DNA of 64,000 nucleotides from Takakia lepidozioides (taxonomy: Eukaryota > Plantae > Bryophyta): the NCBI GenBank assembly GCA_030704615.1, contig CM060731.1, forward strand, positions 8,742,001 to 8,806,000. Reading direction: 5' to 3'. Within the stretch, counting starts at the first letter, position 1, and the number at the start of each line of letters is the position of its first letter. The notes under the pieces were generated by a model. That model had not been told where the DNA came from. It saw only the letters and a program-made list of their open reading frames with translations, and made no database searches. The position numbers and the translations under genes are program-made. Shown here piece by piece: positions 1-64,000 of this stretch.

Positions 1-630
1 GTATCCAAGTGCATCTCCTATGTAGAGGCCCAAGTGTCCAGTGTCATCTAAGCCCAAGTGCAATCTCCTATGTATCCAAGTACGTCTCCCCTGTCAATGC
101 CCAATATATATTTTTTCATGCATTTATTGAGTAGTAATATATCCAATCATTATTGATATATCTCCGGTCGAGACTCTATGTCGAGGCCTAAGCGCGACCT
201 CTAGGGTAGCCTATGCCTTTGGCCCATGTGTGAAGAATTGAAATCTAAGACCAAGTGCAATTTCCTATGTATCCTAGTGCGTCTCCTATGTTGAAGCCCA
301 AGTGCGACCTCTAGGGTGGCCGGCGCCATTGGCCCAAGTGTCTAGTGTCATCTAAGTTCAAGTGCAATCCCCTATGTATCTAGAGACCCTCATGTTTGGG
401 AGATCTAGGCCTAGGGTAGCCTGCGCCATTGGCCCATGTGTTAAGAATTGAAATCTAAGTCCAAGTGCAATCCACTATGTATTCAAGTAGCGTCTCCTAT
501 GTCAAGGCCCATGTGTGAAGAATTGAAATCTAAGCCCAAGTGCAATCTTCTATTTATGTATCCAAGTGCATCTCCCATGTACAGGCCCAAGTGTCTAGTG
601 TCATCTAAGTCCAAGTGCAATCCCATATAT
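1..630. repeat. Degenerate tandem (satellite-like) array, ~70-bp unit built from CCAAGTG-containing subunits
   Basis: Positions 1-71 recur almost exactly at ~558-628. CCAAGTG/AAGTGCAAT recurs throughout. Confidence 0.85.
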
Positions 631-721
631 AATCTTCTTTTTTTCCAGAGAGCCTATGAACCGGAGATTGAACTGGAGACTTTTCCCTTGATATCTCTCC
701 AGTCAAGGCTCCAACCATTGT

Positions 722-970
722 CCTAGGAATGCCCACTTTGCCATTTTTGCTATTTTTTGTGAATTTCCAGCGACCCAAAGTACTTGAAATGCCACATCTC
801 CCACACCGCATGTCCAAAAACCATGAGACCAAGCCCGTGCACCCCTCCTCGTCGAGGGCTTTCCAACGGTACCAAGCACCAGCGTTGGGGCCATGCGGTT
901 TGGGACATCTCAACGCTACAAAATAAAACAAAACAACACAAAACAAAACAAACAAACAAACAAACAAACA
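722..970 (+). repeat. Interspersed repeat ending in an (AAAC)n A-rich tail, retroposon-like 3' end
   Basis: GC-richer body followed by an A-rich tail at ~918-970. No TSD found. Confidence 0.45.
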
Positions 971-1584
971 ATTCATATTTTGATTGATATGGATTTGATA
1001 GAATTTATTTAATTGGGAGCTTGTGCCCAACTCGACCCACTCAAGATTTAAGGTACTTATGGTCATACCATGCAACAAAATCCATACTAATAATCCATAG
1101 TTATAATAAACTCATAAATATCTACATTCATGAAACACATAAGGAATGTGTGCCCAATTGGGACCTAGTCAAGATATAAGGTATCTAAGGTCCTTCAATG
1201 CAATGCATACTAATAATAATAATAACATTACATTCATCAATGGAACACATAGAGGACTAAGGAATATGTGCCCAATTGGGACCCACTCAATATATATGGT
1301 ACCTAAGGTCTTTCAATGCAATGCGTAATAATAATAATAAACTCACCATTCACCAATGGAAGTCATATGGAACATAAAGAACATGTACCCAATTGGGACC
1401 CACTCAATATATAAGGTACCTAAGTGAAATGCATAGTATAAATATATTCACATTCATCTACCAATCGAGCACATACAGAACATAAAGAACGTGTGCCCAG
1501 TTGGGACCCACTCAAGATATAAGGTCATAAGGTGCTTCCATGCAAACGAATGCATAGTCCCTGCTAAAGGTAGGTCAAACAAAA

Positions 1585-1684
1585 GAGAGAGAGAAGACTC
1601 CGGGAGAAGACTCCGGCCGAAGCCGGCGTAACTAAGAGCCACTTTGCCTTGCGGCTACTGCCCCCTTTCGGGGGTGGGCCCTAC
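1585..1684 (-). mobile_element. 5'-truncated SINE/LINE 3' tail with a (TC)n end
   Basis: 13-bp TSD AGGTCAAACAAAA (1572-1584 / 1685-1697). Absent from the paralogous copy at ~36915. Near-identical to 34039-34155. Confidence 0.9.
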
Positions 1685-2250
1685 AGGTCAAACAAAATAA
1701 AATAACCCAAACTTGAAAATCTAATGTATTAAAAATACTAATAATAAAATAGTTATAATTAGTAGGGTAGAACATAGATTAATGTTGTTAGGATATTTCT
1801 ATTAATGTAGATAATGCACACTCAAATGCAAGTGTCGATCCCCTTATTTTCAACTTGATTTCAGAGTTAAATTTGTATGTGTTTGGTGTGTACAGGGATT
1901 TCACCCTATGGGAAGGGCATGGATGGCAAGGCAGGTAGATGATGCATTTATAGTACATGCTATTCAAGGTATTAGAAATGTCGTAATACCCAAGCAATTG
2001 GGGAATATAGGGTCTTCGGGGGTTTTCTCCATTATATATAACTGAGGATAGGTTCCTAGGACCAGGGTTGAGAACCGACTCCAACCCATATACCTGCACA
2101 ACACTATGTTGTGCGGGTACCTGGACCCGCTATTTGTCATGTTGGTAATACTTGGAACCAGTAGATATTTAAAACCAAAAGTTATTTATAAACTCGAAAC
2201 CGGCGGATATTAGAAAATGATAATAATATCCGCCGGACACCAGTTGAGTA

Positions 2251-2800
2251 AAGGTCCATTCGCACCAGGGGTTATATGAGGGATTACAACCAAATATATT
2301 GGACCTTGCTAAGGTCCTGTTCAGACTAGAGATTAGATTTATCTGAAGACAGATGACATGGCGGCGGGGTTAAGGACTGGGGCAGCGTTGTTCTAGATTA
2401 TTCCTGTAAATGTAGATTTACATTGGGGAGACGTAGGTTACTAAGACCCCCTACATTTGGAGGGTGTAACTTCATCCTTTTTGGTTTTATGCACATGTTC
2501 CCAACAAAAAAATAGGTTCCCAAGAATATGTTCCCGGTAGTATCGCTTGGTGCCTCCAGCATTGTGTATCCAAGAACGTAGGGAGTTAGGGTTTCGGGAT
2601 GCAACTAGAACCCTTGGTCTGAATAGGTATGGGGTGGGGACTAACTCATTGCTAGTAACATATACATTTACCACCTGGTGTGAATAGGTATTGGATTAAG
2701 TAGAATAAATGCTAGGTAATACGTTTGACCCTGCATGGCTAGAGGGAGGGATAAATACAACCAGTATGAACCCTTATATCCCTTGGTGCGAATGGACCTT
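2251..2800. mobile_element. MITE, 550 bp
   Basis: TIRs AAGGTCCATTCGCACCA / TGGTGCGAATGGACCTT with a TA (or TAA) duplication. Empty site GAGTAAGGGGG at ~37481 in copy B. Confidence 0.9.
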
Positions 2801-4779
2801 TAAGGGGGACGGAATACCTCACCCCAAGGTACCGATGTACCAAGTGTGAGTGTGGGAGCATTTCCCCTATGTAGGAGCTTTTTGGACAGCATGGCAGTAC
2901 CCGATTGGCATGTTTTTCCCCTAGACCTCCAGTAGATGATGACCACATCATCCACCCTAATGCAAAATTCAACTTATCGTGACATGTCACACCACAAAAT
3001 GTGCTCTCAAGTTAATTTACCACTAGTGTGAAACTAGCTAGTTAGTAACTAGTTTTTATGTATTGACACTTGGGCTTGACTCAAGTGTCAATCCAGAAAT
3101 CAAGGTATGTTTAGGCACCTGGAGTGGTTAACTTCACGGCAGATTGGGGTGTGGCTCATCCTTCTCGAGTTGAGCCTCACCGCCTCTGGCTATAGCGTTG
3201 TAGTGTGGATTAATCCCCATAGCATGGGGTGCATTGGGCTTGACTGCATCCGAGTGATGATTTTATGTATAAGGTGACAAGCCCGGGTGAACTTGTTGTT
3301 GCCTTCTTCATCACTCAAGAAAGACCTGCTCAGATCTGAGAGTGCCAGACACGAGTTAGTTTTTAGCACTTGTGTTTTGAGATAAGAAGTGACTCAGCTT
3401 AGAAATGCAGGGATCCGTGCATTAGGTTGTCAGAATCGGACTTGGTGTATGCTTGAGGCAAGCTTTTTTACTTTCAAGAACTTTGCAAGTGGTAAGAACA
3501 GTAGCGATCGTCTTCCTGGACGTTACATGACATGCCATGGCTTGGACGTTACTGCATGTAGCCCGCCATGGTGTGTCCTTCAGTTACCAGCAAGTTTCAC
3601 TTCGAGTATACATGTTAGACATGCGGCATCGGATTCCTGCAAAATTAAGGTGGAGTGAGTGCATGACTATGGAGTGAGTGAAGGGCCCTTGAGAAATTGG
3701 TGCGAGCAAGGAATCTGGACATTGGCAGTATTCAACCCCGCATTTTAAGATTTTTCTATGCCTTCTGTTCTGTGCAATCTGTCGATACATCCTCTTCAAA
3801 TAGGTTCATCTCATATCAAGCTGATGCTTAATAATCATGAAATTGGAATACTCAAATTAATTTATCACTTTTGTGGAATCCAATGTTATCTGCATTCTAT
3901 GATCATAAGTCGTCTGTCCCAATGGAGACTCACGTTGAATGTTGCACTAGACAATCTTTTTCAGCTCAACATATCTCATGTATATCACTTTGAGGTATAT
4001 ATATTCCTTGTATAGCCCCCATGGTGTACATCCCAATATGTATCCCAAGTAGTTCCAAAAAACAATCAAACAAACAGTCTTGGACATGTAGCACGTTGTC
4101 TTAACAAATCATGTAGCTATTGCATGCGGGCCCACATGGCTATTGCATGACATGTGAAAGTGCAGCGAACAGCAACGTCGGAGGACCAGCACAAGGAGGA
4201 GGCTTGCTATGGGGATTGGCGGTAGAGGCTAGCTGCAACAAAGACCAACACGAGGAGGGAGGTGGTGGTAGGGTTGGCGGCAACTAGGACCAACAGGAGG
4301 AAGGAAGCTCTATATGGAATCTTGCAACCTAAGTTCTCTAGTTCATGTCATTGTTATTCTATTTATTTTTTGTGTCCATGGGTGACAGGGCCGGTTGGGC
4401 ACGAACAGGAGGGTTGAGGGTCTAAAACTATGTTGTACATGGGTTATATGTCAACATATATTTTTATCATGTTGCAAGACATGTATGTGACTATGATTTT
4501 TCTGCCCAAAATCACATCTAAAACGGAGTTTGTTATATTTCATTACGACACCGTAAGAGTCTACAAGACCCAAGGTGAATATGGATGTCATGTATATATC
4601 CTTCGTGGTACTGTATATTCATGTTTACCCTTGTGTTCCCACTTTTCCCACTGACCTAAGAATCCCCCGTATACGATCTTTTCAAAGCGATTCCCCTATG
4701 TGTAGACATGGGATTTGACCTATTTAGGGGACACACAAAAAGCTTGTTGTGTATACACTGTATAGAAGTGTAGTCATTG

Positions 4780-5680
4780 CATCGGACAAGTATTTAAATG
4801 AAAAACTCGTCCTTGGAACCTGGTATTAAGATACATAGAAAACAAAGTTCGATAAAAAAAGGTAAGTGCATGTCAATCCAAACCAAAGGCAAAATCTTGC
4901 GCAAAGTGAAGGGCGAAGAGATTTGAATAACCATAATAGTTATGGTTATGGTATGGATACTTCATTCCCATTTGCAGGGGAAGGGTAAGGGTTTAGACGT
5001 AACAATGGCGTAGGGTTTTCGACGAGGGTTTAGGGTTTGGGTTGAAGGCAGAATTGGTGAGCACACATGCCGGAAGACTCGCACTCGCTACAACTTCGTG
5101 TGTGTTAGTAGGGTACAAAATGGAAATTTGGATACAGTGAAGAGATTTGGATAACCAAAGTGGTTATGGTTATGGTATGGATAGTTGATTCCCATTTGCA
5201 AAGGGAAGGGAAAGGGTTATGGGGTATTGGGTTAAGGGTAAATGTTTAGGGTTTTATAATAAGGGTTTAGGGTAGGGGTTTAGGGTTTTTGTTTAAGTTA
5301 CAAAATAGACAAACACTTATGGAAGACTCCAGTCGCTATAACTTAGTGTTGTTAGTAGGGTACTAGTAAGCAAAATAAAAATGAAGAACCTAATATTATG
5401 GACAAGTATTTAAATGAAAGACCCGTCCTTGGAACCTGGTATTAAGATGTAACATATAAAGCAAACTGTAGCATGCCTAAATGCATGTCAATCCAAAACA
5501 AAGGAAAAAACTAGCGCAAATGTGAATGGAGAAGACATTTCAATAACCATAATGGTTATGGTTATGGCTATGGTTATGGTATGAATAGTTCATGGGCCAT
5601 TTGCAGAAAAGGGTAAGGGTTAGGGGTAATGCTAACATAAAAAGCAAGGTACTATAAAAAATGTATGTCAATCCAAAATC
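4780..5680 (+). repeat. Modular repeat region homologous to the Replitron upstream region, with TTTAGGG-like motifs
   Basis: Internal direct repeats at 4783/5400 and 4916/5140/5530. Positions 5060-5395 match the reverse complement of 45005-45165. Confidence 0.7.
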
Positions 5681-6449
5681 CTAAATTGCCAAAAAAAAAA
5701 GAAAAAAAGTACACCCTATGAGATTTGAAAAAAAAAATGGCGTAATATAACGACTTTGGGAAGCGCCTGGATCTCATGGGAGAAAATGGATCTGAAGAAA
5801 ACATGAGAGAGGATAAAAAGTCAGACCACCAAATAAAAACTACGAGAAATGAAAATTGCTTAAAGTTTGAACAACGGAAAAGGACATGTGAAATTCCCTC
5901 TTAAACCAGGGCCAAAGATGAGAAGTATGAAAATGAGATGAAATAAAATTTTGGTGCAGAAAAGTCGTAGAGCTTAGAGGGAAAATGGAGGAAAACCTCA
6001 GAGAAAAAACTTCAGAACTGGCAAATTGAAAAGTATGTCAACAACGATTGGGTAAGGCTTCTCCTAGTGGGAGACTTCAGTGGGAGAATTGATTATGCGA
6101 AAAACAAGTTCAATCTTTGAAAGAAGGACTGGAAATGGGCTATTTTCTTTTGTTGTTAAAAACCTCTTTGACCGAATTTGAAGACTCCAGTGGTCGTGCC
6201 CGCCATTTTTGTTCTTATGATCTATATGTTATGTAGGCGAAACTCCCCCACAGGGTTTTCTTTGTTGACCAAAACGTACAGTAGGCCAGAATCCAGCACA
6301 CCAGAAACAAAGGACGAGAACGGCCACTGGACATTCGAGGTTCAGTGCGACATAAGAAGATAACAAAAAGGATCCCCCAACGCAAACAAGAAAGGCAATA
6401 TAGAGAAGAAAAAATTTATTTCTTAAATCGAAGTACTGGAGTTGACCTC

Positions 6450-7563
6450 AACAATATGTCCTTGGTCTGGAACTCGCTTTCTGACTGACGATTAGCCTCC
6501 TCCAAATTAGCGCGCGTCTTCACGCTTCGGCAACAGTAATTCTCTTGGTACTATTCCTTGTCGTATTTTTTCGTGGAGGCATTGTCCACACAACATTGTT
6601 CACTTAGATCCATTGAGGAGGATCTGACGAGTTATACTCGCAAAGTTTTGACCAACAGTCCCTGTACCTTTCCAAGTCTGTTGGGTTACCACATTTTCTC
6701 GGTCTCCACCACTCCACCTTCACCTTCTTAAAATTAGGATCCTCCTTTTCGTGGTTCACGTCAGATATTGCCACCCCCAACCAGACCGGGCATGTACTTG
6801 GGTCATGAGGGCGAACGAGCACAAAAAACCCTTTCTCAATATCCTTGAACAGATTCAAGAATATTCTTGGTCGCTCACACCTTGGGCCACAGTAAGGTTC
6901 TAGGATTTCATCCTCTTCTTCCACATCTTACACTATATGTGGATGGATTCCATCTTTGAGATGATTCTTGGACCAATTTGTTTTCGGCCAGAATCCCTCA
7001 AGCAGATGAATACGCTCGGGAGCTTCTGGAATTGGCTTATCCAGCTCGGCGAGAATGTTTCCCCAGTACTGGTCGTATTGTTCCATTCGACCTCTATAAT
7101 GATCATCAAGCATCATTCCTTTCGTCCAAAAATCCCTGTATTTTTTTATTCCATTCTTATTGAATGATTGTTTTTCGGAGAAGTCGTCCCCAACTCCCCA
7201 GATAGGTCTCATTGAAACGGCGTCTAGGTCTCCTACAGGGAGCTTGGGAGTCCCGTCAAGATTGGACTTCCATATCTTCATGCTATTGTTTGTTGGAAGC
7301 CAATCCGAATCAATAGCGGACTTCTTGTACTTCATGACGGGCCAACCCTCCGCATCCTTAAAAAAACGGAAGACGTGCATCTCCGAAATCCCGACCAACG
7401 CCTCCTTTCCATCCAGAATACAACCCTTTACAAAATTCTTGAAGTCGGGAACCTCCTGAATAATCTGTGGAATGAACTGCAGATCTTGCGAGGTCATAAA
7501 TGACCTCATCAAATCCGAAAGAATGTAGGTGCTTCGTTCTTTTAGCTTCTTCGAAAGGTAGCT
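6450..7563 (-). pseudogene. Sola-like transposase, C-terminal part
   Basis: SYLSKKLK...VPDFK...FRFFKD continues directly from GHTH.DIDGFFSY at 8612. In-frame stop at 6928-6930, followed by a beta-rich C-terminal domain (VLVRP...VWLG...VEWWRP). Confidence 0.85.
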
Positions 7564-7990
7564 TGTCGCGCACCTCACTTCGGTAAGCTCCCCTTCAAGT
7601 CATAGTTACTCGCTTTGATGCGCGCGCCTGACTCCCAACCTGGCCGCCGGGCCAACTCGGAGCTTCGGCTGCTCACCAGGACATAACGGTCCCCCTTCGC
7701 TCTCCCGAAAGACCCTCCACCTATTTGGGCCTAGTGGAATTCCTTTTGGTAGATGGCAGTCCGGAACAGCTCCCCACTCTTTGGTCGCTTTCCGGCTCGC
7801 TCGCTTACTTACTAGTTTTTGGACACCAACGGGCTTCCACCGTTCTCGGGGTTACTACTCCCCTTATATATACTTCTGTAGCTGTCCGCGGGGGTTTCAC
7901 AACCAGCCATGCCATTTTATGGTGAACCACCACGAAGACCCTCGACTCCCGGTGGTGAGTCGCGGTGAGTCTTGGCCCACTCACCACGGC
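7564..7990 (-). repeat. 3' part of the chromovirus 3' LTR, in opposite orientation to the rest of the element
   Basis: Reverse complement of 8849-9224. Ends ...GCGCGACA followed by TSD AGCTA (7559-7563, read on -). Confidence 0.93.
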
Positions 7991-8612
7991 TTTGATAAAC
8001 ATTTGAGGCACTAAGAGTCGTGCAGAAGACTGTACCATAGCTAGAGGAATGAGTCTGTTATGATTCCGGAGGAGCTTCTCTGTATTATTCACGACAAAAT
8101 TGATCATGGAAAACAGCTATTCCAAGGCTCTAGACTCCAAACAAGATGATTTCTGGATTTGGTCAGCTTCCAGTTTCACTAACGGGAATGGTCACGCACG
8201 GACACAGTGATGGAGCTTACGGTCAGTATTCTCTTGAATTCTGAAAGGGAAATTCAAACTTTACAATTGGTTCTTTGGCACATTGCCTGCGCCAGCTGGA
8301 GAAGCCAATCTGTCGCGAGTCCAGGAACATTTTCGATTACCGACTTCAAAACGAGTTTTTCGAATTACTTTTAAGAGGTAAATCGAGATGTTTGGATGCT
8401 CTTAAACCCGGCAGGCCGGAAGATAAACGTGGTGCTCGTCCACTTCCGAGAAGACTGTACTTGCAAATGGACAACTCCGCGAAGGACAATAAGAACAGAT
8501 GGATGCTTGCTTTTCTATCCCTCCCGACCGCCAAAGATGTTTTTGAAGAGATCCAGCTAGGGTTTCTAATGGTCGGACATACTCATAAGGACATCGACGG
8601 GTTCTTCAGCTA
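7991..8612 (+). pseudogene. Sola-like transposase catalytic core (inverted segment)
   Basis: HLRH*ESCRRLYH...CIIHDKID and LYLQMDNSAKDNKN...FLMVGHTHKDID motifs, with several stops and frameshifts. Confidence 0.88.
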
Positions 8613-9224
8613 TGTCGCGGCCCTTTGCCTTGAGGGCAGGGGGTCGGGACACATGAGGGGCTGCCCCTGTGGTGGGGGCAGCGGCAGCGGTAGGTATGTG
8701 GGGCTGAAGCACCCTTGAGTGCCCAAGGCACTCAGGGAAGCGGAGGCGCTCACTAGGTGGAGCCCCGCACATCGGGTTGCGGTGGGGGTGGCTCCACAAG
8801 GGGTGGTGGTAGCTTAGTGGGACTTAGTGGGGGTGGCATAGGACTCACGAGTCGAGGGTCTTCGTGGTGGTTCACCATAAAATGGCATGGCTGGTTGTGA
8901 AACCCCCGCGGACAGCTACAGAAGTATATATAAGAGTATAACGTAGTGAGAAAGCCCGTTGGTGTCCAAAAACTAGTGAGTAAGCGAGCGAGCCAGAAAG
9001 CGACCAAAGAGTGGGTAGCTGTTCCGGACTGCCATCTACCAAAAGGAATTCCACTAGGCCCAAATAGGTGGAGGGTCTTTCGGGAGAGCGAAGGGGGACC
9101 GTTATGTCCCGGTGAGCAGCCGAAGCTCCGAGTTGGCCCGGCGGCCAGGTTGGGAGTCAGGCGCGCGCATCAAAGCGAGTAACTATGACTTGAAGGGGAG
9201 CTTACCGAAGTGAGGTGCGCGACA
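8613..9224 (+). repeat. 5' LTR (612 bp)
   Basis: Starts TGTCGCG and ends CGCGACA. Preceded by AGCTA (8608-8612). TATATATAAG at ~8925. Confidence 0.95.
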
Positions 9225-9226
9225 CT

Positions 9227-9238
9227 TGGTATCAGAGC
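9227..9238 (+). promoter_or_regulatory. Primer-binding site (initiator tRNA-Met)
   Basis: TGGTATCAGAGC, 2 nt after the LTR end. Confidence 0.95.
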
Positions 9239-9279
9239 TTAGAGTTCAGTACGCGATCGTCCTTGGGATTGGCCTCATC

Positions 9280-12200
9280 ATGGGGTCGGGCAAGCCGAAG
9301 CGAAAGCGGAACGGCCCAAAAGATGATGATCCCGGTGAGCCCGATGGGGGCGGCGTGTCACTGAGGCGGCCGTTTGAGGAAGCGATGCATGTTTCCGAAA
9401 ACGAGGCCGCCCAAGAGCGGGAGGAATCCGAGGAGTCGGAGCCCGAGGAATCCTTGAGAGCTCCGACAAACCAGAGATGCCTCCCATGCCGGTAGCCTTT
9501 TGGGAAGGGTTGTTGGCGCAGTTTGGCGGGACGTTGAAAGACGTGTTGAAGGCGGCTAATGCCACTTCCGCTAAGGCAAAGTTTAAGGTGAAGCCTAAGG
9601 AACCCGACACCTTCGAGGGCGTCCGAAATTGGAAGGCACTCAACACCTGGCTCTTGGAGCTAGAGCAGTACTTTCGGGCGGCCAAGTTGAGTGACGAGGA
9701 TCGGGTGGAAGTGGCTCCCACCTATTTGAGGGGCTATGCTCAACAATGGTGGCGGAAACGCCTTCACGACCAAGGCCCAAGCCCGGAAACCTTGAACTGG
9801 AGTGGGTTCAAGAAATTGATGAAGAGACAGTTTGTGCCCCTCAACGCGTCCTGGCTTGCCCGGGACAAGATGAGGAATTTGAAGCAAACAGATGACATTC
9901 GGGGGTATGTCCAGGCTTTCAATGTGCTGTTGCTCGAAGTCGCGGACATGGCAGAACCAGAAATGGTCTTCAACTTTGTGGCGGGACTGGCCCCATGGGC
10001 CAGGCGGAAGTTGGAGGAGAAGCCACCCAAGACTTTGAACGAGGCAATTGAGAGGGCTGAATGTTTCTCGGATGTCCCTAGGGGTGAGAGACAAGGCCGT
10101 ACGGAGCTGATTCACAAGAAGACCCGGCGGGAAGGTGACTCCTTCCGACCGGAAAAGAAGTGGGATAGGCCACGCGGCGACAATGGCACGTGGAAATCGA
10201 AGGGAGGGCCTTCACATGTCAAGGCGGCACCCGGTGCTTCGAAAGGAAAAGCGGGTGGAGCGGCTTATGGCGGACAGAAGGCGACCTTTGATGGAGTGTG
10301 TTTCAATTGCGGGGAGCCCGGGCACATGGCCAAGAAGTGCACGAAGCCCCGGCAATTGAACATGACTCGGGCGACCACGGAGCTGTCGGAAGATACCATC
10401 AGTCGCTTGGTGGAAGCGGTGGTCGCCAGAACTTGCAAGGTAGGCAAATTTTCTTGTGAGTTGTATCAGGAAACTGGCGCCTTACAAAAAAGGAGTCAGT
10501 TATTGTTCGTGGATGGGATAATATCCGGAACTAATGTGTCGTTGTTGGTGGACACAGGAGCGTTGCACTCCTTCATGACACCGGCAACGGCACAAAAGCT
10601 GGGACTCCCGACAAGTGACGTGGGGGCCTCTATTGAGGTGCGTTCTGCCAAAGGAGAACCACAGTTGGCGACAAGGTTGGCGTTTGATGTTCCTCTTCAA
10701 CTGGGGAGTTGGGAGGGACGTGAGAACTTCACCATCTGCGGGATCGATGGAGTAGATCTCATTTTGGGGATGACCTTTTTGAGCAAATCCGGAGCGATCA
10801 TAGATGGCCGCAAGAGAGTAGTCACGCTGCCATGTGGGAATGGTGGCGAGGTCTTACGAGTGTCGGAAACGCCCAAATCCGTGGGAGGGCGAATAAACCT
10901 TCTGTCAGCGAGGGAGTGGGCCGTGGAGGAGGCACACGAACCCCAGTTTTTGCTTTACATTAGAGAAGTGAAGGGAGAAGGCGATGGGGAGCCGAGCCCA
11001 GATTGGATCAAGGGGATCTTGGAGAAATACCAGGATGTGATGCCGGAGGATTTACCAAGCGGCCTGCCACTGCGAAGAGGAGTTGACCACAAGATTGAGG
11101 TGATACCGGGATCGGAACCGCCTGCCCAGGCACCCTACCGGTTGAGCCACAGGGAGTTTGTCGAGCTGAAGACTCAGCTCAAGGATCTAATGTCAAAGCG
11201 GTACATCCGGCCGAGTAAGTCACCTTACGGAGCCCCGGTGCTATTCGCAGACAAGAAGGATGGAACGCTGCGGATGTGTGTCGATTACAGGGCTCTGAAT
11301 AAGGTGACTATCAAAAACCGGTACCCTTTGCCAAGGATCGACGACCTCTTCGATCGGTTGGCAGGAGCGAAGTATTTCAGCCGGATCGACTTGCGCTCCG
11401 GCTATCATCAAATTCGGGTGGCGGAAGGAGATGAGGAGAAGACCGCGTGCAGGACAAGGTATGGTTCATATGAGTTCTTGGTGATGCCTTTTGGGCTCAC
11501 TAATGCACCGGCAACCTTTAGCACGCTGATGAACAGCCTTTTTCAGGAGTGGCTGGATGACTTTGTGATCGTGTACATCGACGACATCTTGGTGTACTCG
11601 AAAACAAAGGAGGAACACCTGGAGCACCTCAAAAGGGTGTTCCAAAAGTTGCGAGAAGGGAAGCTGTATGCCAAAGCTTCAAAGTGCGAATTCGGGGTCA
11701 CGAAAGTGGAGTTCTTGGGGCATGTGATTACACAGGATGGGATCAAAATGGATGACAGAAAGGTGAGGTTGATCTTAGACTGGGAGCCTCCGACTTCGGT
11801 CCCGAGAGAACGTTCCTTCCTAGGACTCGCCTCCTATTACCGGAAGTATGTGAGAAATTTTGCCAAGATCGCGGGGCCGCTGTCGGACCTTCTGTGTAAA
11901 TCTAAAGTCTGGGCATGGAACACATTTTGTGGCCAAGCTTTTGCTGAATTGAAGCAGCGGATGGCGGAAGCTCCAGTCTTGAAAATCCCGGAGTTCGATC
12001 GTCCGTTCGAGATACATACAGATGCGTCGGACTTCGCGATTGGGGGTGTACTGATGCAAGATGGACATCCAGTGGCTTACGAAAGTAAGAAACTGAATGA
12101 AGTGGAGCGACGGTGGCCGACGCACGAGAAAGAGATGAAGGCGGTGGTGCACTGTCTTGAGCTCTGGCGCCACTATGTTGGTTCCAACCCAGTGAAGGTG

Positions 12201-13053
12201 TTCACGGACAATGTCACGGTGAAGTATTTTGCCACGCAGCCCAAGTTGTCCCCAAAACAACTTAGGTGACAAGATACTTTGGCGGTGTTCGACGTGGATA
12301 TCCAGTACAAACCGGGACGAGACAACGTGGTGGCCGATGCTTTAAGTAGAACGCAGCAGCTCTTGTTGGTGTACAAGGGCGAGACGGTGCTCCAAAGGAA
12401 GATCCGGAAGGCTTGCCGGAAGGATGAGCTGGCGAAGTCCATGATGCAGGACTTGAGAATGGGGGTTAAATCGCAATTCCACTTGCAAAATGGACTGCTC
12501 CGGTATAAGCAAAAGCGTCTCTACGTGTCGAAGGGAGGGATCAGAGATAGCCTCTTGAGAGAATGCCATGATAGCCCGCTTGCGGGCCACGGCGGAGCCA
12601 AGCGCACTGCGGCACTCTTGAAGAAAGAGTATTTCTGGCCCAAACTGAGGGAGGAGGCAGAGGAGTATGTCAAGACATGCACCACATGCCAACAAAACCG
12701 GAGCGAGTACAAAAAGCAAGCGGGGCTGTTACAACCCTTGCCGATTCCAGAGGAGACTTGGGAAAGTGGCTCGATGGATTTCATGACTGCTATGCCCGAA
12801 GGATATTGTCTCGGACCGCGATCCCAAGTTTACGAGTAAATTCTGGAGAGCACTTTGGAAAAAGATGGGGACGAGGCTGAAGATGAGCACCGCCTTCCGA
12901 CCTACGACCGACGGCCAAACAGAAAGAGTGAATTCCGTAGTGAAGCAGATCTTGCGGAATTACGTGTCGGCAGACCAAACAGACTGGGTGGAACACTTAG
13001 ACGCGGCAGAGTTCTGTTATAATAACACAGAACACTCCGCAATGGGAGTTACA
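9280..13053 (+). pseudogene. Gag-Pol polyprotein (gag, CCHC knuckle, aspartic protease, RT, RNase H, integrase N-terminus/core)
   Basis: [32 protein letters not shown] and the H-H-C-C zinc finger. Frameshift near 9460, stop at 12267-12269, integrase deletion near 12797. Confidence 0.95.
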
Positions 13054-13142
13054 ATATAAGTTTTTGCAATCGGATTCCTAAGCTAGCTAAAACCGGGCTA
13101 AGCATGCATTTCCTCCCCCACGCTCCAAGGTTGATGTCCCCA

Positions 13143-13787
13143 TCAACGCTTCTTCCGCTTTTTAGGTCGCCCTTCGAAAGCTGCAACCGCCTCGGATGCG
13201 TTTCCCATTTCTGAGGCACGCACCCAAGATGCCTCCACAAGATGATAGCCCTTCCATTTGACGAGATATTCCGTTTCTCGGTTCTTGAACCTCCTCGACT
13301 TAAGTATTGCCACCACCTCGTACTCAGGTTCATTTTCATGATCCAACAGCATAGGTGGCGGACGCAACACTTGATGCCGATTCAGGCGCGCTTCATCTTT
13401 GAAGTAAGGCTTCAAAAAGGAGACATGGAATACTGGGTGCACCTTGCTGTTTGCCGGTAGCTCCAATTCATACACATCCTCATTCATAACCTTCCGAATA
13501 CGAAAAGGTCCCGCATACGGAGGTACAAACTTCGGACTCACTTCCAGAGGTAGTCGGAAATTCTTGATGTTCAACCAGACCTCCGTGCCTGCCTCAAACT
13601 TCACTTCCCTCCGCTTCCGATTCGCCTGCCTTTCATACCGTTTCCTAGCTTTGGCAATGTTGTACTTTGCGAGCTTCAACAAACGCTCGCGTTCTTCCAG
13701 TACCGCCACTACTGCCGGTTCCTCAACGTCCTGGGCGGCCCAACTTGTCGGCACCAGAGGTGCTTTTCCATAGACCAATACGAAAGG
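13143..13787 (-). pseudogene. Integrase C-terminus (GPY/F) plus chromodomain, on an inverted segment
   Basis: PFVLVYGK...YAGPFRI...VHPVFHVS...EYEVVAILKSR...EYLVKWKGY. Confidence 0.93.
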
Positions 13788-14585
13788 ATGAAATGGATTC
13801 CAAATGTTGTGCGTCCTCTTTTGTTTGGAATGGTGATGCATGGTATGGTTGGCTAGTGTGTAGAATGCATGCTAGCTTATAAAAGTGGGAGAGGTAAATT
13901 GGGTTAATCGTGTGTTTGCGTAGTGCCGAAATCGGGTGACCCCCATCCAAGGGGCAAGGAAACTTGCGCCTTCTTTGGGAGTTCACGTGCTAGTGCGCAC
14001 CTGGCGCGTGCGCGTACTATAATTGCGCTACCGAGGGGGTTGCCTTGTAGTGCGGGCTAACGCGGAAGCTACGTGCTTCCGTTCACGTACTATAATCGTG
14101 TAGCCTCGGGACGAAGTCGTAGTGCGGCTTCGGCGTGTTCCCGTACCTTAGGCCAGCATTCCAAGGCGGACCCAATTGTAGTGATTGGGGCGCACGGTTG
14201 GTTCAAGGTTATCTTCCTAGTCAAAGAGGGTTCCAGGTGAACCCTTGCTCAAGGTGATGCCAAAAGCGGCATCATGAGCGATCGCAAGCAATGTTGTTGC
14301 CGTAAGGCGATTAGATCCTCGGGGAGGATCGTTCCTTGGCCTTGAAGTAGGCCAAGAAGAGTGCACTGGGAGGAGCTGGAGAGGCTCCACCCTTGGCCGG
14401 GACTTGGAGGAAGTCGGCCGAACTAGCTAGTGGAGAGTAGAGTCAAGTGTGGGGTTTGGTTCTTTGCCATGGGATGCCATGGTACAGAAACAAACTCCTT
14501 GATGTGGGACGCCACAACTTGGATGTTCGTTTATACAAAATGGACAAGTCGATGAGGACATCGACTCCCTGTTGGTAGGGGTGTG

Positions 14586-14865
14586 TGTCACGGCCCTTTG
14601 CCTTGAGGGCAGGGGGTCGGGACACATGAGGGGCTGCCCCTGTGGTGGGGGCAGCGGCAGCGGTAGGTATGGGGGGCTGAAGCACCCTTGAGTGCCCAAG
14701 GCACTCAGGGAAGCGGAGGCGCTCACTAGGTGGAGCCCCGCACACCGGGTTGCGGTGGGGGTGGCTCCACAAGGGGTGGTGGTAGCTTAGTGGGACTTAG
14801 TGGGGGTGGCATAGGACTCACCATGGGGTGGAGACCTCGTGGTGGGAGTCGTGGGGAGTCTTGGG
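14586..14865 (+). repeat. 5' (U3) part of the 3' LTR
   Basis: Matches 8613-8848 with few substitutions, followed by extra sequence absent from the 5' LTR. Confidence 0.93.
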
Positions 14866-14877
14866 ATGTGTGTCACA

Positions 14878-16213
14878 TGTTCCGCACTTCTCTTGACAGA
14901 CTTTTTGATCAGGTCCTTTAACATCTCACACTCCGTGCACTTCGCAAATGTGCTCCCAGTTTTACGAACCTCCACGTTAGGAAATATCCGATTCCGGATG
15001 TGGCTAACAGCCGACTGTGAGACTCCTTCCTACCCGAAAAGTTTGTTCGTCTGTTACAATAAGGAAGGGTCAGGAAAAGAACGTCCACTGGACAGTGGAG
15101 GTTCATGAAACTAGAACCATAGTCGAAAGAGACAAAATTGAAGGGAGGGTCATCCACATTGAATCAGAAAAAACTTCCAGGAATGAAATTGAAGAATGGA
15201 GATTTCATACCTCGTTGGACTCGTCTCGTATTCACTTCCAGTTCATTTCAGGTAATAAGACTTTCAAAGTATCCCTCCTTCCCTCCCCAATGCATCTTGT
15301 CTTATGGGGCATGAGGTCAGTATTTCCGTTAATAATGGGCATAATGTCACCCTCTGCCTGAAGCGTCTATGGGCGTGGCCTCTTCACTCCACGGTTCCCA
15401 TAGACTTGACAACCAATCCTGTTTACTCAACTTTTTGTACTTCATGTATGTGGACCTGCCAATTCCATGAATTGTCCACCAAGCAGTCTCACAAACATCT
15501 ACACCCTCAATCGTAACGTATGCCCTGCGAGAGGTCCCTTCCAGCATGTGAAGTCGTTTTGAAACATTTAGTCCATGTTCTCTCCTCTCATCGAAAGTGG
15601 ATCCCCAAAACGAAGTACGGATAGCCAAGGTTTTTCGCCAATCGAAATATTGACAGCAGTGAAATCTGCAGCAAGGTTTGTTGTTCACGGACCGGACTTC
15701 CTCCAGAGTAAAATTCTTCATTCTTTTTTTGGAGTGTTCCAAATCTCGATCCTTCTTCTTCCTCGTAAAATGCCGATACGCCATTTTTTTCACACCTGCC
15801 TCGTGATCTTCGTACAAGATACTTTCAGAAGATCTAATAAAATTCTCCAGATCATTTGAGTAGTCTCCCACTTTCCAAAAGTCGTGTTTTTATTAAAGGC
15901 CATTTTACAAGAGACATCAAAGATCCAGATCCTCCAGAAAGTATTCTGGTGACAAGAACTCCGACATCGTCCCCTCCCAGTTTGTCATTGAGGATCAACT
16001 CGTCCAGAATGCAGGCTTGAATCCTCCCCTCAAACAGTGCACCCCCATCATCACCCAACAGTACGCACTGTAAGTTTCTCCAGTTGTTTTTTCCAAGTCC
16101 TCCGCTCGGATTCTTGGAACTCTTCGATGGTATGTGGTTTGATTCATCCTCGTCGACGTTAGAATTTTTGGCAGTATACCTTCTCTTCGGCGTAAAACAG
16201 GATTCATGTCATG
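14878..16213 (-). pseudogene. Sola-like transposase N-terminal/central part, with an intron at ~15052-15210
   Basis: PCCRFHCCQYF...RTSFW...VCETAWWTIHGI...FAKCTECEMLK and a GT...AG intron. Confidence 0.85.
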
Positions 16214-16439
16214 CCCTCCTTGGGGGCTGCTATTTCATGAGCGGCATGAGCATGAGCGGGAAAAAAAAAAGCATGAGCAGACCATTGTGAGTCCACGGAA
16301 AATAGGGTTAGGAGGCAAGGAAATAGGGTCATGTTAAGTTGGAATGTGGCACCAGTGGACTTGAAATGCAACATTTTATTGCAAATTTTGTGGCAAGCCA
16401 CGTCTATACAAGTGTGTTCTAACTGTCATAGCCGGAATG

Positions 16440-19130
16440 GGCACTACTCTCCTACACCCTCCGAGGAACTTGCCCCACCTTCTTCCTCATCCTCCTCATC
16501 CCCCTCATCCTCCGAGCTCTGTGATCAACCATTTCGAGCTCAGGAGAAGGTTCCGAACTCCACATTTAAGTGTGCGCATTGCAAAGAACCACCACACTGC
16601 ATGTCTGTTTGTAATGCCAAGTAGTTCTATGTGTTGCACCGTTTCCCTGACCTCACCCGAGCTTGCATACACGTTGGTTCCCATTGTCACAAATTGGCAA
16701 GGGGGAACTCGCGGGAGGCTGCCCACGAAGCAGAGCAGCTCGTTCAGGAGGAGGTTAAGTTGAGACCGGGTGCCAAACCCAAATAGACACAGCTCCAAGC
16801 CGCCCATAAGATGGCATTGGCCAGAATTATGTCGGAAGACGGGTCCGATAGAGTTCCTCTCGATGAGAAGGAAATGGAGGCATTGCTGGAGTCGGTGTCC
16901 CACGTATGTTCACCGAATGTCCGAAACCACATTGTCTCATGCAAACAGAAAATTGGGCGTGGCTCGGATATGCACTCCATTCTGGAGGTGAAGCGACGAT
17001 GTGGATATGACTACATTCATGGAAGTAGGTTTCCAGGACAAGGGACTGAGGCAGATCGTTGTTTCGTATTCAAAATGTCCACGTGTGGACCTGGCAGCGG
17101 CGTCGAACTGGTCGACAGGATGACGAGTGGGGACTTGTCAAACAGTTGGGTCATGTTCGACCATATGAAGCGAATTACAAATCATCAGTGGGTGACAATG
17201 GGTGCACATGTCTACGACACCCACTGCAGGATGCTAATGACAATTGCTATTTGTGAGATGAAAGGAGAGGACACACAATCGGAGATGCTTCTTTGGCAGG
17301 GAATAAACGAACAGATGGCCAAGGCGGGATTGCCCCCTCCCAATTTATGTGGTTTCATGGTGGACAACGCACAAGCAAATTGGGCTGCCATCTGAAGGGT
17401 GTACGGGCAAGACCCCAATGTTCCCATGGAATGCAAGGAGAGATCTTGTGGGTTCCATTTTCTGCAGAGCCTTTCGCAGTACACAACCAGGCTCGTGGCG
17501 CCAGATTTCAGAGAGGAGCACCGTTCCATGTGCCTTGCGTGGAAGCGCGCTCCCACCTTGGATGATGTAGAGACACAGTTTGCATGTATACGGGCTTGGT
17601 GGACATCGTCAGGTGCTGTAAGAAAATCAGACGAGGGAGCAATGGTCAGTTGGCTAGCATGGTGGCATTATCGTTTCCTCCAGTTCGGCGACTATATGCG
17701 GAAGGTGAGTTGCACGAATTCGCGTCCCGTTGAATATTATTCTTGGCCATATTTGTAACTTGCTTGTAACCTCAACATGTGTTTGTGCAGGAAATGTGTC
17801 TCGACTCCGACACCGACATGCCCACGACAAACATGGCCGAATCAGTGCACTCTTCTTGGCGTGCCTCCTCTGCGGCGCATCTGGTGGACATCCTCACTGC
17901 CACAACGGAGGACATTGTGAGGTCAATTATGCAGCAATGCAGGTACAACGAGTTCTTGAAAGGGAAACAATGGGGCTTGGGGCCGGACAGGCAGGAAATG
18001 CTGATGCGGACTGCCTCTAGATCGAAGAATCCTCGGAAGTGGGCGGCGGCCTTGCGATAAGGCCTTCGGGACACGCCATTGTTGCGAAGAGGCCAACATT
18101 TGGAAGGAGATGTTCATACCCATCCAGTGAGACGAAGACTTGACAAGGCACCTGGCGGAGAAGAGGATTCATGGCGAGCTGACAAGAATATTCGCACGCT
18201 CCCTCGTGGTCCGGTGATGTTGCCCGAGGAGGTCTCGTCGAGCACCGCAAGTCCTGCACGTTCAAGATCGCCATCTCTTTTGAGCACAGGGCGCGTGCCC
18301 CGGCAACATAACGAGCCATATGTAGTAAAGCAGTACAACATTCCCATTGTGGAGACAAGAGTGTCGGAGTCACAGTGGAGAATTGCGAGGACATTGCCGG
18401 CATTTCGAGGGAAGTGCTGCGCCATCTGGATGGATACGAGAGCACGCTGTGGTGAGATGATTCGGAGGAACCCACACGGTGCTGTACCTGCACCTTGTTT
18501 CAGCGGCAGATTTTTGACTCCCACATTTGCTCACGCCACAACGCAGACATTTTGGTTCTGTAGGCACGACATAATGACCTGTGTATTTGGCAAGCCCAAG
18601 TACGGGATTCAGGGAATGCCGGAGCCTCCGGGCATCTGGCCTGTTGCACCGGGTTGCAGCCTCTCTCAGAATGGGGTGGATGCTCTATTTGCAACAGGAT
18701 TTCGAATGGTGCAACGCACAGACCACCGGCCCACGCATTTCCGGTTCCTCAGACCCAGCCATTGCAGACTGTTCGGTCTAGTAGAGATGGATTGGACAAT
18801 TCTGCACATCCCACAATGCCATTCGGAAGAGTGAAGAGACGACACCCTCCCAACAAGTTGAATGAGACTCGGATTGCCAATGCTCTTGGGATGGCTTGCA
18901 CTATTCAGAGCTCCGTGGACGTACCCCCACCCGGCCTTGGGCGTGTGTATCGGATGGCAACGGCCGGCTCGGCTGTACGCGACGATGTATACACAATTAC
19001 GATTGGAGTGGAGCCGACTTGCAATTGTACGGACTTCTCGTTGATGGAAGCAAAGAAGGGTTCGAAGTATTATCCGTGCAAGCATATGTATTACATTTAC
19101 CTGAAGAGGTTGAGGATGAACGTGACTATT
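16440..19130 (+). pseudogene. MULE transposase with an N-terminal Cys/His (GCM/WRKY-like) finger and a C-terminal SWIM finger
   Basis: VMFDH, FMVDNAQAN, CGFH (CxxH), TTNMAESVH and CNCTDF...PCKH. Stops at ~16622, 16783, 17393 and 18058. Intron at ~17704-17790. Confidence 0.88.
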
Positions 19131-19599
19131 CCCACGCTAACACTATGGAAAATCCACCCCATAATGACCTACCCTTCCATGAGCACACTTATACACCCTC
19201 GTACAATTATATGCGCAGATGAAGCTCTTGGGTCGTGGAAGCTCAACTCGAGATAAGCCGCATGACCACGAGCATGAGGATAAGATGTTTTAGGTATCAA
19301 AATAAACTTTACACCTGACTTAACACTTGAACCAAATCCCAAGTGTTAAAATACAAATAATTAGATATGACTTTATTCATGCACCGGCGTTGAGCGTGAA
19401 CGAGCTGCACAAACTCCTCCTTAGGGATTCCAAAAATCATTGATGGGGCAAAGGGAATCCTCCATATGGATATTTTCAATTGCATTTTGCTGTATCAGAC
19501 TTTTTTTTGCAGTGTAATGAAATGCACCCCAAAACTCCTGGAATGAGGCAATATTTCATTCAAACTGAGATCCAACAGAAGCAGTTGTGGGGCCATTTC

Positions 19600-20035
19600 T
19601 GGAAAAATGGCGCCGAATTTCTCTTTTTGGGGCCGAAAACTGGCTAAGTCCCAACATGCACTGGTACCTGTGTCTGGGATAATGGCGCCGAATTTCTCTT
19701 TTTTGGGCCGAAAACTGGCTAAGTCCCAACATGCACTGGTACCGTGTCTGGAAAAATGGCGCCGAATTTCTCTTTTTTGGGCCGAAAATTGGCTAAGTCC
19801 CAACATGCACTAGTACAGTGTTTGGAAAAATGGCGCCGAATTTCCCTATTTTGCGCCGAAAATTGGCTAAGTCCCAACATGCACTGGAAAAATGGCGCCG
19901 AATTACCTGTCATGAGGGGACCTATAGCCGCGGAATTCGGCACCATTTTTCGCCAGAGAGACCTATTACCGCGAAATACATCGCAGTTTTTTCAGGTTAC
20001 GGACCCTATTACCGCGAAATTCGGCGCCATATTTG
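19600..20035 (+). repeat. Subterminal ~74-bp tandem array (about 5 units) of the MULE, plus inverted core copies
   Basis: AAATGGCGCCGAATT at ~19605, 19680, 19755, 19828 and 19890. Inverted cores at ~19935 and ~20018. Confidence 0.9.
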
Positions 20036-20157
20036 CACATGTCGCTGGGAATTGGCATGAGCGGAAGACGAAATATCATGAGCACAACTGTCAAAACTAC
20101 AATTTTCCCTTCAAGGGGCCGAATAATATATTTGTTTTTCCTGACACATTGCATTAA

Positions 20158-20240
20158 ATTATTGTTTTTATTGTTTTTTATTGTTTTTTTTATTGTTTTT
20201 TTAATTGTTTTTTTAATTGTTTTTTATTGTTTTTTATTTT
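20158..20240. repeat. T-rich microsatellite (TTTTTTATTG)n
   Basis: Directly visible. Confidence 0.9.
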
Positions 20241-20340
20241 CGAAATTTGTACTTCTGCTCATGAAAACCGATTGTCTTACTACTCCGCTCATGCCGCTCA
20301 TGCCGCTCATGCTCATGAAATAGCTAACCTCCCCTCCTTG

Positions 20341-20616
20341 ATACTCGTTATTCTCCGCATGAACTTCGCCAACATTCCACACCACCGGGGTCCCAATGGC
20401 CTCCTTCAAGGTGTTAGTATCCATATGTCCATAAGGAAGAGGACATAATGAGTTTGCTTCATCACAGGAGATGAGAACCACTGAAATGGTTGAGGAAGAT
20501 AATTGGTGTCCATGACAGGTCCCAACCCCGGAGACATTAAGGCAGTCCCCAGTTGCTACTGGAGATGAAGACCCGGGAAGAGTAAGAAACACTCTTTGAC
20601 CAGTCTCTAAGCTCAT
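20341..20616 (-). pseudogene. Sola-like transposase N-terminal exon with a Tnp1/En/Spm-like small beta domain
   Basis: MSLETGQRVFL...VATG...TCHGHQL...PLPY...TLKEAIGTPVVW. Interrupted by the MULE at the TSD. Confidence 0.7.
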
Positions 20617-21316
20617 GATCACCGGAACCTCCACTGCACACGCGAGGTTCAAGAAACTGAAAACCCCTCCGTAACTCACAGTAATAAGCAGTATGAGTTA
20701 AAACTCTATTCAGAGATGAATCAATACAAAAAAGGAAATACCCTCGCGTATGAACGTTAAGTAGAATAGAAATGGAATTACTGTTTGGTCTGGAACATGT
20801 CATGTGAAGATTGAGTCTAATTATATAACCTCCACTGTACAGTGGAGGTTGCATGAGATACAGATGAAAAAAGTCAGACGGATGAATACTAGTGGATGAA
20901 TATGGTTACGTGGATGAATAATTGTAATGACGGATGAATGTGAGCATTGACGCGACTGTCCAGTGGAGGTCCACGACTTGATGGATGACGGAATATGGAA
21001 ATGGGAGAGACAGACAAATACAGCGAAATGAGAGTATTGGACTGTAATTTCTAAACGTGTAGATGAGAAATAAGTAGATTTTCCTGTAGATTATCAAAAA
21101 CACACAGATGTCATCACATTTCCTACGGGAGAAAATGAAGTTCACACGAGAGATTATGGAAATTCAGAGAGGCACACATGCGATGGCCACAGAGGTACAA
21201 GATACTCAGAGAGGGGCACTATGGGCAGTGAGGTGGGAGATGACTAGAGAGGTGCGGGAAACACAATCTGCAAGTGAGAGGTATGGAGATAGAAGTTTGA
21301 ACAGTTTGCACTCAGA

Positions 21317-22050
21317 CCTTATATAGAGGTGGAAACTAGGTTGCCCGCTGGAACCCCTCCAATGGGATAGTGCGATACATTGTCTCGCGGATCGATTTCC
21401 GGCGCCCACAATCGGACGGTTCTAGATGGTGCAGGAGTGCACTCTTTGAGTGATTTCGGAAATGAGTGTCATTTACTGGTAGAACCCTATGTCACAATTA
21501 TGATGCCAGAACGATAACGGCTGATAACGGTGGTTCAATGGTTTCGTACTCATGCTTATAAAGCAGTACGTATTTCGCATTCAATGTTGTCCAAGTGTAT
21601 CAAGGCTTGACGCCGTTGATAAGCGTTTTCATGAAATCGTGCAGCTATGACACTCGGCCGAGAATGCGGCGGGCGTAAATGAGTGAGAGATGAAATATTC
21701 CACGCCTTAATCCGCCGAATGTAGACATTGTCAGGAGCAATAATTCCAAGCGGCAAAACACCGCAGTAGGGTCTGACTGATACGATAAATAATTTATCGT
21801 CATGTGTGGGGTGTGGGAAATATCCCGCGGGGTTATAATTGTTGATCAAGTGTAAGGGATCATTAAAGTCATATTTTCTCATTCATTCATCCTTTTTTTC
21901 ATTTCATCTAATCATTCGTCAAATGGATGGACAAAATGGAAATGATGAATTGGATGATATTTGCATGGATGTTGGATGGAACACGTGCGACCGTTTGATT
22001 TCGAAAGGACGTGATGGTTCAGATCCTCTGCGACCGCACCATATAAGGGG
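21317..22050. promoter_or_regulatory. Putative bidirectional promoter of the large element
   Basis: TATA-like TATATAAGG on - (~21317-21325) and CATATAAGG on + (~22040). Each is followed by a purine- or pyrimidine-rich 5' UTR. GACGGT/ACCGT motifs lie upstream of both. Confidence 0.55.
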
Positions 22051-22334
22051 TGCGCTCATTCGGCACACCCTTTCGGCACTCCATTGTGTACGCGGAAGTG
22101 GTAAGAGAGACGAGCGCTAGAAAAGAGACAATTTTGTAGAGGGGAGAGCGTGCTGTTAGAGGAGAGAGAAGAGAGCATGCAGTTCAGTGCAGTGTGAGAA
22201 TGTACTGGAGGGAAGCGGAGCAGACAACGGATTCAAGCGCAGACAGGAGACGGGAGAGAAGCAGAGCGGAGGGGAGAGCAAAGCGGTGGAAGCTTAAGGG
22301 TCAGGCGTTTCAGGTCATCAACAGGGGCACCGAT

Positions 22335-25300
22335 ATGGCTCAGGCATCCAACAGGTAATCTTTTTGTTTACTGTTTCTCTCAGGTTCGATGTGATTCTCT
22401 CTGGCTCGCACTGGCTTGTTTTGTTTTGCAGGTTTGTTGTTCTTATGCTGTTTCAGTTTGTTCCTATGCTTGTTGATTTGTTTGTTGATTTGCTTTTGTT
22501 TTTGTTTTGCTGTTGCTTTTGTTTTACTGCTTGTTGGTCAGCATCGCCTACGTCGTTGTAGGTTTGCTTCTGTTGCTTTCGTTCCATTTGTTTCTAGCAT
22601 GTTACGTTTCGTGAGTGTGCTGTCTTGTCTGATGCGGAGCATCTCATTTGTATTCATTGGTTCCAAAGTTGTTTCAACTAGTTTGAAATGATTAAAGCTG
22701 TTTAGGTGTTTCAATTCATTGATGCTTCTCTTCTGGTGGTTTGTATGGTGGTATGTAAGGGTGGTTTGTGGTCCTGGTTTAATGGTGCTGCTGGATTATT
22801 AGGGTTATGGATTAGGGTTATGACGGGTTAGGATCATGGTTTTGTGTGATTGGTTTTTCAAAATTTTGATATTTGAAAACGGGTTTTTCTTCGAGCCTAG
22901 GCTACTCTAGTAGACTAGTCTCTGTAGACCACTAGACCTCTAGTAGACCTCCATAAACTCTGGTAGGACAATCCACACGAACCTCGCCTGCCTAGTGGAG
23001 GTTCCTGCGTGTTACTATGCCAAGGCACAACATAAGGATGTATTGAGATAGACTTATGTCGGTGCCTCCTCTGCGTTGATTTTTTGTTCTGTCAGTATAA
23101 AAAGAATGTGCGTAGGAGTGCACACGGTGGCCAAAGATGGTTCTGAGACCGTCGTCGACATCTATAAGAGGCCAAGGAGACATAATCCAGTAAACATCAA
23201 CGAAGCAGAAAACCAAGACGCATTACTGGTTTTGTCGAAAACAAAAACCTTCAAGAAGAGATTTGAGAATCAAATTTCAGATGTGGGCTCTGACGTGCGA
23301 ACCTTCATAAATCCGGGCACTGACGAATCAATGTTTGAGGGAGTTATTCGACGGGAGACAACGGAGGAAACCAAGGAAGAGAAAGATGAAAGTGATGAGT
23401 GCAATCTTCAGTCTGATTCAGATAATCACATTTCTGTAGGAGATAGTGAATAGTCCCTGGGACCCGTCCTTCCGTCCTCTCCTGGATACAGTCCTGACTC
23501 TCCGCAATATCCAGTATCTGTCCTTGTAATTTCTCTAGAATATGTCGCCGCTGATTCTCTAGGATACGTCCCTGCAGATTCTCCTCAGTACGTCCCTGAT
23601 GATTCTCTAGAATTCATCTCTGGAGATTCTCCGACATATACCCATAGAGAGTACTCCCCTGAAACCCTCAGGATGATTCGAGAGAGTTTCCTATAGTTAT
23701 TGTAGATATAAGAAAATGAAGGGATGAACCTCATCTTACAAGAATATATCGAGTTCTTGTAGATATTAGGTATTCGTTATTCGCACAATTTTGAGACCGC
23801 ATGATGTATGGAATGGCGAGACGAGCCTTCTCTGAATAAATGTTTTTTTCTTCTTATGAGTGAAATCTTTTTTTCCTCCTAAATTGAATTCTTTTATCTG
23901 TCAACTATGAGCGTGTGAAGTGGTGAACCTCCACTGTAATGTCCTAGGAGTTTTGTATGGTTGTTATGATATGTGTCTGACGACAGAGGTGGTTTGTTCT
24001 GTGGACATCAACATCACCCCCATGGATTGTATTGTTGGAATGTGCAAACCTATCTGTGGTTCATTTGTTTCTCGAAAATCTCCGAATTTCAATCACCTGG
24101 CAATTTTTGAGCTCAACCCGGAAATCACAGAATGGGGCAATGTCCCCGTTGAAACACCTCCGGACCATAAGTTCCGGTTCCACTACAAGATTGGTGCAGA
24201 GGTTGCCGAGCTCAAATATGCAGATGTGGTCGAGAAAGAGCTGGAGATAGAGGTGGAATTTCCGATGCTGGTAATTTTCATGGTGGAAGATGGTAGATTT
24301 CCCAGAACGTTTGGCTTCAAACTGGAGGTACGACTTCTAAGGAAGGCCATGATGAGAGAGTCCATTCGGGCGGGGTTCACATATTGCGACGAGGGTACTC
24401 AATTTACAGATGAAGGTTTTTGCATGGCTTGGGGTATTTTCTTGGATGTGCTTTACTTAAAGGGTAAGGAGATTGCAAAGACGCGGGAGGAGGAGGCTGC
24501 GAGAGCGCGGCCAAGGAAGGGAAAACGGAAATCCACTGACGCCGGTGGTGATGAGAATGAAGCCGGAACATCAGGGGGAAAGAAGAAACAAAAGGAGGAG
24601 ATGGATCCCGCTTTCATGACAGATCACAAGAAACCCAAGGCTGCAGACATCTTCGACAAAGAGAAGTGTGAGAAGATGCAGGAGAGGCTGGAGCAAGACT
24701 ACAAGGACATGTTTCCTTTTGGGTTTGAGGCGACCCGGGACGTCAAAGTTTCCATGATGGAGCTTGCTCCCAGGGATATGGTGTACAGGCCCCTAAATGT
24801 TAAGCACAAAGACGAAGTCAAAGCGCGTCTTTACCAGCTCCGGGTGTTCGACTCCAAACATCCAGTTTATTTGATTCCCGCAAACCCCGAGAAGCCTATG
24901 GAGGTTTCTAGTTCGAAACCTCGAAACTGGAAGGAGGTGGAAAAGTCCAGATTCTTCGTCATCGGTGGACAACACACAATCATTGTTGCCAAGGTAAATT
25001 TCTCAACAAAATCCAATTTTTGTAACAACATGATCCTCCACTGGACAGTGGAGGTTCATGAACTTTAAACAACATGTTTGTTAGGTCGATATCATTTCTG
25101 ACCTTATTCAATTCTGTCGCAGGAACTTGTGCAAGACGTGGACGACGACAATCTTAAGAAGTACTACATTGACTGGCCCTCAAAGATTATATGGTCAAAG
25201 GATCTGATGAGGCTCGTGAAGTTATCTAAGCTCCTAAACGACCCGAATAAGGCGCAAAAATTTGACACAATATTTCCCGAGAAAGTTGCACATGCCCGAA

Positions 25301-28300
25301 ATTTCTTCGAGCTGAGGGGGAGGCCGAAAAAGTACAACGATCACACAACAAAGTCGGAGACTAGACAATGGAAGATAAATGATTCATTGTGTTTTTTGTT
25401 CATTTTGCTAGAGAACCAAAATATTTTCAAGCTCGGATTTAATGTGACGAACGGAGACCGCATTACGAAGCAGGAGAAACTACAAAAAGAGCTTCAAAAG
25501 GGAGGGTGCTACAATGAACGAGCGGGATGGTTCAGCATTCAGAAATTCGACATGATGAGGTCTTTTGTAATGTGTCTTGTTTGGTAATGAGATGCTTGTC
25601 CAGCTCTTCTTTTCCCAATCTATTTATGTTCTCCACCTGGAATAGTTCCGCAAATGTGCCGCAAAAATACTTGAAACATCATATGATCATGAAAACGTGA
25701 TGTTGCGGAGAACGCTTCCAAAAGTTTTCATGGTCATTGGGTTTTTCAAGGATTTTCTAGGCACACTATTGGAACTGTTCCTGGTGGAGAACATGAACAG
25801 ATTGGACAAATTTAACTTAGAGGAGCACCGCATTCCGAAGCAGGAGACACTACAGAAAGAGCTTCAAATTACAAGGCACAACAAGGTGGACGGAGATGAA
25901 TTGGCAATCGAATCATCATTTGGAGTATAGTATAATTGATATGATAGTTGTGACTTTTGTTTCATCTCATAAATCAAATATCAAATATCGAATGAAATGT
26001 CTAATTTTGGCCTTGATCATTTTCGCAGGAATTTATGCAAGCATGTCAACTCATACTGGAGATGAGTAGCATGAAGGAGGCCATGGTTCTGGTTCTCTGT
26101 GACGAAGACGTATGGAACCTGTGGGAGGAAGTGTTCAAACAGTGGGAACAAGGAAAGTTTATTGATATTTTTGGGATTCAATGCAAGGGTGAACAGCTAC
26201 TGCTACATAAAACCGCTATCGCGAAACTGCAAAGACTTAATAGCAGGCAGTTGAAAAGAGTGGCGGAGAAAATCCTCAATAGGGACATTTGCATTCGGGG
26301 AACGAAATTCAAGGGCGCGGACAAATCCAAAAATACAATGAGCGCGTATATTGACCAAATGAAATTGCGATGGTTTATTATCGACGATGTAATGGAAGTC
26401 TTAGGGTGGTCTCAGAGGAGCAAGCAGAACCCGGAACCGTATACCAAACATGAGTGGCGTAATGTGAAAAAAAAAAAATACAACTTCAACAAAGCTGAGT
26501 TTGAAACTTTTCGAGATCGGCTCGGGAACGACTACATTGTAAGCAAACAGAAGTTGAATATGGAGACGCAGCCAATGACTGCTGCCTTCATAAAATATGT
26601 CTTGTTGTGGATAGCCAGAATGCCCTAGTGATTCTACGTACGAGCTTCAGGTCCCATTACACACAGCTGGGGGGGAACCAAAAATTTGTTGATGCAAGAT
26701 CACAGTTGGGACTTGCACCGAAGAAACGGTTCGACGACATATCGATGGTGTTCGTCAATACAGTTTGTGATGATGACTATGTTGTCTTCAAGGCAAAGGA
26801 CTACTCCAATATCCTTGATGCTTTTGTGGCTCGGAAGCTCATGTCGAGTGCTTTTGTGTTTTTATCGACACAAGAAGCTGCACGACTATATTCTCCTAGA
26901 CAGTCCTCTGCCTCGACTACGTATTTCCGGCAACAGCTGAGGACATGGTGAATCCGGACGATCACATTCAAACTGTTTTGTTAACCCCGGACCCAATTAA
27001 TCCCGTTATCCAAGGGCCAGATGTAGACCCGACCTCGCAGGAGAATGAGTGCAGGACTTACACTCATGAGCTGAGGGCGGACACCTACGATTACCTGGGT
27101 TTTTTTTTTTGCAGGGACGGGATGTCTTATGTGAACGTTTTCGGAGGAGTGGCAATGACATACGTTCTGCTTGTAAGTGGATTTTGTTTCGTTTTGGAAT
27201 TGTCTGTGTTTGTAGTTTGCCGGATTTAACTTTCCTATTTTTTCTACGTTGTCGGAATAGGGTGTTTAACCAGTGTCTGTTTTTTTCTATTGTTAACCTC
27301 CACTGGACAGTGGAGGTTCATGTTACTGGAATTCTGGGTGTTTTGGGTGTTTGTTATTCAGGAGTTTGGTGTGTTTGCTAGTTGTCTAAAAAGAAAGCCT
27401 AACCCTTTCAATCTTTCGATGGTTGCAGTTCAGCGGATTTATTTTGATTTCATTGTTTGGTTTCATTGCAGGAAAGAAATATTTGTGTGCTTGATATAAA
27501 CTATATAACGAATTTTTTTTTTTGTAGAAGCAAGGTGGAGCTTATTTGAAGACGCTCCAGATTGACAATCAGACTATCGCAGGAGACGGAGATGACGGAG
27601 ATGACGGAGACTCACTGCAGGATGACAAAGTGGACGAAGAAGAGGATGGCGAAGGACACGACAAGGAGCAGGACGAGGAAATGGAGGAGAAACAAGAACA
27701 AGACGAGGAGGAGGAGAAAGACGAACATGAAGACGAAGATGAGAACATGGAAATCGTCACCGAAGACCAGGTGCAGATGCGACTGATGTGGGAAAGGGAA
27801 AGAGAGGGCCTGAAATTTTTTGGGTTAGATAAACTAGGTAGTACTCCAAATACCCAAGAACGCGTTGCGCCACAAAGTGTACACAATCTGGACAGCTCTT
27901 CCTCCAGTTTCAATAACACCACGAATCAAAATCCGGCTTCTCCAGGGGGACAAGAAGCGACATCGACGGAGTTAGTTGAAACCTTCGGTCAAGGGTTCAC
28001 ACATGTGGAAGGTGACGAGCCATTGATTATGTCACCGGATCCCGCCCTCCGGATCAGTAGTGAGTCGAAGTATTGAAGGCTTTTCGAGGGTTCACGATGG
28101 TGCTCAAATTGAGGGTGGATCCTCAGTCAGACCCTTCTCCTCTCGGGAAGCGGGCAACACTCTTCTCCTCTCGGGTCCTCCTGGGTGTAAAGTCCAAGGT
28201 GCAGGTGAAGAACAGAAATATCCCAGAAACTTTATCGACCTTTCCCAACATTCCTCACCTTCCCCGTTCAGTACGCAGGGTCTGGTCTATCCAACCCGCA

Positions 28301-30385
28301 GGGCAACCGTCGGGGACTCGGCTACGGCTCCGCTGTACCTTGTTCCGTCTCTTCCTCGCATATCTCCCCAGCACGAGGGTTGGACAGCCCAAATATGCAA
28401 ACTCATTTCTCGCTCTTTGCTCATTCTCCTAGTTTCACTTAGTTTGGGATCTGATATTCATCTGTCGCTCCAAGTCAGAACATCTGCAGATTATGACCTT
28501 CCAGTCAAACGACGTCTGCATTGGAATGCAGTTTCGAGATAAATTATTCCTTCGTTGCGTTTTCATTCCATCCAGGATGTCGAGTGCTCAAGAGATAATT
28601 TTCTGTGCTTGCATGTTGTTGCCCCTCCACTCCCTCCGTCGTTCAATGGCAAAACATCTCTAACATCGACACAGCCTGACCCTGAACTGGTGGCACATGT
28701 TCTGCACCAAAGAGGCGAAAAAGAGCCCCCGAGCCATTTCCTTCCTCTGCAGGAAATCTCTCCAATGGACAAAAGGCTGACAAGAAAAAAAGAGCAGACT
28801 CCAAACGCATGAGGACTCCCTCGGATGTTGTGGCACCTCGTCAATCCAAGCCCGCGGGAATCCACTGTTCCTCTGCGAACCTTCAATGGTAAATTTCAAA
28901 ACCATTTCTCCACTTTCGTTTGCAGTTTGTTTTGCGGTCCCAAACTAACTCCGTAATTTTTATACAAGCAAGTATGGAGCCGCAGAACTTCTTGAATGCG
29001 CCTCCGGACATGGTGCGTCCACTAACCTCCACTTGATAGCCGACGTTCATCTTTTCATGATCTCGAACTCTTCAATATATCGTCTACTCTTGGTCCTTTA
29101 CAGTAGTCCATTGTCGGGACACTTATGTCTCGGCAAACGTAGAGGTCACTCTGAAACGAAGAAACACTACATCGTGTTGTTTCTGACGGCGGGAACACTT
29201 AAATTCATTTCCTTAAATTGCGCAGGATGGCATCGTCCATCAACCTTCATCTGCCACATCGGGGAAGAGGAAACGGATGTTGTTATTGAGTGTCAACGGA
29301 CTCCTCTGCTACCGGCCACCTCCAACCGGCGGTGAATTGTTTAAGGAGAGATTTCGTTTCAGGAAAGTTACAGTTCATGTTCCCGACAGACCTTTTGTGG
29401 TTCCCCGGCCTGGAGTCTTGGAGTTTCTCAACCTTGCGTTGATGCAATTTCACGTGGCAATTTGGTTAATGTGCTGAAAGAGATGTTCTTTGTAGGATGC
29501 TCGAGTGCTTAGTTGCAATTGCGAAGAAGTTTTGCTTCATCTGGTTAGCTGAGGATTGCAAAGACACTACCGGTTATATCATGCCTGGGATGATATCTCG
29601 TTAAGGATATTCGCACTGTTCTTGCCAAGTACCCTGGTACACCCTTTGCAACGCAAGGACAAATACTCCTTGTCAATGATGAGCCATCAAAAGGCCTCAG
29701 AAACCCACCAAATATTGGATTCTTCCATATTTCATACAAGCCATCACCAAAGGGCTTGGTTGACCAGGATGATATGACAAAGGCTGTGTGGCCATATATA
29801 TTGAAAATGGCTGCAGCTTCAACAGTCGTAGATTACATTAGTGAGAACCCTGCCAAGTGTTCTCGTAAGCCTATTGGTTGCGACCACGCCTATTGGGCTT
29901 GCTATAGAAGATATGTTGATCCTTGTGTTTGGATCCCACAACAAAAGGAACCTGATTACCTTGATATGTACTTATCCCATTGTTTGTTGTTTATGGAGAA
30001 TTTGATCTTGAAAGTGTCTTCCACTTGCACTTTTATCTTATCATTTCTTCTACAAATGTTCCACATTTCAGCTGACATTTGTCATATGAAAAATTGTTTT
30101 GCCCAGTCACATTCAAGTAGCGAATTCGTAAAGAAAAAGAAGAGTTTCGTGAATGGCAAGAATGGCGGGCTTCCCGGCAGGCTTCAAGGGCATCAAAAGA
30201 TTCAACAAGTAGAGTTCCAAGTAACATTTCGGATGATAATGTTACTACTAGGTTCGAGTTCTCCGAAAGTATTTCCGTTTCCTCTGGTGCGGAGACCGGT
30301 GGTTGTGGTAACCGGAGGTGTCTTCAAACATATGCCTTGACTGCGAGCCGTTTGGGAGGAGGCTCTGTAATATTAATGGGTTAGT
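22335..30385 (+). pseudogene. Multi-exon accessory gene: ParB/Srx-like, MTase-like fold, acidic tract and FCP1/NIF-type HAD phosphatase-like domain (may be more than one gene)
   Basis: Exons at ~23988-24993, 25123-25374, 26029-27172, from 27472, ~29226-29967 and ~30106-30385. Motifs RPLN...FVIGGQH; FCRDG.SYVNVFGG...LL|ERNICVLDIN; LLLSVNGLL...RPGVLEFL...FHVAIW...LLVNDEPSK..RNPP. Confidence 0.7.
23106..23696 (+). pseudogene. Small acidic protein with C-terminal Pol II CTD-like repeats (197 codons, one internal stop)
   Basis: Reading through TAG at 23451-23453 gives SPGYSPDSPQY...SLEYVAADSLGYVPADSPQYVPDDSLEFISGDSPTY...EYSPE. AATAAA at ~23835. Confidence 0.6.
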
Positions 30386-32084
30386 GTAAGCCGTTGTATG
30401 GCTTCGAGCTGCTGAATAACATTAAGTCCAACGGATGTACAGTTGACGTTACATTATGTTTGACTGCAACGCCAAAGTTGCAATCTCTAATAAAATATGA
30501 ATGTTTATCATCAATGTATGCGGACTCATTCTTTCATGTCATCCTCTTCATCACATGCCATGATTGTTCTATGTTTGGTTTTGTACGTCATCTAATTATG
30601 GCAACCATTTTGTGCAAAAAGTTTTACATATCTGACCTTACATCATGGTGTAATTTATTGCATCCTCCCATTTTTTTCATGAACGTCAACTTGGCAGTGG
30701 ATGTTCTTCTAAAACCACAATACATACTTATATTGTCTCCAAAAAATGTTTGGAGGATTATTGTTCATGGTTATATTGTGCATAAAATAGCCAAATAATC
30801 ATATATATCACTTTATTTCAATAATAAATTTTATTTATTCATATTTCTCATATTATTTCTGAACCAAACAAAAGTCCAGAATTAGTTAAAATAATGTTAT
30901 AACATTGATTGGGGACTAGGACCAAGGAGTAGATATAAGTTTTGCCCCTATCCAAGTCAATGAAAATCAACTACCAAAATGCTCATCATTCGGTAGTCGT
31001 CATAAAATTAACATCTAACGTTCATCATCCAATTGAAAATACCCCTGCATATAGATTACTTCTCAATTTTATCATATGTATACGTATATACATTTTAATT
31101 ATAAAAACCCCTTAAATAATTGATATAATTTAATATTTGTAGAAATAATATACCTATCTATGTAGGTGTTTTTAATATTATTATCAACCATTTGGGGCAA
31201 CTGTGGAAGAGTGACTTGAGATGGCGCAAGACAGCAAGAAATGTAGGAGGAAAATATAATGTGTCCTTAACCAGTGCAACGAAAAAAAATGATTGTTTGT
31301 AATGAACATCAAATCCGCAAACCCTCAGTCCACAAATATATGTACCAATTATCACTATACTATACCTACTTCTTGTAATATTAACCCCAAAATATGTATA
31401 TAAACAGATTTTTTTCATACCCTGTCATGTATGTATATAATGTTACATATGGGGATAATTAAAAATACCCCTTCAGTACACTCAGGTGGCTGGGATAGGA
31501 TTGGTCAGCGCACCCCCCCCCCCCCCCCAGGATTTAGCAAAAGGGCAACAACTTCTCTTCTTCATAGAATTGTTGACTTGATGAGGAGACCTCTTCCCCG
31601 CCAAAAAGAAAACATTTAGATTTTGGCCCCCTTGTTTGGTCGTCAATAAGCAAAGTGGAAATCAGATTTTGGTATGGTTTCAAACAATGGAATGTAGTTT
31701 ACTTGTAGTGGCATCAAAGCCTCCATATGCTTGTTACTATCGTATCAATATTTTTGATCAAGTGCGCAAGTAATATCAATATACACCGATTTTTAAAACA
31801 AAAATACTAGACCAGTATTGATAAGGCCCTGTTATCAGTTTTTCAAAATTCTTGCTATTGATACCACTAAATACCTGGCATAATAAAGTTATCGTTAAGT
31901 CGAGGGGATGCGTGGTGACTCGTTTGGCCAGTTTGGCCAAAAAATAGGATGAACGTCCATGAATATCCAAAGAGTAGGCCCAGAAAGTACAAGCGAAAAA
32001 TATATTGAAGATCAACTCAAAATAATAGGAAAAAATAGCTCAAACGCGTTTTATCCCGTTACCCTCCACGCTTGCCGCTAGGCC

Positions 32085-32680
32085 CTCTGCATCAGTACCC
32101 CAACACCCCTACATGGTGGCCCACGAGTCTGACATGGGGCGGATGTAGAAGACTGGGGACTTGCAGAATTGTTTTCTTATGTTTGATCATGTGAAATGAG
32201 TGAAAGATTGGACGACAATGACTTGTCATGTGTACGATCCAATGTACCAACGAGTTATGACAATTGCAGTTTGTGACATGCAATCCGAGGATAAAGAATC
32301 CCAAAAGCTCATGTGGAATTCCCTGACACGTGTTATGGGCTGCCATCTCCAAATTTCGCTGGTTTCATGGCAGATAGTGCTCAGGCGAATTTCAATGCTG
32401 TTCGAATTGTCTTCGGATCAAGCGACCCAAAGTGCCAATACCGGGAAGAGAGCATACATGTCTATTCCATTGGACACAATCTCTGGAGAAACATACAAAG
32501 TCAGACATCAAACCAGAGATGCAGACACAACACCGTAAATTGTGCAACGAGTACAAAGATGCTTGAACAATGAAGGAGGCGGACACTTTGTTCCAGACAA
32601 TTCGTGCCTGGTGGTTCTCTTCTGAAGCTGCATCGCTTGAGAGTATGAGAGCATTGGAAGATTGGCTGGCGTTTTGTCGT
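32085..32680 (+). pseudogene. MULE transposase fragment related to 17060-17680
   Basis: MFDHVK*VKDWTTMTCHVYDPMYQRVMTIAVCDMQSED...FMADSAQANF...FHW, frameshifted. Confidence 0.85.
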
Positions 32681-33608
32681 TAATCCTTTCGACCTAGCAT
32701 AGGGCCATGCTACTTGTGGTCTGTCCCCACTTTCTTCCGCTGGTGCCAAGTTTACTGGACTTAACGGATAGGCTCAAACTGCCCACCAGAGCGGCATGTG
32801 GCGATGGATCAGAGGGTCAAACAATCCGGGATAACTTATCGGATAACTTTAATGTATACAATATATTTATTGGTACCACCATGGCATTTAAATGTCAAAT
32901 TTTCCCCAATACCAATGCTTCCCTAGTAACACAATCAGACAAAGGCCTCTACACCAATACCAGTCCGGTATGTTCAATGGTACCAGTCCAACACTGTAAT
33001 GAACTCGAGCATGAGTGCCAGTTGTACACTGTATATTTACTCCCGCCTAGTTGCAAATCAAACATTGATCTAATTTTCACTCTTTCCCAACCGTTTTTTT
33101 CAGTTTTAGGGCACTGTAACGAGGGCAGAGCGTGAGTTTCGGTGCTCTAAAATTTATAAAAGCCCAATGTGCCTTTCATGAAGCACTACTTGATGGGCGT
33201 TTCTTTTCCATATTTCTCACTGAAAACTTTCTAATTTTGGTATTTTTATTTAGAAGTTAAATTAGAACCGAAGAGAATAAGAAATTTTCTTTCCAATTTT
33301 GGTACTTTTACTTTTTGTTTTCTTAAAAGATGAGGTATTTCCCTTACTATATTTTCTTTTTCCAATTTTGGTCATTTTATTTTAAAATTAAGTGAACAAA
33401 GAACTCAAAAAAAGATTCAAGGCACTTGTATGTCTAATTTTGGCGCTTTCATCTGAAAGTCAATGAAGAAGAAAAAATGAGGCATTTATCGTTTCTATTT
33501 CTTTCTAATTTTGACCTTTTTATTTTTAACTAGGAGTATCTGATCGGCTAACAGGCTTGCTCTATCTGTTTGTAAGTTCAAAGAATTGATAGATTGGAAA
33601 ATCTTTAC

Positions 33609-34106
33609 CTGGAATTGTATTGTTGGTAGTGAGTACATGGTTAAAGGCTAGCTCGTTATTGAGAAAAATGATATCGCCCTCCGTAAGATTGGCAGCTTGC
33701 AAATAGGCTGTCAAATAGCTGTTGTGGATCGAGGAGAATTCTTTCACAAGCACATTACATGAAGTGTGGTTAGAAGCCCTTGTTTGTGAGGGGAGACATC
33801 CAAGCGGCATCATTTTTCCAAGGGCGAAATATTGAAAGCCGATATTGTACAAGCTCACCACATCGGCAACTATCTGCGTCACCAGCCTTTGAATGAACAC
33901 GAGTAGGTCCTGCGCATCGTATAATGCCACATGGAATATATCTGATTCAACGTGTAGAAGTACTTGATGAAGATTCACAACCCATATAGAAATTTTAACA
34001 GTAGTTTAGACAAATCGTGCTCATAGTAGGGGTTGGAACCACCCTTGACAGGGGGGCAGTAGCCGCAAGGCGAAGTGGCTCTTAGTTACGTCGGCTTCGG
34101 CCGGAG

Positions 34107-34157
<51 letters not shown>

Positions 34158-35155
34158 GGGGTTGGAATTTCAGGATGACAACGAAAAGGGTCCCTGATAG
34201 AAATACCCACCATTCATTCGAGACCTCTATTAAGCTAAATTAACTACATCTCGGTATGTCGCGCCTGCACAAAAGTCTGGTGCATCTACATACATACTTT
34301 GGCTAGTAGATAGAAATTAGTTGAGTACCGCAGCTGTGCCGCCGCCACTTCGAATATAGGCGCCGAAGTCATTGCCACATGTCGAAAGGAGAACAAGGGA
34401 ATTGTAGACTCCTGACTGAAGAATGCCTTGAAATTGTGTTATTTGGGTGGTGAGGTTTGGGAAACCCAGGTTATCAAACGCTCCACTGCCACCCACCGCA
34501 AAGTCTATACCATGGCTTGGAGGTGGCTGAGAGGTATGTTTGATATGGAATGGGAGTCTCGTTCAATCCAAGAGATTGTGCTGCACCATGACAAATTAGA
34601 TGTATATTGTCAGACACCTAGAGCAACTTGACCTCTAGAGAGACATCAATTAAAATTTTCAGCTGAGAAATTCAGATCATTGGATATTTCATGAGGAGAA
34701 GATTAGATCATTTTGGTATGGTGGAGTCGCGATACTCACATGAGTGATCAATCTGGGCATAAGATTTATATAGCTTGAGGTAACACTAAAGTTTTACCTT
34801 ACACTGGACCCTAGGGCCCACAATAACTCGGACACTGGTCAAACTCCTACAAATTGCTACTTGAAATTGTATCCAGGTGTTCAAACGATTAGGAAATATT
34901 GAACAAACATATGCAAATATTGATGGGTACCTAGGAAGTCGGTCAAGACACGCCCATTAGAAAACCTTCCCTTGGGAAACCCAGGCATTGTTTCTCCGTA
35001 AGGCGGCAACCATGGCTGGTTCACCGGTCCTATTACAGTCACTGTCGAGTCTGTCTTGTTGCGGTCACCCGTATCAATATATGAATCTCCAAAAGCAATC
35101 AACGTGGTGAACTTCGATGTAGAGTTGATACTTTGTTGCGCCACAACCGGTGCAG
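33609..35155 (-). pseudogene. GDSL esterase/lipase, blocks I-IV
   Basis: FGDSYIDTG, GRFSNG, DFAVGGSG, GND and PLGCLP. Exons at 35155-34931, 34580-~34329 (frameshift near 34515) and 33909-33609. Confidence 0.9.
34039..34155 (+). mobile_element. SINE/LINE 3' tail with a long (TC)n end, in a GDSL intron
   Basis: 12-bp TSD TAGGGGTTGGAA (34027-34038 / 34156-34167). Confidence 0.9.
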
Positions 35156-35824
35156 CTGTGCAACATGAACAATATCCACCTCCGTATTAATGATATATCA
35201 TGCAATCTCAGATGGACAAAGAAAATGCATTCATTGCTACTCTTGAGCTGTTGAGATATATGTTGAATACATGTTTGCCAAAGACGACATAGATTAGACC
35301 TACCTGAGTGAGTGGCTATTCTACTTACACACGGTCCTTTTGACGGAGAAATTATCCTAGATGATCAGTTCTTTCCATATCTCCTAATTTATCGAACTGA
35401 TATTTGGACCTATTTGAAACTGAATTTAATTATTTTTGCACAATTGTTGCATGACTAGGACACAGAGCTCCAGCTTGAATGTCTGGCGGATCAAATATTT
35501 AACCTTGGTCATTTGGAAAGCCAGCTAATATTTACCGGGTACATATTAATATCATTCGAGGTATCATCTAAGATAGACAAAGCTATAATACGTACATATA
35601 TGGTACGTAGCTAGAAATCGGTGTACTTCAACAAATTGTAAATTTGAGAAACTCGCTTAATGTCCCCATGTAATCACATGATGTACAATCATCCAACTAC
35701 AAATTAATTACATAAACCTTTCAATCTAGAAGCGTATATGCTTCAACGAGATACTTAGTAGACTAAAATATTATTATCACAACAGGTAAACATTGATGGG
35801 GTGAGAATTTGGACATAGGTTCAG

Positions 35825-37688
35825 TAATGCATACTACTAATAATAATAATAACATGTGATTCACCAATGGAACACATAAGGGACATAAAGAATATGTGCC
35901 CAATTGGGACCCACTCAATAGGTACTTGTAGGATTGGGTGTCTCAAAAGCGACAGATGTTGAATCCATGGATGTTGAATCCATGGAAGTCTATTGAAAAA
36001 TAAATAAAAATCATTCTATGTTTTTATTTTATTTAAAAAAATAGATAGTAGTATACCTAACATTTTTAGTAAAGAGTTCCCACCCAAATATTGAAGGCAT
36101 TGTTCACTAGATATATTAATATTTAATTTAAAAAAATCAAAACGTAAAGTTTACAACTACTTGTCCATATACCACCCGCCACCTCTAGATAATAGGTTTG
36201 TATGCCTTTTTAGTAAAAGATCCCAAATACCCAAAACATAAAATGCTATCAATAATTTGAATTTTAGGTATTAAATAATCCATAGCTCTCAATACCTAAG
36301 GTAACTAGTCCATATAAATGTGGATTTGGATAGGTTTTAAAAATGGCACCCTTAGTATGTTTTCCTTTGTGCCATTATATGAGTGTAGATGATGTTTTTT
36401 TAGTCCATAAGATTTCTTGTGTAACATCTGCAGTCAAGTAATCAACTTTAAAAATCCATAGTTCTCGGGTACATGATTGTTTTTGTAATCTAACAGTTGA
36501 TACACAAACCTATTATAGTTAGAAACCCTACACCATATAAACTTAGATGAAATATTGAGTTGTTGGACAAATATGGATAAAGCAGAAACTGCATTTTATG
36601 CAAAAACTGAGACACCCAATCCTACAAATACCCCAATTTATAAGGTACGTAAGGTCTTTCAATGCAATGCATAATAATAATAAACTCACCAATCACCAAT
36701 GGAAGTCATATGGAACATAAAGAACATGTACCCAATCGGGACTCACTCAATATATAAAGTACCTAAGTGAAATGCATAGTAATATATTCATTCATGATTC
36801 ATCTACCAATGGAGCACATACGGAACATAAAGAACGTGTGCCTAGTTGGGACCACTCAAGATATAAGGTCATAAGGTGCTTTCATGCAAACAAATGCATA
36901 GTCCTACTAAAGGTAGGGCCAACAAAATAAAATAACCCAAACTTAAAAATCTAATGTATTAGAAATACTAATAATAAAATAGTTGTAATTAGTAGGGTAG
37001 AACATAGATGAGTGCTCCTAGGAGATTTCTATTGTAGATAATGTAGACTCAAATGCAAGTGTCCCCTTATTTTCAACTCTATTTCAGAGTTAAATTTGCT
37101 TGTGTTTAGTGTGTAAAGGGATTTCACCCTATGGAAAGGGCATGGGCAGGGGGCATGACAAGGCAAGGAGATGACGTATAATTTATAGTACATGCTATTC
37201 AAGGTATTAGAAATGTTGTAATACCCAAGCAATTGGGGCAGATAGGGTCTGGGGGGGTTTTCACCATTATACATAACTGAGGATAGGTTCCTAGGACCAG
37301 GGTTGAGAACCGACTCCAACCCATATACCTGCACAACACTATGTTGTGCGGGTGCCTGGACCCGCTATTTGTCATGTTGGTAATACTTGAAACCAATAGA
37401 TATTTAAAACCAAAAGTTATTTATAAACTCGGGACCGACGGATATTAGGAAATGATAATAATATCCGCCGGACACTAGTTGAGTAAGGGGGATGGAATGC
37501 CCCACCCCAAGGTACCCACGTACCAACTGTGAGTGTGGGAGCATTTCCCCTATGTAGGAGCATTTTCCAGCGTGGCACCTGATTGACACGTTTTTTCCCC
37601 TCGACCTCTAGTAGATGCTGACAGCATCGCCCACTCTAATGCAAAATGCAACTTGTCGTGACAGGTCACACCACAAATTGTGCCCTAG
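35825..37688 (+). mobile_element. Non-autonomous interspersed repeat, copy B
   Basis: Colinear with ~1200-3005. Confidence 0.85.
35920..36634. mobile_element. MITE, ~715 bp
   Basis: TIRs GGTACTTGTAGGATTGGGTGTCTCA / TGAGACACCCAATCCTACAAATACC with 3-bp TSD AAT. Empty site in copy A at ~1290. Confidence 0.88.
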
Positions 37689-37736
37689 ATTACAAGGTAT
37701 TAATGCTTTGTTTTATATTTTGTTTGCCTCCCAAAA

Positions 37737-37920
37737 ATATAAATATATATATATGACGCCTCTCGAAGGGAGCGTAACTTATGGTGTCACTTCAACACAA
37801 GGGCTACTGCCTTCCAGGTGAAAGGTGGACACCTTCATGACACACCAGACCGTGGTTTGAACCCATAACCACATCCAACGTGGTATGTGCCTATTACGAC
37901 TGGGCTACATGCTGGTTGTC
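37737..37920 (-). mobile_element. tRNA-derived SINE with a structured 3' tail and (TA)n end
   Basis: A-box TAGCCCAGTCG and B-box GGTTCAAACC on -. TSD TTGCCTCC(C)AAAA (37724 / 37921). Confidence 0.82.
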
Positions 37921-38331
37921 TTGCCTCCAAAAGGTATGCCCAAGCTTGGAAGTATGTTATGCTGCTGAGCCATTTGGCGGTTTAGATAGCCCAATGGTTA
38001 TGGCATAATACCATTTCATTAAAAGTAAAATGTGGACTCTTGCCACACAAGTGTGTTGGATTGCATAAAATAAGTCAGCCACATCCCCATTGGAAGACTA
38101 GTAGTCCTTCGGAGTCAAGTGACACATAAGTTACGGTTGCTTTGGTGAGCTAGAGTCTACATTTTTTATGCTCTTTTTATCTTACTTTTAAAACAAAAGT
38201 GCCAATTGTTTTAAAAAAACAACAAAAAAAACTGGAGAAAAATTGCCTCTTCTTCTTTAGCTTAAACAACTAGTACATATCGCACAAAAACAAACCTTGT
38301 CTTCATGATGTTGTTGGTGTGTCTTGTACAG

Positions 38332-38570
38332 AATTTCCAACGCCCCTCATACCTTGTTGCATTGCAATAAACTCGAGCCATATTTGTGGTGATATGGACA
38401 GTGTGGGTGGATCGCTCTACACAGTATGTAGTCGGACAGATGAAGCATTTTTCTGGGACGAAAATCACCCTACAGATGCAGGCTGGAGTTATATCTTCAA
38501 TCTCTTTGCGGATAGCCTCAACTACACCAATTCGAGAAACCTTACGGCCTTCTTGACTCTAGGAAGCTAG
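38332..38570 (+). pseudogene. GDSL lipase last exon (block V), orphaned on the opposite strand
   Basis: Acceptor TACAG followed by PCC...C...C...FFWDENHPT (catalytic D-x-x-H) and a stop. Confidence 0.9.
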
Positions 38571-39127
38571 AATTGAGGCTGGTATTGTAGGTTAGAGTAC
38601 ACCCACCACTGACCATTTGCCACCGGTTGAGGGAGTTGTTAGTGATGAATAGCTAACTCCTTGGGCAACATTTGAGAATTAGTTCGCATGTGTTGCTTTA
38701 GAAGAAGATTACATACATAACAATTTAAAATTATTGTGGGGAAAAAAATTAAAACCCCTGTTACACCATTAGGCACACACACCGTAATCAGTGAAGTCGG
38801 GAACCATTAGTTTGGGTGTATTGAATAAGAAAGCAAATGAGTTTGTTTCACTGATTAAGTAATACCCGGCCTAGTGCTGCAGCACTGCAGCTGACATTGG
38901 TGGGGAGACTTAGCGCAAGGAACTCGTTGTCTAAATCAAGGTATTTTGTATGTAAATTAAAAAATATTGTATTTACAGTACTTATTCAGTTTTGTATTAG
39001 TATTATGATGGTTGGTGGGCATTCATTGGAAAAAAATCACGTTGCACGTACATAAAGTTGGGTACTTATCGAGGAAAACCATCTTCTGTATATAAAATAA
39101 AAAGTGACCAAAACATCAATACAAAGT

Positions 39128-39605
39128 TGTACTATGTGGAGATGGGATTCCTCCTCACCTGCTTATTCGACTTGGATAAATGGAGGGAGGATGCGCTCTG
39201 GATGGAGTAGGGATGGACGGAGGTAGGATGTAGTCTGGATGAACTTACACTTTGTGCATGAGGATGAGCTGGCAACAGCTTATGGCTTTTAATACATACT
39301 GTCTTATTCTAACATCTAGTTTAGGATTAGATTAGGATGGAACTAGGTGATATGCTTCTTTCTATGGAATGACATCTAGCTAACCTATGTGTAAGTGCCA
39401 CGTGGCACAAGGATTAGATTATGACCTAATACTATTTAAGTTGCACTGTCGTGGCAGTGGTGGTGGATTTCATCTTATGTGTGTGCGTACACTGTGTGAT
39501 GGCGTACTTGAGTGCCTGCATGAACGTGGTATGGATGAGTAAGTCCGTTGAGTCCTCTTCGTGAGATTCCGTCTTCTCTGCCAGGCTCATCTACCGATCA
39601 CTACA
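39128..39605 (-). repeat. Probable 3' LTR of another retroelement
   Basis: On -, purine tract AAGGGGAA followed by TGTAG...GTACA. No partner LTR seen. Confidence 0.5.
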
Positions 39606-40929
39606 TTCCCCTTGTTAGCTCTAATCCGGGAGAGGAAAGGGAATAACCCCCTGGCACCGGAATCGTGGTGGAGATGTGGGGTAACTAAAAGTCATTAACA
39701 AAGAATGTGTCTAGTATGAAGCACCTGCTCAAGGGCGCAGTAGTAGATTGCGTACGGGGGATCTGGCATGATTGAGGGGAGAGGTGATAGCAAAATGGCG
39801 GCTAGTATGTCATGCACAGTGAAGGAGAGAGAAGCTCTGTTTGCTAGAGCTTCCCTGTGTTTTGAGAGTTTTGTGAGTAAGCACCATGGCATCCAGCTCT
39901 GAGCGTGGTTGGTTTGAGCTTGATCAGTACGAGGTTCCTCGCATGAGACAGACCTGGGCATTGGAGTCACGTTATATTTGTGAACTTGCACACAATCTGC
40001 TGCCAGAACAAATTGTGTTCATTGACTATCTATAAGGAGAGCCCCTCCCGCGACCTGAGCTTCCTTTGGACACTCCATCCGAGTTTTGGGCCAAGACTTT
40101 TGAGGAATCCTCCAAGCCTATTCATACTAAGGTTGAGTGTAGGGAGCAGAATCGACGCATCAAGGTCCAAGGAGTCTCTACAAGGGGCTTATGTTGCGCG
40201 TTTGTTGCTCAAACTCCATTCCAGGGAAGTTGCCCTTCAAATTTCCCTTTCTAGTGCTAAAGAGCAGTTGGAGAGGGGAGAGACGCTTAGTTGGGCAGTG
40301 CTGGGCATCCCTCAGTTCTCAGTGAGTCGTGAGTTGGGGATTGAGCTCGAAGCTTCCTGCCGCCTGACAGGCCGAGTCCCCTATGGTTGTGGGAGCTGGT
40401 GAAGGGAGGGACATCCATTCTACTAGCAAATTTGCAACCTAGAATTCCTCTCGCTCCTACCCAAGATTCCACTTGGGAAGAATTGATCACGGGCATTGCT
40501 GATTCTGATTTTCCGTTTTGCGTAAGAGATGTGGTAGTGTTTCCAGGGATTTGTTTTCTATGTATTATTGTGAGCCTCGAAAAATTGTTTTTTGCCAAAG
40601 TACATGAATGCATGGAAACAAAGTAAAACAATGGACTTGCTTCACTAAAAGATACATTTCATGTAGATGAAGAGTAGCCCGAGTCCCACTATGCGATATA
40701 ACGAAAAAATAAAATAAAAAAATAAAATAAGAAAATAAAAATAATAGCTTGTACTAGGAAAAATAGAAATAATGCCATAGTGTCTGTTACTGTCAACTTT
40801 AGATGGTTCATATCTTTCAACATGGATGAATCTAGCGACTATAATTTTTCCATAATCATCAAATCAAAACTCTGAAAAACCTTGGGACTTTTTGTGTAGT
40901 CCACACAGTGGATTTTTTCTAGCCACCGT

Positions 40930-42990
40930 AGCTTGCTTTCACCCGACTTTAAGATATCCTACAAAAGAGGCAAAGACAACATCAATGCTAATGCTTTGAC
41001 TCGTGGCGAAACCAAAAGACGTAAACCCTATACCACTCTAGATGATCTTGTTCATCTTGCTTCACAGCCTGTGTCATCTACTATGCCTGTTTTATATCCT
41101 TTTGCCTCGTGTCATCTGCTGGACTACCCTTATGTTCCTTCCTGATCTGATTGACACTTGGGATTTGGTTCAAGGGCAGTTGCAAGCTACGGTGGACCAA
41201 AAACTGCGTAACATGGCAGTTTCTGCAGTGACCTCCATTCATGGTACCTTTTATAGTAAAATCACAACTCAATATTTCATACAAAGTTTATACGGTCTAA
41301 GATTTGTAACTACGGTAAAGACATACTCCAATTTTTTTTTATTGTAAACAAGATCATCTATGAAAGAACTATGGACTCTTAAAGTTGAATCTTATGGACT
41401 GTAGTATTACACATGAAAAATCGTATGGACTAAAAAAACATCATATATACCTAAGTAATAGCAAAAAGAAAAACACATTAGGGGTGCAATTTTTGAAAGC
41501 TACCCTAATGCACTTTTATATGGACTAAAAACATCAAGGAATGAGAGGTATGGACTAATTTACACTAAACACTGGGTCCAAACTGGGCCTGTTTTCCCTA
41601 ATGTCCATCATCATCATTTAGAGGCTTTTGGGATATCATCGTTACTAAAAAAGGTGTAAAAACCCATAATCTAGAGGTGACAAGTGATGTATGGAAAAAA
41701 TTCAAAAGTCTCTAATTATTAGAAATAAAAAATGGTTTTCTATTTTTTAGAATTAAATAATAAAATTTATAATAAAAAATTCTAGCCTATTTGGGGTGGG
41801 ACTTTTTACTAAAAATGTTAAATATATCATATTTAACATCTAAAATTAAATATTTGGATAAATCCACTCAATTTGAGGTACCTATATAGATTTTAATGGA
41901 GGAAAAATCTACCTCTTTTGGTCCGTCGTACCTTGCAACTGCCCTCAATTTGATGTTGGTTGAGTTTGCTGCTTGGTTCTGGTATGAATTCGAGGCTGAG
42001 AACTTGTAGAAGGCTCTGGTTCTCTCCCTTACCTTAGGCCTGTTCATCTTTTCTGGCATCTACACTGATTTGTTTCTGACCAAGGGACTAAGCTGCCCTC
42101 TATAGCCTGCTTGCTCTCTCATTAGGCAGCTATCTGAAAACGAAGTTAGGACTTATGAGCGGAAGAAAACGGGGGCAGACACTTCATTCTCTCCTGCACT
42201 AACCTACTGTTGTGCGGCCATGAGTGATGTAGGCATGGATGATCCATTATACGATGCTCCATTATACGATGCTCTTTTCCACAGGTGCAAAGCCGACACC
42301 CACTTTTGTGGCATATCCAAGCTGCTCATGAGGCAAGTCAACTATCACCTACCCAACCACCGGGAAAGTGAAGGGAGATTGTTCAGAGTGAATGCTTTGG
42401 AAGGTACCTCTGCTGTGGAAGTCCCTTCTAGGTCCGCTGTCCCTTCTAAATATTAGAATTGTACCATACTTCCACTTTTGCTGGCCATTTGGGGTTACTA
42501 AAACTGTAAAACAACTACATGAGCAATATCACTGGAAAAGCTTAGTTAAAGGTGTTTCAACTTTTATAGCAAGATGTGTACCATGTCATGCCAAGACCAT
42601 CATACCTAGGACCAAAGCGCCGTTGCCTTTGCAACCAATCCCTGTGATTAAACCATTCGCAAGGGTTGGCTTAGATCTAGTTGGACCCCTTAAATCCACG
42701 TCCAAGGGCCATGCATACCTTGTTGTTGTTACGGATTACCTGACGAAATTGGTTGAGCTCTGATATCTGGTTACTAAGGATAATGATGAGGTGATACAGT
42801 TTTTCCTTGATAAGGTGATCCTTTGCCACGGTTGCCCTCTTGAGATCCTCACGGATCAAGGTACAGAGTTCTATAACCAACTCATGGAGATTGTCTTGTT
42901 TAATCTCAACACTAAGCATGCAGTCACTGCTCCCTATAATCCCCAATGCAATGGTTTGACAGAACGATTTAACAAAACTATGTGCCACGA
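40930..42990 (+). pseudogene. Degenerate Ty3/Gypsy pol remnant (RNase H end, integrase)
   Basis: FKISYKRGKDN, CVPC, GLDLVGPL, TDYLTK, ILTDQGTEF, PQCNGLTERFN. Confidence 0.88.
41345..41865 (-). mobile_element. Diverged copy of the 35920-36634 MITE body
   Basis: Reverse-complement similarity to ~36040-36470. Ends unclear. Confidence 0.65.
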
Positions 42991-43759
42991 GTATGTACTA
43001 AACGTCTGCGAGACCACCGTCACAATTGTGGTCATCGCGGAGTTCCTCAAAATTGCTCAAAAAAAAAAGCGCAAGAACGGGAGGACTTGCAGCAACATGT
43101 CGATGAATATCAGAATCTTGCATACGATTTGTGATATTTGTGTACTTGTGCTCCTGCAAACGAGTGGATGGTATAGAAACATCGTAGAAGATACACGCCA
43201 CTTCAACCATCTGCAACTCGGTAGGTCTGATCATGCACTTCCAAATTGCATCATATCTCTACAAATCCATACCACTGTTATGAAATCCAAACTATCCCAG
43301 GTTCACTCAACCAACTAACTTGCAGAATTCAACATGAAAATTTAGGGCCGATTCTAATAAGAGGGAAAAACAGGGTGAAATGTGTTGAAAAAAGTGCCTT
43401 TATTAGCAGACCATTTTCTCGTTAGCAGATTTCTTGTAGCTATTGATCCACAGGGAATCAGAACTAATATTGTGTTTGAAATCCGGCCCTCTTGGATGAA
43501 CCTGGACCTCTATCCCTGGTCCTTCAGCTATCCCTGTCTGTGTACAAATCATGAATACTTGCTGCTAGCAGCTGACACTGACGACGTGAAGTTCTTCTAG
43601 CAAACCCCAACCCTAATTATTACAGTAGTTCTAATTCTAAATTGCATCTACTTCTCTCTAGTGTAGTCCAACATGCACTCACCTTTTTGTCTCCATTGTC
43701 CCGCCATTGACTAGGGTCGGAAAAGTGTTCATTCCAAAGCTTCTCCTCATCTCTGTTAC

Positions 43760-44520
43760 CTGTTTTTGGATACTTTCATGTTGCCACATCGGCAGCAACT
43801 TGTCAAAGTCACTCTAAAGTCCTCGTCCCTGCATCCGGGTAAAATTGTCCAGATCTTAACATATGCAGCACCACCTTTAGCAACGTGGAAGACAAGTAAG
43901 TGTGCATCTTGTATTTAAACCATATCTGAGCTCGCTGTACAATATTTTGATGGGTCAAACATATATGGTTTTTTGCTGCAAAGTCGCCGTATATAATGTA
44001 TTGTTCCATACCCTCGTTGATTTCATCGCCTGTAACATTGGACTGCACAAATTGAAAACCGGGTTCGTTCCTATCTTTCATGCAGTATCCAACCATTCCA
44101 ATATATGTATGTAGGCCTCTCTCTCTCAACAACTTGCAATGCACGACCTGACCAGGTGGCGTCATTCTCGGGTCATCCCATCCTAGGTGTTTTTTTAATT
44201 AATTTGTTACGCATCACCAAGCTGGAAACAAAGACTTTGCATACCATTTGCAAGTGCAGTTGGAAGACCGATCAATCTATTTCCAAAGAGCAGAGCCTAC
44301 TCTCACACACAGAATTGATGAAGGAATACTTCCATTTTTTGTAAACAAGCACGATCGATGTCCACTCCCCCAACAACGATGGTGACGCTAGCTTGCACGA
44401 CCTTCTTCCCTTCCATGTATCGCTCCTTTGCCTTGTCTCTTGCTATCCGCTTCATCCCTCTCATCTCTTCAAACATTTATATGCTAAAGCATCAACAGTC
44501 GGCGGCCTTCGTTCCGTCGC
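43760..44520 (-). pseudogene. Replitron HUH endonuclease (rolling-circle-type transposase), degenerate
   Basis: SVTIVVGGVDID...FQLHLQMV (HUH-type motif)...HLGWD...GLHTYIGMVGYCMKD (catalytic Tyr)...LRSGQFYP. Confidence 0.8.
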
Positions 44521-45004
44521 TTTTAGACGGTGATCATATAGTTTTCTAGAAGCTTGGACACACGTCGAAATGTGGTCGCTCTCTTCCATCGCTCCATCAC
44601 ACTGTCTTCGTCCATCCCTATTGGTCAATCCCACTATCTCCATTTCGTTGACCTTCAAAATTTCTACGCAGCAATGTTGGGTACTTATTATTTTGTCATG
44701 TGAGTTGAAAGCATACTTCCATACAATGAATCCGGATGATGTACGTTTTATTGCACAAAAACAACCTGGAGAACCAAAACCAACCTTGGAAAAGCCTTCA
44801 GGAAGAAACCTTAATGGGGTGTAGACAACATAAATACGAACTAATATATATAAAAAATAAAACCACATAGCATGAGGATCAACTTATAAACCATCATAAT
44901 GGACTAGACTCTAACTACTATGATGAAGTAACCAACATTTCGGATGACAGATAGAAATAGGAAGATGCACGCCGTGGAGGCTAATTATGCAAACGGGACA
45001 TATA

Positions 45005-45470
45005 GGTTTTTCATTTTTATTTTGCTTACTACCTTACTAACAACACTAAGTTGTAGCGAGTGCGAGTTTTCCGGCATGTATGCTTTTTATCCTACTAACA
45101 CACACCAAGTTCTAGCGACTGTGACTCTTCCATATTTGTTTGTCCATTTGTATCTTAAACTATCCTAGTTACACTCCAAACCTTATTGTACTACCATGTT
45201 ATCTCTTCTCAATGTTTCATGCTCTTTTAATATTTTCTTTTGTTGGATAAGGTATGATAGAATGATTACATGGATATCCAACCATTTCTTAATTCTACCG
45301 AGTATGAGTCCATCATATTTGTTTGTCCTTTTGTACCCTAAATCCAAACCCTAAACCCTTACCCTTACAGTAAACCCAAACCTTATTATACTTCTCTCTA
45401 GTTACACCCCAAACCTTATTGTACTACCCTAGTACCTCTTCCGAATGTTTCATGCTATTCTAATATTTTA
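45005..45470 (-). repeat. Replitron upstream repeats with AAACCCT telomere-like motifs
   Basis: Direct repeat at 45165/45398. Homologous to 5060-5395. Confidence 0.7.
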
Positions 45471-48400
45471 CTGCCCTTGTCACATCCAAAACATGATTCA
45501 TTCCAATGGCGTGGTATGTGAACATTATGCTTGATATGAAGATTCAATCAATAAAATTACTAGCAAGTTGTATCGAGTATGATAAAATAGGAATCTGGCC
45601 CATGTTCGATGCGACCCATTTGTTTATCGTGATCCTGCAATGAAATATTATTTTATTCGACTTCCAAGTGGACATTCAATGAATTGTTCAATACTGCTAC
45701 TTCACATTGAGCACTTCAATGTCAAATGGACCTCTTATATGACACATTTTGAAGCAGGTATGACATCACCTGTAATTTCACAAAGTTCAATCACACATTA
45801 CACCATGATATTATTAATATTTCAATTAATTTTAATTCAAATATATATTAAGTTTAGTCCGGATTTAAGCCAAAAGTCCAGAATTAATTGAAATAGTGTT
45901 TTATGTAGACGACAACGAGGATTACATTGTTTAACAAAGACTTGTGCAGTGAAGTTAGAATGAAAAACCAATCGACACAATTAATGTGTTTGGCTCCTAG
46001 TATAAATGCTTGCCCCTTTATATCATTGTGAAGTGCTTAATTAATTCTAGTGACAGCTGAAAAGTCGGAGTTTAGTTTTAGCGTAGAGAAAAAATATATA
46101 TAGTCCATAAATGTCATGTCATTGTATCAAACCTGTCTGAACTACCCATCAAAACTTATTTTTTAAATTTAATCGGTTCCAAGTTTGTTGTCTTGGTATG
46201 ATCATCTAAGCTCCGTCGTACAAAAGAGACGTTGTGATGCTCTCCATTGGAGTCTTGTTGAATGTGCCTGGGCTAATATATAATCTATATATTTATAAAA
46301 AATAACAAAAATGACAACGCGAGTGCTCTAGTTCTAGCAAAAGACAGCTCATTTCGGGATTGTATTCTTCAAGACCTTATTGGGTCCATGGATTATATCA
46401 GAATGGATTCAAGGCTGCAGGAGTGTAGGACTTCTAACATACTCACCAATGTCCTGCATATTTTTGAGTTATTTGCTGCTAGTGTTGTGGGTCAAGCTTT
46501 CAAAGTTTGGAATGATAAACTCTTTCCATTTCCGAATATCTCTACCAAAAGATTAAGACATGCCACTGTTTGTACTAAGGCGCTCTAGTACATTATTGAT
46601 TTTAGTAAAGTGTGAAAGAACAATTTAGTCTATGCTAAACAAGTCATGCTTATCCACCAAAGCCCACTCAATGGTTGATGAGTGAGATACTTAGGATAGG
46701 TTGGGATTATATGGATTTTCTATAAAGCATCTCAAGCAGACAAACAAGGGTTTTCATTTCTGGTTTTCTCAATATTGAGTATATTGTGTTGAAGTTCTGC
46801 TACATAGAAAAGCACATAAGAATAGAACAATGTTTGTGGTTAAAGGCTGGTGATGAACTCAGAAGTCGAGTCCTCTACCTATTGATTATACCTATTCTGA
46901 TCCCAGGAAACACTGCTGTGCATGCTACATCCTCCCAAAACTTACATGTCATACAGACAAAATGAGAATATTACTACATTTAGAGCAAGAGATGAGCATT
47001 ACACATCATATGATGGTGGCGGTCATACTTCGTACAGTGCTCGTCTCATATTCAACATGATCCAATTCTTCAATGTAAGATTATTCTAACACACCATCAT
47101 GATTATACTTATTTGTACTTGATCATTTGTACTCATTTGTACTTATTTAATATAATAATTTCTACTTAACAGTTGTAAGGTTTTACACTTCTTAGAACAT
47201 TCTATATATTAGCCAACCATGCCATGTATCACCATAGCAAACAAATACAAGACACATCATTTGGAAACGGTTCATTTCTATAACAAGATTTGTATAATAT
47301 AGGTCTCTACAATCGTATTCCAGATTGAGGTAGCTAAGTCAAACTAAGCATGCACTCCCTCCGTCTCTGTCTTAGGTTGATGTCCCCATCAACGTTTGTT
47401 CCACATTTGAGGCCGTCTTTCAAAGGTCGCCACCGCATTGGATATGTTTTCCATTCTTGCGGCATGCACCCAACTTGCATCTACTTGGTGATATCCCTTC
47501 CATTTCATGAGATACTATGTTTCTTGATTTCGGATTCACCTTGACTTAAGTGTTGTCTCCATTTCGTATCCGGGATCCATTCTCATGATCAAGAAGCACA
47601 GGTGGTGGGCGCAAGGCCTGTTGCCGAATCAGACGTGTTTCATCTTTTAAGGAGGCTAAAAAACGAGACACGGAACACTGGATGCACTGTTTTCCACCCA
47701 TAATTCCAACTCGTAAACGTCCTTATTCATAACCTTCCGAATGTTTGCTTCAAACTTGACTTTTCATCGATTCTGATTGGTTTGTTGCGCTTTCTTGCCT
47801 GGACTTTGCAAGCTCCACAAAATGCTTGCGTCTTCAACATCGCCATTGTGCTGGAAACTTTTTTTTATCTCCTCCAGCCTCTTTGCTGCTCAATACATGA
47901 ACGCAAAATGCTTGCAACGGCAATTGCAGTTTCTCCCCCAATTATAGATAAAAATGACATTTTTAATGGTTATTTTGCGCTACGTTTATTGGTTTCCTAC
48001 TCCACAAAGGTAAAGTGTATGTTAGAAGATTCCCGATCCCTCTGTGAATAAATGAACATATGTGTGCGCTGGATCTTGTATGGAGGAAGCTGAGATGGAG
48101 GACGGGACATCGAAGGATGGAGGAAGCCAGGAAGAAGAAGAGAAGCCCTGCTTTTGGACATTGCCTCTGCCACATGAATGCATTTTCTTTGTAGATAATT
48201 CGCTAGACACTTCACTGTTCATTCTGTTCCTTGTGGCTATGGAGGAGGCGTTGATTATTGGTATGAATGTTGAGTGCCAAGTTTGCTTGGGGGGCCCAAG
48301 TCATTGACATCAAATGTGTTTTCCCGTAAACCACTTGGAAAAGTGAAGCTCCAATTCCGGAGTGTTTACATTATTATAGCAAGCATAGCTTCAGTTGCTT

Positions 48401-48715
48401 AAAATCATCCAAGTGTTTCCTCTAAGGACTGGGCCCCAGATTGCGTAAACTTGTCCAGTCCTCTGTCACAAGATGGAGATTGCTCAAGTTCACCCAAGTA
48501 TGTGCCCATGGGGCCTCCTATGGAAACACCAAACTCCTAAGCGTATTTTATGTAACAAATGGTGACAAGCTACTGGAGAGACTAAATATCACAGGCACTT
48601 GACAACAACACAACCCTGGACATCGAGACGATGCCTCACCTTCAAATGAGCTCAGCATTTAACATTCCGCAGACCAGCTGAGCCACCCAACATGTGTGGC
48701 ACTCATAGGAAGAAG

Positions 48716-48858
48716 CTAGTCTGCTTCTTTGGCTTTAATTTCACTGCCACCCTTGGGGGTTTCACTACAGACCCAAAAATAATGACTGCCAAAGGTAAAA
48801 TGGTGCCTATGAAATAGACACTGTTGTATGCCGCCAGTGTATCCCGACGACTCAATAG
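48716..48858 (-). pseudogene. Orphan last exon of a lysophospholipid acyltransferase (LPLAT/LPCAT, MBOAT family)
   Basis: After acceptor TTAGCAG: LLSRRDTLAAYNSVYFIGTILPLAVIIFGSVVKPPR, resembling the plant LPLAT C-terminus (LS..ETL.AY.SVYYIGTI.P). Confidence 0.7.
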
Positions 48859-50037
48859 CTGCTAACACATGCAAAACACCATCAAAAAATTGAAACATGG
48901 AAAGAGTATCCTTGCAAAGAATCTATGACTTCCAACTTCAACACCCAAAAACCTTGCAGATAGGTAAATGCACTGTTAAAGTCCAGAGGTGAATATCAGG
49001 GGTCAGATGATATTTTTTTTTTGTCAGCTTTCAACATGGATGCCACTGAGGTATGTCACTATTGGTTGCCAATCACCTGTGGAATCTTAGCAGTATCTTG
49101 CAGATAGAGTGAAAGAATTTGTCAGGCAGTTAGGCAGAGTTTGGATTTGGAGTTGTCACAGACGAGTTAACATGTTGTCACCTTTGCTGTGACTTTCAAG
49201 TTCAACAAGGTGAAGTCTGGTTTGCCATGGATCCACGAGACAAATGATACATTCATGGACCTCTCTCTTATGAATGATGGCTGGGACCTCTCTCTCCAAG
49301 TGGTCCACCCAATCTGCTTGGTTTATCGATGTTACGTAATTCCGTAAGAGTTGCTTCAAGACAAAATTCATTCTTTTTGTTTGGCCGTCCGTTATAGGTC
49401 GGAAAGTTGTGCTCATCTTGAACTTTGTTCATTCCTAAATAATGATTTCAAAAACTTATTTGTAAACTTTGGATCGATGATATCCTTCGGGATTCCATGA
49501 AACTTGAAAACATGGACGAAGAAAAATGCCCAGTTTCTTTCGTCGCCGTATCTTTTGTAGAGATGACATGTGTCATGTTACTGTCCATATCCACCATGTC
49601 CACCATGATTGCACCGGGTTGGAACTAATGTATGGACGCCAATGCTCAATACAATGGACCACCACATTTATTTTTCTCTCATTGTTTTTTAAAAAACTTT
49701 CGTAAGCCACTGGACGCCCATCTTGCATAAAAACACCACCAATTGAAATCCTATGCGTATGTATGAATCTCAAACGGACTCTGGATCTCCAGGATCTTTA
49801 AAATTGGAGTTTCTACCAACCACTATTTCAACTTGGTAAATGTTTGATCACAAAATGTATCCCACATTCAAGCTTTTGACTTCTGCAAGAGGTTCGACAG
49901 TAGTCTAGCAATCTTCGCTTGAAAACTCCTCACGTACTTTCGGTAGTAAGAAGCAAGTCCCAAAAAAGATTGTACTCCTGAGATCGAAGTCGGAGGCTCC
50001 CAGTCCAAGATCACCCTCATTTTCTCTATCATCCATC

Positions 50038-50214
50038 AGCAGGTTGCTGCCCAGTGGTTGGGTATTTGTGCCTTACCTGTGCATAACTTATGTGATCATG
50101 GGTTCAATCCTTCAATATGTGCATTCAAATCGTCTATCGGCCCTTCGATGGGCTGTGTGTTGAGCAGTAGCCTATGTAGATCCATTGGATGTTAAAGAAA
50201 CTTTATCTTATTTT
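50038..50214 (+). mobile_element. tRNA-derived SINE
   Basis: A-box TGCCCAGTGG, B-box GGTTCAATCC, 11-bp TSD TATCATCCATC (50027 / 50215). Confidence 0.82.
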
Positions 50215-50381
50215 TATCATCCATCTTTATCCCATCAGCTTTCATACTCTCATGCCCAAAGAATTCTACTTTTGTGATCCCAAATTCACATTTTGAAGCT
50301 TTGGCGTAAAACTTACCTCCTCGAAACTTTTGGAACACCTTTTTTATAAGGTGCTCCAGATGGTTTGCCTTTGTCTTCGAA

Positions 50382-50930
50382 GGGGATTGATATGGCGTGA
50401 GCAGAAAAGAAAAACCTATGTGAGCAGGATCCGTTATTACGGGGGTGACATGTATGCCATCGGAAATACATATAGTAGACGGATATAGGGTCTTTATGCA
50501 TTAATAGGGTATACATGGCATGTAAAAGTAATTTTAAACATATAGAATGAGTTTGAAAGGGAGAAACTAAAGAACAAAACAAAACCCTAATTTCGCTGGC
50601 GAAAATCCAAGTTTCGTGTGCGAAAATCCAAATTTGCCAGCGAAACCCATTTTTTGGGTGGTTCTTGGGATGTTCTACACACAATTCTAATGCCACATTG
50701 TTTAAGTTCGCTGACCTTTGAGTTCTGGCAGATATATTTGTGGGTGTTTGTGCTAACATGAGTAGTTTCGTAAGTTTTGTCGTGTGAGCATGGTTTGCAG
50801 ATAGGTTCGTAATTTTTTTTGCGTGAGCACATTTTGGTTTCGCTATTCTTTATTCTTCGGATTCTTGGGGAATATATAGAATATGCCATTGTGGTCGCGG
50901 AAGCATCATGCTCACACGCTACCCAACCTC
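50382..50930. mobile_element. Non-autonomous TIR element
   Basis: 8-bp TSD TCTTCGAA (50374-50381 / 50931-50938). Imperfect TIRs GGGG...GTGAGCA / TGCTCAC...CCTC. Confidence 0.75.
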
Positions 50931-51417
50931 TCTTCGAATAGACCAAGATGTGGTCAATGTAGAAGTATCTAGCCATTCCCAATGAAAAGAGAGTGTTCAT
51001 CAATGTACTGAAAGTGGCCAAAAGTCCAAATAACATCACCAAAAACTTATATGAACCATACCAGGTTGTTTTTCCTTCAGCTCATTACACCACCTGGATT
51101 TGGTGGTTTGGTGGTACCGGAGGAGAGGGGATCCGACTGAAATACTTTTCACCTCCCAACCAATCAAAGAGATATCGTATCAACATCATATGAACAGGGT
51201 CTAGTTAAGGTCTATTTAAACTAATTATGTTTAATTAGCTCACTAACAAGTTTGAGTATTACGAGGGAGCCACAGTGCCTTGGGTCGTCTGCAACAACAG
51301 AATGCTTGAATGCGGAGGCGAGGAGAGATTGGGGTGCATAACGCCGAGCATTGAGAGCAAGATATGAAGGTGGGAAGAAGAGAGGACATGATGCGGCTTT
51401 GAATTTGAAGAGTAAAA

Positions 51418-54400
51418 ATGGAGACGACGAAAGCTTTGCTTCCACAGGACGACTCTCTGTCGAGTATGCCGTTGGAGGTAGGATGCTTCTTCTCTAAGAG
51501 CTTGCACTTGTGGATTGCACGCTTTATCTTGTGGCACATTCCGGTATGCCAAGAGGTGATGGAAGGATTGAGTTATGGGACCTGGGACATTCGTGAGGGG
51601 AAACGGCTGCCGTCACCGGAGGACATTGGAAGCGTGAGTAAAGAATCAGAATCAGACATAGTGTCAAAAGGTAAGGCATTGTGTTGAATTACCTTCCCCA
51701 CTACACAAAAAAATTAGGTGTTTAGGAATACAGCGAACGTTGCTTCTTTCATACCATGTTTTTTTCCAGTTGGAACCTCAATTATATGTCAAACTTGCAT
51801 TTTTGTGGGCAAGGCGCTGAATTTCTGTCTTAGGGTGCTCCTTTTCGTGGTGCTTTTGGCCTTACTCTAGCTAGAAAATGATTGGTATAGTCTGGCGAGG
51901 TCACCCAGCTTCGTTGAAATGCTATATCTGACAGCAGCTGATGCCATATCCTAACTTTAGGGTTATTGGCCTGCAAGTTTTCATGCTCATCGAAATACTC
52001 ATCGATGACTTGCATTTCTGTTTTGTCAGATTCTCGTAAGGGTGCTTGCACCTCTGCATCCGCAAGACTGGGCACGTATTGCTCAGGCGTGCACAGTACT
52101 CCGGGCTGCTTGCATCAGGTATATCAGCAAAATGTCACTAACGGCAGTTGAAATGCTTATAAGTTGTACACTGACAACTGAGGTTTAGGTTTTGCTTCGG
52201 GCTAAGTCGGCTCATTTGTTCTTGTTTGGGTGGGGAAGTTCTTTCAAATGCTTAACAGATTTCTGAGAGCAATTTCCCCTTGGATTTTTTTTCTGCAAAG
52301 TTGCTTTGTACGTACCTGTTGCAGTTGCATGCATTTTTGTATGTACTTGTCATTAAACACTATACCCTAAATCCCGAGCCAGGGGATACCAAGGATATGA
52401 TTATTTGGCTATTATGACCCTGGACTACGGTGCTGATACACATGTTTGCATTTTGAAACGTGTGCAGTGTGCTTGGAACAGTGACATTTCTTGACCTGAA
52501 GAGTGCAGGTGCAGCACTTGATGATGCGTGCTTTGCCTTGCTGTCAAAGAGGCTTGGATCTAGACTAAGACGATTGGAACTGGTAGGAATCTCTTTGATG
52601 AATTATTTGAAGCAACGATTATGGAGATGCGAGGTTTTTTGGTATGAACAAATGTCTAGGATTAGGGTTTGTTGTATGGATCTTCAAAGGGTAGTTCTTG
52701 GAGCACATTTACTCAAGGTTCTTTCCTGGTGCTACTTCCAATTTTGGTTATGTAATGGTCTGTTGCTAAAACTCTGTGTTGGCTGATTCGTCCATGAAAC
52801 CTTCTGCAATATGACAGAAGCCCAGCATGTGTGGACCCACTGTCTGGACCTGATGAAGTTCCTGGGCAGTCTTAGCAGCTACCCCCTATTCAGGCAATGG
52901 TTGAATTATCCTGTAGTCTGCGGTCTAAGATATAAAGCTGAGGTCATGTACGTGAGTTTCATTGACGGTTTTTCCTTCTGTCTCTCTTGTCTGTTGTTAG
53001 ACAATTGGAGATTTTTTCCTTCCAAAATACTACATCCTTCGCAGTTATTCTGCAAATTTGAGTCTGGACTTCACTCCATTCTTACATGGTTTATCTTTTA
53101 TTCAAGGCATCCACGGACATATGCATAATATATTTTTGCATACAAAGCTGATAGCAGTGTTTTGTTTCTACCCTCATATGTTTGGATGCTTGATTCCAAC
53201 TTTTAAGATGAATGTGTACAGGATTGTTGGCACCTGACCGATGGAGCTCTGCAAAATCTGCCGGAGGGCATAGAAGAAATAGCCCTTTGTGGGTGCGATC
53301 ATCACAGCAACACACTTCTGTCACGTGTGGCAGATCGCACCTATGCCACTCTGCGCCGCTTTGCATGGTCAGGCTTTGGAGGCACTGTATCAGAAGAAGG
53401 CTTTGAAAATTTTGTGCATAAGTGCAGGTGAGCCTCAGATTGTGTTCGTCATCAGATCTCTGATAGTTGCATGAACGTGTCTGCTATTTGAGAAAGCGTA
53501 TCTGCCAGATTTACCCATTCTACAGGTCTTGTGCACAGCCAAAGTCCTGTTTATTCTTTACACCACAATGCAGTAGCTTATGTATGTTGTGTAGGGCCAC
53601 CTCATAGGTGAGTATAATGTGAGTACTGACCACTCACCAAGGAGCTTTACCGTGAAGGAAGGAGGTCCCACCTTTGCAGGTGCATGGGCTTACCAGTCCT
53701 GATACTACAGGCTCTCTTATTGCCTCCTGCCTTTTTAACCAAGAGCTGGTGAAAATTGCAAGTAGTATCCATGGTTAGAAGTTTCAACTTAGGGCAGTGC
53801 TTCACCTTGCTATTACTGAACTAAGCAGTCTCCAGCACCTGTTTCACTTTGGACATTGCAACATCTTTCTACTGTAACACATCAACAAAGTGCAGACAGA
53901 GGGTCTGTCCTAAGTGTTAAGTGTCATTGTACTGATTTTTTATGGTCGGTGTCTCGTGGTGATACAGCTGTTTCCCCTTCGCATACATAGTGTTTTCGGC
54001 TAATGAGTTTGTAGATGGTTAGAAACATGTTACTTGTGAAAGCATCCAATAGATGGCCAGTGGTTAGGGCACAAGGCCACCTTACAAGTGGTCGGTGGTT
54101 CAAAGTAACATAGGTGTATGTTGGATGTCACGATGTCACCCATTAGAGCCAACCCAGCTATAGGGTCGCTGGGTCAACCAGACACCTAATGTATTTCGAG
54201 TCCTTGGGGGAGGTTCGTGGTTGCGCCGGTTAGGGCCATTAGAAGGTGTCCACCTTCCAAATGGAAGGCAGTAGCCGTTTGGGGTGAAGTGACACCATAA
54301 GTTACGTTTGCTTTGGCAGGAGTCAACCTTCTATTATGTTATTGCGAGGATTTTGCAAAAAGCTGATGCATCCTTTTTGTTGTTACGATGGTGGGTAGTC

Positions 54401-57400
54401 ACCTAACAATTCAGGAGGATGGCAGGAAGCTGACATCATTCATGATTGATAGCGGAGCAGCTATGGACGTAAACAGTGTGGTATGCGCAGTCGCCCGTAA
54501 TTGCCCTCTACTCACAGAGCTTAGCGCCTATGATCTGTCCATGGCAAGTACTCACCCTTGTCTTTCCTGGTCTGACTTTAATCTAACTTTGATGTTTGAT
54601 TCTAACTGTAAGTTCTGCTTGGATTGAGGTTTTATGCTTATGAGAAGTGTGTAGTAGCTAGATTGATGTATGGCAAGGGTTATTAGATTGTGTGGTTGAA
54701 GCACACCTTTGCTATGTGTGATTAAGATGGCGTTTGGTTGTGTGTGATTGTAGGACACCTTTAACTACATGAGCAAGTGCAATGTGGCTTTGAAGAGGGT
54801 ACGGCATAAGCGCAGGCATGGTAGGGGTTTGCCAGTGACCGATATCACTCTGCTGATGCTTATTGGCATGTGTCCCATGTTGGAGGAGCTTCATTTGGTC
54901 GACAAAACTGATGCTGATGGCTCAGGGGTACTACTTCTGCCTTTGAGGATTGGAGGCTACTTTCTCTGATGAGCACAAGTGCACTTAGACTGCTTGTCCT
55001 CACTAGGACAAGCAGTTTCTAGGACTCCTAACCCCACCATAGTTATTATAGACAAAATGTAATAAGGGGATATTTCCGAAGATGAGCATTCTCTCTGGAC
55101 CATTTCTTCCCTGGTAATAAGTTGAAATTAAATAAAACCACTACCTTTTTGTTGGGTGGCCAAAAAAAGGGGGAGTTGGTGAGGCAGACGGCACCCTCCT
55201 CTATTACTGCTGTGCTCTGGATTAGCTGAGCTGGGCTGAAATTTTGAACATAGGAAGATGTTCATGCAGACCTGTTGTGGTGTGTGGGCAGGATGTGACA
55301 GATGTGGGGTTACTAGCCTTGGCAGAGAGGGCTTCAACCCTGCGCACCCTGAAGCTGAAGTTGGCATCCTCTAGTTCTGCAGAGCGGTGCTCGGAGGTAG
55401 CTGTCATGGAACGTGAGTGTCAAACTTAGATCTATGTGATAATAAGGAACCAGTGATGTAGAGTTTTCGTGGTGCCTGAAGTAGTTGGAGGGGAAGTCCT
55501 ACTTTGTGATGCAATATCTGTACCTGTGGACAGTCACCTCGTCATTATTTATATATTTATGTTATGAAGGATTTCTGTAAACCGATTGCCGCAGAAAAAT
55601 GCTGGTGTGGGAGGGAGATGGTCCTGTATATGTTAAGTGTAATGTGGGGGAAGTGGCTCGTTAGGCTGCTTGGGGTTCTAAATGATTGGGTGGTGCTGGG
55701 ATGAAACAGTTGCCAGTGTTTGCAAACACCTTACTCATGTTGAGCTCAGCAATTTCAGGCGCCTGAGTGATCCGCCTGTCTATGAGCTGATTCAGGTGCA
55801 GGTTCCTCTCAGATTACCCCGTTCTTTGAAATTAACAAGTGTCACATATTTTGTACTACAACTGTCAAAAGTGTGGATCCACTAAGCATATCTGAAGTGT
55901 AGATGTACCGCCATTTAGGCCGTTGTGTCCAGCTTTCACTGTCTTCTTTGTTTTAAGTTGAAACAGAATGTTGTAATGGTGTTCATGTTACAGAACACCA
56001 ACTGACTACATGAATAGCGACACTACCATGATGTTCATGGCCATGGGAGATGCGTCACAGAGAGAACATGCTTGCCACGATGCCTCGTGAGGGGCTGGTG
56101 TACAAGAGCCCTTCCCCAAGGGGAAGTGCCCTCTTTCGAGATTGATATGTCAGATAGACTGGTCAATGTGGATGGTCCGCATCAAGACTAAACTTGGGAT
56201 TCTAATATCTCAGTTGTTTTGTTGATGGGTTGTGGCCAATGCTTATGTGAGAGAGATGTATGGAACATAAACAGCGGTGCCCGAAGCTGGTGGAGCTCAC
56301 ATTGGATGGCACACCTATCACAGATGCATCCCTTGACCTGCTGGCACTCCACTCGAAGTCTTTGCGCTCCATCTCCATCAAGGGCTGTAGAAAGGTTTGT
56401 ATTTGAATGTTTCTGCCTCATGTATGATTTTTCTCTGGACGGTCTTTTGGAGTCTGAGTCAGATATGAAGAGGAAGGTCAGTGATAAAGGGGTGCGGGTC
56501 TTCCAGCTGAGTGAGGCAGGGCTGAAGGCTTTAGGGCAGTGTGGCACCCTGGAGGCCGTGAATGCAGGCCAAGCTGCAGGTGTCACTGATGCTGCAGTGT
56601 CAGCCTTGTGTGAAGGCAACCCGGCTCTCAAATCTCTGGTATTTTATCACCCATCTTTCTGGTTTCTCTTCTGAATTTGTTGTGAATCTGTAGGTAGTAA
56701 CTAAGAACTGCAAGTCCGTAAGAGATGACTTTTGGAGTGGTGCATGAAAAAGTGTGAGCACACCGGCTTCAGCTTTACTTTGTGGGTCTCTCGACTGTCT
56801 GTTATAAGCTCTTTTCACCTGTCTCTTTTCTTTTCTTTCTTTTCTTTTCTTCGCTTTTCTCCTTTGTAACAAAATTTTTGCAGTAAGAATTAGCTTTTGG
56901 ATTAGAAATGGCCTTACTGATGGTTTTGTACTTCTCTGCCGTCTTCATATCAGGTCAAGGGAACAACCTGAACCCTATGTAGAATAGGTCTCATATCTTG
57001 GCAGGAAGTTATCTACCGCATGCAATGCATCATAGGTGTCTACTTACCATTCTGGAAGATCTAAAGCCTTGGGTATAGCCTGCTCCAGAGTTTCTGACTC
57101 CAGGCAGTCAGGCGGGGTAGTTTGGATACCAATCACAAATTTTCACCTTCATTTGTATCAAGGAGCAATCTTTGTGCTGTTGGTGTGACATCGTAAGGCA
57201 TACGTAATATGATAGATTAGGAGATTACGTAGTGTATTGCTTACGGGATGTAAGAAAGGCACTGGTGGTGGGGATGGTGCCAAGGTGTTAAGCAATGGAC
57301 AACTGTCTGATAGTGCCCTAAAGTCGGTAGCTATGTGTGCGCACATGGAAGAACTGGCGTTGCATGGATGCACACGTATGTCAAATCAAGGGCTGCGCTC

Positions 57401-59029
57401 ACTTTCCACTGGGTCTGCGCTTACCTATCCATTTGGCTAATCATCTCTGTTGGGTTTCTCCATCCAGGGAGCATGCATCATGTCCTTGGTACCACTAGTA
57501 GGCTCACATTATCTTCTATACTGAGAAACCACTGTATGCTTTTGGATCTCACTCGCTTTTGAGTATAGAGTTGGAGGAAATAGTTGGAAACCACGCATTT
57601 CAACCTTTCCTTTGGCTTATATTTGCTGACCCAGGACTCTGCACAAATTAGACTCATGTATGGATTTGTCCCAGGATTGAGATGGGACAGGGGTGGGGAA
57701 AAAGAAACAAGAGGAAAGAATTAGACAAAGAAATTTACATATGATTACAGGAGGCCAAGCAATCACCAGGCAACACAGGGAAACTACTAGAGAGAGCTAG
57801 AAGAATGTGTCCAAAAACTCCAAATGGTACTGGGAGGCAAGGTGCCTTATGCAGGGTAGCTGCTAAGTACTTTGGGTCTTCAGAGTTGAAGGCCTCCACC
57901 AAGGATGAAAACATAGTAGTACGTTTCTCTGATCTTGTGTTATCTAGAGCATGAGAAACAGAAATGGCCTGCTTCCTTCTTGGGTGGTACATATAGGACA
58001 AATCCTTTCCTTAGTATTGCCTATCGCGATCATAGGATGTATAGCTGATTCGGAAGTTGCCCAAAGCCCTTAGAAGAGAGGCTGGAAGGCCTGTTCCTGT
58101 CCTGTTTTGTGAGGAGGTCATGTTTCAGGAACTCATAGCAGGAACTCTGCCATTCTTCTGGAAACAACCTATCAGTGATCCTGCCTTTGCAATTCTTTTC
58201 ATCATGTGAAAAGCCCTCAATGGCAACCAAGGTGGTGGTTGCAACTGGGGGAAGCTCATGGTCTTAAAGATGACCTCAGTTTCTAGGGGAAGAGTGTCTG
58301 ACGCTGCCTGCACAGGAAAGTCTACAAGTATACTGGAGTGTTGCTCAGCTTGAACAGGTTGTGGGTGTCCACAGGTGTGTTTGGCTGCGGTTCATATCAC
58401 TAAGTTATTGTGATCATGTCTCTGACTCGGGAATAATTTCTCTTGCACGTGGGTGCCCTCGTCTTCTCAAAGTTCGTCTTGACGGATGTCGTCTCCTGTC
58501 CAATCCATCTGTGCGTGCTTTGTGCCAACACAGTCATAAGCTGAGGCATCTCAGTATGCAGCACTGTGTAAAGCTGTCAGATGATGTATTCCAGCATTTG
58601 CGGGCTGCTCCATCCCTCAGATTTGTAGACTTGGGCAGGTAAAAGCAGTTTTTTGTGTGCTGTATTCAGTTCCCATTGTGTCCTCATCTTTTTTCCCTTC
58701 TTCTGAATGATATTTGAGATAATCAAAGTGAAGTGGTTGGCGCATGCATATCGGGAGTTACAAGTCACGAGTGAGATTCAATATCATTACCAGTGTAGAC
58801 TTGGTCCGAGGCAGTGTCCCTCATTGCTAAGGTTATTTTTCCTTGCCTTCTTCTTAAGATCAAAAAATAATAATATATATCAACATTATTGTTATTCTGA
58901 CTTTATCTTGGTTTGATTGGCAGGGCAAGATTGAGCTTAAAAGGCATTGAAAGCTATCGAGAGCAGAGGCCCTTTGTGGAGTTGTGTATTGATGGAAGAC
59001 CTTTCGTCAAATATTCTCCACCGGCTTAG
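51418..59029 (+). CDS. F-box/LRR-repeat protein (FBXL/AMN1-type), 13 coding exons
   Basis: F-box SLSSMPLE|ILVRVLAPL.PQDWARIAQAC, then Cys-containing LRRs (e.g. LSYCDHVSDSGIISLARGCPRL). Splice phases are consistent. Stop at 59027-59029. Confidence 0.9.
54040..54335 (+). mobile_element. tRNA-derived SINE in an F-box gene intron, with the shared structured tail
   Basis: A-box TGGCCAGTGG and B-box GGTTCAAA. Tail 54241-54325 matches the 37750-37830 tail. Degenerate TSD ATGTTA(C)TTG(T/C)GA. Confidence 0.75.
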
Positions 59030-59859
59030 TGTTATGTTTTGTCACCGAGTAATCTCGGTCCATTGCAAAAGGATGTTTTGTTTTGTACATCTTCGTCTCA
59101 AGAATTGCCAATCAGGATAGAATGATGTCCTCAGCTCAAGTCTTGCAAGGTTCAGAAATTAGGTCTTATTTCAGATCCAAGTAAAATTTGCAAGCAGTGC
59201 TGGTGCAATTCAGAGATGATGTTGGATCTGTAGCGTCTGCGCTGAATGTTCTGAAATGTAAACTCATGGGATTTATGTGGCACAACTTTTGACATGGGGG
59301 GAATCAGTGTTCAATCGTGTAGTTGTTTCAGTTCAACTCCCAGCTTCAGAAAGCAGGAAGCAGTAATGAGCATTCTTTAGTGGTCCAAGTACCTGTTCAT
59401 AGCAAACACCATTTGCAAAAGCAGCTCCACATTCTAAGATAGGTGAAGGCACACCAAGCAAGATCTTGAAATAATACTTGAAATGAACTGAGTTACGCGA
59501 TGTTATTCATAACTTAGCCATGACTCCTAAACTCCCTACATCCACACTTTCTTGATAGAATGTATTCATAAGATATTTGCCACCACGGACCCCGCACCCA
59601 GTTTGAGCAGAACAAGAGGGAACATACACTACCTTTGAGAGGGGTTCACTCCAGTATTCAGACTTCCCATGATATAAACAACTAGTTCGGGTTTTCTGAA
59701 AGCCCTTCACACAAGCATTGATCTGTTATGTGTGAGCATCCCAACAGGGTCAGATCAGGGTTTTATGCCCAGTCTGAGAGTTTGAAAGTTGGTGAACAGA
59801 CGTGCAGGGACTGTTCTAGGTCCTGAAGAGGTTTGCTCTCTGATGATGGACATTGTATC

Positions 59860-60300
59860 AGAAAACGGATTTTGTCTCCAGGTTGCCCACACATATGCTC
59901 TGTAGCTCAGTGTTGTACCCTTCCCCCACTGCTCTTCAATGTTTTCATTAATAAGATGTGGAAAGCAAATGGGTTAAAGGTGGGTGATGCCGCTACATCA
60001 GCTCTGATGTTTTCGGATGATTTTGCGGGCCCAGGGGATAGCATCCAAACTTCAGTAGTAGTTGATTGAGGTACTTAGACCTGTGGAGGCTAGAAGTCAT
60101 TGTTAGTAAATGCGGGATGGTGGCCTACAATCATCGTAGGGGGAGGCTGGGTCTCAAATGGACATGGGGCAGTGAAGACATTCCTGTGCTCCCTCCCTAC
60201 TAATCTCTGCATGTGCCTACAGTTGTAACTGGGATGTGCACACACAAATAGTGGTTCAAACAGTTAGATGCAAAGCTTTTGGTCTCACTCAAATTTTCCA
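59860..60300 (+). pseudogene. Non-LTR retrotransposon RT remnant
   Basis: VAQCCTLPPLLFNVFIN...ALMFSDDF (degenerate QG..LSP.LF and FADD), then W.L.V..SKC. Confidence 0.75.
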
Positions 60301-61012
60301 CTGCAGAGGGATTAATACTAGACCATGCTTTGCAAGGTTATTAGGCATACCTTGGGGTTCACGCCTTCTGTGTGGGATGGCAACTTCAACCACTAGATTC
60401 CATTCAGCGTTTGGTGCTCAAACAGTGGGCTCAGTTTAACCGCAGGCCTAATTAGACCTCCGGCCTAGTATACCCGCTGACATTGGTGCTGCCCATAGAA
60501 ACACTTTCCCAGGATTGCAGCTTGTCGCCATGGAAAGTGGGAAGTTGAAATACCATATACATGATGCCTCAATTTCTCGCTTCTTAGAAGCCAGTTAAAC
60601 TGGCCAAGTCCTGGGGAAAAGGTAAGTGGAGATTTTCAACCTCAATAATAGGTACAAAGAAGAACGGACCCTGCCAGATGAAGCTGACCTGACTCCAGAA
60701 GACCACTACTTCTGATCATGAAATTCAAAGACATGAAAATGAAAATGACTGTTGCTGGTTTGTATACTTAAGTCAAAAGTTGAATGCAAAGACTATCATT
60801 TTATTTCAGTCTCAAGCCATTTGTTTGATCCAAAATCAGCTAGAACTTCGTCCTGTCAAAAATATCATTCTGACAAATGTTTGTCAAGCTAAAGTGCTGA
60901 GACAAACCATATAACAACCTGTAAGCACATGACACAAATATCATATGGTTCTGTACTCCTAATATGTCCAGCTATCAAGAGACCTGTCTACATCTGCAAC
61001 GGACAGCAAAAC

Positions 61013-62182
61013 TTAAGATGACAAAGGCATTTCAATTAGGAGCAAATGGGCGCCTTTGCTTGTGTCTGCTTTTACAGTCAGGGGATAGTCCGAGGTTTTC
61101 CCTGCCTTGATCTGCAAAACAAATACCATCCATCAATGTAGATTTGATAAGCCATGCGTAACCTGAAATCAATGACAACATCTTGCTGAACTAGTGTTGC
61201 CAAAATCTCTACCCCCAGATTTTGGAATGAGAATTTTAATGTGAATAAAGGAGTGAATGCATGAATAGAGTTGGTAGTGTGGTATCTTTCAAATCTTTTC
61301 CTTTTTATTACTCATTTCACCGTAAAAACCAAGACTGTATGTTTGGTATACTACGTACCTCCATAGCATCGCGGGATACAAGCTCAGACTTGTCATTCAC
61401 AGAGACACCTCCTTCAATGCATGTCAGATAGGCCTGACGGTTTTTAAGGAGCACAAACTGTTGAGTATAGCCAGGGTCCAACTCCACCACATAAATATTA
61501 GCATCTTGATGAATGGGAATGACTCCCACACCCTGGTCTTTCTCACTCTCAGACTTTTCAAAACTGGTCAATACATGTTGAAATTTGTTATGTCGGTCTT
61601 CTTTCCTGTAGACATACAGATCGCCATGACTCAGATATATTTTCCCAACATCTAGACACTTCGATGACAAATCTCTTGAAAAATGTGTCACTATTCCATC
61701 AACCTCTAATAGTAATACAAGTTATCATCATCAATTGACATACATAGAACTTCATCTCACTTTGAATACGTCATAAGGAGAAAGAATCAACTAGTCTTAC
61801 TTGAATACACGAGAACCATAGTTGGGCTTGAGACCACTTTTCTGTGGTTTGATCCAGATTTGCAAGAATCGCAGCCTACCACAAGAATCAAACATATCAA
61901 ACTCAGTCCACATGATACTAACTCCTGAGTTCTTCTTTTCCCCTTCCATCCACCATCAGAGGAGTCACCGGCACAAGAGACAAAAAAAAGTTTATAACAA
62001 GTCAGACCTCCCCCTACTCCATCTACTGTCATAGTTTAACAACAACTCAAGAAAAAAGGGTGATATTTAAGGTCACAGATCCCTACAAGTCTGCGTCGTT
62101 GTTCATTTCAGAATGCGTAATCCCCCGTCCTGCGCTCATATACTGCACAGAGCCGCGTCCAAGTGTCTCTGATGTTCCTATG
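61013..62182 (-). CDS. Pirin-family (YhhW/quercetinase-like) protein, 3' exons; 5' exons not found in the window
   Basis: GSVQYMSAGRGITHSEMN|LRFLQIWIKP...PNYGS|...IHQDANIY...RQAYL.CIEG...RDAME|...HLLLIEM, with in-phase splice sites. Confidence 0.9.
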
Positions 62183-62849
62183 CTGTCATGTCATGTCCAA
62201 AAAATATATTGATACAAAATCATCACATTGTATAGGCACTTGAAAACTTCAATGCAATTAGATGGAGATAACTTGGGTGCAAAGTGAAAATGTAACCTAT
62301 ACAAACAGGTTTTCTACATTGAACATTAAAAACAAAAGGAAGATACATGCTTTAAAAACAAACCAATAAACATGTAAAGAATTAAGCTGTCTGGTTAGGA
62401 GGACATAAGCATCACATAACACATGCAAGTAATCTTATGGATGTCATTAGGATACCATAACATAAATCGTGCAAAAAATGTTACATTGATTATCTTGCAG
62501 TAAATTTGTACACCTCATCAACACAAGCATACATACAGCAAACATTCCATGAAACTTATTACTATTATTTCTTTTACTTTTGCAGACTCCTGGGGATGTC
62601 TTTGATAAGATAAAAGGGCAATAATGTAATAATTATTTCACAAACAGTAAATTGAGGACTGATAAGATTAAAACCTGTCTTTGTGCGTGAGTTTACCGTC
62701 CACGATGTAAGTGAAAATCTCCATGTCACGATGTGGGTGCGTACCAAATCCTGCTTTAGGCTAGGTACCAAAAACATTCAAATATAGTGAGACAAGATTT
62801 GAAATAATGTACTCATGAGACGATGTTTTCCACCCACACAGTAGGCATT

Positions 62850-63250
62850 GACAATCTCCCTTTCCTCTTTGCATCTGTTTATTGATTCCCTGCGCTGAGT
62901 TTAAATTTCAGTGTAGTGCTGAGGGTAGGTTGGTCGTTCAGATCATCCTTAAGGTCCTCACATGTCACAAACTGTAAAACAAGGAGTTTTTTTTGCCTAA
63001 CGTCCCATGTTCAGACATTCTTCATGCTTCCGACATGGCCTTAGATACTTCGGCCTCCAAGTCAGCTTCATCTAGCAGGGTCAGTTCTTCCTGCCTAATA
63101 TTCAGGTTGAAAATCTCCTCTACCATATTCCACCAGGACTTGGCCTCTTTAATAGGACGGTCTTTCTTCCAAGCGATGGAATCTATCATCTTGAAATAGT
63201 TTAACACTTTCTATACCTACTTCCTCTCTGCTCCTTCCCACAGGAATAGT
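62850..63250 (-). pseudogene. Possible LINE C-terminal remnant in a pirin intron
   Basis: Coding-like, W-rich helical fragment (KSWWNMVEEIF). Weak. Confidence 0.3.
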
Positions 63251-64000
63251 GAGAGAGAGCATGGAAGACTTTATTTTCTGCCATAGTGACCAATGTCACC
63301 AAGCAGGCTTGAGGGCATGCAAACGAAGGCGCAAGCATCAAGAAGGAAGAGGGAAGCAAACATGTTGCCAACCAACCAACCATGGTGGGTGTGAGGGAGG
63401 GGACTAAATGGGAGAAACCATCGCGAGTGTTAGTGAGCTACCTTATGCAAGGGAGAAGGCATTGGGAGGATACATACCTCTCTTTATTATTGTTTACCTT
63501 TTGCTTTTTTATGTTCATCTCCATACAACTTTCAATGGGGCCTTCGGAAAATTGACGAAAAATAAAAATGACAAAAAACGTTTTGTGTCAACAGGAAATC
63601 TCTATCAGGCTAAGCCCCAAGACCAACTCCTCTCTCTTATAGAATGGGCAGCACTTGACAGTTAATATAATAATGACACAAATGACCAATACAGTTCTCA
63701 CCTGAACAAGATCATCATTAAGCACACGCAGAACCCCAAAATCTTGATTCTGTGGGTTAAAGTACTCTGCAAAACTGCATCCAATATGAACACAACTTTG
63801 TTAATACTTCCAAGGATGTTCACACTGGAGTTTTGTACATACATTGACACTGCATCTAGGGTACCAGCTAATGGTCCTACACAAAACCATTCCTATGATT
63901 ACATGTGGATTATGTCCTGTCATTGTTGACATGTTGTAGCTCACAGTTTAGACCATGAGCAAAGTTTTGATATAGGAAATCCCCAACAACAGAGAAGTAG

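Follow-up and report, generated by a model that had tools for sequence, protein, structure and literature searches.

A decayed DUF7869 transposon of a non-seed land plant that probably carries a second gene with a ParB-like domain

Anatomy of the element and its nested insertions

The window, that is, the whole stretch of 64,000 nucleotides from Takakia lepidozioides that was analysed, contains what is very probably a TIR transposon with two genes, now decayed, from a non-seed land plant (Table 1). Once the chromovirus-type LTR element and the MULE that inserted later are taken out and a 6.9-kb inversion is undone, the element proper measures 13,868 bp and is made up of a DUF7869 transposase gene on the reverse strand and one multi-exon gene, here called the accessory gene, on the forward strand, in a head-to-head arrangement. 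Both genes carry several stops and frameshifts each, and the copy in the window is therefore non-autonomous. A preliminary description of this DNA had proposed an autonomous family of about 13.5 kb; the size (about 14 kb) and the association of a transposase with a multidomain accessory gene hold, but the window copy itself is decayed.

Table 1 Features of the element and of the insertions nested in it
Feature	Position	Strand	Remarks
Palindrome downstream of transposase	6319..6342	.	leave-one-out score 26 vs shuffle maxima 6-19
Transposase 3' part: DUF7869 second half and conserved C-terminal domain	6520..7563	-	31-42% identity to relatives
Retroelement LTR2, 3' part outside inversion	7564..7948	-	95% inverted match to 8849-9224
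Transposase catalytic core, flipped by inversion	7949..8612	+	47-63% identity to 11 homologs
Nested chromovirus-type Ty3 LTR retrotransposon	8613..14821	+	LTR1 8613-9224, TSD, Pfam domains
Transposase middle	14822..16222	-	38-47% identity to L016
Palindrome in transposase intron	15080..15103	.	in relatives this intron carries their own motif
Nested MULE-like element	16223..20331	+	SWIM finger, short TIRs, 74-bp subterminal repeats, 9-bp TSD
Transposase 5' end	20332..20616	-	start codon 20616; weak Transposase_23-like match
Intergenic region between divergent genes	20617..22334	.	1.7 kb, three palindrome copies, no TIR
Three palindromes upstream of transposase	20626..20971	.	at 20626, 20827 and 20948
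Probable accessory exon 1	22335..22354	+	inferred; ATG, phase-2 donor 22355, frame fits acceptor 23095
Palindrome in accessory intron 1	22980..23003	.	half site also at 23926
Probable accessory exon 2 (CTD-like ORF)	23096..23695	+	low-complexity, in frame with exon 1
Accessory exons: N-terminal region, basic linker, ParB/Srx-fold domain	23987..25374	+	21 homologs, conserved introns
Palindrome in intron splitting ParB domain	25033..25056	.	
Helical region, then class-beta amino-methyltransferase-like region	26029..27172	+	frameshifted, no DPPY-type motif
Palindrome in intron after methyltransferase-like region	27295..27318	.	
Acidic, Ser/Pro-rich low-complexity region	27528..28888	+	same position in L001 and L006
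Palindrome in intron before NIF domain	29024..29047	.	
NIF/FCP1-like HAD domain, two frameshifted pieces	29262..29920	+	hhalign to relatives' profile
Palindrome downstream of accessory gene	30682..30705	.	
Right TIR	30869..30898	-	30-bp motif common to related elements; outer flank ATAA

The retroelement encodes gag, protease, RT, RNase H, integrase zinc finger and chromo domains (Pfam), with the chromo piece at 13146-13841 internally reversed, and is flanked at both ends by the 5-bp TSD AGCTA. Its LTR2 is split into a forward part at 14586-14821, which is 99% identical to 8613-8848, and an inverted part at 7564-7948, from which it follows that the segment 7949-14821 is inverted. The 9-bp TSD of the MULE-like insert is found at 16214-16222 and 20332-20340. 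The LTR halves, the TSDs and the colinear transposase pieces bear out the earlier proposal of a MULE, a chromovirus and an inversion nested in a larger element.

The spliced and interrupted genes were searched piece by piece. A single interrupted, intron-containing transposase, as had been proposed, was recognised: it starts at codon 20616, shows homology to about 6520 and has one intron at about 15030-15205, and its pieces match near-intact relatives in colinear order. The DUF7869 domain (Pfam PF25273) reaches 90.8 bits against a curated cut-off of 26, and its two halves join, with model positions 54-112 on 8245-8613 (+, E 1.1e-25) and 112-190 resuming on 6931-7563 (-, E 1.7e-4). The core contains the motifs IIHDK, QMDN..DNKN and GHTHKD, and the middle part contains an N-terminal repeat domain, a Cys-rich region, the intron and an F.KC..C motif. 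The Transposase_23-like match at the 5' end has a Pfam E of 0.01, below cut-off, and the 3' part contains stops as well as a frameshift near its end. No relative of the transposase was found in viral contigs. A length-limited word-index protein search with 23959-24993 and 6931-7563, which is silent on longer relatives, gave no match, and neither did PDB sequence searches. We take the DUF7869 transposase to be linked to Sola1.

The right end of the element, placed earlier at 30500, lies at 30898, the end of a TIR that scores 23.6 against a shuffle maximum of about 10 with a matrix trained without window sequences. This TIR was recognised solely through those of relatives: 30-bp TIR pairs are present in the related loci L011, L016, L017 and L100, whereas the window keeps only the right one. 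The left TIR of the window element was searched for and not found, and looking for TIRs directly, by comparing k-mers of the two element ends, yielded nothing. Three MITE-like units from relatives, with the same TIR type, have matched 4-bp flanks. The 30-bp TIR and the 4-bp TSD fit Sola, although of the TSDs seen in relatives (ATAT, GTAT and AAGT) only ATAT fits AWWT, the target preference of Sola1 (PMC3845634). The element resembles Sola elements (Sola1), which are rare in plants (PMC12973397), in its cut-and-paste type transposase, its TIR of about 30 bp and the 4-bp TSD of its relatives, and differs from them in its second large gene, its family-specific internal dyads and its size of about 14 kb. 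A Replitron origin of the terminal motif is disfavoured, since the motif occurs as inverted pairs flanked by 4-bp TSDs, whereas the terminal repeats of Replitrons are short and direct (PMC10288648). A copy of the motif is located at 45871-45900, near a Replitron ORF.

Domains of the accessory gene

Being in frame with exon 1, the CTD-like ORF probably belongs to the accessory gene as its second exon. It consists of one or two heptad-like units followed by 8-residue S/P/Y repeats, contains an in-frame stop at 23451, matches the Pfam Rpb1 repeat with an E of 0.1, which is below cut-off, and has no counterpart in any of the relatives. For these reasons, mimicry of the Pol II CTD was rejected.

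Pfam gave no match for any of the window's own accessory pieces, and the domains were recognised through homologs, among which phase-0 introns and domain order are conserved. The window gene has an intron at 24994-25122 and a broken donor at 25375. Elsewhere in plant contigs the accessory gene is multi-copy and decayed, with domain order and introns kept; at L003/L004, a CACTA transposase and a decayed copy of the gene are convergently oriented.

The ParB-like domain proposed earlier, located at about 24640-25330, is supported by AF2 and Foldseek analysis of the homolog P0021, aligned with the window pieces. The domain of P0021 is modelled with a pLDDT above 90, and Foldseek retrieved ParB (E 6e-4), followed by Noc, ParB-CTP, PadC, sulfiredoxin and KorB. 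In all aligned accessory sequences the arginine of the GxxR motif is replaced (G-Q-H, then I, S, T, M or Q), making CTP clamping by the accessory protein doubtful; the best-preserved copies retain the upstream box-I arginine and a later asparagine. The region after the ParB domain is predicted to be helical, and in the unreliable model of the middle region (pLDDT 34) no helix-turn-helix could be demonstrated. The helical part matches relatives at z 8-10, and the intron after methyltransferase motif I is shared with them.

In the relative L001, the methyltransferase-like region gives weak, mutually consistent matches to Pfam N6_N4_Mtase (E 0.04-0.08), to a PHROG family (E 0.1) and, with a low-confidence model in Foldseek, to CcrM (E 0.01) and METTL14 folds. 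The window, L001 and L006 all lack the catalytic motif (D/S/N)PP(Y/F), and their SAM-binding motif has degenerated and varies from copy to copy. Support for the methyltransferase-like domain is weak. The FCP1-like domain is supported, by hhalign of the two window pieces to the relatives' profile (E 1.7e-5 and 4.3e-5) and by Pfam NIF in the relatives (E 1e-15). HAD motif I reads SVNGLL in the window and DLNGVL in relatives, and the catalytic motif DxDx(T/V) is absent in both (SVNGL and DLNGV, respectively). With the methyltransferase and phosphatase motifs missing, the suggestion that the accessory protein acts catalytically on methylation or Pol II found no support.

Family-specific palindromes and the pairing of the two genes

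A palindrome common to both arms had been described as specific for the element, and a shuffle test and a scan of the whole window agree. The 24-bp sequence has 6 matches within 3 mismatches, compared with 0 in 100 shuffles, and 10 clear copies lie between 6319 and 30705; a count over the element gives 11 sites in 13.9 kb, and neither the nested TEs nor the 50 kb outside the element contain any. The exact palindrome is absent from viral and metagenome collections. Each related family has its own 18-24-bp dyad in promoters and introns of both gene types and in MITEs, the position being conserved while the sequence changes between families. One motif class is common to the transposases L019 and L043 and the accessory loci L007, L009, L011 and L012, and another to the second transposase of L099 and the accessory genes L006 and L016. 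The accessory unit L011 contains up to 41 dyads; the 6.8 kb of L001 contain a full accessory gene but not a single dyad, and a search for accessory genes bearing exactly the L016/L017, L018 or L098 motif came back empty. The two arms of the sites vary independently in 5 of 6 families (one family gave p 0.02), which argues for protein half-sites and disfavours RNA or ssDNA hairpins. The palindrome looks like a binding site by which the element recognises and switches on its own copies.

A fixed head-to-head layout is not supported: the arrangement was seen in the window alone, while about 7 further transposase loci and 8 accessory loci all lack it. Transposase-only, accessory-only and MITE units all occur, the first two commonly, and congruence between the transposase and accessory trees is weak. 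The absence of the pair elsewhere, together with the missing left TIR and TSD in the window, would be explained if two separate units of one family, transposase and accessory, had landed side by side; such clustering is known from L016, where an accessory unit whose motif differs comes after a transposase unit, and from L099, with two transposases tail to tail. We consider this unlikely, since the same motif occupies both arms, neither TIR nor TSD lies between the genes, which are separated by a divergent gap of only 1.7 kb, and the single TIR faces inward over both genes. Still less probable is that the accessory gene is cargo, a gene of another TE type such as CACTA, or a host gene. The arrangement at L003/L004 would suit such an origin, but the accessory copies are numerous, non-syntenic and decayed, and share TIR and dyad classes with DUF7869 transposases. 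L011 (2903-18510), a unit with the accessory gene only, has at its ends the TIR of the transposase units, and in the window, L011 and L012 the TIR follows about 1 kb after the accessory gene.

A candidate self-recognition system

By analogy with known systems, the chances are about even that the ParB-fold accessory protein acts at the family dyads in a self-recognition system that keeps the element transcribed. The protein would form dimers and recognise the family dyad in the manner of ParB, Noc and KorB at their palindromic sites, perhaps spreading outward from it. In this way it would mark cognate copies both in cis and in trans, those with only a transposase among them. The enzymatically impaired methyltransferase-like and FCP1-like modules and the acidic region could offer surfaces for binding nucleic acids or proteins and so maintain the element in an open, transcribed state. 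Such a system would resemble VANC or TnpA in action and be built from unrelated, partly bacterial parts. A more specific version, in which a bacterial ParB/parS-type device was taken over that loads at parS-like family dyads, spreads and, with the pseudo-methyltransferase and CTD-phosphatase-like modules it carries, shields the element from silencing, protein and site co-diverging from family to family, is offered only tentatively.

VANC21 binds family-specific non-coding motifs (PMC5735166). The element shares with VANDAL/VANC (MULE) and Spm/TnpA a TE-borne accessory gene and short non-coding motifs that change between families, but belongs to another transposase superfamily and has 18-24-bp dyads instead of 8-10-bp motifs in direct arrays; Pfam found no VANC or TnpA sequence match in its proteins. 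The earlier analogy to VANC anti-silencing thus draws support from the motifs, whereas an effect on host methylation is an extrapolation. CpG content was rejected as a sign of methylation escape, because the nested TEs (0.79-0.82) match the element (0.72-0.89). With ParB, Noc, KorB and BisD the accessory protein shares an N-terminal ParB/Srx fold, a following helical region and dispersed palindromic sites. KorB and BisD regulate the element that carries them, BisD as a ParB-like clamp with an activating role (10.1101/2024.09.16.613209), and for the accessory protein such a role is a candidate. It differs from all four in being eukaryotic, with introns and fused methyltransferase-like and HAD domains, and in having neither the GxxR arginine nor a ParA. 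A ParB-type module beside an amino-methyltransferase is also known from ParB-fused N6A methylases of chlorophytes and chytrids and from phage ParB-terminase loci, and a TE-borne methyltransferase domain minus catalytic residues from DIRS1 (PMC4738411). Compared with the N6A methylases, a ParB/Srx nucleotide-binding fold is combined here with a class-beta-like fold and NIF in a land-plant DNA transposon. The NIF domain resembles the DLNG-type subgroup of FCP1/SCP HAD proteins (Pfam NIF, DLNGVL and LLIDD motifs in relatives), but it ends a TE protein, lacks DxDxT and has lost the first aspartate in the window copy.

A possible alternative, to which we give less weight than to self-recognition, is that the dyads are binding sites of the transposase and the accessory protein is a partner in excision, integration or targeting, like MURB. 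Among the plant transposase loci with usable flanks, 6 carry a dyad, also where no accessory gene is nearby, MITEs bear it inside their TIRs, the transposase has a long N-terminal region with unassigned domains, and a transposase alone can activate cognate copies (10.64898/2026.08.24.746577). The sites, however, are buried in introns and coding sequence at a distance from the ends, and accessory genes are rich in them, as in L011; the best-known members of the accessory fold bind palindromes; and conservation is high in the transposase core (about 55%), while accessory proteins (about 25-43%) and motifs diverge strongly. It is very improbable that the accessory protein sets or erases marks on the element as an active enzyme, be it a DNA amino-methyltransferase (6mA or 4mC) or a CTD phosphatase: the class-beta resemblance, the Pfam NIF match and the ParB-methyltransferase fusions of phages, some algae and chytrids (PMC4738411) point that way, but the DPPY/SPPY-type motif is missing in all three sequences compared, the SAM-binding motif is variable and HAD motif I is DLNG or SVNG.

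A literature search, covering mostly papers outside subscription and not Repbase, revealed no mention of DUF7869 or of a plant transposon having an accessory gene of ParB fold. Transposons that counter silencing in a sequence-specific way are known from a few systems of flowering plants (VANC, TnpA), and our findings point to an independent solution in a little-studied superfamily, in non-seed plants and with a ParB-type fold. The dyads are a ready, testable substrate, the families with differing dyads constitute a natural panel of protein-site pairs for the study of specificity, and dyad families could become orthogonal chromatin-targeting tools.

Structure of the interrupted transposase

The element, traced from 6319 to 30898, is a real feature, and its transposase, whose window pieces were searched one by one, is a single gene interrupted by a nested Ty3 retroelement with a chromodomain. 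The Pfam DUF7869 model matches at model positions 54-112 on 8245-8613 (+, E = 1e-25) and resumes at model positions 112-190 on 6931-7563 (-), the break coinciding exactly with the retroelement. Eleven homologs of the transposase core were found, and six near-intact relatives on long plant contigs (loci L016, L017, L018, L098, L099, and L100) are colinear with the window pieces at 31-56% identity, as expected of the one interrupted transposase suggested in the preliminary description. The window copy carries several stops and frameshifts. The split second LTR of the retroelement is explained by an inversion of 7949-14821, and the 5-bp TSD of the retroelement, AGCTA, is found at each outer end. 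LTRs, TSDs, the MULE-like element, and the inversion thus bear out the nesting and reconstruction proposed earlier, which hold with three exceptions: the claimed CTD, the position of the right end, and an implied general head-to-head layout. Minus the nested insertions, the element measures 13,868 bp.

A conserved C-terminal transposase domain, possibly a small beta-barrel, gave no match in Pfam or the PDB. At 8570-8600, the window has GHTHKD instead of GHTHED, as do most close homologs (P0064-P0070), a predominance that may stem partly from search bias. The LTR breakpoint of the retroelement shows the same small hairpin as the inversion junction.

Coordinates of features in the window and, where named, at related loci
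Feature	Position	Strand	Remarks
Transposase gene	start 20616, end near 6520	-	single intron ~15030-15205
Retroelement, first LTR	8613-9224
Retroelement, second LTR, first 236 bp	14586-14821
Retroelement, second LTR, remainder	7564-7948		inverted
Retroelement, integrase end and chromodomain	13146-13841		opposite in strand to gag-pol; second internal inversion
Inversion junction in transposase	14822-14870 and 7949-7990		~75 bp extra; short GACTC/GAGTC repeats
MULE-like element with SWIM finger	16223-20331		flanked by two 9-bp TSD copies
Decayed relative of nested MULE-like transposase	32150-32680		44% identity
Older relative of same LTR retroelement	47200-51200		fragmented; 66-82% identity
C-terminal transposase domain	6607-6927; L016 11180-11605	- (window)	Trp and Cys residues invariant
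Transposase-like ORF pair	L098 1-2736		further pair; P-element-like by eye; no Pfam match
TIR, right end	30869-30898
TIR, second copy	45871-45900		30 bp; 1 kb upstream of Replitron HUH gene
Decayed Replitron gene, HUH domain	43812-44883	-	Pfam E = 8e-9
Inverted similarity	4784-5621 vs 45003-45469		left flank of element vs region upstream of Replitron gene; rich in telomere-like repeats
Duplicated repeat unit	1288-3007 and 36634-37686		85-91%; 110-118-bp tandem repeats
Probable host genes	34884-38567 and 52400-58700		by eye, GDSL lipase and LRR/F-box-like gene; CpG-poor
73-bp tandem array	L016 12506-13524		between transposase and accessory units
262-283-bp palindromic satellite	L016 17135-19131		cuts accessory gene short
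Decayed accessory gene	L003 12947-19046		convergent with CACTA transposase (Transposase_21, DUF4218)
Tandem NIF-like domains	L009 16600-18700, L011 14900-17300, L012 15200-16500		AT-rich accessory copies end with 2-3, not one
Window dyad, 10 copies	6319-30705		upstream of transposase, in its intron, beyond its end, in 4 accessory introns, after accessory gene
Half-site GTATCGGCGG	L016, L017, L099, L100		L018 a variant
GGATCC-centred dyad	L098
Half-site TTATCMTTGA	L006
GTGGCCAC-centred dyad	AT-rich contigs
Dyad imposed on coding sequence	L016 7943-8335, L006 4959		L016 transposase gains repeated GIGGPPI peptides

Termini and modular composition

Among relatives, inverted pairs are formed by a 30-bp motif whose core is TTTAACTAATTATGGAC. 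In three cases the motif delimits a unit of 280-330 bp; these units have matched 4-bp flanks (GTAT, ATAT, and AAGT) and contain the family dyad, a family-specific palindrome, which marks them as MITE-like derivatives and defines a 30-bp TIR and a 4-bp TSD. The units of L016 and L017 may represent a single ancestral insertion. The TIR closes transposase units approximately 0.8 kb after the stop in L016, L017 (whose contig also carries an LRR receptor kinase), and L099. An accessory-only unit of 15.6 kb in L011 has it at both ends, and in L011, L012, and the window approximately 1 kb separates the end of the accessory gene from the TIR, whose position in the window corrects the right boundary to 30898. 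No left TIR survives in window 1-6400.

The second TIR copy in the window suggests nesting with another DUF7869-group member, and the region at 4784-5621 may be a substitute for the missing left end or a part of it. Reports of Replitrons cover liverworts, mosses, lycophytes, and ferns, with none from hornworts or seed plants (PMC10288648); the HUH domain in the window therefore makes a non-seed land plant or a streptophyte alga the probable host.

The transposase and the accessory gene of the window probably form one element, since the same motif occurs on both arms, no TIR separates the genes, and the divergent gap between them is 1.7 kb. The head-to-head pair was seen at no other locus examined: only the transposase is present at L017, L098, L099, and L100, whose flanks hold no accessory gene, only the accessory gene is present at L009, L011, and L012, and at L016 the transposase unit is followed on the same strand by an accessory unit bearing another motif. 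The group looks modular, with two-gene, transposase-only, accessory-only, and MITE forms. In trees built from single-exon stretches only, with short fragments left out, both window genes fall, without firm support, nearer to AT-rich contigs (at a guess, peat moss) than to the L016/L006 group.

Domains of the accessory gene

Pfam detected nothing in the accessory pieces of the window. A full HMMER scan with 23959-24993 yielded 21 homologs, all matching its final 120-170 residues, and the homolog contigs keep the window order, in which a ParB-type domain is followed by a helical and MTase-like region, by an acidic region, and finally by Pfam NIF (E = 1e-15 in L001 and in L006, whose gene is nearly intact), with three phase-0 introns at identical places in the window and relatives. 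The AlphaFold model of one homolog, P0021, is confident across the ParB-type domain, and Foldseek ranked ParB, Noc, ParB-CTP, PadC, sulfiredoxin, and KorB at the top, which assigns the domain to the ParB/Srx fold. The MTase-like assignment is weaker: in L001, the sole Pfam match is N6_N4_Mtase (E = 0.04-0.08) and the sole PHROG match a DNA methyltransferase (E = 0.1), and Foldseek on a poor model of this region still places CcrM, METTL14, MTA9, and Mod on top. Two NIF pieces of the window match the profile of the relatives, in order. The ParB-like and FCP1-like parts of the module described earlier are thus supported, and the MTase-like part only weakly. The CTD-like ORF, the probable second exon, continues the frame of a short exon 1. 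Its one or two heptad-like units give way to repeats of 8 residues, no counterpart was found among relatives, and it is not a CTD mimic.

Dyads and the proposed role of the accessory protein

The palindrome AACCTCCACTG-nn-CAGTGGAGGTT has zero copies in the nested TEs or the remaining window. This sequence was not found in the relatives, which have their own dyads instead; L001 shows none and L003 only degenerate ones. The same transposase intron holds a dyad copy in the window, L016, L018, L019, L043, L098, and L100. A cross-scan revealed that motif classes link separate genes: the GTGGCCAC class is common to the transposases of L019 and L043 and the accessory loci L007, L009, L011, and L012, and the TTATCC class to the accessory genes in L006 and L016 and the second L099 transposase. 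Distant transposase contigs totalling 311 kb, most of them non-plant-like, gave a background of 0-4 hits. Complementarity between the left and right arms of a site is no greater than between arms taken from separate sites in five of six families, a pattern consistent with half-sites of a dimeric protein.

We propose that the accessory protein would bind the dyads as a dimer and keep cognate copies active, working like the anti-silencing protein VANC (PMC5735166) with a ParB-type core that would serve the element as BisD serves ICEclc (10.1101/2024.09.16.613209). The main rival explanation is that the transposase, and not the accessory protein, binds the dyads (10.64898/2026.08.24.746577). By our tests, the accessory protein falls outside the VANC family and also outside the canonical ParB family (every sequence examined has another residue in place of the arginine of GxxR, the CTP-clamp motif), the active MTase family (no DPPY-type motif in any copy checked), and the FCP1 family (NIF motif I, DLNGVL in relatives and decayed to SVNGLL in the window, does not have the DxDxT form). 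Because catalytic motifs are lost, active methylation or dephosphorylation by this protein is unlikely. Membership of the element in Sola is consistent but unproven. The combination of family-specific dyads common to both gene types with a protein that has a ParB fold is the most surprising part of these findings, and it is directly testable.
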